Notes under the pieces: model-generated
The model's database searches: none
Seen by the model: the letters and a program-made list of their open reading frames with translations, nothing else
Told to the model about the DNA's origin: nothing
Part shown: in pieces, positions 1-64,000 of the stretch
Layout of the letters: the number at the start of each line of letters is the position of its first letter
How positions within the stretch are numbered: position 1 is the first letter of the stretch
Assembly: GCA_050084515.1 (NCBI GenBank)
Contig: CM114271.1
Span: 9,858,001 to 9,922,000 of the forward strand
Source: Blasia pusilla
Taxonomy: Eukaryota
Reading direction: 5' to 3'
Length of the DNA: 64,000 bases
Position numbers and translations under genes: made by a program

Positions 1-571
1 AATTTATGCTTTCGGGAGACGTTGCCGCTGACGTTGACGTATGTATTTCATCTACTTGGTGAACAGATCCGAAAATTCGTCGCACACGTACTTGCAAAGT
101 TTTGCATTCGTGTATTGCGAGCATTGTTCGTGTGATCGAGGTTTTGTGTTTGCAGAAGCTGTGTGGTGAGTGATGCGTCCCTACCTTGTGTACTGTTACA
201 GAGGTAGTGCGAATGTCTGGCTTGGGCTCCGAGATTCGAATCTACTCGGTACCAGGCCTTCCTAGTTACTTAGTTTCTCGTCTCCCTCCTCTTCTGTCGT
301 CTTTCCTCTCTCTGAAAATTAGGCAGCTCACTTCACTATCCACACTAGCGTGACAAGCACGCTATTCGGTGGTTGTTTGTTAACGAGTTATAATTGCACC
401 TTGTCTCCGATCATGCAATAGCAGGGAGCTGCAGTCAGGGGCCTAATGTTGGTTCAAACTCCTCTAATCTCATGCAATGTTGTGCAGACAGACGCACTGT
501 AAGGTCCATTTCGAGAAAGGTCAGACTTGCCGCGGCTCTGACTGCTAGCTTTGAGTCGAAGGAATCGCAAC

Positions 572-3500
572 ATGCCGCGCGGGGAGGTCGCTAGACAGAT
601 CAGCTTGTTTGCTGATAGTACCCCACCTGGTTGTATGGGTGGCATGCTGCAAATGTTTGACTGGAACAGCGCTCTTTTAGGGAAGAAACTTCTTACGGAT
701 CCAGACTTCGCTGATGGTGAGTTTCAAACTGGACCCTGTATATGTCGTGTACAGTTTCACGTTTCCTTTCCACAGCAATTCCATGCCTCTCCAATGGTTT
801 TCCCATCTTAGTTGGAAGTTGCGCACTAATCACAATAAGTGCAGTGTGAGCCGATATGCACTTCCCCGAGCTTTATCTCATCTCCGCAATTTCAGGCACC
901 AGGATCTACACGCGAAATTCATGGCTATGTATTGTATCGTGTGATCGACATAGATTCATTATTTTTACTCTGAGCCTGAATGATTGACAGGCCTTGAAGC
1001 TCCGAGGAACAGTCTTGACATGTTGGGAGGAAGTGTAGGAAATGTCGACACCCCCAAGAGGAGTTCAGCTAGGAAAGAAGACGGGCCGGTAATTCCGACT
1101 GCCTTACTTGCTGTGTAATATATTCGGCCGGACCTTGCAGCGTGTTAGCACCTTTCAGTTGTTCCCTTACTATCTCAGATCGGCTTCGGAATGCTGTTTT
1201 TCTCACTTCCTCGATCTTGGTTGCAGTACTCTTTCAAGGTTGGGAAGTCCCTGGTTCCTCCCAGGGATTCGTCCGCTTCCGTCAGAGAGTCGGTCGCTTC
1301 CAGGGATTCGTCTGTTTCCACTAGAGATTCGTCTGTCTCTGCTGACACGGAGAAGAGGCGTCGGAGCACGAGTGTGGTTGCGCGTCTCATGGGACTCGAT
1401 CCACTACCGGATGCAACGTCTGTAGCCCCGTCGCAACAAACTCCACCAACAGCACCAAATCAGCCGAAGATTTCGAAGGAGAAGTTCATATTTGCTCAGA
1501 AATTGCTGAAAGATGCGAAAGATGTGCAATCTGCAACCAGCGAGCAAGTGAGAGATTCGGAATTGAAGGTCGTAAGGGATTCGAGAGTGCCCTACATTGA
1601 GCAAGGAAGAACTTCCGAATTGAAGTCTTTGAGAGAGCAAAGCATTCTCAGAGCCATGCAGCATCAGCGCGCTGACGTAGACCAGCTTTCAGACAAGGAC
1701 GAGGATTTTGAACCCCTCCCCTTCCGTGATCATCCTCAAGAGAAACAACTACAAGAGTTCAAGAAGCAGTTTGCCACCAAGCTAGCCATTCAAAGCCACG
1801 AGAATCGCGAAAGGCGTCAGTCGGAGTCCTTCAATCGTGAGGTCGAGGTCAAACGTGTCATGGTTCAAGAAAAGATGGACGAGGCCAAAGCAGTGCTCGC
1901 GCGTGGAGAGAAAAATGACCCGAAGCGCCTGGCAGCTGCACTCGACAAGCTCAACAAATCGAGGGAGTTCCAGGAGGTTTTGGAAGTGCTGCAATCGAAC
2001 AAGGAGTTCTTTCTAAAATTTCTCCAAGAGCCAAACGCAATCCTAGCTGATAAGCACCTTCAAGAGCCCATGGCGGAAGAGAAAGTGTACAACAATACAC
2101 CCCCAGAGACTGTAGAAGTTATGAAGCCCAAGGAGGAGGTCAAGTCGACCGAGAAGAAGAGCAAGGGTGGCATCAGCCCGAGTTCTTTCGCCAGGCGGTT
2201 CATGGAATCGCGGAGGAATCATGAGCCCAAGCAGAAGAAAGGTCACAGCTCGTCGAAATCTCGGGTGGAGGAGATGAGCCCGTCTGTGTCCTCTGCCTCC
2301 TCTGTAACTTCATTGCTTCCGACATTGCGGAGAAGCAAAGCGCCATCCGTCGACAAGGAGCTGACCGTGCGCACCGCTCAGGAGTACAGCAAGCAAACGT
2401 CCTCGTTGGAAAGCCTCAATAAGAAGGACACATACTCGCCGGGTAAAATTGTTCTTCTGAGACCAGGCTCCAACGATAGCACCGAGATTAGTAGTCCGGC
2501 CTCGGTCCCAAGCTACTCCCCACGACACTTCCGGATCGTGAAGGAGTTGAAAGAGTCCAGAGGTTATGCTGTAGAGTCCAGAGCAGTTCCAGAGCAGCAG
2601 CATCTCTACCGAGAGTCCAGTAGGAGTTCTTCGAGGGAGAAAGGCAGGCATAGTGTTGACTGCTGGGAGAATTATGCTAGTGAAGAGACAAGTAGGCATG
2701 GCAAAGAGATTGCTAGGCATCGAGCCAAGGAGAGAGAAAGATCCAAAGAGTCCAGAGACATTGCTAGAGACATCATCCGGGAAGCGAGGGCAGGTGTTGT
2801 GAGAGAGCTAGGAGGTAGAGGAGAGATCTCATCCCTTGTGGGCGACGGATCGCTCTCTCGAAGTGCTAGCACTGGCAGAAGAATTACGCTTCTAAGAATG
2901 GCGCCAGACAGCGGGGATGTCACTGGCAGTAGCGATGGAGAAGCCACTCCATATAGTGCACCCGGACGAGATTATCACCACCTTAGATCGGGAACAACGA
3001 CAGGTCTCTCTAGCCCTGCCGGTTCACGAACCAGCCGCTCCCACGAGTCTATCACACCTTTCACCCACTGCAGCACTCCTAAGATGGCAGACGGGAGAAG
3101 AAAATCGTCTGCTGAGAGGCAGAAAGAAGCGGCGTTGCTCGCTGTGCAATTGGAAGAGCAACGGCATCATCTACAGATGCAAAAGGAGCTTTCCACTCCG
3201 AGGCGGTCGTCGTCATCGGCCTCACAAGAAGGTACTCGATCCGGTTCGCCTCGGCGGAGTTCCTCCCAGATCTCTTCCAAAGTTTTGAGGAAAGCCATTG
3301 TAGGTTCCCTCTTGGATACCCAAGTGCTATCTGATTCCAGGCAAGATCAGGATTCGAGCACCAGGCACAGCCACGACAAGGCAATGAGACCGAAGCTGCT
3401 CTTTAAAGGGGAGAGGGTGATGAGTGCCATACCCAGCGAAGATGAAAGTGCCGTGAGTTCTCCAAGGAACCTACAAAGATGCCGATCGGTACCTAACGCT

Positions 3501-5619
3501 GCGGTCATGAGGGAGAGATCTCGTGCAGACCACCCCCCACTGCAGTCACAGAACACCAGATCATCCAGTCCCTTGCGTTCACACGAACCAGTAGTTGTTG
3601 TAGAGTCAGTTGTGCATCCTGGTTCAGCTGGCCATTCTCCAGCCAGCCGGGAGTTTGCCGACTCATACAAGAGGGGAGTGCAGGCTGTTGGAAGTCTGTT
3701 TGCTAGAGCCAAGAGCAAAGAGAGGAACAAAATCTTTACGAGGAACCGGAAAAAAGGTCATGCCGATCAGCTGAGTTTGCACGAATCGTCTCAAGTGAGC
3801 TCGGTGACTTCAGCGGGAGATTATGGAGCACAATGCGATTTGAGCGATGCAACTCCTCTCGAGTGGAGTGGTGTTCTGTCTGCTCAGGAGGACTCCGAAG
3901 CTGACTCTGACGTGAAGAGAATCTCCATTGCCAGTGATGCAGCGAGCATAGACCATCCAACATCTAGACCATGCGTCGAGAAGGACCTGCTCCAAGCGCT
4001 CTCTATGTTGACTCCTCGCACGCAGCAAGTTCGCGTCAACGTTGATATGGCAACGGACCAGTGCTGCAATAGTCCCGCGGCGATCGAACAATGCTACGAC
4101 AGTCCCAAGGCCTCTGACATGAACTGCGCTATCTCAGTCATTGATGTTACCGATCATTTGGAGGTATAATGGTTTCTTTAACGTTCGTCTGCTCCAGTAA
4201 TTCATTCCTCTCGTTTTACAAGTTCGGCTTCGGAGATGAGAAAGAAATAGCAATTCGGACGAGTGAGCTTACTGGGATATTTCTCGCATTTTCAGGTTCC
4301 TTTGGCAGAGCACGCGGCAAAAAGTCCGAAAACAATCCGTTCCGTAGCGACGGAGAGTCCAAGAAGCGAAGATCTGGACGTCCTGAAAACATGCGTCGAT
4401 GTTGGTGGCCAACCGAGCCCCGTTTCAGTTTTGGATTCTCCATTCGAAGAGGAGAGTCCGAGTCCTCAGGAGAATTTCAAAGAAATCACTTCTGACCTCC
4501 AAGGTAATTCGTCTGCGATAAATGCTTTGTTTATAGTAAACTTGGAGCGTATCTTGCCGTTTATTTTCTTCTCAAGTAAATTGAATCCGCAAGCTCTGTG
4601 GGGTCTATGTACGATCCGCAAGTAGATTTGCAGGGGTATACTGAATTGTAGCAGGGGTTCTTCTCCGCACATTGAGGCCTCTGTCGCCGTTCGAGACGGG
4701 AGCTTGACAAGAATCTTTTGTGTTTCTTATTGCTTGGAATCGAGCAGAATTACGTCTTCGTCTGCGTCTTCTGAAGTTGGATGGAAGCGAGAGACCGAGA
4801 CCTAGTCTTGATAGTACGGCAGAAGAGGATCATGAGACACCGGACGTGACGGTCTGCCAGGAATTCGTTGTGCGAGAGGCTGACAGCCCGGCGGAGATTG
4901 CTGATTTGTGCCACAATGAAATTTACCTGCAATCGAAACCTGAGACCCCAACGTTCGTTGAAGTTCTCCGCGTTTCTGCAGCGGAGGCAATCAATCAGGA
5001 TCGAGCTCTTCTGGAGAGCATAGACCTTGAAGGCATTCCTTATCCAGAGGGTAGGAAAGAAGATTTGGTATACGTTCGGGATCTGCTGGTGGCGTCCGAA
5101 TTCGTCCAAAGTGTCTCCCGGATCTTCACAAGATGGCACTCGCCGAATCAACCCCTGGACCCTATTTTATTTGAAAACCTCGAGGATTACTACAATGGTT
5201 GTCAGCCCCAATTCTTAGTGCAGGAAGGGCACATGAAGAGCACAGCTGGAGTGACGGCAGAGCTTGCGGTGAAGCAAGATCACCGTCTGCTATTCGACGC
5301 GGTGAACGATGTGCTCTTGAAGAAGTTGGGCCCTTACTTGACCTTCCATCCTTGGGTTCAACCCAGTAATCCTCTGCTGCTGCGACCCATTGCCACGGGC
5401 CGCCAGCTAGTGTTGGAGACATGGACAGCCTTGTGCTCTTCATTTCCCTCAGCTTTCTCGGATGCCTCCAGCTCCCTGTTGGAAAGGGAGCTCAGCGAAG
5501 GCACGGACTCGATTTGTCACCGTCACAACCTGGAGCAGCTCGGGTTGGAGCTGGAGAGAGCCATCCTCAACGACTTGATTGACGACACGGTTCTCTCCCT
5601 CACTCAACTCAGTCACTAA
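572..5619 (+). CDS. TRM: TON1-recruiting-motif (TRM)/LONGIFOLIA-family protein, ~1419 aa; exons 572-716, 991-1088, 1227-4163, 4296-4503, 4748-5619
   Basis: All four introns are GT-AG and the spliced length is 4260 nt, in frame with no stops. Motifs: GCMGGMLQMFDW, GLEAPRNSL, SVVARLMGLD (VARLMGL), FQEVLEVLQSNKEFFLKFLQEP (DUF3741-like), KIVLLRP, QPSPVSVLDSPFEEE, and C-terminal DHRLLFDAVN...LERAILNDLIDD (DUF4378-like). Confidence 0.92.
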
Positions 5620-6672
5620 ATTAATCGAAACTAATCTCACCAATCGTCACCACCGTGTCACAATTACTTTCAATTTCACTCACTCGCACTCATTTGGCAA
5701 CTCGGTCAAATGTTTGTCGGTAACTTCATTCATACCACTACCAGCAAGCCTTTTGAGATTTCAGTCAAGTCTACATCAGTGGTCAGCTAACGACCCTGCC
5801 TCTCTTGGGATGTACACTGACGTCAAGATTGAGTGTCTTGTCATCCTGGTCTTATTGAACTTCGCACCACCCACCAGAGGGCTGACAAGCAGTTGACTAC
5901 TGTAACTACTTCATCCATCTTTGGTTATATGATGTCAAGTGGACGAAGCCTTTCTTTGTTAGGAAGGTCCGCCGCACCCATTCAGATTTCAGGAGTTGGC
6001 CTTATTCTGGATGTATATATACTTTCGCCATCGAGAAGAAACTCTCCCTTCTTGGAATTTCACGAGCTCCAGAAATATCAAGAGCGCTATCGGCAAGTTG
6101 CCAGCTTCCACGTCTTTATGTCATTTTCGTGATGAACAAGAGCTTCTTGTCTGGATATGGTTTCCGAACGGATCCATCCGCAGCAGCCGCTCATGTACAC
6201 CAGCATCTGGATTTTCGTGAAGGTCGACTTATTCCAGGAGCAGTATTGGGCCAGCTCTAACGCTGGAAGGAGGTATCATTTGGACAGGAGAAATACAACT
6301 CTATCGAAAGACGCAACTTTCGGCGTTTTGAGTCCGCTATGACTCCCCGGTATTCGGCAGTATCGCATCGCAGCTCATGTCATCCCCGCCTCCATAACTT
6401 ATGACATTCTTCTTCCCAAACGAGTGTTTGAAGTACTATATGTAGATCCTCTGTTTTATTCTCTTATTGCCAAATACAGGCATAGGCTAAGCAGCCCTAT
6501 AGAAGAAAAATTATGAGAGCATCTCTCGATGCTCCTCTATTGTACAAGTTCGAGCTGCAACAGATGTGATTCATTCATCTTTAAGTCTGCACATTGTCTG
6601 GAATTTCCGCCACTTTAAGTCATCCGGTTCTCCGTTGAATTCTTCCCCGAATGTCAAATCGGTGAGTATTTA

Positions 6673-6962
6673 TTCGAGTATATTTCAGCCGATACGTTAT
6701 CTCGATCATCATAATTTCAGGCAAAGTTAATACATAACCTAGACATAGACCTTCCGTTCTAGCGCCTAATCTTAGGCTTAAGTGAACATTCAGATCGTTG
6801 GCTTGCTGCCATCTACAGATGCTATTCTCACTTTCTGTTTCGAGTATATTTCAGCCGATAAACTATCTCGCTCATCATCATTTCAGGCACATTTTATACA
6901 TAACCTAGACATAGACCTTATGTTCTTGCGCCTAAGTGAACATTCAGATCGTTGGCCTGCTG
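6673..6962. repeat. Diverged tandem duplication, two ~125-135 bp copies about 166 bp apart
   Basis: ttcgagtatatttcagccgata...catagacctt...aagtgaacattcagatcgttgg occurs at ~6673 and ~6839. Confidence 0.85.
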
Positions 6963-8238
6963 TAGGAGATAGAGTGGAAGAGGGGAGTCATCATACAAGA
7001 GAGAAATGGTTAGAAGAGAGGAGAGAGGGAACCCAAAAGATTTTTTTTCTTAGAGAATTTTTGGTAATTTGAAAAGAAATTTCTATGGGTTGAAGAGAGG
7101 AAAAAAAATTTAGTTCATATCTTACATTTATGTTTTTTTTAGACATTTTCTCCCCACATTTAAAAAAATAAATTTATTAGGCATTTACTCCCCATTCCTT
7201 TTTCCTTTCTTCCCCGCTATGGCAACATATCTAAATCCGATAAGTTGCACCATACATGAAATAATATCGTATCCAATCAACACTCGGTACGAAATTACAA
7301 AATTGGAATAATTCATTGGAAGTACAAATGTGGAACAATTCACTTTTTCCATCCAAGGTCCGAAAAAGATATCATTTAAGAATAATGATGAAAGTTCAAG
7401 TTTGCAGTTCCAAACTACACTCTCAAACCTGATGTTGCATCCTTACAGTCGCTTGTTTAAAATACTACACACTTCCTTCTTTTGGAGACAAAATCAGTAG
7501 GTGGATTCCTACTCTTCGGTCTGACTTTCTAAAAGCTATGAGCAAAACATAATACATAGCCTTAAAAGGGAAGTACCTTTTCTCCCTTGTCTCTCTATGG
7601 ACAAAATTATCACACGAATATGTAGGAAAGCAATAGACGTGCACAACCATCTCGAATAACTAAGTTTGTGGCACCCATACCAAGGAGGGACCCACGAAGC
7701 AAGTCATGATCATGGATCCTAGGAGGCAAGACCTTGGTGTGACCCACCAAATTTGCAACCTAGACTAGCTAGTCGTGAGACTAGGAAGGGCGGCGAAACC
7801 AATCGCGGGACTAACGCTAGATTAGACGTGCACGTGTCTTGTGACTAGCTTTAGGTGAGAAGGGGAGTAGCTACTTGTAGGGACAAAGCCAAGGCAAGTA
7901 AGTTTCGAGACCTTAGAGCCAAGCACCAAGTCAATTAAGAGAAGCAAGGAACATATGAGTAGTCAAGAAGGGCTCGACGTCTCAAAACTAGTCACGAAAC
8001 ACAAAGTGTGTCAAGACAACCATGAGACGCCAAACACAAAGTCAATGTGGGGGCTAGCCAAGAGACACATGGAACACGGGTCCAAGCTCCAAGATGTGTT
8101 TGGGTAGCCAAGAGTTGCATAAGCTGCAAGAAGCCTCCGCCAAGCCATCTTGATGGTCAAATGTCAAATGCTGGTCCGCATGTCGTGCGCCTACTCCTCT
8201 TGAACATCAATCTTCAGTATTGTGGAAGCCTACGTTTA

Positions 8239-9269
8239 TGTCGCGACCCTCATAACCAAACAACACCAAATACGCGCCAAGCGAAACATCAGAACTCAAA
8301 GGAACTCACGCCGCGAGGTTTGCGCTTTGGAGAGGCGTTTGGAAGAGTCTCTTGGAAAAGTCTAAGAGACGAAACGTGGAACATAGTTGTGCGTTTCATG
8401 CATTAGTGGTCGCGACCAGGAAACCTAGACCAAACGCGAGCCGAGACTTGAGAAGAGTTGAGTCTCGGAGGTTGGTTGCCAAGGAGGTGAGAACCAGTTT
8501 GGAACACGGCTAGCGTTTGGGAGAATCTGACTGTGTTTAGGACCATAACGTTGAGCTCCGAGATGCGTTCGGGACAAGTAAGGGCGCGTTGGAAAGCTGA
8601 TCTTGAGACGCTTCCAACGCACCAAAGATCTCAGCAAACGCATAAGTACAGGCTGAGATATTGGCCGAAAACGATTCAGAGAGCAATCGGGTTGAGGGCC
8701 AGTTGAGGGGGCCAGGTGTCTTTCCTAAATGTAGGGGCCCCGGAGATCCCCAGAAGTACTAGTAAGGGGAGTACCTTCTCTGAGATGTCTCGGGAAACGA
8801 AACCCCACTTTGGGCGCCAAACGGCGTTTCAGAGGCACGGGATGAAACGGGAGTTTGGCGCGGAAACCCGAAACCCAAACCTGATCCAAGGGAGTGGACT
8901 TTGTACGCCACACTTGGATTCCAACCCGAGATTCACTTCGTGCGAGTCTTGGTGAGGAACTCATTGGATGTTCATCGGACAGATTGGAACCGCTTAGGCG
9001 CGCGAAACGCCGCTTTGAGTTCCTGAACCGACAGAAAGTCATCCCAAGTCTTTCGAGACTTGCCCGTGTTGGAAACCGCGAAACTAGGAAGGTTGAGCTT
9101 GAAGAGAGAGTCCGAGACGAGAACTCGGAAAGTAATCCCGCTGATTGATCCAAGACCCGACTAACCGAAGTGCGTGTTTGGATGCAGATCAGCGTTGAGA
9201 GCGTGACCTACTGAACGCACGCTTCCGCAACAAACAAGATTAACGTTCAAGGAGAGTAGGCGCACGACA
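8239..9269 (+). repeat. 5' LTR of gypsy element 1
   Basis: TGTCGCGACC...GCACGACA, near-identical to 14622-15648, followed by the PBS. Confidence 0.96.
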
Positions 9270-9271
9270 CG

Positions 9272-9283
9272 TGGTATCAGAGC
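9272..9283 (+). promoter_or_regulatory. Primer-binding site (initiator tRNA-Met type)
   Basis: TGGTATCAGAGC, 2 nt after the LTR end. Confidence 0.9.
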
Positions 9284-9421
9284 AATTCCTTGATGAGCGT
9301 GAACTTGGGGTCGTTGAAGATCTGGACGTTTGGGGAGAACTCAAGGTAGCCGGAAGACCGCGACGCCGAGGAGGAACGCAAGAGGCGAGGAGGAGATCTG
9401 AGAAAAGGCGACGACTCGCAA

Positions 9422-12400
9422 ATGGCGACCAAGGACGAAGAACCGAGGAAACCGCGAGTCAAAGCAAAGAAGCCAAGAGACGAATCAATGACGGACCGAG
9501 AGCCGGAGGTGGAATTTGCGACTCCCGAAGTGCCGAGTCCCAGACATGAGGATGTTCCAACCGAAAATCTTTCCGCGGGACCTTCGGGTCCAAACTTAAA
9601 CGACCCGGCCTTTTATGCCCAAATGATGGGAGTGATGAAGGTGATGGCGGACCAGATGGCTGAACAGAGCAAGGTGATCTCGGAATTCAAGTCAAATGGA
9701 GCCTCTAGTTCTGGCAAGAAGCTTTGTAAGACTAATTTGCCAACGCCATTCACAGGAATGGGGCGTTCTCGGAAAGTGAGCGAGTTTCTAACGGAACTCG
9801 AACTCTATTTCAAGTGCAAAAAGCGAGATGAACAAGACAAGGTGATCAGAGCGGTCACGTTTCAAGGATCACGCTCTCCATTGGTGGACGGCTCACCGCA
9901 AAGAACATCTAGGTCGTGGGAAAACGTTGAGTTGGGAAGATTTCAAGGAGTTGATTGGGAATCGATTCACTCCGGAATATCAGGAGTACCGCGATGGCAT
10001 GGAGGTGGTGAGGTTGCGCCAGAGTGGATCACTTGGTGCTTATGTGCGAGAGTTTAGTGCGCTCATGAGTGCACTTTCCACGGACGAACATACTAAAAAG
10101 GTGATCTTCCTAAGTGGGCTCAAACCGAGTGCCGAGAAGGCTCTCTTTCGTATGCCTCACATCCCAGAGACGTGCGCGGACCTCTTGAGACTAGCCGAGC
10201 GGATTGGGGACGATGAAGTCCAACACCCGAAACCCTTTGAGACAAAAAGTTTTTCTAAGTTACAGAAGAATAAAGGGACATCCAAGAGGGTTTGGAATGG
10301 GGGTGAGCGCGACCACGGAGGGTCTCTCGCCCCAGCGGCGAAACGAGTGGAACTCAACGCGAAGCCGAAGGGGCCGCCGTTTACGAAGTCAACGAATGCC
10401 AAAGTGATTTGTTATAATTGTGGCGAACCCGGGCATATGGCTAAGGAATGTGTGAGGCCCAAGGTTAGTAAACCGAGTATGATTGCGTTTGCCGCTAAGC
10501 ATTTATCGGAGGGAGATCTAGATACATCTCTACAAGTCACCAAGAGAACGCCCAATTTGGTTTACCTAGGATCCAAGATCGCTAATCGCGATGTGATGTT
10601 GCTCGTTGATACAGGTGCTTCGCACTCATTCTTGAGTCCGAGAATCGTAAAAACGTTGGGATTGCCAACCACCAAAGCGGATGAACCCATTAGGGTAGGA
10701 TTCGCGGGAGGAAAATCCCACCAGACATCAGATCTGGTTTTAGGGCTAGTTGTGAGATGCGGAGTGTTTGAGTTGAAAGAGAATTTTTCTGATTTGTTGA
10801 GATGGACGGAATCGACGGAGTCTTGGGGAACACGTTCTTGGATGCGTATGAGGTGGGGCGAGGCGGAGACCTTTGAGGTTAAGCGTCTTGGTTAACGGCA
10901 AACGGACGGACGTCGATTGGTTCGTGAGGTGCCTAGAAAGACGGAGTTGGTGAACGCCATCACGAGGACGAAGTTTGGCGAGTTAGAGGAAGGATTCCTT
11001 TGCTTGATGAGACGAGTAGAGGATGAAGCAAGCGCAAGATGCAGAGATCAGAACTCAGCTTCAAGGGAGATCCCTGAAACACTCAAGAGAGTTGTGAAAG
11101 AATTTGAAGATGTGTTGACTAAGGAGCTTCCGACTGAGTTGCCACCACATAGGGCGGTTGATCATAAGATTGAGGTGATACCAGGATCTCAACCACCTTC
11201 AAAGGCACCATATAGGTTGAATCAAAAGGAACTTGCTGAGTTGAAGAAACAGTTGGGTGAACTCCTAGAGAGGGGTTACATCCGAACGAGCAAGTCACCT
11301 TATGGGGCGCCCGTCCTCTTTGTCAAGAAGAAGGATGGGAAGTTGAGACTCGTGTTGATTATCGGGCGCTGAATAAAGTGACGGTAAGGAATAACTATCC
11401 TCTACCGAGGATGGATGACCTCTTTGATCGATTGTCGGGTGCCAAGTATTTCAGCCGGATTGACCTGAAATCAGGATATTATCAGATTCGGATTGCCGGG
11501 CGGATGTAGAGAAGACCGCCAGAGGGACGAGATACTGGTTCGTTCGAGTTTGTAGTAATGCCTTTCGGTCTTTGTAATGCGCCTCCAACGTTTACCACTT
11601 TGATGAACTCCATCTTTCACAAGGAGACGGATGAGTTTGTGATCATCTATATAGATGACATACTCATCTATTCGAAAACACTAGAGGAGCACGCTCGACA
11701 TTTGAAGACGGTGTTTGAGAAACTTAGGGCGAACAAGCTGTATGCGAATGCGGATAAGAGTGAGTTCGGTTTGACGAAGATCAAGTTCTTGGAACATGTG
11801 GTCAGTGCGGATGGAGTGAGTCCGGACATGGAAAAGGTGAGCGCGATTGCGAATGGGAACCGCCTTCCACGGTGAAGGGATGCGAAGGTTCATCTGAGTC
11901 GCATCGCTTTTACGGACATACGTGAAGAATTTTTCGGGCATAGTGAAACCTCTCACGGATTGGACCGCAAAGTTTGCCAATACTACATGGACCGAGGAAG
12001 TGGATAAAGCGTTCAATCGAGTCAAAGAGATCCTCTCAGAACCGATTCAAAGCGCCGGAGTTTGAACAACGCTCGAGGTGCACACGGATGCTAGTGATTT
12101 CGCGATTGCAGGAATGTTGGTGCAAAAAGGAGACTCAGAGCATACGAAAGCAAGAAGTCGACCGACACCGAAAGGAGATGGCCTACTCATGAGAAAGAGT
12201 TGTTTGCGGTGGTTCATTGCTTGAGGAAGTGGCGTCACTATTTGGGACTTCACAGACTCGAGTATTCACCGATAACATATCGCTCAAGTATTTTGAGACC
12301 AGGATCGCGTGGCGCCAAAACAACTTCGGTGGCATGATACCTTGGCGTTGATGAATGTGGAGCTAATCCACAAGCCGGGGAAAGACAATGTCATTCCAGA

Positions 12401-13928
12401 TGCGTTAAGTCGCAGGGATGAACACATGCCATCGACGACACGAGTGTTGAGAGCAATGTTCCCTAATGAAACAGACCTGGAAAGAAGGATTCGTGAAGGA
12501 TACATGAAGGATAAGCAAGCGAGGGAGTACCTTGGGAAGTTAAAGCGGGGCGAAAAGGTGGCCAATCTGAGTTTGAGACACGGCTTGCTAAGGTTTAAGC
12601 AGAGCAGGATCTATGTAGGCCAAGGCAAGTTACGAACCAAGGTGTTTGTGGAATGTCATGATGGACCTTTGGCGGGACACAAAGGGGAGAAATCCTCTTC
12701 TTTGTTTTGTCTAAGAGGTTCTTCCGGCCCAACATGAAGGAAGATGTTGCTCAATATGTGAAAACATGCGTGACTCCTGCCAGCGAACAAGCGTGTCTTA
12801 TGCGAAGAAACAAGGTTTACTTCATCCTTTGCCAATCCCGGAGGGACCCTTGCAAAGCATTAGCATGGATTTCATTACGAGTCTTCGAATCTGAGGGATA
12901 CAACGCTATACTTGTGATAGTTGATCGGTTTAGCAAGTTGGGGAGGTTTGTGCCGACGAGAGAGTGCGACGGCCACGCGACTTCCGACTATTCCTGGATG
13001 GTTGGTGGCGTGCGCGCACGGATTGCCTAGGAGCATTGTGTCCGATCGGGATCCGAAGTTTACAAAGTGCCTTTTGGAAACATCTATTCAGGAGGTTCCG
13101 GACCAAACTCAGCTTTAGTACGGCCTTCCATCCTCAAACGGATGGGCAAACGGAAAAAAAGTAAACTCGGTCGTAAACCAATACTTACGGAATTACGTGA
13201 GTGCGGACCAAAGAGATTGGGCCAAGTGGTTAAGTATGGCTGAGTATTGTTACAACTCGACTAAGCATTGCAACCGGAGAATCTCCGTTTCTTCGGCGTA
13301 TCAAAGAGAACCGGAAGGGCCTCTTGACTTAGCTCTTTCGAAGGGCAATACATCGACACACACTCGTCAAGCAACGGCGGAATGTTTGTTAGTGGAAATG
13401 CAGAACGACAAGAGCGGCGAGAGAAAGTCTCGCCAAGGCTCAACTAAGGTACGTAAAGCATGCTAACAAAAGTCGGCGCCATGTGAGTTTCAAGTTGGGG
13501 AACAAGTGTGGTTGAGTGTTAAGAATCTCACTCTTCCGAAAGAATTATCGAAATTGTCACCAAGTATCTTTGGACCGTATGTGATCAAGGCAAGGCCGTT
13601 TGAGGATGTGTACACGTTGGAGCCGCCAAACGAGTTCAAGATTCACCCGACTTTCCATGTGTCATTATTGAAGAAGTATCTTCAAGACAATGTGCGCCCG
13701 GAGCGAAGGAGGATGTTGAGACCACAACCGGTCATCGAAATGAGGAACCGAGTTCGAGGTTGAGACTATTCTGCGTTCAGGCGTAGAGGGGCCACCAATC
13801 ACGAGTACTTGGTCAAGTGGAAAGGCTATCATGTGAAAGAGGCGACTTGGATTGCGGAGGCGGATCTAGAACATGCGCAAGAAGCATTGCGTGACTTCAG
13901 ATGGATGCAAGAGAGGCACACGCGTTAG
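9422..13928 (+). pseudogene. Frameshifted gag-pol of gypsy element 1
   Basis: Zinc knuckle CYNCGEPGHMAKEC, protease [27 protein letters not shown] and YIDDILIYS, RNase H KPGKDNVIPDALSR, integrase [10 protein letters not shown] and [10 protein letters not shown], chromodomain EYLVKWKGY. Spread over many frames. Confidence 0.93.
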
Positions 13929-14621
13929 TACATGGTGAAGCAATGGACATAACTTGTGACCGGAAAGCTTGGGCCGATAACCCGTTGTAACTAGAAAGGT
14001 TTAGTTGTTGCAATAAAGAAGACATGGATTTGGAGATTCGATGCTTGTATTGTAATTTTGAGTTTGGTTTGTGCAAGGCAATGAGTAGTTCTTCATATGC
14101 TTAGGATGTAAGTCAAGGAGACCAAACAATGAGTATTTGAGGTGAGAGCTTGTATTCAGATAAGGCATCTAGATCAGGACCAAGTGTTGAAGTACTAGCA
14201 TTTGGGCTCGCCCTAACGTCGGCGGGGCAGATGAGTCTGTCTTGGGGTTTGTGGTGATCTCATTCATGTTTCATGACTGAACTTAGTGACGCGCCTAGGT
14301 GGAATACAGGTGACCCAAAAGTAGTACGAGTTGGCTAGGTAGACAGGCGGTTGTTTACAAATAGTGAGTGAAGTGTTAGGTTGCAGACTTAGTGAGCTTA
14401 TTTTGATAGTTAGATTAGTTTGGCAGAACTAGTCTAGGCTCATCAGAAAGCAAAAGCTGATAAGTCTAAGTGCTGCAAGCGACAAACCTAAGACTTAAGC
14501 CAAAAAGAGGAATTGCGGGTTAGCTACGTAACGCGATTACGTGTTAAGGGTCGGCTTCCCAGAACTTAACATCAATAAGGTTTGCGTTGATGAGGACATC
14601 AACCTTCTAAGGAGGGGTGAG

Positions 14622-15648
14622 TGTCGCGACCCTCATAACCAAACAACACCAAATACGCGCCAAGCGAAACATCAGAACTCAAAGGAACTCACGCCGCGAG
14701 GTTTGCGCTTTGGAGAGGTGTTTGGAAGAGTCTCTTGGAAAAGTCTAAGAGACGAAACGTGGAACATAGTTGTGCGTTTCATGCATTAGTGGTCGCGACC
14801 AGGAAACCTAGACCAAACGCGAGCCGAGACTTGAGAAGAGTTGAGTCTCGGAGGTTGGTTGCCAAGGAGGTGAGAACCAGTTTGGAACACGGCTAGCGTT
14901 TGGGAGAATCTGACTGTGTTTAGGACCATAACGTTGAGCTCCGAGATGCGTTCGGGACAAGTAAGGGCGCGTTGGAAAGCTGATCTTGAGACGCTTCCAA
15001 CGCACCAAAGATCTCAGCAAACGCATAAGTACAGGCTGAGATATTGGCCGAAAACGATTCAGAGAGCAATCGGGTTGAGGGCCAATTGGAGGGGCCCGGG
15101 TGTCTTTCCCTAAATGTAGGGGCCCCACGGAGATCCCCAGAAGTACTAGTAAGGGGAGTACCTTCTCTGAGATGTCTCGGGAAACGAAACCCCACTTTGG
15201 GCGCCAAACGGCGTTTGAGGCACGGATGAAACGGGAGTTTGGCGCGAAACCCAAACCCAAACCTGATCCAAGGGAGTGGACTTTGTACGCCACACTTGGA
15301 TTCCAACCGAGATTCACGTGCGAGTCTTGGTGAGGAACTCATTGGATGTTCATCGGACAGTTGGAACCGCTAGGCGCGAAACGCCGTTTGAGTTCCCTGA
15401 ACCGACGAAAGAAAGTCTGGTCCCAAGTCTTTCGAGACTTGCCCGTGTTGGAAACCGCGAAACTAGGAAGGTTGAGCTTGAAGAGAGAGTCTGAGACGAG
15501 AACTCGGAAAGTAATCCCGCTGATTGATCCAAGACCCGACTAACCGAAGTGCGTGTTTGGATGCAGATCAGCGTTGAGAGCGTGACCTACTGAACGCACG
15601 CTTCCGCAACAAACAAGATTAACGTTCAAGGAGAGTAGGCGCACGACA
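14622..15648 (+). repeat. 3' LTR of gypsy element 1
   Basis: Copy of 8239-9269, preceded by the purine tract AAGGAGGGGTGAG. Confidence 0.96.
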
Positions 15649-17116
15649 GTTTAGTAGGACACACTCTTATTGTTGATCTATACCCAAACACAGTCACATT
15701 AGTAGGGTCTGGGTCAATCAACCTTCCAACTTACTGAGTTCTGAACTCGGTACCTTGTCAAGCTTAACCTTCCTAGTTCCTCACTTCCCAACACAAAAAA
15801 GTCTTAGGATAGACTTTTTGGTTGGTCTAGGCATCTAAAATGGCATTTGCATGCCTAGCGGTCCCAACTATCCAATGGATATCGCAGAAGATCCAAACCG
15901 AGACCCAACTAAATGAGTTACGAGTTGGAATCCAATAGGGAGCTCCAAAATCCACCTATAATATTGGACTTGGTTCGGGTTTTGAGTCCCAATGCCAAAC
16001 TCCTAATCCATTCCGTGCCCTTGGGTCACCCCGCGGCGCCTCAAAGTGGGGTTTAAGTCCCAAGCATTCTCGCAGACCTTCCCCCTTACTATTACTTTTG
16101 GGGTTCCCCGCTCTCCCCTTATCTTTGGGGAAGAGACGTTCGGGCCCCTCTTTTTGGCCCTCAACCCACTCAAACGCTTGAACCACGAACAAACCGTGGT
16201 GCGTGTTATTGAAGATTGAGTTACAGTCAAGCTCATGAGACACCTGAACTGCTATATTTGGCACTCACAAGAAGTAGGGAAGCTTAATCTTGGTTAGTCA
16301 GTTAATCATGATTATCTTAACTAGAGTTAGTTAATCCCAATTAGTCTAACTCGAGACTATGGTTAAGGGTAGGGTTCCGCGACTACTAGCGATTCCAACT
16401 TCATGTTCTCGAGTTGCAGAAACCAATCCGAACTTAGGCAATCTTTCTGGATTCGCTGGGTTGCTTGTACATACCCTATATAATTGATAAGAGGACCAGC
16501 CTCCACTCATTCTCTCATTGCAAATTTTGTTCTCCATGGTGGTGTGTGTATGTGAGAGCCGTTTTCCACCAATTATGCTTGTTTAGCAGTTTTCCACATG
16601 GTATTAGAGCGGGAGGAGAACATCACTTGCAATTCTTAGTGTTTTAAGAGAGAAGAGAGGCAAGAGAAGGCACAATTTTAGTTTGGGAGAAGGAAAATTT
16701 ATTCAGATCTCAGTGGGTGCAGATTTCAGGTGGAGCTTTGATGGTGATAAAACTTTGGAGGCATTTTTTAGGGCTTTCCCGGTTGATTCAGCCGTCTGGG
16801 GTCCTCTTCGGCTAAAACGAAGCCAGAGAGTGGTCCAATTCATCTTGTAGAGCTCGTCTAGAGCTTTCCAACGCATCCAAAATCGCTCGATTTTGACACT
16901 GTGAGCTTCTACAGCAGCAAGTTCAGTGTACGAAAGTGCAATTAGTGAAGAAAAGTTGTGTAGTTTGTTCTCTACAAGCCAATTTCGACTAGTTCTTTCA
17001 TACAGTTGATCAATTTTCGCAAATTTCAGGTCAATTTATGTGTAGGAGTGGTCTATGCTTCAATTGGAGTAGTAGAAAGCTTGAAATTACATTTTTTGTG
17101 AGTAAAATCGTTTATC

Positions 17117-20100
17117 ATGGAGTATTCCTCAACAACAATCACAGGCGAGAAGCTAGACGAGCAAAATTATAATGTGTGGAAGTTTCGCATGAAAAAATTT
17201 CTCATGGGTCAAGAACTATGGGAGCTTGTCACAGGTGATAAGGTCAAGCCAGAAGATGAATCAACAGACTTGAATGTTTGCGCTTAGAACAAACGCGCAA
17301 GGCAAGTAATCCTCTACATTTCAACAACGATTAGTTTTCCAATAATAGGTCACATCCAAGATGTTGATATTTTGAAGGAGGCGTGGGATGCATTGGAAAA
17401 GCTGTTCCAGACATCTACAAAGGCCAGAAAGCTTCAATTGAAACAGCAATTGAACGAAGTGAGGAAAGGATCGCAGAGCATCAGTGATTATATTTTGAGT
17501 ATCAGACATATTGTTGATCAGTTGAATAACATTGGAGTGACAGGAGAAGATGATGATATGATTTTATTCACTCTTCAAGGCCTTCCAAAGGATTACAAGT
17601 CCTTTGTGACCTCTATCTCTGTGAGAGATAAGTATCCAACCTTTCAAGAGTTAGTTCCTCTGTTGATCAGTGAAGAGATGCGTCTAGTAGGCAACGGTAG
17701 CTCATCTAGTATGCAAGAGAGTGCGCTATTTGCAAGTTATGGATCAAACAGAGGCAAGGGTCGTGGCAGAAACTTTGGTGGTCGTGGTGGATATCAAGCA
17801 TATGGAGGAAGAGACACTCAATATAACGTCACTCAATCAACTACGAACCAGTACCAGACACAATCACATGGTGGTGATGGTGGAAACCGTTGGAATCGAG
17901 GTCAGCAGCAGAGGGTCCCTGGATCTTGCAATTACTGTGGGATAAAGGGTCACTATGCAAAGTTTTGCTTCAAGAAGAAGGCAAATATGAGAACAAGAGC
18001 CTTACAACAACAAAACTATGTGGAGCAACAACACCAAGAGCAGTACCAAGAACATCAACATTCACAAACGGAGCATCTCTTGGTTATGATTCATCATATG
18101 AGAGCAATGGTCAAGAAAGACTCGACAATAGATTGGTATATTGACTTCAGTGCATCAAATCACATGACCTCACAAGCGAAATGGTTCAGTAGTTTGGAAC
18201 CGGTGAAAGATCCTGCAATTGTGCTTACAGGAGATGACACTCAACATCATATCACGCATACCGGTAAAGTTCCAATAGCATCAGATGGTCTTTGTGCTCT
18301 TGGAAATGTTCTCTATATTCCTACCATTGCAAGAAATTTGATCTCTATAGCACAGATAATAGAACATGGTTATCAAGTGAAGTTTAACGCAGATGGTTGT
18401 TCCATTGAAACAATAGATGACTAGACTACGATAGCCAAAGGAACTAGATCTGGAAGAATATTCAAATTAGATATTTCTATGCCAGAGATTCAAACAACAA
18501 TGTATGGTCAAAACGACCAACAAGTCATAGATCTAAATGTGTGGCATAAAAGAATTGGACATATGAATCTTCAAAGATTACAGAGTCTTTCATCATCTAA
18601 CATAGTAATAGGACTTCCTAAATTAGCGAGTCCTGTTACGTTAGAGGTATGTCCTGCTTGCTAATTTGGAAAACAAGCTAGATTTCCTCTTCCAAAGCAA
18701 GGTAGAAGAGCATCCAAGATATTGGAGTTGATCCACAATGATGTGTGGATAGCATCACAACATAGCCTTAGTGGTTGCCAGTACTTTGTTTCATTTATTG
18801 ATCACTTCTCTAGGTATATATGGATATACTTTCTGAAAGCCAAGTCAGAGGTATTCTTAGTGTTCCAAACATTCAGAGTTCTAGTAGAGAAGCAAACTCG
18901 ACAACACATTCTGAAATTGCGTTGTTATGGAGGAGGAGAGTATCTTTCAACAGAGTTTGATGACTAGTTATGTCAGAATGGCATCCAACGTCAAGTGACT
19001 TGCCGTTACATTCCACAACAAAATAGAGTGGCTAAGAGGAAAAATCGACATATTGTTGAAGCGGCACGAGCTATACTCAATGAGAAGAACATGCCTAAGG
19101 TGTATTGGGCAGAGGCTGCAGCATGTGCACTCTTCTTAATCAACCGAACTCCAACACCAAGAGTTCATAATAAAACTCCATTCGAAGTCTTCATAGGAAG
19201 TAAACCTGATTTTTCCTTCTTGAAAGTATTTGGCTGTATCTGCTACGCTCAGGTTCCTTCTAAGAGACGTCAGAAATTAGACACCAAGTCTAAAAGATGT
19301 ATCTTCATTGGCTATGCTGATAGAACTAAGGGATATAAGTGCTATATTCCATGCTCTAGGCAACTTATTATTAGTCAGGATGTTGTCTTTGATGAGCTAA
19401 AGTCATGGTATGCTCCATCTGAGCCTATTCCACCTCTAAACTTGTCTGTTGAGGGGGGGAGAATATGACTATAAACCAACAGACATTGTCTTCAACTTCC
19501 CCAAGTACTAGTGCAGGATTAGGAGAGGTTCTAGATTCATCAGTTAAATCTGTGAGTCCATGGACGGGAAGAGTACATATTGAGTCTGTTGACACTAGTT
19601 AGAGTTCGAGTCACGTGTCAAAGGCATCTACCTCTGAACAACAACTTCGTAGATCAAGTAGAGTTAAACATCCAGTTCATAGATTTATAAATGAAGGTTT
19701 CCTTGCGACACATCATGCATATATGATGACTACCCTTGAAGAGTAGGAGCCGAGTTTTTTTGAAGAAGCTGCGAGTAAAGCCGAATGGATTGAAGCTATG
19801 GAGGAAGAGCTTGCTGCATTAAGACATCAACAAACATGGGAGCTGGTTGATATACCTTCCGGTAAGGAAGCTATTCGTTGTAAATGGATTTACAAAATCA
19901 AGCGCAATCAAGATGATACAATTAACAAATACAAAGCGAGATTGGTGGCTAAGGGCTATGCACAACAATATGATATTGATTATGAGGAAAAATTTAGCCG
20001 TGTTGCAAAGATGGCGACTATGAGAATAGTGGCTGCAGTTGCAATAAGTAAGAAGTGGAGATTACATCATATGGACGTCAAGAATGCCTTCTTGAATGGA

Positions 20101-20384
20101 GATCTATACGAGGAGGTGTATATGACTCAACCACCTGGATACGAGCATCCCAAGTTTCCATTTCGTGTATGCAGGTTGAAGAAAGCTCTATACGGGCTCA
20201 AACAAGCTCCAAGAGCTTGGTATGGCAAGATTACATACGTCCTACAAGAGTTGGGTTTCAGGGTATGTGATTCTGACTCCTCGTTATATGTCTTGAGAGA
20301 ATAAGATCATACAGTTCTCATTGTGTTGGATGTTGACGATCTCTTGATAACTGGGAGTATTGAAGAAATGGTACCACAAGTCCA
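17117..20384 (+). pseudogene. Copia polyprotein, 5' part (gag, zinc knuckle, protease, GAG-pre-integrase, integrase, RT to the DD motif), with in-frame stops
   Basis: KLDEQNYNVWKFRMK, CNYCGIKGHYAKFC, WYIDFSASNHMT, WHKRIGH, ELIHNDVW, YKARLVAKGY, MDVKNAFLNG, LKKALYGLKQAPRAW, DVDDLLITGS. Confidence 0.93.
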
Positions 20385-21019
20385 GGGCTGGTATTCCGGC
20401 AGGGCAGAGGAAGAGAGGAGAGGAAGAGAGGAAGAGAGGAGAGTCTCTCTTAAAAAAAAGGGCCAAATCCGCCTCCTCTCTTCAAACTTTTTTGACATAT
20501 TTGAAATTTTTGTTTGCTTTCAAATTCATGAAATCTTTAGAAAAAAAAATAGACATCATAAGACCACTACAAACATTTTTCCATCACTCTCCATGTGAGC
20601 CTAAGTTTCTTCACATTGCCTGTCTCACTCTACAGTAAGGTGTGCCCATGGGTATTTTTGTTGGAGGACCATTGGCAAATAATTTGACCGGAAGTAGCAA
20701 TCTCATCTCAATGAAAGGTTCAAATAAAGACCAACTTTGTGAAATGTGAACACAGGAGACGATAATTAAACCAAAATATTGTTAGTTGTGTGGAGTAAAG
20801 AGGAACTGATGTCCCTTCATTCAGATCCTAAATCTGATAAACCGAGAAGCTACATCCCTCCCAACCCCTCGGAATTTAACAGGTTCCAACTCTTGCAACC
20901 CATCAGAATCATATGGCTTGCATCCTTTGCAAGCAAGCTCACCATAACAAAGGAAAGATTTTGAGAAGTGATTCCATTCCACCCTGCACCCGAAAATCCA
21001 ACTGTTTGGGAATCCGAAA

Positions 21020-22150
21020 TGGCAATCCGATAGGTTATAGGAATCCAACACGTCTTAGAGAAGAAAATAAGCCTAAGACTGGTTTGACAATACTAGGGGA
21101 ACGAGCCGAAAGTGAAGAAACCCGCCACAATGCCTCAGAATTTGGTCTCCCAGGGAAAGAGTCCGATCACTCAAGCAGCCAACCTGTCGGAATCCGATAG
21201 CTTGCCTGGAAAGGGTCAAGTTGCAGTGGTCAAAAAGTGAAAAGTTGCAACTTGTCGGAATCAGACGGGTTGCAAAATAAACATTCTGAGTAGCTAGACA
21301 AACACAATCGACAAGTCCAAAAAAAATATTCAGCAAACTTTTAAAACACCATTATCGTTTGAAAAAATCTCGTCCGTTATTACATCCGAAGGAAGCTCGG
21401 AAATGTACATTTGATCTAGTCTATGATTTCTTCAGCCTCGTCATCTACAAATTCACTCCTAACTCTCCTAAAGTCCTCTACAAAAGGAATGTCCTGGGAT
21501 ACAAGTGGATCCTCTGGCCGATTGTAGACGGGGATCAAAATGTTGGCGAATTGAAGATCCTTGGCCGCCCCCTAGGTACACCATAACGGTCCCATGTAAC
21601 ATGATTTGAGTCCCACCGCCTTCCTTGGCAGTATATCTTGTACGCTCTGCAATGTGACACCCATCCAGTATAAATATGTGCTCAGTCCTTGGAAATACCA
21701 TGATGGCAATCCAACAAGTAGTAGGAATCCAACAGGTCTTAGAGAAGAGAAGAAGCCTACGCCTTGTTTGACGATACTAGGGGAAGGTGCCAAAGTGAAG
21801 AAGCCCGCCAGAATGCCTCTAAAGTTGGACCAACAGGGAAAGAGTCCGATCACTCACGCAGCCAACCTGTCAGAATCCGACAGGTTGCTTGGAAGTGGTT
21901 AAAAAGGTGTAGTGGTCAAAAAGTGAAAAGTTGCAAGCCGTGGAAATCTGACGGGTTGCAAAATAGAAGTCCTCGGAGTACATAGACCATCACATTCGAC
22001 ATGACCAAAAAAGATATTCAGCAAACTTTTACAAACACCATCATCGTTCAAAAAAATCTTGTCTTATATTACATCCGAAAGAAGCTCAGAACTGTACATT
22101 TGATCTATTCTATGAATTATTTTGCCTCGTCATCAAATAAATCCCTACTC
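21020..22150. repeat. Subterminal direct duplication (~450-bp units, ~685 bp apart) in arm A, mirrored at ~39190-40310 in arm B
   Basis: ggcaatcc...aggaatccaac..gtcttagagaaga...gagtccgatcactca...tattcagcaaacttt...tacatttgatcta occurs at ~21020 and ~21705. Confidence 0.75.
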
Positions 22151-22197
22151 CAAACGCTGCAGTCAAGCTGGGTCCTTGAGTTCTTTGAACTCACTCG

Positions 22198-25100
22198 TCA
22201 TCGTTCGAGAGCTCTTCCAGAATTACTGTCGGCCTTGCCCTCCCAATTTTTCGGAATCGTGGGAAGTGACGATGGTATCACTACCAATGGTGGGTCTGGA
22301 ACCGGAGCTCTTGGCTTTGGAGAAGAGTTGTACGCCCCAACTAGCCTGTCCTAATCTGCCTTTGCCTCTTTGCAAAGATCAAACAGTTGCTGCCTTCCCT
22401 CAAGGCAGAGAATGTTCCTGCCACTCTACCAGGCGCCTCTGATGCTCGCCCCTGAAAGGCCCACTAAGTCAAACACCAAGTCACTCGGCCTTGAGCAGAG
22501 CTCGATGAGCGTTTGCATCAGGGCTGGCGACTTTTCCCTTCCTCTAAGTAAGGGGGTACCGTCTTGCATGTAAATTCCCAAGGGGGAATTGTATAAACTA
22601 TCTAAGCTGTACCCATCGAAGCATGGATCCACAGGATCCAAGATCTTAAACACCTGGAAGTTGTGCTCGGGCTGAACAAAGCAGTGAACATAGGAGTGGT
22701 CCATCTGTAAAGAAGCACGTTGGAAACAATGTCAGCAACAAGAAAGAGCTACTTGACCACTGGTCTACTCTCAGTATGGTGACATAATGTGCAACATGTC
22801 CCCAAAGAACTTTGCTTAATCCCAGAGAACTTCGTTACAATCCTAACATTGGAGCAACCTGTCGGAGTCCGACGGGTTATTTTACAAGTGTCTTGTGACT
22901 TTTTTGTCCATGAGCAACCCGTCGGAAGGCGACAAGTTGCTGGCTTAGAGCAGCCCATGGTTGGCTAAGTGCAACCTGTCGCTTTCAGACCGGTTGCAAC
23001 ATTCCAGAAACACAAGGAAAAAGCATAAGCACTTGCAACCCGTCGGGTTCCGACAGGTTGCATTCATCCAATGGAGACTTATGGTAAATTTGCAACCCGT
23101 CGCTTTCAGACGAATTACACCACCGAAGTCTCCAGCTCGAACAATCTGACGGGTTGCATGTAGAGATGGAACCCGTCGGAGAAAGACAATTTGGATATGG
23201 ATTTAGAGGCCTTACCCGAATTTGACTCGTCGCAGATCGGAGTGGGTACTCGTTCTTGATGACCCACGATTGCACCGTCCTCCACTTCAGCGACCTCTTG
23301 ACGCACTGCAGGTTGAAGAGCTCGTCCTTGCTCCCTCCAGTCAAAACTAAGAAACAGCCCCTGTCATTGAGATAAGCGTTTGCAAAGTAAAACAGGAGCG
23401 CGATCTGGTCATAAGAAAGAGGGACATTCCAGTATAGGACCCCGTCGGACGGATTCTCGTCCCACAAGCGCAACCTTGAGGGCAAATCAGCGATGAGGAG
23501 ATCCACCGCCACCTCTTCGACCTCCCCATGGACCGTCGAGGGAGTGTGCCCGTTTCGTTGAAGCTTCCATCCCAGCGTTGTCAATTTCTCGATGGCGGGT
23601 GTCGACGCTTGTGAACTGAAACTTTTTAGCTCATCCAGAAGATTACTGCATTGAATGATGACGCTTGTCCGGGTCGTTGTTTCTCTATGTCTTCCCAAGG
23701 ATGATGGAGTGTATTCCGCATCATGGTCTGCTCCTTGGGACAACCCTGGCGCCTCTCGCTTCCGCTTCTTCCGAGTCTGCGGTCGGCTTGTTGGGGTCTC
23801 TATTACCTCAGACTCTGGTGGAGATTTTTTTTGCGGAGAACCTGGTCTGACCCTCTCTCCCTGCTTGCCCGGACGATTTCGGCCCTCGCCTTGAATTCTC
23901 AGCCTCTCTTTGGGAAGACTCGGCCTCGGAATTCTTCGATCCCCTCGCCTTGGCTTTGAGACCCGTTGTAGATTTGTCCTTGCGATGACAACCTTGGACA
24001 CCAACTCCGTTGTCTCGAGGGCTTGCTCCTCCGCATCTCCTTCCAAAAAGTCTTCAGCCTGCACGAAATTGGGGATGCCGTCCCTACCAGCGGTCACTGC
24101 ATCATAGAGCAGGCGTAGATTTTTCTCGGTTATTTCTTCAGGGTTGTTGAAGTCCAGCCAGATCAGGCAATTCTCCACCTCCCAGTTGGACATGCTTTGA
24201 GCCATCTCCATGTCGTACATGGAAAATCTCTCTCCATCAGGCGGAGAATCCCACAGTTTGCAGGCTGTCGGTATTTTTTGCCATGTACCTACATTCTTAC
24301 AATGGACGAGATACCTGAACACCATCCGTTGGGCAGCTCTTAGTTGAGATGCATCGACCGCCTGCTCTTGAAGATCTCGATTCTTCTTTGCAAAATCCCT
24401 TTTCTTCGCCTCTATTTCTTCATCAAGGTTTGCTTGAGGGAGGATGCGATCCTTGAACATCGTCTTGAAGCCTGGGTTTTTTATAGGCTTGTCCCACATG
24501 TCATCCAGCCAAAGTTCAAAATCTTCAACACTCTCCAGGTTTGTTTCCTCCGGAACTGGCTCTATTCTTTTCAGCTCGGCTTGGAGATCCACGAGCATGG
24601 ACTTCCCGAGAAGCCGCAACGCGTCCCAGAATGACCATTCACGGAGCCAATGGGAGATCACTGGATCAGAGACACCCGGAGGATGGTGTGCCACCCTCTT
24701 TTGAGCCTCTATGCCCTCGAGACTGATTTTCATAAGTCGGATTCTCCTAAATTCCGAAATTCCGGACAAGGCAAATCGATGGACGCGGTCGAGAGACACT
24801 TTCTCCCCAATCTGACTCTGCGGATCTTCATCCCTCTTCCGCTGGTGCTTGATTATCGTCTTCATCTCCTTGTAGAAATTGGGGCCAAGTTCGGGGTTGA
24901 GAATGGCGATGTAGCGCTGCATCTTGTTTGCCGTGTTCTTCATAGCTGCAGATACTACAATTTGGATGAATTTAGCACGCTCAGACAGAGCCACTTTCTC
25001 CCTCCGCTCCAGCTCCAATGCAACACTCTTCTTGGCGGCTTGTATCTTCGACCAACAAAGGATTGTCACGGTTGCATCTTGGGAAATAAATGTATTTGCC

Positions 25101-27096
25101 CAAGTCTTTTTTTAGTTATTTGAGCACCCTTTGCCAGCATCTCATTTACAAGGGCGTCGCCCAAGAACCCCTTGTACTCTGCCGGATGCGTCGTTAGCAC
25201 TTTCTTCACCCGATCGCAATCTTGGATCCAGTGGTGGGTGACATTCCCCTCCGATACAATCCTGCACGTCCAAACTCAATATCAAAATTTTTGCAAGCTA
25301 CATGGGTTCCTGCAACCCGTTGGACTCCGATAGGTTGTCACAGCTCATGGCCGGAATGTTAGCTATGGGCTAAATTTTGCAACCCATCAGAGTCTGACGG
25401 ATTGCATTAAGATTTGTGATTGCCTGGTTTCAACCCATCGGACTCCGACGGGTTGTCAGATAATTTGTATTTAGAGAGTTGTCTCCGCAAGAAAAGTGAA
25501 CATATCAACCCGTCAGAGTCTCACAAGTTGCGCAATTTCAATTAAAGCTGCAATTTGACTCCAAAAATCTAACTCCCTTACTCCGATTACCTTCTCGTGT
25601 TGGCAAATGCAACCTTTCGGACTCGGACGAGTTGCTTTCGGCCAAAAATATCCTAAACCAATGGTTTGTCGAACAACTCGTCGGACTCCGACAAGTTGCT
25701 TTCAGCCAAAAACATCCTAAAACAGCGGCCAGTTGAGCAACTCCTCGGACTCCAACGAGTTGCTTTCGGCCAAAAAATCCTAAAATAGCGGCCAGTCGAG
25801 CAACTCGTCGGACTCCGACGAGTTGCTTTCAACCAAAAACATGCCAAAAATAGTGGCGAGTCAAACAAGTTGTCGGAGTCCGACGGTTTGCGGCAAGAGG
25901 AAACTTACCTGTTCATGGCATGCATTGCCATCTCCACCGTCGCCATGTGAAGAGGGTATGGATTTAGCACGACTGCCTTCACGCAAAAATGCGCCTCCAA
26001 TTAGTTTGGGCGCTCCTCTGCAAACTAGGTCCACGCCATGAACCTGTGGTTTCCATCCCAGATGAAGAAATACAGGTTCCGCATCCAACTTAATCGCCCT
26101 TCTGAATTCCTGACCTCTCATCCTCCAGAATGTGTCGAGCGCTTCCAAGTCCTCCTTCGTAACCAGCGCTTGGGTTCCATGTTCATCGTAAGGCTCAACA
26201 TAGAACGGAGGGAAGCTGTCGACGTAGGATGCTGTCGCTGCCGATTGTTTTAGCTTCGCAATATCCTCGTCAGACTAAATTTCGCGGACGTACTCCATTG
26301 TCCGCAATCGGCAAAGTGGAATTCTCGGGGCGTTCTGGCCCTCCATCAGTACCATCTGCTTTACCACCTGTCACAACCGGGAAAAGGTCAATAAACTACA
26401 CTGAATTGCCAATGAATTGCAACATGGCCCTTCACATAACTCAAAGATCCAAGATCGTTTCTTACTCGCTCAAAGATTGGGTCGGTGTCTTGGCCAGCCA
26501 ACTGCTGTGGGACAGCAGATGGCAAGTCCACTCGAAACTCGTCGATCCGATAGAGGTCGATTTCTTCCGTCGGGATAAGAGACGAGGAAGATCGCTCTCC
26601 TGCTTCTTCAGCGATGTCCACCATCTCCACGCTGGCGGTCCTCATGACCTCATCGTCCGTCACTCGAACTTCGTCCGTTTCCGCTATATTGATTGTATCC
26701 CTGGACTTCATCGGGGACATTTCCTGCATCTCAACACTTTCGGTTGGATGGGCCGGGCTTTCTTCAATGGCAATCGCTTTTTCCCTTTGAGCTTTTGCCA
26801 ATTCTGCTCTCCTCACCGACGCGTCCAGACGCTTCTTCTCACGCTTTTCATCGGCGATCCTTTTCTTCAAGGCCTGCGACGCCTTAGCCTCTGCGTTCTG
26901 TTTTTTGAACGTCTCCTTAACACGTTTTGCAAGAAGCTCCTGCTTGTGCATCTCCGCTTCCCTTTCCCGCTCCTTGATTTCTTGCTACTTTATCTCATTG
27001 GCCGAACGAGGCCCTGGAGACGGTGACGCAAGAGTCCTCCCACCCTAGGGGAGTGAAGCTCCCAACCTTGCTTGCTTGATTTTTTTTCCTCGTCAT
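22198..27096 (-). pseudogene. Arm A ParB/Srx-like + N4/N6 DNA-methyltransferase-like fusion gene; exons ~27096-26466, 26367-25909, 25261-23216, 22704-22198
   Basis: GT-AG introns at the same positions as in arm B. Exon 2 contains LYFFIWDGNHRFMAW. Exon 3 ends with VAVDLLIADLPS...WNVP...YLNDRGCFLVL. Exon 4 has EKSPALMQTLIELCSRPSDLVFDLVGLSGASIRGAW*SGRNILCLE. A few frameshifts and stops are present. Confidence 0.72.
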
Positions 27097-27503
27097 TGTT
27101 CCCAAAAATGCCTCCTATGGACAAGGAAATTTCTTTCTGTGCATGATCCGTCGCCTTGATGAGTCGCCTTGCTGATGTCACGATGAGTCGGCTTGATGAG
27201 TAGCTCGAATCGTCTCGCGATCCTTTGCTCGAATCGTCTCACGATGAGTCGCGGTGTAAAGCGCCCCTTGGTATCTGGTCAGCCGCTGTGGGGAAGAGCA
27301 ATTGAGATCGCGAAACAAAAAACCGGAAATGAGCGAACCCTCGGCTATTTATACTTTTCAAGCCGTTGGGCTGACCGTTGGGTCGCATCGTCATTCCGAC
27401 GGTGACGTGTCGGCCGTTATGGAAGTCTGGACGTGAAAAACACCAACCCGACGGCTCTGACGGGTTGCACTCTTTCCGTGGGTTCCAGGCATCCGTCCTC
27501 CTA

Positions 27504-27931
27504 GCAACCCGTCGGAAATCGACAGGTTGCGCGCCTCCGCCATCTTTGGGCAAGAACGCGGGCTACCAGCGGAACTCGTCAGAGGCCAACAGGTTGCACG
27601 CTTCCTTCATGCAAGTGTTACAAGGCGAGGCACTTGCGCAACCCGTCTGAGGCCGACGGGTTGCGCGCCTCCGCCGTCTTTGGGCAAGAAAGCGGGGCAC
27701 CCGCGCAACTCGTCGGAGGCCGACGGGTTGCACGCTTCCTTCATGTAAGCGTTACAAGGCGAGGCACGTGCGCAACCCGTCTGAGGCGGACGGGTTGCGC
27801 GCCTCCGCTGTCTTTGGGCAAGAAGGCGCGGTACCCGCGCAACTCGTCGGAGGCCGACGGGTTGCACGCTTTGCTTATCTTGGGGTAATAGGCAAGGTAC
27901 CAAGGCAACCCGTCGGTTAGTGACAGGTTGC
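27504..27931. repeat. Phased array of the 27-bp palindrome, 67-bp period (arm A intergenic region)
   Basis: Motif starts at 27504, 27571, 27638, 27705, 27772, 27839 and 27905. Confidence 0.9.
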
Positions 27932-28449
27932 ACGCTTTTCTATCCCTCGGGTAACAATGCGACAACGCATAGTTCTGAGGCAACCCTTAGCAATCCGATG
28001 GGTCACAACATCTACTCTGAGTTGGACAATCCTCCAAAAGTCCCCAACGATTGGTTGCCTTTGCAAATGCAAGTGATGTCTCGTGTTTGATGCTAGCAAA
28101 ATCGACTCAAAAGACCATTGGTCGGCAAGAAGGGGGTACCAACCCATCGGACTCCGACCGGTTCCAACTTGCATTGGGACACGGAAACAAAAAAATAGAA
28201 GTGGGTGATTCCATGCAACCCACGTCTCTGATTCCCAAATTCTGCAACCCATCGGACTCTGTCAGGTTGCAACAGAATTGAATCCATCATGTTAGACATT
28301 TTCACCTACAAAACTTCATCTTGTCAATCAAATTCTGTCAGGAGAATCTGAGTCCCTATTCACTATAAATTAAACATCCTCATTCTCATTCCTAATCCCA
28401 TTTTTATCCTCATTCTTATTCTCAGTCCTCCCAATGGAATCTTCTGGGA

Positions 28450-30460
28450 ATGGATAATTATGTGAAGCTCACTTGTGGTAGTCATCTAGCGGCCCTTCCT
28501 CAATCAAAAATCGTTCGACCGCAAGCTCGTGAGTCTTTCAAAGCAATGGATGAAAAATTTCTCTCCGTTCGATTTCTTCTCCAAATTGGAACCATCTTTG
28601 TATCCAAGGATATTAGGGTAAAAGGTACATAGGAAATAATAGGTGAGACAGTCCAGCCAGTGATTGGAGACCCTAAAGTATGGAATCTCCTACCTCTAGC
28701 AAATGATCAATACAGAGTTTACGGCTTGCCTCTGAATTCCTCAATTTCCCAAGCAGACGGTCGAGAATTAGCTAGTGCACCGAGCTCTACGTTTGTAACT
28801 CCTAGCTCAATAGATCCGGCATCGACTCCAACTTCACACGCTCGTAACAATGTTGTACTTCCTGAAGACATCCGGATGTCGTCGACCTCAGTGGATCTGT
28901 CGGACACCAATTGGGCCCTCTGTCCCTCTTCTCGTTCCTCTTGCGAGTATCAGGCAATAGTTTGGTATCGTCTTTGGCCTTGAAAATATTCAAGCACATT
29001 CTTGTCGACAAGCTGCCGCCCATATACGATGGTAATTGTATTTTTGAGTTGCCTCCACTTGCTGCTCCTACTCAAAAGAAAGATGGAGGACGCTTGAAGG
29101 GTATGGACAAAAAGTCTGATTATCATCGATGGTGCAGGCTTCAACAGACTAGTGCTTCAATTCTAGATGGTCCTTGGATTGTCTCCCGACGCCAATGCGT
29201 TGGAGCCTTGGAGTGTAGAAGTCCACCATGCTTGTATCTAGAGCGCAACGGGCGGGTGAATACGTCGCAATTCTCCCCCAAGAATGCAGAAACTCCATAT
29301 GAGGTCGGTGCCACCATACCGCCGGGAGGCCATTGATGTCCTCATTGTCAGGCATCCCCTTTCTGCGTTGGAGCGTGTCCTGCATACATATTTTTCATTG
29401 TCCACGACTTGGGCTCCACGTCAGATTACACAAGGCTGGAAATTCATTTTGGCTCCCACACTCATCCTGTGACCGATGCAATTCAGAGACACATCAAGGA
29501 GGATGTGGCAAAGAAAGTGACCAAGGTCTACAAAAACTCTCCGGGCTCAAAGCCTGGAGTGATCAAGCTCACAACAACATCACAAATTTGTGAACAATTG
29601 CTTGGAATCCTTGTACAAGGCAAGATCACGGTTGCTAAGGAGAAACAACTATGGGAAAATCTCGCATTTCTCGCTGATCCTGAATGCTTCCCGAATTTGC
29701 TGCGTCAAATACAAGTACTGGATGGAAAGACCGCCGAAATGGATGCCATTGCCAGAATCAAGGCCAACTCCAGATTTCCATTCATTCAGAGATGGCAGTT
29801 CTTGGGTCAAGGAGGCGAGGGATCCAGGGCCTATGTCTTCAAAATGTAAACCACAGGTCCGTCGAGTGGCCTCGATCTTATAGATCGAATGAGGGAAGGG
29901 GAAGATCTTTACGGCAGCTGGGTAAAATTTGATATTTGCTACAGAGTGCTGAACGGATGGTTGACGATGGGTGCTCATGTTTATGACCATGTGGAGAGGG
30001 ACTCAAAACTATATTTGTCTGTGAAGTAAAAGCAGAAGACATTGGCAGTTTCAAGATGTGATGGTTACTCTTATTGGAGGTGGTGAAGGAAAACAAAAGG
30101 CCACCTCCGGAAATTTATGGGTTCATGGCGGAAAATGCACAACCTGGGTGGATTGCTATCAGGGAAGTGTTCTGGGGTGGAGAGGTTCAACCAGAGAGGG
30201 AAAGGCCGGATGCTTTCCATTGGCAACAGTCTCTGACCCGGTACATCAAATCTTGCATCAAGGAGAATAAGAGGACAGAGCATGTCACTCTGCTCCAAGG
30301 CTGCAAGGACATCAAAACCTTGAAACAAGCCATGGAATGCCAAGAAGAACTTCATGGGTGGTGGAGGAAGCATGCGATTGAGGGGAAGTACAAAGAGTTG
30401 TGCTCTTGGCTGAGTTGGTGGACTGTACGTATGAGACAATGGGGAAACTTCATGCGGCAC
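28450..30460 (+). pseudogene. Arm A Mutator-like DDE transposase with GCM/WRKY-like zinc finger, 3'-truncated, with stops
   Basis: RRQCVGALECRSPPC...CPHC...C...HFGSHTHP, then WVKFDICYRVLNGWLTMGAHVYD, YGFMAENAQ and ERPDAFHWQQS (C/D-x2-H motif). TATA-like CTATAAAT at ~28363. Confidence 0.72.
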
Positions 30461-30569
30461 ATGAGTTCACTATTTCCTCTTGTCAAACTCACGCTCAGAA
30501 CTGCTGGAAAAGTTGCAGCTCAAGTTGAGAAGCGTGGGAACTATAGGGATTTCAAACCAAAGAAACCAA

Positions 30570-30735
30570 GCAACTTGTCGGATGCGACAGGTTGCCCGAG
30601 TGTGCAACCCGTCGGAAACAGACGGGTTTCCCGAGTGTGCAACCCATCGAAAACACACAGGTTGCTCGAGTGTGCAACCCGTCGGAAACGGATGGGTTTC
30701 CTGAGTGTGCAACCAGTCGGAAACCGACGGGTTGC
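30570..30735. repeat. Array of the 27-bp palindrome with ~35-bp period, in the central spacer of the foldback
   Basis: Motif starts at 30570, 30604, 30639, 30674 and 30709, separated by ~8-nt ccgagtgt-like linkers. Confidence 0.88.
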
Positions 30736-30986
30736 ATCAAGAATATTGATGCAACCCGTATAAAAGTATGCAAGCCTCATGTATACAAGGCCTGCAAGGC
30801 CGGATGGGTTTCAGATGACTTGCACTTGGATCTTCTAGCCCGGAGTGGCCAAAGGTTCTTGCAACCCGTCATAATCAGATGGGTTGCAATAGGTGCTTCC
30901 TGGGTGTTGCAACACGTAGGGACCTGACATGTCGCAGAGTCGTTCATGGGATGCCTCGGCCTTGCAACCCGTCTGGTTAGACATGG

Positions 30987-32885
30987 TTCCTGGCATTCCA
31001 TGGCCTGCTTCAAGGTTTTGCTGTCCTTGCAGCGTTGGAGTAGAGTGACATGCTCTGTCCTCTTATTCTCCTTGATGCAAGATTTGGTGTACCGGGTCAC
31101 AGACTGTTGCCAATGGAAAGCATCCAACCTTTCCCTCTCCGGTTGAACCTCTCCACCCCAAAACACTTCCCGTATAGCAATCCACCCAGGTTGTGCATTG
31201 TTCGCCATGAACCCATAAATTTCCGAAGGTGGCCTTTTGTTTTCCTTCACCACCTCCAATAAGAGTAACCAACACATCTTCAAACTGCCAACGTCTTCTG
31301 CCTTTACTTCACAGACAAATATAGTTTTGAGTCCCTTCTCCACATGGTCATAAACGTGAGCACCCATCGTCAACCATCCGTTCAGCACTCTGTAGCAAAT
31401 ATCAAAGCTTACCCAGCTGCCGTAAAGATCTTCCCCTTCCCTCATTCGATCTATAAGATCGAGGCCATTCAACGGACCTATGGTTGACATTTTGAAGACA
31501 TAGGCCCTAGATCCCTCGCCTCCTTGGCCCAAGAACTGCCATCTCTGAATGAATGGAAATCTGGACTTGGCCTTGATTTTGGCGATGGCATCCATTTCGG
31601 CTATCTTTCCATCCAGAACTCGTATTTGACACAACAAATTCCCGAAGCATTCAGGATCAGCGAGAAATGCGAGATTTTCCCATAGTTGTTTCTCCTCAGC
31701 CGCCGTGATCTTGCCCCGTCCAGGGATTCCAAGCAATTGTTCACAAATTTGTGATGCCGTTGTGAGCTTGATCACTCCGGGCTTTGAACCTGGAGAGTCT
31801 CTGTAGACCTCGGCAATTTTCTTTGCCACATCCTCCTTAATGTGTCTCTGAATTGCATCGGTCACAGGATGATTGTGGGAGCCAACATGAAGTTCCAGCC
31901 TTGTGTACTCTAACCTGGAGCCCAAGTCGTGGACAATGAAAAATATGTATGCAAGACACGCTCCAACGCAGAAGGGCGATGCCTGACAATGAGGACATCG
32001 ATGGCCTCCCGGCGGTATGGTGGCACCGACCTCGTATGGAGTTTCTGCATTCTTGGGGGGGAATTGTGACGTATTGACTCGCCCGTTGCGCTCTAGATAC
32101 AGGCATGCTAGACTACTACACTCCAAGGCTCCCACGCATTGGCGGCGAGAGACAATCCAAGGACCATCTGGAATTGAAGCACTAGTCCGTTAAAGCCTGC
32201 ACCATCGATGACAATCAGACTTTTTGTCCATACCCTTCAGGCATCCTCCCTCTTTCTTTTGAGCAGGAGCAGCAAGTGGAGGCAACTCAAAAATGAAATT
32301 ACCATCGTACGTGGGCATCAACTCGTCGACAAGAATGTGCTTGAACATTTTCAAGGCTAGAGACGAAAGCAAACTATTGCCTGATACTCGCAAGAGGACC
32401 GAGTAGGCGGACAGAGGGCCCGGTTGGTGTCCGACAGATCCACTGAGGTTGATAACATCTGGAATCTCTTCAGGAAGTACAACATTATCATGAGCGTGTG
32501 AAGTTGGAGTCGGAGCTGGATCTACTGAGCTAGGAGTTGCAAACGTAGAGCTCGGAGCACTAGGAAATTCTCGACCGTCTACTTGGGAAACATACGAATT
32601 CAGGGGCAAGCCGTAAACTCTGTATTGACCATTTGCTAGAGGTAGGAGATTCTATACTTTACGGTCTGTAGTCACTGGTTGGACTGTCTCACCTATTATG
32701 TCTTCCGTACCATCCACCCTAACATCTTTGGATACAAAGATGGTTCCAATTTGGAGAAGAAATTCAACAGAGAGAAAATTTTCATCCACTGCTATGAAAG
32801 ACTCACGAGCTTGCGGTCGAACGATTTCTGATTGAGGAAGGGCCGCCAGATGACTGCCACAAGTGAGCTTCACATAATTATCCAT
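30987..32885 (-). pseudogene. Arm B Mutator-like transposase, truncated after ...KQAMECQE
   Basis: ORFs 32652-32885, 32190-32609 and 30777-32135 are closely similar to the arm A copy (WVSFDICYRV, YGFMANNAQ, DAFHWQQS). Homology stops abruptly at ~30987. Confidence 0.72.
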
Positions 32886-33280
32886 TCCCAGAAATTTCGT
32901 ATGGGAGGAGGGTGAGAATGAGAATGAGAATTTTTAATTTATAGTGAAAAGGAAAACAGATATTCATGACAGATTTTTATTGACAAGATGAAGTTTGGTA
33001 GGTGAAATTGTCTGACACAATGGATCCAATTCTATTGCAAAGATTCAATTGTGTTGCAATGTGTTACCGAATTTGGGAAGCAAGATTGTTGGAACCTGTC
33101 GGAGTCCTGGTAACTCAACAATTAACCCAAGCTAAGCGAAGCCTGCAACCCGTCAGCTTCGAACGGGTTGCACGCTTCTACCTTACCTTCAAACGCAAAC
33201 ATGGTCAAAGCTAGCAACCTGTCGCTCTCCAACGAGTTGCTTGGATACCGCTCCTTCTTGCCTGAAGATGCCGGAGGATT

Positions 33281-33843
33281 GCAACCCGTCGGCATCAGAC
33301 GGATTGCCCAATTATCTCACGGTGTAACACTTACATGAAGGAAGCGTGCAAAACGTCTGTTCCCGACGAGTTCCGCGGGTGGCCGCACCTTCTTGCCCAA
33401 AGACGGCAAGGCGTGCAACCCCTCGCCCTCCGACGGGTTGCGCAAGGGCCTCGCCTTGTTTCGCTTACATGAAGGAAGTGTGCAACCTGTCGGACTCCGA
33501 CGAGTTGTGCGGGAAGCCCGCATTGTTAACCCTTGACGAGGGAAGCGTGCAACCCAACGGTCTCCGACGGATTGCGCGGGTACGTCCCATTCTTGTCCGA
33601 AGACGGCGGAGGTGCGCAACATGTCGGTCTCCGACGGGTTGCGCGGGTACGCCCCGTTCTTGACCAAAGACGGCGGAGGCGCGCAACCCGTCGGAGACCG
33701 ATAGGTTGCGCGGGTACCTCGCGTTCTTGTCCGAAGACGGCGGAGGCGCTCAACCCGTCGGTCTCCGACGGGTTGCTCGCGCACCTTGCGTTATCTTCCC
33801 AGGACGGCGGAGGCACGCAACATGTCGGAGTCCGACCGGTTGC
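33281..33843. repeat. Phased array of the 27-bp palindrome, 67-bp period, 9 units (arm B intergenic region)
   Basis: Motif starts at 33281, 33348, 33415, 33482, 33549, 33616, 33683, 33750 and 33817. Confidence 0.9.
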
Positions 33844-34188
33844 CATTTTTCACGTCCGGACTTCCGTAACGTCGCCGTCGAAAGGACGACGGGACCCAAC
33901 GGTCAGCCCAACTGCTAGAAAAGTATAAATAGGGCAGAAATCACTCATTTCTAGTTTCTCATTTAGCGATCTCCATTCCTCTCTCTCCCGCGCAGCAGCT
34001 GATCAGATACCAAGGGGCGTTCCACACGGCGAGTCATCGCGAGTCGATACGAGGGAACGAGAGCGAGACGGTTCGACCAAACGAGAGCGAGACGGTTCGA
34101 CTGAACGATCGCGAGACGATTCGAGCTTCCCATCAAGGCGACTCATCTCGACATCAGCAAGGCGATTGATCAAGCAATTCCGGGAAAA

Positions 34189-37100
34189 ATGACGAGGAAA
34201 AAAGTTCAAGCAACGAAGTCTAGGAGCTTCACTCCGAAGTCCATTAGGACTCCTGCGTCAACATCTCCAGGGCCTCATTCGGTAAATGAAATTAGGCAGT
34301 AGGAAATCGAGGAGCAAGAAAGGGAAGCGGAGATGCACAACTAGGAGCTTCTTGCGAGACGTGTTCAAGAGGCGCCGACAGACGTAACGCAGAGGCCGAG
34401 ACGTCGCAGCCTTGAAGAAAAGGATCGCCGATGAAAAGAGAGAAAAGAAGCGCCTGGACGGCGTCGAGTGAGAGCATTGGCTAAAGCGAGGAGGGAAAAG
34501 CGATAGCCATTGACGACAGCCCTGCCCGTCCAACCAAAAGTGTTGAGATGCGGGAAATGTCCCCCATGAAGTCCGGGGACACAATCAACATAGCGGAAAC
34601 GCCAGAAGTTCAAATCACGGACGATGAGGTCATGAGGACCGCCAGCGTGGAGATGGTGGATATTGCCGAAGAAGCCGGAGAGCGTTCATTCTCGTCTCCA
34701 AGCCCGGCGGAAGACATCGACCTCTATCAGATCGACAAGTTCGATCGATTTATAGTCTGTATCTCGACACATTGGCTGGTGAAGAAACCGACCCAATTTT
34801 TGAGCGGGTAAGAGAGGATCTGGGTTTTTTGAATTATGTGAATTACAATTCATTGGGAATTCAGTGTAGCTTATTGATCTTGTCCCGGTTCCGACAGGTG
34901 GTAAAGCAGATGGCACTGATGGAGGGCCACAACGCTCCGAGGATTCCACTCTGCCGATTGTGGACAATGGAATACGTCCGCGAAATTCAGTCCGACGAGG
35001 ACATTGCAAAGCTAAAACAATCGGCGGCGACAACATCCTACGTCGATAGCTTTCCTCCCTTCTATGTTCTGCCTTACAACGAGCATGGAACCCAAGCCCT
35101 GGTTACGGAGGAGGACTTGGATAAGCTCGACACATTCTGGAGGATGAGAGACCAGGATTTCAGAAGGCAAGTAGAGGGCACGGAATTCAGCTGGATGAGG
35201 AATCTTTATTTCTTCATCTGGGATGGAAATCACATGTTCATGGCGTGGACCAAGTTTGCAGAGGAGCGGCCCAACTCCTTGGAGGCACATTTTTGCGTAA
35301 AGGCAGTGGTCCTTCCTCCATTCCCTCATCAAATGGCGACGATGGAGATGGCAATGCATGCCATGAACACGTAAGTATCTTCTTGCTCCTAACCGTCGGA
35401 CTCCGACAAGTTTTTTGGGTTGGCACTGTTGTTGGGATGCTTTTGGCCAAACGCAACTCGTTGGACTCCGACCAGTTGCTCGATTGATGAATGGGTTAGG
35501 TTATTTTTTGCTGAAAGCAACTCATCGAATTGCGACGAGTTGTTCGACTGACCACATGTTAAGTAAGTTTTTGGCCCAAAGCAACCCGTCGGAGTCCGAC
35601 GGGTTGCTCGACTCGCCGCCTTTTCAGGATGTTTTTTGAAGAAAGCAACTCATCGGACTCCGACGAGTTGTTCGACTGACCACAGGTTTAGTATGTTTTT
35701 GGCCCAAAGCAACCCGTCAGAGTCCGACCGGTTGCATTCGGAAGTTGGTTTAGCAAATTTTGCGTCAAATTGCAAGTTTCCATTCAATTGCGCAACCTGT
35801 CGGACTCCGACTGGTTGATATGTTCACGTTTGATACGGACTATCTGACAACCCGTCGGACTCCGACGGGTTGTTATGTTCACGTTTGATATGGACTATCT
35901 GACAACCCGTCGGAGTCCGACGGGTTGAAACCAGGCATTCACAAATGTGAATGCAATCCGTCGGACTGCGACGGGTTGCATCATTTAGCTCGTTGCTAGA
36001 ATCCGACCTTGAGCTGTGACGACCCGTCGGAGTCCGACGGGTTGCAGGAACCCATGTAACTTACAAATTTTTTGACGAGTTGAGTTTGGATGTGCAAGAT
36101 TGTATCAGAGGGGAATGTCACCCACCACTGGATCCAGGACTGCAATCGGGAAAAGAAGGTGCTTACGACGCACCCGGCAGAGTACAAGGGGTTCTTGGGC
36201 GATGCCCTAGTAAATCAGATACTTGCAAAGGGTGCACAGATAAAGAAGAAAACTTGGGCAAATAAGTTTATTTCCCAAGATGCAGCCCTAACCATCCTTT
36301 GCTGGTCAAAAATACATTCCGCGAAGAAGAGCGCTGCACTGGAGCTGGAGCGGAGGGAGAAATTATCTGGGTGTGAGCGCGCGAAATTCATCCAAGCTGT
36401 AGTATCTGCAGCCACGAAATACACGGCGAGCAAGATGCAGCGATACATCAGCATTCTCAACCCCGAACTTGGTCCGAAGTTTTACAAGGAGCTTAAGGCG
36501 ATTATCAAGCGCCAACGGAAAAGGGATGAAGATCCGCAAAGTCGGATTGGGGAGAAAGTGTCCCTGGATCGCGTGCATCGGTTTGCGTTGTCTGGCATAA
36601 GCGAGTTTAGGAGAATCCGACTGATGAAAATCAATCTCGAGGGCACAGAGGCCCAGAAGAGGGCGGCACACCATCCTCCGGGTGTGTCCGATCCAGTGAT
36701 CTCCCACTGGCTACGCGAATGGTCGTTCTGGGACGCGTTGCGGGTTATCGGGAAGTCCGTGTTGGACGGTCTGCAAGCGGAGCTCAAAAGATTAGAGCCC
36801 ATTCTGGATGAAGCAAACCTGGAAAGTTATGTAGATGTCGAGGTTTGGCTTGACGACATCCGGGACAAGCCAATAAAAAATCCAGGATTCAAGACAATGT
36901 TCGAGGTTTGCGTCCTCCCGCAAGCAGAGCTTGACAAAGAAATCGAGGGGAATAAACGGGATCAAGCAAAGAAGAAGCGAGATCTACAGGAGCAGACGGA
37001 CCTGCGAGATCTACAGGATTCAGTTCGAGTAAAAGTTGCCCAACGGATGGTCTTCAGGTACCTCGTCCACTGTAAGAATGTAGGTACCTGGGGAAAATTA

Positions 37101-39142
37101 CCTGCAGCCTTGAAATTGTGGGCTTCGCCGCCTGATGGAGAGACATTTTCCATGTACGACATGGAGATGGCGCAACACATGTCCGATTGGGAGGTGGAGA
37201 ATTGCCCCATTTGGCTTGACTTCAACGATCCTGAAGACATCACCGATAAGGATTTACGAGTGCTTCATGATGCAGTGGCCTCAGGACAAGACGACATCCC
37301 CAATTTTTTGCAGCCTGAAGACTTCTTCGGAGGAGATGCGGAAGAGCAAGCCCACGAGACAGTTGACTTGGCTTCCAAGGTCCGTACAGCCAAAGACAAA
37401 TCCACAGCGGGTCTCAAAGGCAAGGCGAGGGGAGGGAAGGAATTCCGAGGCCGAGTCTTCCCAAAGAGAGGCTGAAAATTCAAGGCCAGAGCCGGAATCG
37501 TCCGGGCTAGCGGGGTGAGAGGGTCGGACCAGGTCCCCGGCGAAAAAACCCCACCAGAGTCAGAGGTCATAGAGACCTCGACAAGCCGTCCGCAGACTCG
37601 AGAGAAGCGGAAGCGAGAGGTGCCAGGGTTGTCCCAAGGAGAATACAATCCATCATCCTTAGGAAGACACAGAGAAACAACGACCCGGACAAGCGTCCTC
37701 CTTCAGTTCACTCCTTTACTGGATGAGCTGAAAAGCTTCATTTCTCAAGCGTCGACACCAGCCATTGATAAATTGACAACGTTGGGACGGAAGCTCCAAC
37801 GAAACGGGCACGCTGCCTGGACGGTGAATGGAGTGGTCGAAGAGGTTGCGGTGGATCTCTTGATCGCTGATCTGCCCTCAGGGTTGCGACTGTGGGGCAA
37901 GAATCCGTCGGACGGGTACCTGACTGGAATGTGCCGCTCTCTTATGACCAAATCGCGCTATTTTTCTCCTTTGCGCCTATCCGAGTGAGGGGTCGCTTCT
38001 TAGTGTTGACGGAGGAGCGAGGAAGAGCTCTTCAACCTCCAGGGCGTCAAGAGGTCGCTAAAGTGGAGGACGGCGCAATCGTAGATCATAAAAAATGAGT
38101 ACCCACTCCGATCCGCGACGAGTCAGATTCGGGTAAGGCTCAATTCCTGTAGTATAATCTCAAATATATTTTCAAATTCGGGTAAGGCTAAATGCGTGTA
38201 AATTTCAGATAGTATATCTCCGTTGTTTTTGTCCGTGAGCAACCCGTCGGAAGGCAACGGGTTGCTGGCTTAGAGCAGCCCATGCTCGGCTAAGAGCAAC
38301 CCGTCAGTTTCCGACGGGTTGCATCTTTCCCAGAAACACAGGGAAAACCGTGGTGTACCTGCAACCCGTCGGGTTGCAATTGCTTTTGGTTTTTCCTTAT
38401 GTTTCCGGAAAGCTGCAACCCGTCGGAAAGTGACCTGTTGCTCTCAGCCGAGCATGGGCTGCTCTAGGCCAGCAACCCGTCGCCTTTTGACGGGTTGGTC
38501 AGGGACAAAACAACCCGTAGGACTCTGATTGGTTGCTCCAAAGTTAGTAATTGAAAAAAGTTCTCTAGGGTCAAGCCGACTTCTTTGGTGACGTGTTGCA
38601 CATTATGCCAAGTTGCTGACATTGTTTCCAACGTGCTTCTTTACAGATGGACCACTCCTACGTTTAGTGCTTCGTTCGGCCCGAGCACAATGTCCAAGTG
38701 TTCAAGATCCAGGATCATGTGGATCCATGCTCAGATGAGTACAGCTTAGATAGTTTGTACAATTCCCCCCCGGGAATTTACATGCAAGACGGTACCCCAC
38801 TTCTGGGAGGAAGGGAAAAGTCGCCAGCCCTGATGCAAACGCTCATCGAGCTCTGCTCAAGGCCGGGTGACTTGGTGTTCGACTTAGTGGGACTTTCAGG
38901 GGCAAGTATCAAAGGCGCCTGGTAGAGTGGCAGAACATTCTGCCTCGAGGAAGGCAGAATCGCTTGACCTTTGCAAGGAGGCAAAGCAGAATACGAAAGG
39001 CTCGTTAGGCGTACAACTCTCCACCGGCCGAGAGCTCGGTTCGGCACCCACCATTGGTAGTGACTCCATCGTCACTTCCAACGATTCTGAAAATCATGAG
39101 GGCAAGGCCGAAAGTAATTTTGCAAGAGCTCTCGGACGATGA
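34189..39142 (+). pseudogene. Arm B ParB/Srx-like + N4/N6 DNA-methyltransferase-like fusion gene; exons ~34189-34807, 34898-35370, 36098-38132, 38647-39142
   Basis: TATAAATA at ~33924 and start MTRKKVQ. GTAAG donors at 34808, 35371 and 38133. Motifs IPLCRL...YVRE...FFIWDGNHMFMAW, VAVDLLIADLPSG and EKSPALMQTLIELCSRPGDLVFDLVGLSGAS. Several stops and frameshifts. Confidence 0.72.
35390..36045. repeat. Cluster of 27-bp palindromes filling intron 2 of the ParB-MTase-like gene (mirror at ~25310-25890)
   Basis: A perfect copy GCAACCCGTCGGAGTCCGACGGGTTGC lies at 35581-35607, with about ten further variants at roughly 55-65 bp spacing. Confidence 0.88.
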
Positions 39143-40974
39143 CGAGTGAGTTCAAAGAACTCAAGGACCCAGCTTGACTGTAGCGTTTGGAGTAGGGAGT
39201 TATTTGATGATGAGGCAAAAGATTTCATAGAATAGATCAAATGTACAGTTTTGAGCTTTTTTCAGATGATATAAAGGAGATGATTTTTTTGAACGATGGT
39301 GGTGCTTGTAAAAGTTTGCTGAACATTTTTTATGTCTTTTCGAATGTGATCGTCTTTGTACTCCGCGGACTTCTATTTTGCAAACCGTCGGATTTCTCCT
39401 GCTTGCAACTTTTCACTTTTTGACGACAAAGACCTTTTTTACCACTTCAGGCAACCCGTCGGATTTCGGCAAAGCTGTTGCGATCGACTCTTTCCTGTTG
39501 GTCCAACTTAAGAGGATCTGGCGGGCTTCTTCCTTGGCACCTTCCCTCAACTCGTAAAGGCGGCGTAGGCTTCTTTTCTTCTCTCAGCACGTGTTGGATT
39601 CCTACTACCTGTACGATTGCCATAATGGTATTACCAAGGACGGAGCACATATTGATACTGGATGGGTGTCACATTGCAGAGCGTACAAGGTATACTGCCG
39701 AGGAAGGCGGAGGGACTCAAATCAGGTTACATGGGACCGTTATGGCGTACCTAGGGGGGGCCAAGGCTCTAGAATTCGCCAACATTTTTTATCCCTTCTA
39801 CAATCGGCCAGAGGAGCCACTTGTATCCTAGGACATTCCTTTTGTACTGTCACCGAGGAGAGTTAGGAGTAAATTTGTAGATGACGAGGCTGAAGAAATC
39901 ATAGACTAGGTCAAATGTACATTTCCGAGGTTCCTTCGGAGGTAATAAAGGACGAGATTTTTTCTACCCATAATGGTGTTTGTAAAAGTTTGCTGGAAAA
40001 TTTTCTTGGACTTGTGGATTGTGTTCTTTTAGCTACTCAGAATTACAATTTTGCAACCCGTATGATTCTGACGGGTTGCAACTTTTTGCTTTTTGCCCAC
40101 TGCAACTTTTTAACCATTTCAGGCAAGTCGCCGGATTCGGCAGTTGACTCGCTTGAGTAATGGGACTCTTTCCTGTGAGACCAACCGACGCATTGTGGCG
40201 GGCTTCTTAACTTTTGGCTCGTTCCCTACATTCGTCAAACCGATTCTGTGCTTCTTTTCTTGTCTAAGATGTGCAGGATTCCTACTACCTGTCGGATTGC
40301 CATTTCGGATTCCCAACCTGTTAGATTTTCGTGGATGCAGGGTGGAAGAAAATCACTTCTAAAAATATTTCCTTTCTTATGGTGAGATTTCTTACGGGTT
40401 GGGAGGGGTACAGCTTCTCGGTTTCTCAGCTTTAGGATCTGAATGAAGGGACATCAATTCCTCTTTACTCCACACAGCTAACAATCTTTTGGTTCACTTA
40501 TCCTCTCATGTGTTCACATTTCACAAAGTTGGTCTTGAGCAAACACCATTAGTAACCAACAGAAAGTTGGTTATGGGGCAATTCAGGGGAGGCCATGATG
40601 CAGGCAACAATCCCTGCAAAAAGAGAGATTGGCATCCGGGTGGTCCTCCAACAAAAATACCCATGGGCACTGCTTTTTGTAGACCGAGACAGGTAATGTT
40701 AAGAAACTTAGGCTCACATGGAGAGTGATGGAAAAATGTTTGTAGTGGTCTTATGATGTCTACTTTTTTTTCGTCCCCAAGAAAAAGGAGGTTTTTTTAG
40801 GGCCAAATGTGGACCACTACCTACTCTCTTCTAAAGATTTCCTGAATTTGAAAGCAAACAAAAATTTCATATATGTCAAAATTTTTTGAAGAGAGGAGGC
40901 AGATTTGGCCCTTTTTTTGACGAGAGACTCTCCTCTCTTCCTCTCTTCCTCTCTCCTGCCAGAATACCAGCCCC

Positions 40975-41830
40975 CGGGGAACTCAAGTACTTCCTTGGTA
41001 TTGAGTTTATCAAGGTTGGAGAGAGCATGTGGTTACTACAACGACAATATGTTCTTCATATGCTTTCAAAATATGGTATGACGGCTTGTAAGCCAATCTC
41101 TACACCGTTGGACCAGAGCATGAAGCTAAGAGTGGATGAAGGAGAGCAGCTTGCAGATTCCAATATGTTCAGGCGCATGGTTGGAAGTCTGATCTATCTA
41201 ACTATAACCAGAGCAGATTTGAGCTATGTTGTTGGCCTAGTGAGCCAATTTATGCAAGCACCTCGAAAACCTCACCTTGATGATGTGAGGAGGATTATGC
41301 GGTATGTGAATTTATCTATTCAATTTGAACCTTCTCACAGTTTTCAATTACATGGATTCACAGATGCTGATTGGGCAGGAAGCGTGTCTGATTGACACTC
41401 CACATCTGGTTATTCATTTACTTGGGGAAGCGCAACTATAAGTTGGGCTTCAAAGAAGCAACCTACAGTTGCTTTATCTTCAACAGAAAGTGAGTATATA
41501 GGAGCAACCAATGCAGCATGTGAGGCGGTGTGGCTTCATCGATTACTTGTTGAAATAGATGTTAGTAACTTAGGACCTAGTGTAATATATGCAGCCAATA
41601 TTAGTAGCATCAAGCTTGCTAATAACCCTCTGTTTCATGCTCGTACAAAACATGTTGAGGTGCACTATCATTTTATCAGAGAGAAAGTGCTTGCAGGAGA
41701 AATTGATCTTGTATATATAGGTACTGATTAGCAAATTGCAGAAATCTTTACAAAGTCATTGTCTAGAGATAAGTTTCAGATGTTTAGAAAGGATTTAGGC
41801 GTTAGAGATATCGAAATGAGCTTAAGGGGG
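40975..41830 (+). pseudogene. Copia polyprotein, 3' part (RT C-terminus and RNase H)
   Basis: GELKYFLGIEF, VGSLIYLTITRADLSY, GFTDADWAGS, WASKKQPTVALSSTESEY, HARTKHVEVHYHFIRE. Confidence 0.93.
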
Positions 41831-42659
41831 AGTATTGAAGATTGAGTTACAATCAAGCTCATGAGACACCTGAACTGCTACATTTGGCACTCACACGAAG
41901 TAAGGAAGCTTAATCTTGGTTAGTTAGTTAAGCACGATTAGGGTTAGTTAATCACAATTAGTCTAACTCAAGACTATGGTTAAGGATAGGGTTAGGGTTG
42001 CTTGTACATACCCTATATAATTGAGAAGAGGATCAGCCTCCATTCATTCTCCATGGTGGTGTGTGTGTGTGTGTGAGAGTCGTTTTCCACCTGTTATGCT
42101 TGTTTAGCAATTTTCCACACGTGTTTGGTCATATTTTAGGTTTAAGCCACTAGGAGAAATGTGTGGTTTTTATGACTAGGCTATAAATGACTCACCGAAA
42201 GAATGACTCAAATTATGACTAAAATGGTTGAGTCATAAAATTTATGTTCATGCAACTCACGTGGTTATCTGCTTATGACTAAAGCAGTTATCAATACCCT
42301 TCAGTCAAGACTAGTCGTACTTGTTTCACTTGTCTATTAATACCTAGTCATAAACAACGACTAATGTGCTTAAGTAGTCCATGCTCCATTGTTAAGGGGT
42401 TTTTTGTTGTTTTTGGGATATATACCATGCATTTCTTGGCTGTGGGTACTGATGCCCCTCTGGAAAACCATTATTGATTTTTGGACCATATTAAGGGGGG
42501 TGGAAAGGTGTTCCAAAAGAGGAAGATGGCATTGAGTATGAATATTTTAACTCTTGTGGCATTTTCATGTTAACGTGCTTTTAACATTTCCTACAACCAT
42601 TAGATGGTGGTGAAACTTGCCACAAGCCTTGTGATTAAATCCCCCCATAATTTCAACGA

Positions 42660-43680
42660 GAAGGAGGAGGGGAGAAAATGATGGCCCAAGAAGGAATACG
42701 AGGACTTTGACCAGTCTTGTTCTAAGGCGTTGTATCATTTTCGTGGTAACATGGTGATAAATTTTCTTTCTATCATTGCATGTTAATGAATATTTGGCCT
42801 CGCCTTGCCAATAAGTTCCTCCCCATTTTCAATGGTGCAGATCTATCATGGAAGATCCCGTACTAATACCAAAAATCAAAAGCCTTAATTAGGGTTTACG
42901 GTTTTTAATTCCATGTGTGAGTGGTCATTTGCATTTTTTTCTTTTGCCATGTATTCCTAGGGTTGGGTTGCTCCCCAGGGAAAAGTATCATGATTCTTGG
43001 ACTCTTGGCTGAGGAGGAGGGGAGAAAATGATGGATCGAGAAGGAGGATGAGGACTTTGAGTAGTCTCGTTCCAAAGTGTTTATCATTTTCACGGTAACA
43101 TGATGAAATCTTTTATTTCCACCATTGGATGTTGATAAAACTTTGGCAAAGCCTTGCCAATACGTTGTTCCACGTCTTCAACGGTGCAGATCTACGATTG
43201 CAGATGCCATACTAATACCAAAAATCAAAAGCCTTAATTAGGGTTTACGGTTTTTAATTCCAGGTTTGAGCAGTCATTTGTAATTTTTTCGTTTCCCCTG
43301 TGTTCCTGGGGTGTGGGTGCCCCTATGGGAAAAGTCTCATGATTTTTGGACTCATGGGTGATGGGGAGGGGAGAAAATGGTGGATCGAGAAGGAAGACGA
43401 TCGCGAGGACTTCATCTAGTCTTGTTCCAAACCATCTTGTCATTTTCACGGTAACATGGTGATAAATTTTTCTTTACACCATTGGATGGTGATGAATATT
43501 TTATTTATCATTTTCATTAAATCGTTCCATATCTTCAACGGTTTAGCTCTGCCATTTAAGACCCCTTATTGGCGGACACCTCCTTTGGGGTTTTCGATTT
43601 TTAAATCTATGTGTGAGTGGTCATTTCAAGTTTTTTCTTTTTCCTTTTGATCCTCGTGCTGGGGTGCCCCTCTGGTCAAA
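42660..43680. repeat. ~350-bp tandem repeat, about 3 diverged copies, inside the CACTA left arm
   Basis: gaggggagaaaatg.tgg...cattttcacggtaacatg...aaagccttaattagggtttacggtttttaattcca recurs at ~42665, ~43015 and ~43365 (third copy more diverged). Confidence 0.85.
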
Positions 43681-44227
43681 GTTGCGGCACACATGAGGAA
43701 AGCGTTCGGATCTATTTGCAAAATGGACGATGCGACAAAACACTAGGGTGCGTATTTTTTACTCCTAATTGTAACCACGTCCATCTGGCCGATTTGACGT
43801 TGAGAGTGAAAACTATATAAGTTTGGTTGCCCATATCTATTGTCAAAGGGCTCTTCTTGTAGTGAGATGGATCCTAGGTGGCATTGCTGGTAATATCCTA
43901 GGTTGATGTGGCATATTTAGTCCTAGGTGGCTTGCTGCGTCAGAGCGGGCATGGGAGGGAATGGACACCCATATAGCATACAAACGTTTGGTGTTTGGTA
44001 CCCAAGTAAGGTGTGTTGTTTTTGGCGGGAGAGAGTGTGCACTTGAGTGGGATGGTCGGAGTTTCTCCAAGAGTGGGAAGTTCAAAGATTAGGGGATTGG
44101 GGAGGTCAGGAGGCTGAGAACAATTTGTTGTGAACGTTGTGAAGACTTTTACGCCTAGACCGCAAGCTTCGAGTTTTTTGTGAAGACTCTGCTCTCTAAA
44201 GATTGTTTCATCTTCTCAGCCGCGGTT

Positions 44228-44405
<178 letters not shown>

Positions 44406-44559
44406 CTTTGCGATGTTCTCTCCCTCTTTGCGCAACATCTGGAAGAGCCTTGCAAAATGACGTTCAACTTCTTCTCGGACTTCAAAGATCGCTCCTCTCT
44501 GCAATGTTGTCTTGCTATTTCCCCGAGCATGTCTGAATAGCTTGGTGGCTCCGATGGTT

Positions 44560-44963
44560 GAAACTTCCTACGATGTGCCGGTGTTGAAACTAGACCTACA
44601 CTTTGTCGCACGCGCTCTTCATCTACAAACCACTCATCGTTCACTTTGCTGACACTCCAGTTGAAGTATCGCAGGAGAATACCAGCTTCAGTCCTTGACA
44701 GGGAAAGGAAATTTGTGATTTTGGTCATCGCTTCTTCTTGTTGCTGGCGAATGTCCCTCTCATTGAGAATTGTGTAATTGGACTGAGGAAGCCTAGAACT
44801 CACATGAACATCAATTAAAGGGAATCATCGAAACCGTAGTCTGGCTCATCATCGTCATCATCACTGCCCATGGTATTCTCACTCGCCTTGTCGTCCTCTT
44901 CATTCATATCGTAGAAGTCCCCGTTCCATACCAAGCATCCTGCATTTCATCTTCGGAGTCCAT
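44560..44963 (-). pseudogene. ARI: 5' fragment of an ARIADNE-family RBR E3 ligase gene
   Basis: MDSEDEMQDA, an acidic tract ending DDDDDEPDYGF, then NYTILNERDIRQQQEEAMTKITNFLSLSRTEAGILLRYFNWSVSKVNDEWFVDEERVRQSVGL. Frameshifted and ends before RING1. Confidence 0.85.
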
Positions 44964-45041
44964 CGAGAGCATCGAGAGCGTTTAGGGCGCACGCCAAGGT
45001 ATCTCCAATTCTAGGCGGGAAGAAAGCTTTTCAAATTCGAG

Positions 45042-45193
<152 letters not shown>

Positions 45194-45339
45194 TACCCTC
45201 ACGATATTGGAAAACTTCAAGCTTGTATAATTAGATGTGAAAGACTTAGCTAGCTAGCTTGCTTGCAAGCATGATATCCTAATGATTCACCAACTAGACT
45301 AGGATCAAAGAATAGAAGCGAAGGGCCAGAATAGAATGG

Positions 45340-45798
45340 ATAACCTGTCGCGCCTTAGACTTCATTGTCAAACAGATGGTGCGTAATTTCCCGCGCTCCA
45401 AAGGCGTCGGCACATCATTTAGTCGATTGGCATTCCATGATTGTTGGGTCCAAGTAAGACTTGACCTTCTCTAGAGAGGTTTCACTGGCACATTTGTGCG
45501 TAGAGTGCAATTTATTTATGACAATGTAGTCTCTTCATAGTCACCCTAAACCCTGCACATAACGAATCTACTGACGGGTTTCTCTTGCTGGCTCGTACGT
45601 TGGGGTGCTCTAGGGCTGCGATATTGCCATTCTGCTTCGAATTTGGTCGACAACTACGGAGAGGGATTCCTTCGTCATTTCTAGGTCAAGGAAGTGGACG
45701 AAATCAGCCAAATCAAATCAAGGATCGAAACGATTTTCCCGGGTGTTGTATCCTGCGCAAATATTATCGCTCTCGCTGTGCGGGATGCGATCGTGGAG
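45340..45798 (+). pseudogene. Class III peroxidase fragment (end of exon 1 to 45453; exon 2 at 45614-45798)
   Basis: RLAFHDCWVQ|gtaag, then ag|GCDIAILL...IKSRIETIFPGVVSCANIIALAVRDAIVE|gtaag. Both splice positions match the canonical class III peroxidase introns 1 and 2. Confidence 0.85.
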
Positions 45799-45938
45799 GT
45801 AAGTCCCTCGCCAACATGCGATCCCAATAGCGCTTGGATTCTCTTGTTGAAGGCGATAGATGGGTTTGTTCTTTGACCTGATTGTTGTGCCTCTGATCGA
45901 ATGAAGAGTATAGAGGTCCGAGTTGGAGAGAGAGAGAG

Positions 45939-52120
<6,182 letters not shown>

Positions 52121-52189
52121 GCAGTGCCAAGCATTTGCAGCTTTAATTGAAGGAGACCGTTACAAAGTTTGAAGGATTGGGTTGCTGAT

Positions 52190-53260
52190 ATTTAGTTCTG
52201 TTGCCCACCATTGGGTCTTTTGATGAGACTTGTGCTACAATGTGCACTTCTATTCCACGATATGATGTGGAGCCCTAGTGCTAGTAAGACTGAACTGGAG
52301 GCTGCATATGGAAGCGTTGGAGATGTGTTTTCTTCTACTTTGAGGTTTAGAGTGGCTGTGTGCAGGCTGCTCTCCGAAACCTTGGAAGTCCAAAAAGTTG
52401 GTTTTAGCTCCCGCAAATTCTCTGTGATACTTAAAGTTGGAGCTAGCTGCAGGTTGTTACCAACCAAAACTGCATTCTTCAAGTGTTCCTCGAGTTGTAC
52501 TAACAGAGAATTCTTAGAGTCATGCTTTTCATGAAGCAGTTGTGTTTGGCTAGTCATCTTGGCAATGTCCTCCCTCAGTTGATCAATTTCAATTTCTCCA
52601 CACTTCCTTGCAAACGGTCAAGCTTTGCAACAAGTCCTTCTGACTGTTGATAGAGCTCGCAAAATTTATTGACAGTAACTATGAGCTTGTTGATATCGTT
52701 GCCGCGTGAAAGTTATGCTGCCTTCAAAGAAGATTGCTTCTCCTCAATGACTTCCTTAAGATTTGCAACGTGCTCAGACAACTCTATTGCGTGTAATTGT
52801 AACCTAGCCATAGATTCCAATTGGGGTTCCAATTATGATATTCTCACCTAACTTGACTGTATGTAAGCTTCAGTCTCTTTAGAACGTCCTACCCAAGCAA
52901 AAACAGTATTTTCAGCTTTCCCAACTTCTTCTTGCTTTAGGTGCAAGAGCGCTTCTAGATTGAGGATTTTCTCAGATAGAATCTCAACTTGTTGATGAGC
53001 CCCTCTAAGACCAGTCAGTTAAGATTCCAATTCCACTATCTGCAACTGGCACTACTGCAACTCATTCTCAGTCTTCTCCAACTTTAATGCCAAGATTAAG
53101 TGCGATTCCTTCTCAGCCTCTATCCTACTTTGGGCATTCCTCAACTCCGTACTAAGTTGCATGGAAGTCGCCATCAGAACTTTGGCATCTTGACCAGCTA
53201 GGATTGCCTTATTCTGGGCATCAGTCACCTCTGAAACCAACCACTCAACTTTCTCCAATT
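52190..53260 (-). pseudogene. Decayed fragment of a long coiled-coil protein gene, family not identified
   Basis: E/K/L/Q-rich heptad-like ORF pieces (53052-53258, 52192-52557) with stops and frameshifts. Confidence 0.5.
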
Positions 53261-53355
53261 ATGATATTCTCACCTAACTTACAGCACTTGGTTTCACAAG
53301 CAGATGAATCAAGTATATTAAAAGTAGTTTTTTTGTACTGTTTACATGTTCACAG

Positions 53356-53493
53356 CGATTCGGATCGTTCTTGTGGATGCTACATGATGTGGTTGATGAC
53401 ACAGGTCGAGATCTGAAGAATGTGAGAGAGCACTTTGGTGATGATGTGGCGAGACTAGTGGATGGTGTGTCAAAGTTAAGTTATATCAACCAA
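53356..53493 (+). pseudogene. Isolated exon of a RelA/SpoT-homologue HD-domain gene
   Basis: cag|...LHDVVDDTGRDLKNVREHFGDDVARLVDGVSKLSYINQ|gtatgt matches the RelA/SpoT HD signature LHDxxEDT...FGxxVAxLVxGVTKL. Confidence 0.8.
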
Positions 53494-56400
53494 GTATGTC
53501 CCAACCTTGTTCATGCCTATTTCTGATGAGAGTTGGTGATTTGAAAGGTTTTTCTGAATACAAATTATAGGTCAAGTCCAACAGACATGCAAGGTCCTGT
53601 CCAGGAAAGAAGGCTTGTTGCAGATATATCTAGCAAGTGGAGGGATTAATGAAGATGTGAACAGGAAAGCAGAATCTTCAAATGTTTTTTGTAGCTCTGT
53701 AGGGCGGCGGGCTTTGCTGATTGTACAATCCTCATATCTTGAACAAAATGAATAGAAAAGAATTCAGTGATCAACTGCAAATGTGGCTAATAGGTAGGGA
53801 TCTCATACTAATCACAGTAGGTATAGAGGGCAAGGGGGTTCAAGTCAAGGAATATTCAACTGGTTTCCAAATTCTGATTGGTATGATGGTTCAAGCTTCA
53901 TGCTCAAGACCTGTCTATCAAAGTGAGGAAATGGAAATCCTTTGAACAGTCCGATGAGTTGGAAGAGCCAGAGTTGGAGGGGCAAACGTGGTTCAAATAG
54001 ACTTGTTATTCGTAGTCAATTCCATTCTGCTAAATTTCAAGCCCAACATCACCTTTTTCAAAGAAAGCTGGCATTTGTTCTCCCTTAAAATAATTCCCCA
54101 TGCGAATTCATATGTTTCATTAGAGGCAATTCTGGGTCTATATTTGGGTATTGATCTACTATCTGGTACTCACTGTAGCTTTTGAGGAGGCACCGAAGGA
54201 TAATGACTTGTCAAAATTCAACATAGGCCGGTGGTTTGAGTCCAGAGGTAAGTGCACCTTGTTCCCGTGAAGTAATGACTCTGTTTTGTGTGTCATCTCT
54301 TCATTTAGTATACAAGTCATGAGTAGACTTGTAAAGAACTTAAGACTTTCCCACTAGGGGAATGCTTTTTGTTCCTCACCAACAGGTAACATTTTATTGA
54401 AGATTTTTTTTCAGGGTTTACTCTAATAGATGGTCAAGAGTTATTTGTTTAACTTTGGAGTCCAAAACAGACTTATCTCTTGGAGTTATGACAACCTCTA
54501 AAAAAGTGTAGCCTTGGTTATTTACTTGGCAACCAGGTGGACGGTTTGCGCGCGTTATGCTCTTGGGTAACATCAATGATCCTCGTGTGGTCCTCATCAA
54601 ACCGGCCGATCGTCTACACAACATGCGAACAATGTAAGTATCGTGAGAGGAAGTCGGTTCAAGTTCCCTCTTGATTTCAAACCAGCAAAAGCTCACTACT
54701 TTGGCAAACTTTTTACATGCTATGAAGTACATATTCATGTCAAAGGACTTTTCTCGAGGATATCATGATGTTGACGGTCTTGATTGCATTCGTGTGTAGT
54801 TATGCTCTCCCACCATCGAAAGCACATGTTTGAGCACAAGAAACTTTGGCGTTTGGTGCTCACCGGCATCAAGGCTTGGTGTGTGGGCCGTGAAGGCGAG
54901 CTAGAAGATCTCTGCTTTTTCTTTGTCTTGCAAGTATGTCCCAAATTCTATTTCAGATGACTTTTCAGGTTCCCCTCAAATGTTTTCTTGTCACTTTGAT
55001 GCGTGGGGGTAGGGTGGGTGGTAACTAATTATAGTTATCACTAGTTTCTGAGTTATGATGTATTGTTCTTCTTGGAGGCCCTCTCATAATGTGCCTCCAA
55101 CTTTGTCGGTGCTAGCCCAAAACCTTCGGAGACTACAAGCTGCACTAGGTGCCATATGGAGTCCACACAAAGACTGGAGGTATTTAAGGAGAATGACCAA
55201 AAGAGCTAAACGAAGAGCACTACTCTATGGTGATCTGGTGCAAGAGGAATTGGAACCCAAACCGGATCCGAAGATGAGGAAGAGTTGACAATGAAGGTGT
55301 GCATATCTCCCATAGCCTTGCAAAGAAAAGATGAAGGTGTTTTTGTAAAGTAACACCTTTAACTACATTTTGTCATCGGGTTGAAGGTACTTGGGTCGTG
55401 CAATATTCATGGTGTCGATCTGTCGGGATTGCATCCACATCATTTCAGATCATATGTTACTTATTCTCATTGCCCACCTTTGATTCTTGAACCAGAGAAA
55501 GTCGGGTGTACTTACATGTTGATTGGCTGATCAACAATAATGCAGATCTTCTTGAAGCGGTTGTGCCATTTGATATATTATTAGATCGTGAAGTAGTAGT
55601 TAGACTTGGTTCCCTGGCAATCCAGAGAGATAAGTAAGAAGAAAACAAAGGTGATACGGGATCTTTGGGTTGCCCTTGCCGCTTTGGGTGCTGTGAGGAT
55701 GCTCTTGACAAGGAGCTTCTTATTTCAACCTCGTAAGTCCTCTATTCATAGTGTCAAGGGACATGAGCTCCATTGTCCAGATACAAGAGAAAGATGTTGC
55801 ATGTGGCAGTGGTTGGCTAAATCTTAACGTGAAGAGAGCATCTTTCGGCTCTTAAGCCAAGAAGTTGTGCAGACATGGCACGAAGTATCAGGGAGCTCCT
55901 TGATTATTTTACTGTGAACAAAATTGGAATGAAGGGATCTTCCTAAGAAGGAATGCTTCCGCACATGACTAAACCAAAAGAACTGACCGCTCAAACTTCC
56001 CTGTGATCCATGTGCTCAAACCTCTGCCTCCAACTATTATATATAAATAGTTTGGAAAAGAGGATTTCAATAATTCACCATATAAATGGAAAAGAGGATT
56101 TCAATAATTCAAATCCATTAATTCTTGCACCGTTCAAAAGGCATAATATACATTCCAAAGTATCCAAAATTTATTTTCCCACTAGTCATATCGATATAAT
56201 TAGCACAATACGATTCAAAAACTGAAGTAGTAAGCTTCAAGTTCTCTCTAGTCATAATTGTATGACTCATGCAGTTCTGTTGCAATGACTACATCATTTC
56301 CGCAACTCGCATAGTCATATCTTTGTGACTAAACCAGTTGTGTCCGCTTCTATAGTAGTCATGTAACTCTACTCTTCTAGTCATAGTACATGACTACATG

Positions 56401-58024
56401 AGTCCATACCAACATTTCAATAAAATAAAATGACTACATGAGTTGTCAACTATAACTGAATGGAGTATATTTTGGTGCATTTTGATAGGATATTCTGAAC
56501 TTTTGCACACCAACCATGACTAAAGGAGTCGTTGGTGGTAACTAGAAAAATATACACATATGACTAGATGAGTCGTACTCAAGTCCACATCATCATTGAC
56601 ATGTCACAACAATAGTCCATGTCATCAGTGACACATCATACTGAATAGTCCATGTCACTGATGATGTGTGATTATTCCACGTCATCTAAGTGACATGTCA
56701 GTCATGGCCTCATGACTACACCCTCGAGTCATATACCAACCTCCACCTAATCTGACTATCCTAGTTAGCCTAGTCGCCAAACAAATATGACTTGGCTTTT
56801 GTGTCTAAAGTAGTCGTCAATCATTGTTAGTCATGGTATCTAAAGTATGACTTATATGAGTTATATAACCTAGTCATAAAACCAAGGATTTCTTCTAGTG
56901 AGCTAAGGGACGCACCTTGAGGAATTTACTCATGCGCTCTTGTTTAGGCGAGTGATTTGGAGAGATTAGTCAAGGATCAAGGAAGAGGCTTCATAGGGAG
57001 ATGCTATGTACTTGGGAAGACTTGACTAGCTTAGCACTTGGAGGCTTCTCGATTACCTATAATATGTGCAACCGGTTGAGTCTTTGGGACTCCAACTAAG
57101 TATTTTGCAAAGTTCAAGGTTGGGAGAGCTTCAAGATGAAGCTAGGGGAAGTGGAGTACGGAATTTTTGATGTGGGATGAGAGCAAATCACCAAATAGGC
57201 CACAGTAAGTAAGCGATTTTGATAGCTGCGATCGACATAGCCAAAGATGGGGACAAGCCCCATAGGGATAGGAAGAAGGTCATGGATCTTGAACCATCAC
57301 AAATTGGGGAAGTTTGGAGGGATGTGGAATATGAGCCCATTGATCTTGAACTCCCATAGGAATTTGAGAATATAGGTGAATGCAATGAGTTACCCGATCA
57401 AAATGAGGGTTTGGGGGATGAAACGCCAATCGGTAAAAACTCCCAGCCCAAGACTTTTGGCGATTTGTTGGAGGAACTAGACCTTGGAGGGGGAAAACGC
57501 CCATATGGGTGAGCCCAAGGAGTTATCTCAGATGGAGAAGAAGGTTTGCAAGCAATCTCGAAAGAAGGTCACCGAGGTTTAACTCCTCATGAGTTTCTAT
57601 AAGGTTCAGTGCACCGTCTTTGAGGCGTTTTTCACGTATTTGAGGATGGATAGAGGAGTTTATGGTAGAGTGCCTTCAAGGATATTGGAGGGCAGTCTCA
57701 TGAGGTCGAGGATGACCTACTAAGGCCGTGGGTAACCTCGGAGAGTAGTTTTCCCCTTCGTTACGGCTCATTTGGAGATATATATAGAAAAGCTTACTAT
57801 TTCAAGTAAGTTTCTATTATATGTTGAGTTAAATTTCCACTTTGGGAAGTGGCCCTTGACCCCCTACAGCAAGTCAAGAGCTAAGGAGGTGACTTGCGAG
57901 CATAGGTTATCATGGTGAGAGCTTGGGAGAGGAAAGGGGGTATACCCATGGAGAGAGAGCTTTGGGGCTCATTCTTTCTTTGTTGAACCTCTTGGCATGA
58001 CGCGGAGAAACTATGGTCCTCCTT

Positions 58025-61000
58025 TGTCGCGACCCTCATGACCAAACAAGTGCCAAGCGGAACATCGGAACATTAGCGGGCTCACGTTAAGATGGTTTGC
58101 GCGTTGGAGTTGTCTCAAGGAGGAGACAAGAGACGAGACGCGAGCGAGAAGTCGCGTTTCAGATGTGATGGTCGCGACTCAGAAACCTGGACCAAACGCG
58201 GAATGAGACTTGAAAGAAGTCGAGTCTAGGAAGTGGGTTGCCAAAAGGAAGATCCGTATTAGGAACGCCACTAGCGTTTGAGAGTTTCCGACTGTATTTA
58301 TGGCCATAACTTTTAGCTCCGAGATGCGTTTGGAGCAGATAAGGGTGCGTTGCAAAGCTTATAGAGAGCCGGTCCAAACGCACTAAAGATCGCTGCAAAT
58401 GCATAAGCAACGGCCGAGATACGACCCAAAAACGACTGTAAGTGGAGTCGGGTTGAGGGCCACAATGAAGGGCCCGACCCTCTTTTCCCAAAGGGGAGGG
58501 GTTATTGGAGAACCCCAGAAGTACTAGTAAGGGGGAAGGTCTCCGAGAGTGCTTGGAACCCAAACCCCACTTTGGGCGCCGCGGGGCGGCTCAAGGGCAT
58601 GGAACGGAACGCGAGTTTGGGCGTTGGGTTGGAAAACCTGCACCAAGTCCATTGAGGCGATTTTAGACATCCCTCTTGGATTTCACGCCGTGACTCAATT
58701 ACTTGGGTCTCGGTTCGGAACTCACATGAGGACCGTTGAACAGTTGGGATCGCTAGGCATGCAAGTGCCGTTTCAGATCCCTGGACTAACTAGGAAGTCT
58801 CTTCCAAGTCTTGAAGGACTTGCCATGTTTTGGAAGCTAGGAACTAAGGAAGGTTGAGCTTGATGAGACGCCGAGTCGAGGACTCGGTGGGTTGGAACGC
58901 CGGTTGGCCCAGACCCGACTAACGAGAGTGCGTGTTTGGGTGTAGATTGGCGATGAGTTCGTGACCTCATCGAACGCGACGCTTCCGCAACACTAAAGAT
59001 TGACGTTCAACGAGAGTAGGGGCGCGACAAGTGGTATCAGAGCTTATCCTTGGTGAGCGAGAACTTGGGGTCGTGGGATCAGCCGGACGCTTGGGAAATT
59101 TCAAGGTAGCGGCTAGACTCAGACGCTCGAGGAGGGACGCAAGAAACGAGGAGGAGATCTGAGTGAGTTGGCTTGGAGATGGCGATCGAGGGAGAACAAC
59201 CCAAGAAGCGCCGAATCAGCGGCGTGAACGAGAGAGGAACCAATGTCGGACCGTGAAGCTATAGAGAGACGGAGACTCCCAAGAGCTGAACGCGATCATG
59301 AGGGCGTCAGGCGACTCCTTCGCGGGGCAGTGGGCCCAAACTCGGGAAAGGACGGAGTCGAGCCAGGACGTTGGACTTGTTGAAGGTGTTGGTGGAGCAG
59401 ATGTCCCAATAAAGCAAGTGGATTGCAGAGTTAGAGGCCACTCGAAACCCGAAAAGTGCGGGCAAAAACTCTGCAAGACGAACCGCCACGCCATTCACGG
59501 AGTGGGGCGCCATGAAAGTGAAGGATCTCCTACTAAATCGAATCGTACTTTGAGGCGCAGAGGGGCTGCCGAGCAGACAAGGTGACGGTAGCCGTTACTT
59601 TCTGAAGGATCATGCTCTACAATGGTGGACCGCTCAACGAGAGGAATATCTGGGCGGCCAGTCACCTCTGAGTTGGGAGGAGTTCAAGGAGTTGATTGGG
59701 GATCGGTTCACTCCGGAGTACCAAGAGTTGCGTGACACGGTGGAATGCGCGGATGCGGCGAGTGGTTCCTTGCGCGTATGTGAGGGAGTTTAGTGCGAAA
59801 CTGACTTCTAGTCCGAAGATGGATGAGCACGCGAAGAAGGCTATCTTCATTAGTGGACTCAAGCCGAGCGCTGAAAAGGCCCTTTACCGAATGCCGACGT
59901 TGCCAGAGACCTACGCGGACCTTCTGAAGCTAGCGGAGCGGATTGGGGACGATGAGGTCCAAACCCAGAAACCCTTCGAGTCAAAAGTGTTTTCGAAGAA
60001 GTCGAAAAATAAGGAGGCGTTCAAAAGAGGCTGGAGTGGGGGCCAAGACAAACCAGGAGAGTAAATGCCGCCCGGCAAAGAAAACGAGTGGAACTTCATG
60101 CCAAGTTTAAAGGAGGACAACACTCAAAGACAGAAACGGCAAGGTTGCATGCTACAACCGGGGCGAACCGGGCACTGTCGAGAGGGTGTTCAAACCGAAG
60201 GTTAGTAATGGGAGTATGATTGCGCGTTTTTGCTAAGCATCTGTTTGGGCGATATCGAGACGTCCCTTCAAGTCACCAAGAGGACGCACAATTTGGTGTA
60301 CCTAAGATCCAAGATTGCTGATCGCGATGTGTTGTTGCTCGTGGATACAGTGCTTTGCACTCCTTCCTAAGCCCGAGAATCGTGAAAGGCGGGGCTATCT
60401 ACCTCTAAGGCGGACGAGCCCATTCGAGTGGGATTTGCAGGAGGCAAGTCTCATCGGACTTGATTTGGTCTTGGGTTTGAAGAGGATGCGGGGTATTCGA
60501 GTTGAAAGAGAATTTCCAGATGCGAAATGGACGGCATTGACGGAGTTTTGGGAATACATTCCTAGATGCGTATGAGGTGGAGTTAAGACGCCGACCATTG
60601 AGGTTGAGCGTCTTGCTAAAAGGCAACGGTTACAAAGTGCGGTTGGTCCGTGAGGTTCCAGCGAAGATGGAGTTGGTGAACTCGATCACAAGGAGGAGCA
60701 TGACTGAGTTGGAGGATGGATTTTCTACGCTTGATGAGACAAGTGGAGGAGGCTACAAGCAATATACGCAGAGATCGTGACGCCATTTGCTTCAAGGGGA
60801 ATCCAGAACCACTCGAGGAAGTGGTCAAGGAGTTTGAGGATGTCTTGACAAATGAGCTTCGACTGAATTTCCGCCATAGAGCCGTAGATCATAAGATAGA
60901 GATCATACCGGTTCCCAACCACCTTCAAAAGCACCATATAGGTTGAATCAAGAGGAACTTCTTGAGTTGAAAAAGTGATTAAGTGAGCTCTTGGAAAAGG

Positions 61001-64000
61001 GTTACATTAGGACTAGCAAGTCACCTTATGGAGCACCTGTTCTCTTTGTAAAGAAGAAGGATGGAAAGATGAGGTGTGTGTTGATTACGCGCAAGACTGA
61101 AAAAAGTGACGGTTCGAACAATTATCCTCTTCCAAGGATAGATGATCTCTTTGATAGGTGGCAAGCGCGAGATATTTCAGTAGGATTGACTTGAAGTCAG
61201 GATATTACAGATTCGATTGCCGAGCGGATGTGGAGAAGCTGCGTGCGGGGCGAGATACGGTTCCTTTGAGTTTGTAGTGATGCCTTTCGGTCTATGTAAC
61301 GCGCCTCCGACGTTCACCACATTGATGAACTCCATTTTTCACAAGGAAATGGATGAGTATGTTATCATCTATATCGATGACATACTTATCTATTCGAAGT
61401 CACTAGAGGAGCACGTTCGACATGTGAGAGCGGTCTTGTCTAAGCTAAGGGCAAATCATTTTGTATGCAAATGTAGAGAAGAGCGAATTTGGTTTGAGTA
61501 AGATCAAATTCTTGGGTCACGTGGTCGGTCTGAGATGGTGTCGACCGGACATGGAAAAGGTAAAGCGATTTTGAGTGGGAACCCCATCCAATGTAAAGGG
61601 GATGAGGAGGTTCATAGGTGTGGTGCAATTTTATCGTACTTACGTGAAAAACTTTTCGGGAATTGTGAGACCTCTCACGGATTGGACAACAAAGTTTGCC
61701 AACACGACTTGGACCCAGGAAGTTAATGAGGCATTCAACCGAGTGAAGCAGATTCTATCGCAGGAACCAGTGTTAAAGCTGTCGGAGTTTGACAAACCGT
61801 TCGAAGTGCATACCGATGCTAGTGATTTCGTGATTTGAGGAATGTTGGTGCAAGAAGGAGACCGGTGGCATATGAGAGCAAGAAGCTTAGCGACACTGAA
61901 AGGAGATGGCCTACTCATGAAAAAGAGTTGTTCACGGTGGTACATTGCTTGAGGAAGTGGCGGCATTATCTAGGGCTCCACAGGACTCGAGTATTCACCG
62001 ATAATATATCACTCAAGTATTTTGAGACCCAGGATCGAGTGACACCGAAACAACTATGGTGGCATGATACCTTGGCGTTGATGGATGTAGAGTTGATCCA
62101 CAAGCCAGGTAAAGATAATGTGATTCCGGATCGTTAAGTCGCAAGGAGGAACACATGCCATCGGCGACCACTGGTCTTGAGAGCAATGTTCCCTAAGGAA
62201 ACAGATCTGGAGAGAAGGATTCGTGAAGGATATATGAAGGATGCTCAAGCAGGGAATACCGAGGAAGTTGAAGCAGGGTGAGAAGGTGGCCAACATAAGT
62301 TTGAGGCACGGTTTACTAAGGTTCAAACACGTAGGATCTATGTAGGGCAAGGCAGAATCGAACCAAGGTGTTAGCGGAATGTCACGACGGGCCCTTGGCG
62401 GGACATAAAGGAGAGAAATCTACGCTAGCTATTCTGTCGAAGCGGTTCTTTTGGCCCAACATGAAGGAGGATGTTGCTCAATATGTGAAGACCTGTGTGA
62501 CTTGCCAAGCGAATAGAGTCTCTTATGATAAGAAACAGGGCTTGTTGCATCCCTTGCCGATCCCGAAGGACCCTTGCAAAGTGTGAGTATGGATTTCATC
62601 ACGAGTCTTCCGAATCTGGGGATACAACGCTATACTTGTGATTGTTGATCGGTTTAGCAAGTTGGCAAGATTCGTGCCGACGGTGGATTCACTGAACGGC
62701 GATCTGACGCGCAACTATTCCTCGATAGCTGGTGGCGTGCTCATGGTTTGCCGAGGAGCATTGTTTCAGATCGGGATCCAAAGTTTACCGATGCTCGAAG
62801 CATTTGTTCGAAGGTTTAAGACCAAGCTGAGTTTTGACGGCTTTCCACCCACGCAGGCGGATGGACAGATCGAAAAGGTAAACTCGTCGTGAATCAGTAC
62901 TTGAGGAATTATGTCACTGCTGATCAACGCGATTGGGTCAGGTGGTTGAGCATGGCGGAATATTGCTACAACTCGACCAAGCATTTTGCAACTGGAGAAT
63001 CTCCGTTTCTCTTGGCAAATGGACGAGAGCCAGAAGGGCCTCTTGATCTAGCCCTTTCAAAGGGTACTACATTGGCACGAACACGACAAGCGACGGCAGA
63101 AAGTTTGTTGGTAGAGATGCGACAACGAGAAGAGAGCGCGAGGCGAAGTCTTGCAAAGGCTCAAAGGAGGTACGTTAAGCATGCTAATAAGAGTCGGTGC
63201 CAAGTACGATTCCAAGTTGGAGAACAAGTGTGGTTGAGTGTGAAGAATCTCACTCTTCCGAAAGAGTTGTCTGCGAAGCAGTCTGCCAAGTATGCTGGAT
63301 CGTATGTGATTGTGGCAAACCCGTTTGAGGATGTGTATACGTTGAGGCTGACGGACGAGTTCAAGATTCACCCGACCTTTCATGTGTCATTGTTGAAGAA
63401 ATATCTTCAAGATAATGGACGTTTCGAGCGGAGACAGGTGGTGAGACCGCACCCGGTCATCGTAAATGAGGAGCCGGAGTTCGAGGTGGAGACCATCTTA
63501 CGTTCGAGGCGTCGGGCCAACAAGTATGAATACTTGGTCAAATGGAAGGGCTACCATGTGAAGGAGGCGACTTGGATTGCGGAGGCGGATTTGGAACACG
63601 CGCAAGAGTTGCTGCGTGACTTCAAGCGAACACAAGCGAAGCACATACGTTAGTACGAGGAGGAGCTAGAGACATGACTTGTAACCAGTGGATTCTTGGG
63701 CCGAAGGCCGTTGTAACTAGAATATGCTAGGGTTGCAATAAAGGAGTGTATGGATTTGGAGATTCGATACCAGTGTTGATTGCAATTTGTATGTGGTAGT
63801 GCATGGCTATGAGTCGTTCATCATAAGCTTAGAATGTACGACAAGAGGATAGACAAGGAGTATTTGAGGTGAGAGCTCGTATGTGGATAAGCACCTAGAA
63901 CAGGACCTTGTGTTGGATGACACTCGGGCTCGCCCTAGCGTCGGCGGGGCAGATGAAGTCTGTCTTGGGGCTTGGGGTGATCTTACTTGTGGCCACATAA
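58025..64000 (+). mobile_element. Second chromodomain Ty3/gypsy element, related to element 1; 3' LTR lies beyond the window
   Basis: LTR 58025-59029 (TGTCGCGACC...GCGCGACA), PBS TGGTATCAGAGC at 59032-59043, and a frameshifted gag-pol at ~59179-63653 ending in EFEVETIL...YEYLVKWKGYHVKEATW. Confidence 0.95.

Follow-up and report, generated by a model that had tools for sequence, protein, structure and literature searches.

Introduction

Maize MuDR carries the convergent genes mudrA and mudrB, which are driven from the terminal inverted repeats (TIRs), and MuDR and other Mutator-like elements (MULEs) feature a DDE transposase, a second gene within the element, and long terminal regions. In En/Spm, 12-bp TnpA motifs represent subterminal repeats serving both the transposition complex and the autoregulation of the promoter.

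Accessory genes closer to the one studied here were described for algae. According to the available part of the corresponding report, the 21.5-kb element Sola1-1_Ec32 of the brown alga Ectocarpus encodes, on the strand opposite the transposase, a protein of ~1,100 amino acids featuring a ParB-like domain and a C-terminal methyltransferase predicted to be specific for N4mC or N6mA, which was proposed to bind the very element that encodes it and to modify it; similar proteins are cited there for green and red algal transposons (PMC12477816). For red algae, the accessible portion of a second report describes tandem inverted-repeat arrays adjoining a ParB-domain accessory gene of Plavaka elements, together with the idea that the element 'binds and modifies itself'. 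Two genes are distinguished, PAG3 (ParB and 2OG oxygenase) and PAG2 (N6A methylase and SET domain), residing on giant Plavaka (EnSpm) elements and also on Chondrus Mutator and Bangiophyceae Zisupton elements (bioRxiv 10.1101/2025.02.11.637652). The same source refers to VANC, the anti-silencing protein of the Mutator-family element VANDAL21 in Arabidopsis, which is described there as binding the element's own sequence motifs and inducing hypomethylation. In Marchantia sperm, MpDN4MT1a/b act as N4-cytosine methyltransferases (bioRxiv 10.1101/2021.02.12.428880, as far as the available part describes them).

The sequence-only reading had proposed an undescribed system for the locus presented here. 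This does not hold, since ParB-like and DNA-methyltransferase accessory genes and arrays have been published for algal transposons. Transposons of brown, red, and green algae have already established this kind of system; the present example comes from a land plant, a group for which no report of such a transposon system was found in the literature.

Structure of the Block and Its Insertion Site

Within the window analyzed (64,000 nucleotides of Blasia pusilla contig CM114271.1), positions 20385-40973 form a single block inside a copia reverse-transcriptase (RT) gene (Table 1). Two inverted arms of ~10 kb each, sharing 77-90% identity, make up the block; self-BLAST and repeat search placed the inverted homology at 20931-30346 versus 40393-30987, and global alignment followed it to the very ends (20385-20987 versus 40973-40337), both starting with GGGCTGGTATTC. 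The claim that each arm has the same layout was thus confirmed: terminus, subterminal duplication, outward multi-exon accessory gene, divergent TATAAAT pair with a palindrome array, and inward transposase gene. This order represents the family unit, its phased array lying in a bidirectional promoter. The flanks belong to one Ty1/copia RT, of which ~25 bp are missing between them. Unlike in MuDR and other MULEs, neither a target-site duplication nor an intact TIR pair was seen in this block, and neither a complete copy nor a second terminus was found in it.

Table 1. Features of the block and its flanks; positions refer to the window.
Feature	Position	Strand	Remarks
Whole block	20385-40973		Pair of 3'-truncated copies in inverted orientation, same DNA-transposon family, in copia RT
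Left flank, Ty1/copia RT	19747-20384	+	RVT_2 profile positions 2-154, then ~27 more codons
Right flank, Ty1/copia RT continuing	40976-41395	+	RVT_2 profile positions 198-242
Left terminal region	20385-20987	+	Starts GGGCTGGTATTC
Right terminal region	40337-40973	-	Inverted, ~90% identical to left terminal region
Left subterminal direct duplication	21019-22134	+	21019-21445 / 21703-22134, 83% identity; 4 palindromes
Right subterminal direct duplication	39206-40303	-	39206-39623 / 39880-40303
Left accessory gene	22427-27238	-	Coding blocks ~26984-25909, 25261-23216, 22704-22427
Right accessory gene	34189-38925	+	Coding blocks to 35370, 36099-38132, 38647-38925
Left last-intron array	22854-23118		5 copies; right counterpart 38239-38536, 5 copies
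Left intron array after N-terminal exon	25312-25891		8 copies, ~64-bp period; right counterpart 35453-36045, 9 copies
Left divergent promoter region	27347-28364		Between two TATAAAT boxes; array 27504-27931, copies at 28139 and 28244
Right divergent promoter region	32937-33930		Between two TATAAAT boxes; 11 palindromes, exact 67-bp phase, 33145-33843
Left transposase gene	28450-30465	+	Starts MDNYVKLTCG; several frameshifts
Right transposase gene	30987-32885	-	Single frame, two in-frame stops (32652-32654, 32190-32192)
Block centre	30570-30990		Palindrome cluster, 35-bp period, between two truncated transposase genes

To evaluate the abundance of the family, reads of a Hi-C DNA run (X18; ~1% read, 1,934 million letters) were matched at ≥92% likeness. 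In total, 142,714 reads were assigned (4,095 at ≥99%, 49,667 at 95-99%, and 88,952 at 90-95%), with summed bin depths between 115 and 1,789, indicating that the family is highly repeated. This signal, together with plant-specific Pfam domains in a neighboring host gene, substantiated the earlier assignment to a large land-plant DNA-transposon family. Past 40975, 360 reads continued into unlike DNA with an agreement of only 0.31, which marks the transposon end, and the uninterrupted copia site was present in 1,291 reads, from which the empty-site consensus was derived. Moreover, 517 reads departed from the window sequence after 30978, in a bin with a summed depth of 712, so that most copies lack the central junction.

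Both copies are dead, as they contain stops and frameshifts and their transposase genes break off at the block centre. The block does not represent one intact element but a pair of diverged copies from a single, highly repeated land-plant DNA-transposon family, joined tail to tail in the copia RT. As judged from dN/dS between the arms (0.21-0.35 in five blocks of the accessory gene, 0.23-0.62 in four blocks of the transposase), these are separate lineages of the family whose divergence took place under purifying selection; both are now broken and centrally truncated. A true fold-back element, transposing with its 10-kb inverted arms as a 20.6-kb unit instead of arising from copies joined by rearrangement, would agree with the two intact, inverted outer ends and with flanks from one copia RT gene in a single orientation. 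It is nevertheless improbable in view of the missing target-site duplication and RT nucleotides, the reads leaving at 30978, and the unequal break points of the two transposase genes (30987 versus beyond 30426). Furthermore, arm dS amounts to 0.30-0.58 in the accessory gene versus 0.15-0.19 in the transposase, at dN/dS values clearly below 1, and DNA depth to 186-346 over the left accessory exons versus 612-1,028 over the right ones.

The Transposase

The inward frame of the right arm (32933-30780) encodes a C-x2-C...H-N-H finger and a DDE-like core. Its homology to the left copy stops at 30987, and the left copy extends ~120 bp further in the 3' direction, followed by a GT donor at 30427. None of the transposase ORFs matched Pfam, even at E ≤ 1 or ≤ 10, and no homologues were obtained in two protein searches. 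For the transposase ORF alone, the top ESM-atlas match (0.97, 192 of 256 shared features) carries MULE PF10551, and nine of the ten best family-bearing matches share a family or clan with the best among them. The previous designation as Mutator-like was therefore upheld by the ESM-atlas neighbors only and not by Pfam, and a MULE-type transposase bearing a WRKY/FAR1-type zinc finger at its N-terminus is considered likely.

Assignment to another DDE superfamily appears rather unlikely, given the MULE family in nearly all named ESM-atlas matches and the termini, which are not CACTA-type; it draws on the missing Pfam match, on algal accessory genes that are also carried by Sola1, Plavaka/EnSpm, and Zisupton/KDZ elements, and on the statement of the Bostrychia authors, in the available part of their report, that Plavaka elements were misfiled as MULEs owing to shared accessory genes (bioRxiv 10.1101/2025.02.11.637652). 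Decayed relatives in six metagenome contigs feature F-M-A-D ... C-x-x-H-W-E-E, the window transposases having N/E and Q-Q where these have D and E-E. At these six loci with distant relatives, the accessory gene was not found, nor did any palindrome recur.

The Accessory Gene and Its Methylase Domain

Two canonical GT-AG introns are kept in both arms, supporting the outward, multi-exon part of the four-exon gene proposed earlier, whereas a fourth, upstream exon is only possible. In the left arm, the first coding block comprises the N-terminal, ParB-like motif region and is frameshifted, the second encodes a conserved helical middle domain and the methylase half with D-L-P-S, and the third contains methylase motif I and ends at an in-frame TAG shared by the arms. 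The first right block holds an intact ORF (34628-35371) with W-D-G-N-H; the second is affected by an in-frame stop (37473-37475), a later frameshift, and an acceptor changed from CAG to CAA, followed by the third with motif I and TAG.

A protein search yielded 31 representative clusters at E ≤ 1e-3; among the matches listed, 30 of 30 were Riccia sorocarpa proteins annotated as hypothetical, and tblastn with Riccia proteins placed every domain in each of the two arms (lowest E 1e-32). By these matches, the accessory protein belongs to a multi-copy family that is also present in the liverwort Riccia sorocarpa, with at least 30 paralogues. The mere hypothetical annotation of these homologues would fit a host gene picked up by the element (Pack-MULE style), or a host family placed by chance, without a role in the element. 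This is very improbable, however, since the gene occupies the same place and orientation in both arms, was under purifying selection during arm divergence, shows a read depth in the hundreds as does the transposase, has that many paralogues in a single liverwort, contains the element's palindrome in its introns, and is of a type known as a transposon accessory gene in algae.

The suggestion that this gene is amino-methyltransferase-like was corroborated by profile and structure matches. Positions 165-218 of PF01555 matched both last exons in the window (E 0.0093 and 0.052); the best E among homologues was 1.1e-5 (25.9 bits versus a cut-off of 26.7). PHROGs DNA-methyltransferase families matched the same stretch, and PADLOC MTase_II and an NCBIfam methyltransferase were detected in up to 5 and in 4 of 24 family members, respectively. 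For the AlphaFold model of homologue P0053 (pLDDT ~85-93 across residues 780-1075), Foldseek found 39 PDB matches at E ≤ 1e-3, CcrM being the best (7.5e-8), and VIA-align returned M.MboIIA (Z 16.2, rmsd 2.9, 195 aligned), M.BceJIV (15.6), CcrM (15.1), M.PvuII (14.9), and rotifer N4CMT (14.6). The C-terminus thus has a beta-class amino (N6-adenine/N4-cytosine) DNA-methyltransferase fold, resembling these enzymes and M.RsrI (Z 14.4-16.2), and shares their motif order, which starts with the catalytic loop and closes with AdoMet motif I. Unlike theirs, the domain is interrupted by an intron, fused to ~700 residues of other domains, and carries D-L-P-S (Riccia: D-[ILM]-P-[ST]) in place of (D/N/S)-P-P-(Y/F/W). 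Considering this non-canonical tetrad and the in-frame TAG directly after motif I, common to both arms, the methylase may be inactive. MpDN4MT1a/b likewise represent bryophyte proteins with a prokaryote-type N4/N6 methylase domain but differ, by their description in the available part of the source, in being host-encoded, expressed in spermiogenesis, and equipped with the canonical TSPPY.

The ParB/Srx domain claimed for the N-terminus was not recovered: Pfam matched 0 of 24 family members, PHROGs, NCBIfam, and PADLOC gave no ParB family match, the family profile had no match among PDB sequences, and hhalign against phage P1 ParB reached a probability of 0.15. A dedicated model of the window ORF (pLDDT 50.4) was too poor for searching and gave no match. 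In the ESM-atlas, ParB_N occurred in 2 of 30 matches, at an 11% share of members; a ParB/Srx-like N-terminal domain is given an even chance.

Palindrome Arrays and Their Putative Binding Partner

The 27-bp palindrome, GCAACCCGTCGG-NNN-CCGACGGGTTGC, has conserved 12-bp arms and a variable 3-bp spacer. At ≤3 mismatches, 34 matches were found, the whole set lying within 21247-40079 (100 shuffles gave an expectation of 0), and at ≤5 mismatches, 57, all inside the block (0 in 50 shuffles). They are confined to non-coding parts, namely the promoter, two introns, and the subtermini. The accessory-gene introns and the promoter hold 35 of the 57 copies and the densest arrays; others are subterminal (21179-21959 and 40053) or adjoin the cut ends of the transposase genes (30604-30887). 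In the intergenic arrays, the copies follow a 67-bp phase (7 left, 11 right), and exactly two divergent TATA(A/T)A(A/T) boxes flank each array (27347/28364 and 32937/33924), ~1 kb apart. The divergent intergenic region described before is accordingly present in both arms.

Conserved arms, variable spacer, and non-coding placement are the basis for regarding the palindromes as candidate protein sites. A dimer of the accessory protein might bind them and act through them on the element's own DNA, might autoregulate the shared promoter, and might mark the element or protect it against silencing, be it through N4C/N6A methylation or, should the altered catalytic loop have lost its activity, through binding alone; taken jointly, these steps are given slightly less than an even chance. 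Less probable, though to be taken seriously, is that the palindromes are sites of the transposase and its C-x2-C...H-N-H finger, the subterminal and internal repeats assembling the transposition complex and autoregulating the promoter, with the methylase-like protein acting elsewhere or as a non-catalytic helper. The copies at the subtermini and beside the truncated transposase ends would suit this, as would the zinc-finger-like stretch at the transposase N-terminus, the non-canonical methylase loop, and the outcome of Pfam, hhalign, and the dedicated model, which gave no confident DNA-binding domain for the accessory protein. The concentration of arrays in and just upstream of the accessory gene, and the algal inverted-repeat arrays adjoining a ParB-domain gene in the accessible part of that report, argue in the other direction, neither being decisive. 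Dead tail-to-tail copies with a methylase-type accessory protein acting via its own palindromes represent the best overall explanation, which we regard as somewhat favored.

Comparison with Described Systems

The element resembles MuDR and other MULEs in its DDE transposase (MULE ESM-atlas neighbors), second gene, and long terminal regions; unlike in MuDR, the two genes diverge from one internal promoter and the second is methylase-like. Compared by description, VANC is likewise a Mutator-family accessory protein with own-motif binding and a change of methylation state, both only proposed here, but is without the methylase fold.

Sola1-1_Ec32 is, as here, a giant DNA transposon with the accessory protein opposite the transposase and a DNA methyltransferase at the C-terminus of that protein. 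By description, it differs in its Sola1 transposase and brown algal host (here MULE-like and land plant) and in a stated ParB-like domain, which is only a candidate here; palindrome arrays, present here, are not mentioned for it in the available part of the report (PMC12477816). The red algal PAG2/PAG3 elements, as described in the accessible portion of their report, share the giant DNA transposon, DNA-modifying accessory genes, arrays, and self-binding hypothesis, and distribute the functions over two genes, whereas the methylase fold here lies in one protein and the arrays in promoter, introns, and subtermini. The mechanism suggested for the accessory protein of this land-plant family is the one already proposed for algal transposon accessory proteins.

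Structure and Origin of the Block

The block, consisting of two inverted arms that represent decayed copies of one DNA-transposon family, was found to interrupt a copia reverse transcriptase gene, and it begins at both ends with GGGCTGGTATTC, the two occurrences being inverted relative to each other (coordinates are listed in the table). Self-comparison resolved the inverted arms, and, in each of the two, a direct subterminal duplication of about 430 bp, while global alignment extended the arm homology to the extreme ends of the block. Accordingly, the layout proposed in the sequence-only reading, in which each arm runs from a terminus and a subterminal duplication through an outward gene and an intergenic palindrome array to an inward transposase, is real.

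Features of the block and its surroundings (window positions)
Feature	Position	Strand	Description
Block	20385-40973		interrupts copia reverse transcriptase gene
Inverted arms	20931-30346 vs 40393-30987		77-90% identity
Left-flank ORF			copia reverse transcriptase, RVT_2 profile positions 2-154 (Pfam profile)
Right flank			continuation of copia reverse transcriptase, unchanged orientation, RVT_2 profile positions 198-242 (Pfam profile)
Accessory gene, left / right (dS comparison)	22429-26984 / 34485-38922		outward
Transposase genes (dS comparison)	28633-32651		inward
Transposase frame, right arm	32933-30780		718 codons
N-terminal exon, intact ORF	34628-35371		accessory gene
N-terminal ORF (ESM-atlas)	34865-35371	+	accessory gene
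Splice acceptor, second coding block	25263-25262 / 36097-36098		left / right
Shared in-frame TAG	22427-22429 / 38923-38925		accessory gene, last exon
TATAAAT boxes	27347/28364, 32937/33924		flank the intergenic array
Subterminal palindromes			both arms
Palindrome array, last intron of accessory gene			5 copies left, 5 right
Palindrome array, intron after N-terminal exon			8 copies left, 9 right; ~64-bp period
Intergenic palindrome array			7 + 2 loose copies left, 11 right; strict 67-bp phase
Fifth palindrome cluster			centre of block; 35-bp period
Host-type gene	1149-5616	+	DUF3741, VARLMGL, DUF4378
Gypsy-type LTR retrotransposon	8239-16171, 58154-63983		2 copies
Duplication inside gypsy-type element	8239-9269 / 14622-15648		97%
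RVT_1 ORF	46562-47188	-	
Dinucleotide runs	44230-44401, 45044-45191, 47316-47534, 51934-52118		(CT)n/(GA)n/(AG)n
Tandem repeat	42662-43501		349-bp unit, 2.4 units

Regarding the surroundings of the block, a host-type gene encodes plant-specific Pfam domains, indicating that the window represents land-plant DNA. The remainder of the window is composed of LTR-retrotransposon sequence and long dinucleotide runs. A gypsy-type element with gag, protease, and chromodomain is present in two copies being 73-78% identical and features an internal duplication, and an additional RVT_1 ORF was detected. Within a span of 8 kb, there are four dinucleotide runs, all perfect and 74-109 units long, and a tandem repeat lies near them.

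At the two ends of the block, a target-site duplication was absent; for Mutator/MULE elements, its length is 9-11 bp. Uninterrupted copia sequence was represented by 1,291 DNA reads, and about 25 bp of the target are missing between the flanks of the block. Since the two ends probably originate from two different copies, this locus cannot show a target-site duplication.

Comparison of the arms yielded dN/dS values of 0.21-0.35 for the accessory gene and 0.23-0.62 for the transposase gene, with dS amounting to 0.30-0.58 for the former, as against 0.15-0.19 for the latter. These values indicate that the arms were for the most part functional lineages while they diverged, their history being mosaic, and that they did not arise by neutral decay following duplication in place; the dS contrast between the two genes suggests recombination or gene conversion among lineages of the family. 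The less likely reading, in which the block represents a single fold-back element, is considered very unlikely, because the dN/dS and dS pattern of the arms favours separate copies, DNA depth on the right arm is several-fold higher than on the left, the two transposase genes are cut at unequal points, and 517 reads depart from the window sequence at position 30978. We conclude that two family members are arranged tail to tail, their inner parts being lost; the window contains no complete copy. Two nearby insertions and a subsequent deletion would be one route leading to such a pair.

The family at large was addressed using approximately 1% of a Hi-C DNA run deposited under the same species label, in which 142,714 reads were recruited at a likeness of at least 92%, most of which (88,952) were just 90-95% alike. 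Beyond the right end of the block, 360 reads continue into sequences unlike each other (agreement 0.31), a pattern that marks a transposon end residing at numerous sites in the genome. At several positions, e.g., 34495 and 37439, a one-base indel private to the block copy appeared 'corrected' in most reads. From three RNA runs, 145, 223, and 191 reads were obtained at a likeness of at least 92%, with 1, 0, and 4 of these, respectively, being at least 99% alike, and no splice joints occurred among the RNA read joints listed. Given these low numbers of reads, almost none of them identical, the locus is at most faintly transcribed. Moreover, 53 DNA reads join position 30857 to 40394 on opposite strands, the shorter side comprising 33 letters; this joint probably arises because palindromes in the centre resemble those in the subterminal region of other copies. 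Overall, the pair of copies at this locus is dead and rearranged.

The Accessory Gene Family and Its Methyltransferase Domain

None of the element ORFs, scanned singly, matched a Pfam family at ordinary thresholds, weak matches to PF01555 being the only ones obtained. From the left arm, an ORF of 708 aa matched 31 representative clusters (E<=1e-3), and, with the longest cluster representative as query, all 30 listed proteins belonged to the liverwort Riccia sorocarpa, being annotated as 'hypothetical proteins' and spread over its chromosomes, so that at least 30 scattered proteins mark a multi-copy family. By means of tblastn, the Riccia proteins were mapped to three homologous coding blocks per arm (best E 1e-32). 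Two canonical GT-AG introns, called from sequence, are common to both arms, and an extra upstream exon is possible. The splice acceptor of the second coding block reads CAG|G in the left arm vs CAA|G in the right arm, the CAA acceptor being another private defect of the right copy. No match was obtained for the homologue P0006 in 50,697 phage records (tblastn), and the family profile (A1) retrieved nothing relevant from the PDB sequences.

The PF01555 matches were located in the last exons of both arms (E 0.0093 and 0.052; 16.4 and 13.9 bits) and in the best homologue, P0050 (E 1.1e-5; 25.9 bits); they are consistent but all below the cut-off of 26.7 bits, and cover profile positions 165-218 alone, corresponding to the AdoMet motif-I region. 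Similarity to DNA-methyltransferase profiles over this region is common to the last exons and the Riccia proteins. DNA-methyltransferase families of PHROGs were also matched, as were PADLOC MTase_II (up to 5 of 24 family members) and NCBIfam (4 of 24).

An AlphaFold model was computed for the full-length homologue P0053 from a 62-row alignment (mean pLDDT 70.6), its C-terminal domain being confidently predicted. The fold tests thus refer to this homologue and not to the window protein, the exons of which align to the methylase domain by tblastn. Foldseek assigned 39 PDB chains to the model at E<=1e-3, headed by CcrM, M1.HpyAVI, M.BceJIV, and M.MboIIA. In the VIA-align comparison, M.MboIIA reached Z 16.2 (rmsd 2.9 over 195 residues), followed by M.BceJIV, CcrM, M.PvuII, the rotifer N4CMT, and M.RsrI with Z values between 14.4 and 15.6, and every one of the 20 chains with Z>=8.6 represented an N6A/N4C or MT-A70-type methylase. 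Together, the profile matches, the model, and both structural searches establish the beta-class amino-methyltransferase fold for the accessory family, and, by homology, this assignment holds for the window gene as well.

The canonical catalytic motif IV of beta-class methyltransferases is (D/N/S)-P-P-(Y/F/W). This motif is absent from both arms, which read I-A-D-L-P-S, and likewise from the Riccia homologues, featuring D-[ILM]-P-[ST]-G instead. AdoMet motif I, V-F-D-L-V-G-L-S-G, is of the D-x-F-x-G-x-G type and is encoded by the last exon, D-L-P-S preceding it. An in-frame TAG common to both arms follows motif I at a distance of nine codons, and homology to the Riccia proteins goes on for about 20 codons beyond it; the shared TAG represents either an old common nonsense mutation or a genuine shortened C-terminus.

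Upstream of the methylase domain, the P0053 model features a conserved, all-helical middle domain (residues 270-660, pLDDT >90), for which the whole-protein VIA search revealed weak helical matches only (Z<=6.6).

The N-Terminal Domain

ParB/Srx domains carry a D-G-x-H-R type motif on a strand-helix and follow the order beta-alpha-beta-beta-alpha-beta-alpha. The N-terminal exon of the accessory gene aligns well to the Riccia proteins, W-D-G-N-H-(M/R) being conserved between them, and the strand/helix order predicted for residues 94-261 of P0053 is compatible with the ParB/Srx order. In Pfam, none of the 24 members matched ParB_N (PF02195) at E<=10, and no ParB family was present among the PHROGs, NCBIfam, and PADLOC matches. 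Alignment of the family (A2) against phage P1 ParB by hhalign, the sole comparator and a distant, partition-type protein, reached a probability of 0.15. The model of the window N-terminal ORF was too poor for searching (pLDDT 50.4; no Foldseek hit at E<=1e-3; best VIA Z 2.7), and the hit lists of the full-length P0053 model were taken up by the methylase domain. A phage protein named ParB/Sulfiredoxin, ranking fifth when BFVD was queried with the full-length model, was rejected as uninformative on the N-terminus, since its 311 aligned columns fit the methylase domain alone. The term ParB-methyltransferase gene, as used in the sequence-only reading, is thus borne out in its methylase part by the P0053 model, Foldseek, and VIA-align, but was not confirmed in its ParB part by profile libraries, hhalign, or PDB sequences.

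For the N-terminal ORF, most ESM-atlas neighbours were unnamed, ParB_N being assigned to 2 of the 30 listed hits (11% of members). PF12520 (DUF3723), the accessory gene conserved among the giant transposons of fungi known as Starships, was assigned to 5 of 30 clusters (31% of members). A possible explanation for these DUF3723 neighbours is a deep link among the accessory proteins that unrelated giant transposons carry.

Palindrome Arrays and Promoters

The 27-bp palindrome GCAACCCGTCGG-NNN-CCGACGGGTTGC was detected 34 times at <=3 mismatches, with 0 occurrences expected from 100 shuffles, and 57 times at <=5 mismatches, with 0 in 50 shuffles of the block. All 57 copies reside within the block, none being found in the remaining 43 kb of the window, and their clusters are mirrored between the left and right arms. 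The intergenic array is flanked by exactly two divergent TATAAAT boxes per arm. Within the palindrome, the 12-bp arms are conserved and the 3-bp spacer is variable, a combination having the look of a site bound by a dimeric protein.

The Transposase Gene

In the right arm, the transposase gene forms a single frame starting with MDNYVKLTCG and containing two in-frame stops, and the left-arm gene exhibits several frameshifts. In the encoded protein, a C-x2-C ... H-N-H stretch precedes a DDE-like core. The transposase ORFs did not match the MULE domain PF10551 in Pfam; for the transposase ORF P0002, protein searches recovered no homologue of similar or greater length, and phmmer against PDB sequences returned chance-level rows only. 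The ESM-atlas placed the transposase beside MULE clusters (score 0.97; 192 of 256 features shared), and, of the ten best family-bearing hits, nine agree in family or clan with the top one.

A metagenome scan recovered six AT-rich (33-42% GC) eukaryotic contigs (L001-L006) harbouring relatives of the transposase core that are decayed and interrupted by numerous in-frame stops; these relatives, spanning residues ~200-372 at 32-45% identity, are short and distant. Their F-M-A-D ... C-x-x-H-W-E-E corresponds to F-M-A-(N/E)-N ... D-A-F-H-W-Q-Q in the window copies, at positions which we take to be the second D, the C/D-x-x-H motif, and the E of the Mutator signature. If this signature applies, both window transposases would be stripped of catalytic residues. 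Neither an accessory gene nor a recurrent palindrome was found at the six metagenome loci. Contigs L002-L004 carry a reverse-transcriptase-like ORF at one end.

Relation to Known Systems and Significance

Green-algal ParB-methylase transposon proteins are reportedly covered by work of Iyer et al. from 2011. For the 21.5-kb Sola1 element of Ectocarpus, a gene encoded opposite to the transposase has been described (PMC12477816), and Sola1 and the block are alike in that a methylase-bearing accessory gene forms part of a giant DNA transposon and lies on the other strand than its transposase. In giant Plavaka elements, the Bostrychia paper assigns an N6A methylase and SET to PAG2, and a ParB N-terminal domain and 2OG oxygenase to PAG3, which is adjoined by inverted-repeat tandem arrays; the two genes are also placed there on Chondrus Mutator and Zisupton elements (bioRxiv 10.1101/2025.02.11.637652). 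Iyer et al. 2016 list a Dam-type family of chlorophytes and chytrids that carries a fused ParB-type HTH (PMC4738411). In view of these descriptions, the system is of a known kind and, contrary to what had been proposed, cannot be termed undescribed. A land-plant report of a ParB transposon accessory gene was not found in the literature searched, most subscription journals, Repbase, and Dfam being outside the scope. New are the land-plant host, with relatives in a liverwort, the MULE-like transposase, the non-canonical methylase loop, and the precisely mapped palindrome architecture. What the sequence-only reading had observed was confirmed, and its interpretation is partly supported.

A far-reaching reading, to which we assign a low probability, would be that bryophyte-grade land plants harbour a highly repeated Mutator-type lineage whose own protein reads the palindrome and writes or mimics a prokaryote-type N4C/N6A mark on promoter, introns, and ends, as an epigenetic, transposon-encoded self-label against host 5mC silencing, and that this lineage may be a reservoir for domesticated N4-cytosine methyltransferases, e.g., Marchantia DN4MT1.

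The block would extend a recently recognised class, namely, giant DNA transposons with prokaryote-type DNA-binding and DNA-modifying accessory genes and arrays of presumed binding sites, from algae to land plants. It offers an unusually clean test case, featuring a defined presumed site (12-bp arms, 3-bp spacer) with 57 mapped copies, a conserved promoter layout, and a protein family under purifying selection. It makes testable whether transposon-borne amino-methyltransferases place 4mC/6mA on plant DNA or are now binding-only.

Follow-up and report, generated by a model that had tools for sequence, protein, structure and literature searches.

A methyltransferase-like gene with an altered catalytic motif in a decayed, most likely Mutator-like transposon pair of a land plant

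The bdelloid rotifer protein N4CMT and the Marchantia protein DN4MT1 are described as active 4mC methylases, DN4MT1 with a TSPPY motif (bioRxiv 10.1101/2021.02.12.428880; PMC8885841), and DN4MT1 is portrayed in the second of these sources as having no extra domains. An inactive methylase domain carried by a mobile element is reported for DIRS1 retrotransposons (PMC4738411). VANC proteins are described as binding noncoding regions of specific transposable elements (TEs). Their targets are reported often to be tandem repeats, and VANC is said there to cause loss of DNA methylation throughout TEs (PMC5735166). DUF3723 is presented as a gene carried along by giant transposons in an accessory role (bioRxiv 10.1101/2021.12.13.472469). 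Here we describe a gene at 34189-39142 of a window of 64,000 nucleotides, to which all positions refer. An earlier note had read this gene as an intron-containing fusion of a ParB/Srx module with a beta-class DNA methyltransferase-like domain in a plant transposable element.

The gene lies in arm B of two head-to-head transposon arms that span 20.6 kb (about 20386-40972) and are diverged copies from a single DNA transposon family, as seen by blastn between the arms (78-94% identity). Arm A extends from about 20386 to 30346 and arm B from about 30987 to 40972; the centre, 30347-30986, is unique. When the two ends are aligned, they show a left terminal inverted sequence, GGGCTGGTATTCCGGCAGG (20386-20404, forward strand), which is followed by GA-rich repeats, and its reverse complement at the right end (40954-40972, reverse strand). 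The element splits a copia reverse-transcriptase frame, which reads ..VDDLLITGSIEEMVPQVQ on one side and GELKYFLGIEF on the other, and no target-site duplication was found next to the two outer ends (20386 and 40972). Each arm carries a MULE-like transposase gene and, divergent from it, a four-exon methylase-like gene. The inner gene of arm B (30777-32651, reverse strand) begins with a zinc-finger-like CxxC...HxH, has a single in-frame stop (32190-32192) and ends abruptly at the centre of the pair; inter-arm comparison places its arm A copy at 28400-30763 on the forward strand, with a stop after ..PPGGH. The MULE assignment is based on language-model features and a motif order judged by eye: MULE PF10551 clusters are nearest in the ESM Atlas (score 0.97, 192 of 256 features in common), and Pfam gives no match to the inner gene even at E<=10. 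Of 9050 reads from a DNA run, 8874 are only 95-99% alike; summed depth is about 220-330 on the inner gene and 40-135 on the outer gene of arm B, and the reads part from the window sequence at 30931-30987. The MULE-like neighbour, the inverted ends and the many paralogous copies in the DNA reads establish the transposon setting that the earlier note had claimed, and the region is most likely one of two decayed copies of a multi-copy Mutator-like DNA transposon in a land plant.

In arm B the four exons are on the forward strand. Exon 1 (34189-34807), for which the start codon is uncertain, encodes a charged, low-complexity N-terminal region and carries several stops and frameshifts. Exon 2 (34898-35370) is an open frame in which translation and profile alignment place a ParB_N-like segment, with IPLCRL at 34943-34960 and WDGNHM at 35219-35236. 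Exon 3 (36098-38132) covers a middle domain, which is helical and conserved, and a charged linker, and it also encodes the methylase-like domain's N-terminal half with the motif IV region, VDLLIADLPS (37851-37880); its lesions are a lost acceptor AG at 36097, an in-frame stop at 37473-37475 and frameshifts near 37913. The C-terminal half of the domain is encoded by exon 4 (38647-39142), which holds EKSPALMQTLIELCS (38815-38859) and, as its motif I region, DLVFDLVGLSGAS (38869-38907), together with a stop after HSYV, a TAG at 38923-38925 and a frameshift beyond it. The arm A copy (22150-27082, reverse strand), whose exon 3 lies within a 708-codon open frame (22985-25111), has WDGNHR at 26043-26060, VDLLIADLPS at 23477-23506 and GRNILCLE at 22399-22422; its exon 2 has lost 14 nt and contains a TAG, and a further TAG, after GAW (22426-22428), is shared with arm B. 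Translation recovers the motif strings where the earlier note had placed them, including an arginine that is intact in arm A and replaced by methionine in arm B; GRNILCLE, however, is found in arm A, and GRTFCLEE stands in its place in arm B. The junctions proposed for arm B have canonical donors (GTAAGA after 34807, GTAAGT after 35370 and GTAAGG after 38132) and canonical acceptors at two sites (ACAG before 34898 and TTTACAG before 38647), but the exon-3 acceptor, which reads GCAG followed by G in arm A, is GCAAG in arm B (G to A at 36097) and is lost there. With a dN/dS of 0.27 between the arms across 546 codons, the gene was under purifying selection in the past; given the stops, the frameshifts and the lost acceptor, both window copies are pseudogenes.

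Relatives are rare: a search of 1.84 billion proteins returned 31 matches, and every named match is from Riccia, a liverwort of the same order as Marchantia. One Riccia genome holds at least 21 paralogues. These proteins are computational gene models, many of them shortened; P0032 (1244 aa) and P0046 (1104 aa) contain all three parts of the protein, and the order of the parts is alike in several independent models (P0032, P0046, P0043 and P0045). Homology is unbroken over the junctions, so that the comparison supports the earlier proposal that exons 1-4 form one gene.

Evidence for the fold of the C-terminal domain was obtained on P0046 as a homologue of the window copies. In its AF2 model, residues 790-1073 have mean pLDDT values mostly of 61-88 in blocks of 10 residues, with inner stretches (940-955 and 973-1005) below 50. 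Foldseek against the PDB gave 41 matches at E<=1e-3, and among the matches listed all are PF01555-type DNA methylases, the best being M1.HpyAVI (E 6.6e-7, TMt 0.66-0.76), with CcrM, MboIIA, N4CMT and PvuII also present. VIA-align run wide on residues 790-1070 gave Z scores of 16.9-14.3 for 11 PF01555-type enzymes, 8.5-12 for MT-A70 enzymes and at most 6.8 for all others. When the plant C-domain profile is aligned with phage PF01555 domains by hhalign (Prob 95.3%, E 2.1e-8, 191 columns), DlPT pairs with dPPY and the motif I region is in register; the window pieces alone score 16.4 and 13.9 bits on PF01555, below the cut-off of 26.7. The resemblance of the sequence to methylases is beyond chance, and the P0046 model shows a real beta-class (PF01555-type) amino-methyltransferase fold with motif IV ahead of motif I, as the earlier note had proposed for exons 3-4.

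The catalytic motif, by contrast with dPPY in the phage domains, is altered in every family sequence that covers it. Among these 20 sequences, 19 read D-[LMIF]-P-[STK] and one reads H-L-P-S; none has (D/N/S)PP(Y/F/W), and neither a proline pair nor an aromatic residue is found at this position. HPT.KP, a motif of the phage profile, is missing as well. The AdoMet loop is partly retained, as GGWGAT in Riccia with the Glu after strand 2, and motif I of the window lineage reads GLSGAS, the first Gly being gone. Because the catalytic tetrad is missing from all 20 sequences, catalysis by the family protein appears doubtful, perhaps with some residual activity because parts of the AdoMet loop survive. 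Given the missing motif and the two decayed copies, the suggestion that such elements were a working route for amino-methylases into plants is not supported.

For exon 2, hhalign comparison with ParB_N domains from 18 phage proteins gives an alignment in register (P 0.001-0.0014, Prob 18-22%), these best figures coming from the first half alone or from removal of a 40-residue insert of our choosing; the untouched N-domain gives P 0.0095 and Prob 4.3%, and control alignments with non-ParB profiles give P 0.02-0.72. In this register the plant elements IPLCRL, LKRSF..GY, WDGNHR and AMHNLN pair with pi..L, ia.sI..fG, iaGHgR and iadNk of the phage domains. Column shuffles, a lenient null, stayed below the observed 27.5 in all 314 cases (mean 12.4, sd 2.3, max 21.5). 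On the other side, Pfam ParB_N was not called in any family member, and a search of the PDB with a family profile yielded neither ParB nor Srx chains at E<=10. AF2 gave no usable model of exon 2 (pLDDT 48.7), and its model of the P0046 N-domain is likewise poor. For P0046 residues 93-289, the ESM Atlas returns DUF3723 clusters first (0.96, 184 of 256 features in common) and a ParB_N cluster at rank 29 (0.91, 123 in common). Of 124 phage methylase ORFs, 18 carry an N-extension of this kind, and in 10 of these fusions that were scanned PF01555 was found in all and ParB_N in five (E<=1e-3). The sequence comparisons lend weak support to the ParB/Srx assignment made in the earlier note.

The non-coding parts of the element contain a 25-nt palindrome, CAACCCGTCGG-N3-CCGACGGGTTG, present as 46 inverted half-site pairs; the half-site has 77 matches, every one inside the element, against 0.75 expected. 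A palindrome lies at each unit joint of a tandem array (67 bp x 7.2, 33363-33843) between the divergent genes, which has a counterpart in arm A at about 27444-27916. Nine are clustered in intron 2 (35454-36044), and further clusters occur in intron 3 (38240-38497), the 3' subterminal region and the centre. The palindrome centre is GANTC, a site of the CcrM/HinfI type, in 24 of the 46. Downstream of the four-exon gene, arm B also has two subterminal direct repeats of about 450 bp (39182-40303; copies at 39182-39623 and 39859-40303, 71% identity).

Several other explanations bear on these data. The protein might be an active amino-methyltransferase with an unorthodox catalytic loop, placing 6mA or 4mC on the DNA of the element itself, for instance at the palindromes, and so regulating transposition or interfering with 5mC silencing by the host. 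The whole beta-class fold is retained, D-h-P-S/T-G and the VP.WN that follows it are conserved in diverged members, Riccia has a G-x-G loop, the acidic residue after strand 2 is present in both Riccia and the window, and the GANTC centres can be set beside CcrM among the top fold matches and a dN/dS of 0.27. In every active amino-methylase known, however, it is a proline pair and an aromatic residue that place the flipped base and stack on it, and the 20 members have neither; with HPT.KP gone, the first Gly of motif I missing from the window lineage and a variable palindrome spacer (not ANT in 22 of 46), we regard activity as unlikely. More credible, yet still doubtful, is that the C-domain alone is of prokaryotic type and the N-domain is an unrelated eukaryotic mobile-element domain, possibly like the DUF3723 of fungal Starships, in which case the protein would not descend from a phage ParB-methylase fusion. 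The ESM Atlas ranking, the lack of a Pfam or PDB sequence match to ParB, HHalign probabilities of 4-22%, and the intervening 380-residue helical domain and disordered linker (about 130 residues, against about 80 for the linker in phage fusions) all speak for it. Against it, all four conserved ParB_N elements line up in the right order and register with a score that no shuffle reaches, Pfam DUF3723 is absent from every member at E<=0.1, Pfam recognises ParB_N in just half of the bona fide phage fusions scanned, and DUF3723 may itself hold a ParB-like module.

MULEs capture host sequence, and the gene could be a host gene or fragment acquired in Pack-MULE fashion, with no role for the element and its true function in a cellular copy; the shortening of many Riccia models would fit. 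Introns and full length are nevertheless kept in two diverged arms with a dN/dS of 0.27, the divergent arrangement with the transposase gene is fixed in both, DNA reads show a high copy depth, and the 31 matches include no single-copy cellular homologue, all of which makes such a capture very unlikely. That the exons come from at least two distinct genes, their fusion being an artefact of joining neighbouring frames, is harder still to credit: the Riccia proteins are computational models and the junctions here are predicted from DNA, but the part order recurs in four models, both arms keep the GT-AG sites (the exon-3 acceptor in arm A only) and homology is continuous.

The reading that we consider rather probable is a decayed MULE pair with an accessory gene whose product is non-catalytic, phage ParB-methylase ancestry being the most likely. 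The MULE-like element would carry a transposase and a divergent four-exon accessory gene encoding an N-terminal module, probably of ParB_N/Srx type though highly diverged, in which WDGNHR is conserved, then a large helical domain of unknown fold, itself conserved, and a C-terminal PF01555-type fold. Since D-[LMIF]-P-[STK] replaces the catalytic tetrad in every member covering motif IV bar the one with H-L-P-S, the product may be a pseudo-enzyme, which would bind DNA, and perhaps AdoMet, as an accessory factor of the element. The order of ParB_N then methylase is common in phage and plasmid ParB-methylases, which suggests that such a module was captured long ago and gained spliceosomal introns later; judged from this architecture, an origin in phages or bacteria is plausible. 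From co-occurrence we infer that the palindromes in the introns, the intergenic array and the subterminal regions are the likeliest DNA targets, and the protein might help to assemble the element ends or, by analogy with VANC of VANDAL, shield the element from host silencing.

Compared with phage and plasmid ParB-methylase fusions (ParB_N PF02195 and N6_N4_Mtase PF01555), the plant protein has the same domain order, a strong C-domain match (Prob 95%, E 2e-8) and an N-domain match that is in register but weak. It differs in having spliceosomal introns, in sitting in a eukaryotic DNA transposon, in the helical domain (about 380 residues) and long disordered linker between the modules, and in having D-h-P-S/T in place of DPPY and no HPT.KP. 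N4CMT and Marchantia DN4MT1a/b likewise have a eukaryotic beta-class amino-methylase fold (PF01555) of bacterial origin, and N4CMT (8s9m/8s9n), which carries a chromodomain, was recovered by the fold searches (Foldseek E 1e-4, VIA Z 14.6); DN4MT1 was compared by description. Both are host genes, whereas the present family is a transposon gene without the catalytic motif. In METTL14 and the DIRS1 methylase domain the fold is also kept with the active-site motif replaced, and METTL3-METTL14 chains are among the weaker fold matches of the P0046 C-domain, but these belong to other methylase clades (MT-A70 and a PCIF1-related group-2, respectively), and the DIRS1 domain is part of a retrotransposon polyprotein whereas the window gene stands apart as an accessory gene in a DNA transposon. 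DUF3723 (PF12520), a fungal Starship auxiliary gene of no known function, provides the nearest N-domain clusters in the ESM Atlas (0.96); HMMER finds no PF12520 match in any family member, and DUF3723 comes from another kingdom and another class of transposon (tyrosine-recombinase Starships). With VANC of Arabidopsis VANDAL we claim no kinship of sequence or fold, and binding and anti-silencing by the window protein are conjecture from the analogy. Like VANC, however, the window gene is a second, non-transposase gene in a MULE, and the 25-nt palindrome, which forms arrays as VANC targets often do, is confined to the non-coding parts of the element.

All of the strings quoted in the earlier note for the arm B outer gene (34189-39142, + strand), which encodes a ParB-/methylase-like protein, were located in the window by translation, with IPLCRL at 34943-34960, WDGNHM at 35219-35236, VDLLIADLPS at 37851-37880, EKSPALMQTLIELCS at 38815-38859, and DLVFDLVGLSGAS at 38869-38907, all on the + strand of arm B. 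The motif arginine is indeed intact in arm A (WDGNHR, 26043-26060) and replaced by methionine in arm B, and GRNILCLE is present in arm A (22399-22422) although arm B reads GRTFCLEE instead. At the proposed junctions (34807/34898, 35370/36098, and 38132/38647), every donor and two acceptors conform to the canonical GT-AG rule, but the exon-3 acceptor, which reads GCAG followed by G in the correct phase in arm A, is mutated to GCAAG in arm B. Support for the exons belonging to one gene is provided by the fact that homology to Riccia proteins carries on over every proposed junction. For example, AMHAMN[T/R] followed by IVSEGNVTHHWIQ in the window matches Riccia AMHNLNASSHATVQYDWIQ, and SQIR followed by MDHSYVHCFV matches Riccia RNMKVFHSKVEVFCK. 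Three RNA runs with the same species label gave 38, 67, and 49 reads, nearly all of which are just 95-99% alike to the window, and none of the three proposed junctions had a reported splice joint.

Comparison of the 708-codon frame of arm A with 1.84 billion representative sequences using phmmer gave 31 proteins at E ≤ 1e-3, and the longest of these matches, when used as the query, gave 21 proteins from Riccia sorocarpa, every one of which is hypothetical. A further relative, from Riccia fluitans, was among the six rows returned by a search with profile A3, and a homologous-protein search with the 708-residue frame gave no match. The complete architecture is seen in the Riccia homologues P0032 (1244 aa) and P0046 (1104 aa), in which a disordered N-terminus is followed by the IPLCRL...WDGNHR domain, a conserved helical region, a charged linker, and a C-terminal domain having D-h-P-S/T-G first and then GDIVIDF.GGWGAT...CSRCCI..E. 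The helical domain (P0046 residues ~270-660, corresponding to 36098 to ~37300 in the window) is the most conserved and best-modelled part of the family, being all-helical with pLDDT mostly above 90; structure comparison gave it no clear match (best Z 6.6). The family is not described in the literature that we searched; supplementary files, possibly with relevant lists, lay outside that search.

The outer gene is a pseudogene in both arms. In arm B, exon 1 is interrupted by stops and frameshifts, an in-frame stop lies at 37473-37475 with frameshifts around 37913, and exon 4 contains further stops. In arm A, exon 2 has a deletion of 14 nt and a TAG. At 37913-37914, some of the DNA reads derived from other copies have an extra G (24/86) or an extra A (11/85), and some paralogues are therefore without the arm B frameshift. 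A TAG after GAW, in the motif I helix of the methylase-like domain, is common to both arms (38923-38925 and 22426-22428) despite a dS of 0.62 between them, and is either ancestral to both or has arisen twice by C-to-T change at CAG. Similar changes between copies are seen in the inner genes (RL*R vs RLQQ, and GGH* vs GGHR). Over the 546 codons compared in exon 3, this dS is accompanied by a dN/dS of 0.27, so most of the divergence arose while the protein was under selection. These values, together with the strongly unequal depth of near-identical paralogues between the arms, led us to reject the possibility that the pair arose when an already dead copy was simply duplicated in inverted orientation at this locus.

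As shown on the Riccia homologue P0046 and on the family profile, the C-terminal domain has the Rossmann fold of beta-class amino-methyltransferases (PF01555, N6_N4_Mtase), with the catalytic motif IV located N-terminal to the AdoMet-binding motif I, as had been suggested on the basis of the sequence. Pieces of the window gave PF01555 scores of 16.4 and 13.9 bits for the motif I part only, which lie below the gathering cut-off of 26.7, and nothing beyond these sub-threshold matches was obtained when all ORF pieces in the window were compared with Pfam. Within the family, PF01555 is matched at E ≤ 0.1 by 6 of 19 members (best E 1.1e-5), and one member, the Riccia homologue P0045, carries a precomputed PF01555 label. 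It is the structure comparisons of the P0046 model that settle the fold. The AF2 model of this domain has mean pLDDT values for 10-residue blocks that are mostly 61-88, with inner stretches (residues 940-955 and 973-1005) below 50. Foldseek searches of the PDB gave 41 matches at E ≤ 1e-3, and every row listed with such an E-value is a DNA methylase of the beta class, with M1.HpyAVI as the top match (E 6.6e-7) followed by CcrM, MboIIA, M.BceJIV, TTHA0409, N4CMT, RsrI, and PvuII. Independently of Foldseek, VIA gave Z values of 16.9-14.3 for eleven beta-class enzymes over P0046 residues 790-1070, in contrast to 8.5-12 for MT-A70 enzymes and at most 6.8 for everything else. We also gathered a set of phage methylases using a motif I DNA pattern (120 loci, 124 ORFs). 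When aligned using hhalign, the plant C-domain profile matches the ParB-fused members of this set (Prob 95.3%, E 2.1e-8, 191 columns) and the unfused members (Prob 94.5%, E 8.2e-8); in the C-domain alignment, DlPT sits on dPPY and motif I is in register. The profile of the outer-gene family gave nothing significant against PDB sequences, the best match being 8s9m at E 1.

The active-site motif is not of the canonical form. The (D/N/S)-P-P-(Y/F/W) motif is absent from the family, in that none of the 20 sequences covering motif IV has PP or the aromatic residue; 19 of them have D-[LMIF]-P-[STK] instead, and one has H-L-P-S, with the window reading DLPS. Both this replacement and a downstream VP.WN are conserved in the family. 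At the motif I AdoMet loop (F-x-G-x-G in the canonical form) and the acidic residue following strand 2, Riccia members have DF.GGWGAT and ..CIA.E, P0046 has DVTAHSGES, and the window has DLVGLSGAS, in which the first glycine is lost, and ILCLE.

The earlier note also assigned exon 2 to the ParB/Srx group, which is defined by a nucleotide-binding motif of the G-x-H/R-R type after the central strand. This assignment is weakly supported by the WDGNHR motif and by profile alignments that are in register, but not by database matches; ParB_N (PF02195) has no Pfam match in the window or in family members, and the family profile has no PDB sequence match to ParB/Srx. AF2 models of the N-domain are poor (pLDDT 33-76 for P0046, mean 48.7 for window exon 2), and the absence of Foldseek matches at E ≤ 1e-3 for the exon 2 model has no bearing on the fold. 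In 21 of the 124 phage ORFs, at least 135 residues precede the catalytic motif, and 18 of these N-termini were kept by eye as ParB-like (L010, L047, and L082 were left out); of the ten ORFs scanned, all contain PF01555 and five contain ParB_N (E ≤ 1e-3). Using hhalign, the whole plant N-domain aligned with the 18 phage N-termini gave P 0.0095 (Prob 4.3%), the first half alone gave P 0.001 (Prob 21.6%), and removing an insert of ~40 residues ourselves gave P 0.0014 (Prob 17.9%) with four conserved elements in register. Unrelated profiles used as controls gave P values of 0.02-0.72, and the observed score of 27.5 was not attained in any of 314 column shuffles, whose mean was 12.4 (sd 2.3, max 21.5). 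WDGNHR, which is aligned on GHgR of the phage ParB_N profile, is preserved by the majority of the 22 aligned sequences covering the motif, the exceptions including WEGNHR, WDGNHQ, WDGNQQ, LDGNHR, and WDGNYR. In terms of ESM Atlas features, DUF3723 clusters rank first for the N-domain (0.96) and a ParB_N cluster ranks 29th (0.91). We regard ParB ancestry of the N-domain as likely, not as proven.

The arm B inner gene (30777-32651, - strand) has no match in Pfam, even at E ≤ 10, and no relevant match among PDB sequences. The ESM Atlas clusters closest to it consist of MULE transposases (PF10551; score 0.97, 192/256 features shared), and the order of transposase motifs (FD..., ...DAFHW) was recognized by eye only. 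In DNA run X18, which has the same species label, 8874 of 9050 placed reads are just 95-99% alike to the window, and depth far exceeds that of the least-covered bins. Summed depth over the inner gene is ~220-330 in arm B and ~135-160 in the arm A portion (29483-30664). Over the outer gene it is 40-135 in arm B, and in arm A, with the intergenic region included (21800-29482), it is ~4-35. Many reads depart from the window sequence at 30931-30987. The high depth, the 95-99% reads, and this departure therefore show that the family is multi-copy and that the head-to-head junction is peculiar to the locus. Many dispersed copies of this transposon family are present in the genome.

The window DNA is plant nuclear; a host gene with the plant domains DUF3741, VARLMGL, and DUF4378 (Pfam) lies at 1149-5619, surrounded by copia and gypsy frames. 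The arms align with 78-90% identity by blastn (30987-39465 vs 30346-21874), and their homology extends outward to 40953 and 20418 with 85-94% identity. End alignment shows that the outermost ends are mutually inverted, GGGCTGGTATTCCGGCAGG starting from ~20386 and its complement ending at ~40972. These inverted ends (GGGCTGGTATTC...) belong one to each arm, and neither copy has its inner end. The 20.6-kb pair splits a copia reverse-transcriptase frame between ..VDDLLITGSIEEMVPQVQ and GELKYFLGIEF, with ~10 RT codons missing at the join, and no target-site duplication (9-11 bp expected for a MULE) was found flanking the outer ends. The copia-type LTR retrotransposon that is cut in two has gag, integrase, and RT frames and occupies 17288-20385 and 40973-41395. 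Elsewhere in the window, direct repeats at 8239-9269 and 14622-15648, ~6383 bp apart, bracket gag-protease-RT frames and are 100% identical in the D2 (300-nt) and D4 (228-nt) repeat families and 83% identical in the D1 pair (276-nt); this arrangement looks like a young LTR retrotransposon, and a related copy is present at 58259-60042. Long coding-like (GAGA/RE)n microsatellites lie at 44216-44824 (- strand) and 47140-47637 (+ strand), one of which joins a frame that encodes a UBA-like domain of the ARIH1 type (PF21235, E 2.8e-7). An Rfam scan of the window found no family.

The non-coding parts of the element pair contain a 25-nt palindrome, CAACCCGTCGG-N3-CCGACGGGTTG. Allowing one mismatch, the half-site CCGACGGGTTG has 77 matches compared to 0.75 expected, all of them within 20862-40078 and none in the other ~43 kb of the window. 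Inverted half-site pairs number 46, 44 of which have a 3-nt spacer, and all 46 are non-coding, being located in the second and third introns, in the array between the genes, in the subterminal region, or at the centre. They form clusters at 33146-33842, 35454-36044, and 38240-38497 in arm B, at 22855-23060, 25313-25825, and 27444-28164 in arm A, and at 30571-30886 in the centre. A tandem array (67 bp x 7.2, 33363-33843) lies between the inner and outer genes of arm B, and two subterminal repeats of ~450 bp each lie downstream of the outer gene. The palindromes are candidate protein-binding sites or hairpins. Whether a GANTC centre, as in CcrM-type sites, points to the target was also considered, and we give it little weight because the A-N-T spacer is seen in just 24 of the 46 pairs.

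The best-supported reading is that the outer gene serves a Mutator-like element as an accessory gene. It probably descends from a phage or plasmid ParB-methylase and now has introns and a remodelled active site, and its protein probably works without methyl transfer. The palindromes are its proposed binding target, and the protein could aid transposition or the evasion of silencing. A far more speculative proposal, which we think improbable, is that a phage-type ParB-methylase was converted by a land-plant Mutator-like family into a protein that reads the element's own DNA sequence-specifically and does not methylate (or does so in an unorthodox way). Such a protein would bind CAACCCGTCGG-N3-CCGACGGGTTG in introns, intergenic array, and ends as ParB binds parS, thereby shielding the element from host silencing or organising a transposition complex, and the 4mC methylases of liverworts might trace back to that one acquisition.

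Bacterial-type amino-methylases are rare in eukaryotes, and the known cases, such as bdelloid N4CMT and Marchantia DN4MT1, are each notable. Here, a methylase fold of this type is carried by an intron-bearing accessory gene on a plant DNA transposon, with purifying selection (dN/dS 0.27) and a conserved, non-canonical active-site motif. The family offers a testable case in which a mobile element has retained a module for DNA modification of prokaryotic type and put it to new use, with the palindromes as candidate cis sites. With both gene copies dead, the practical yield of the window itself is modest. PMC4738411 (section 8 included) lists several clades of N6A-methylases in eukaryotes, as well as an inactive methylase domain in DIRS1, and the outer gene family is not among them. 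DN4MT1 has a catalytic TSPPY (bioRxiv 10.1101/2021.02.12.428880), whereas S/T-S-P-P-Y is absent from all 20 outer-gene family sequences covering the site. The role suggested for the outer gene is drawn by analogy with VANC, the MULE accessory protein that helps VANDAL elements with transposition or silencing escape (PMC5735166).
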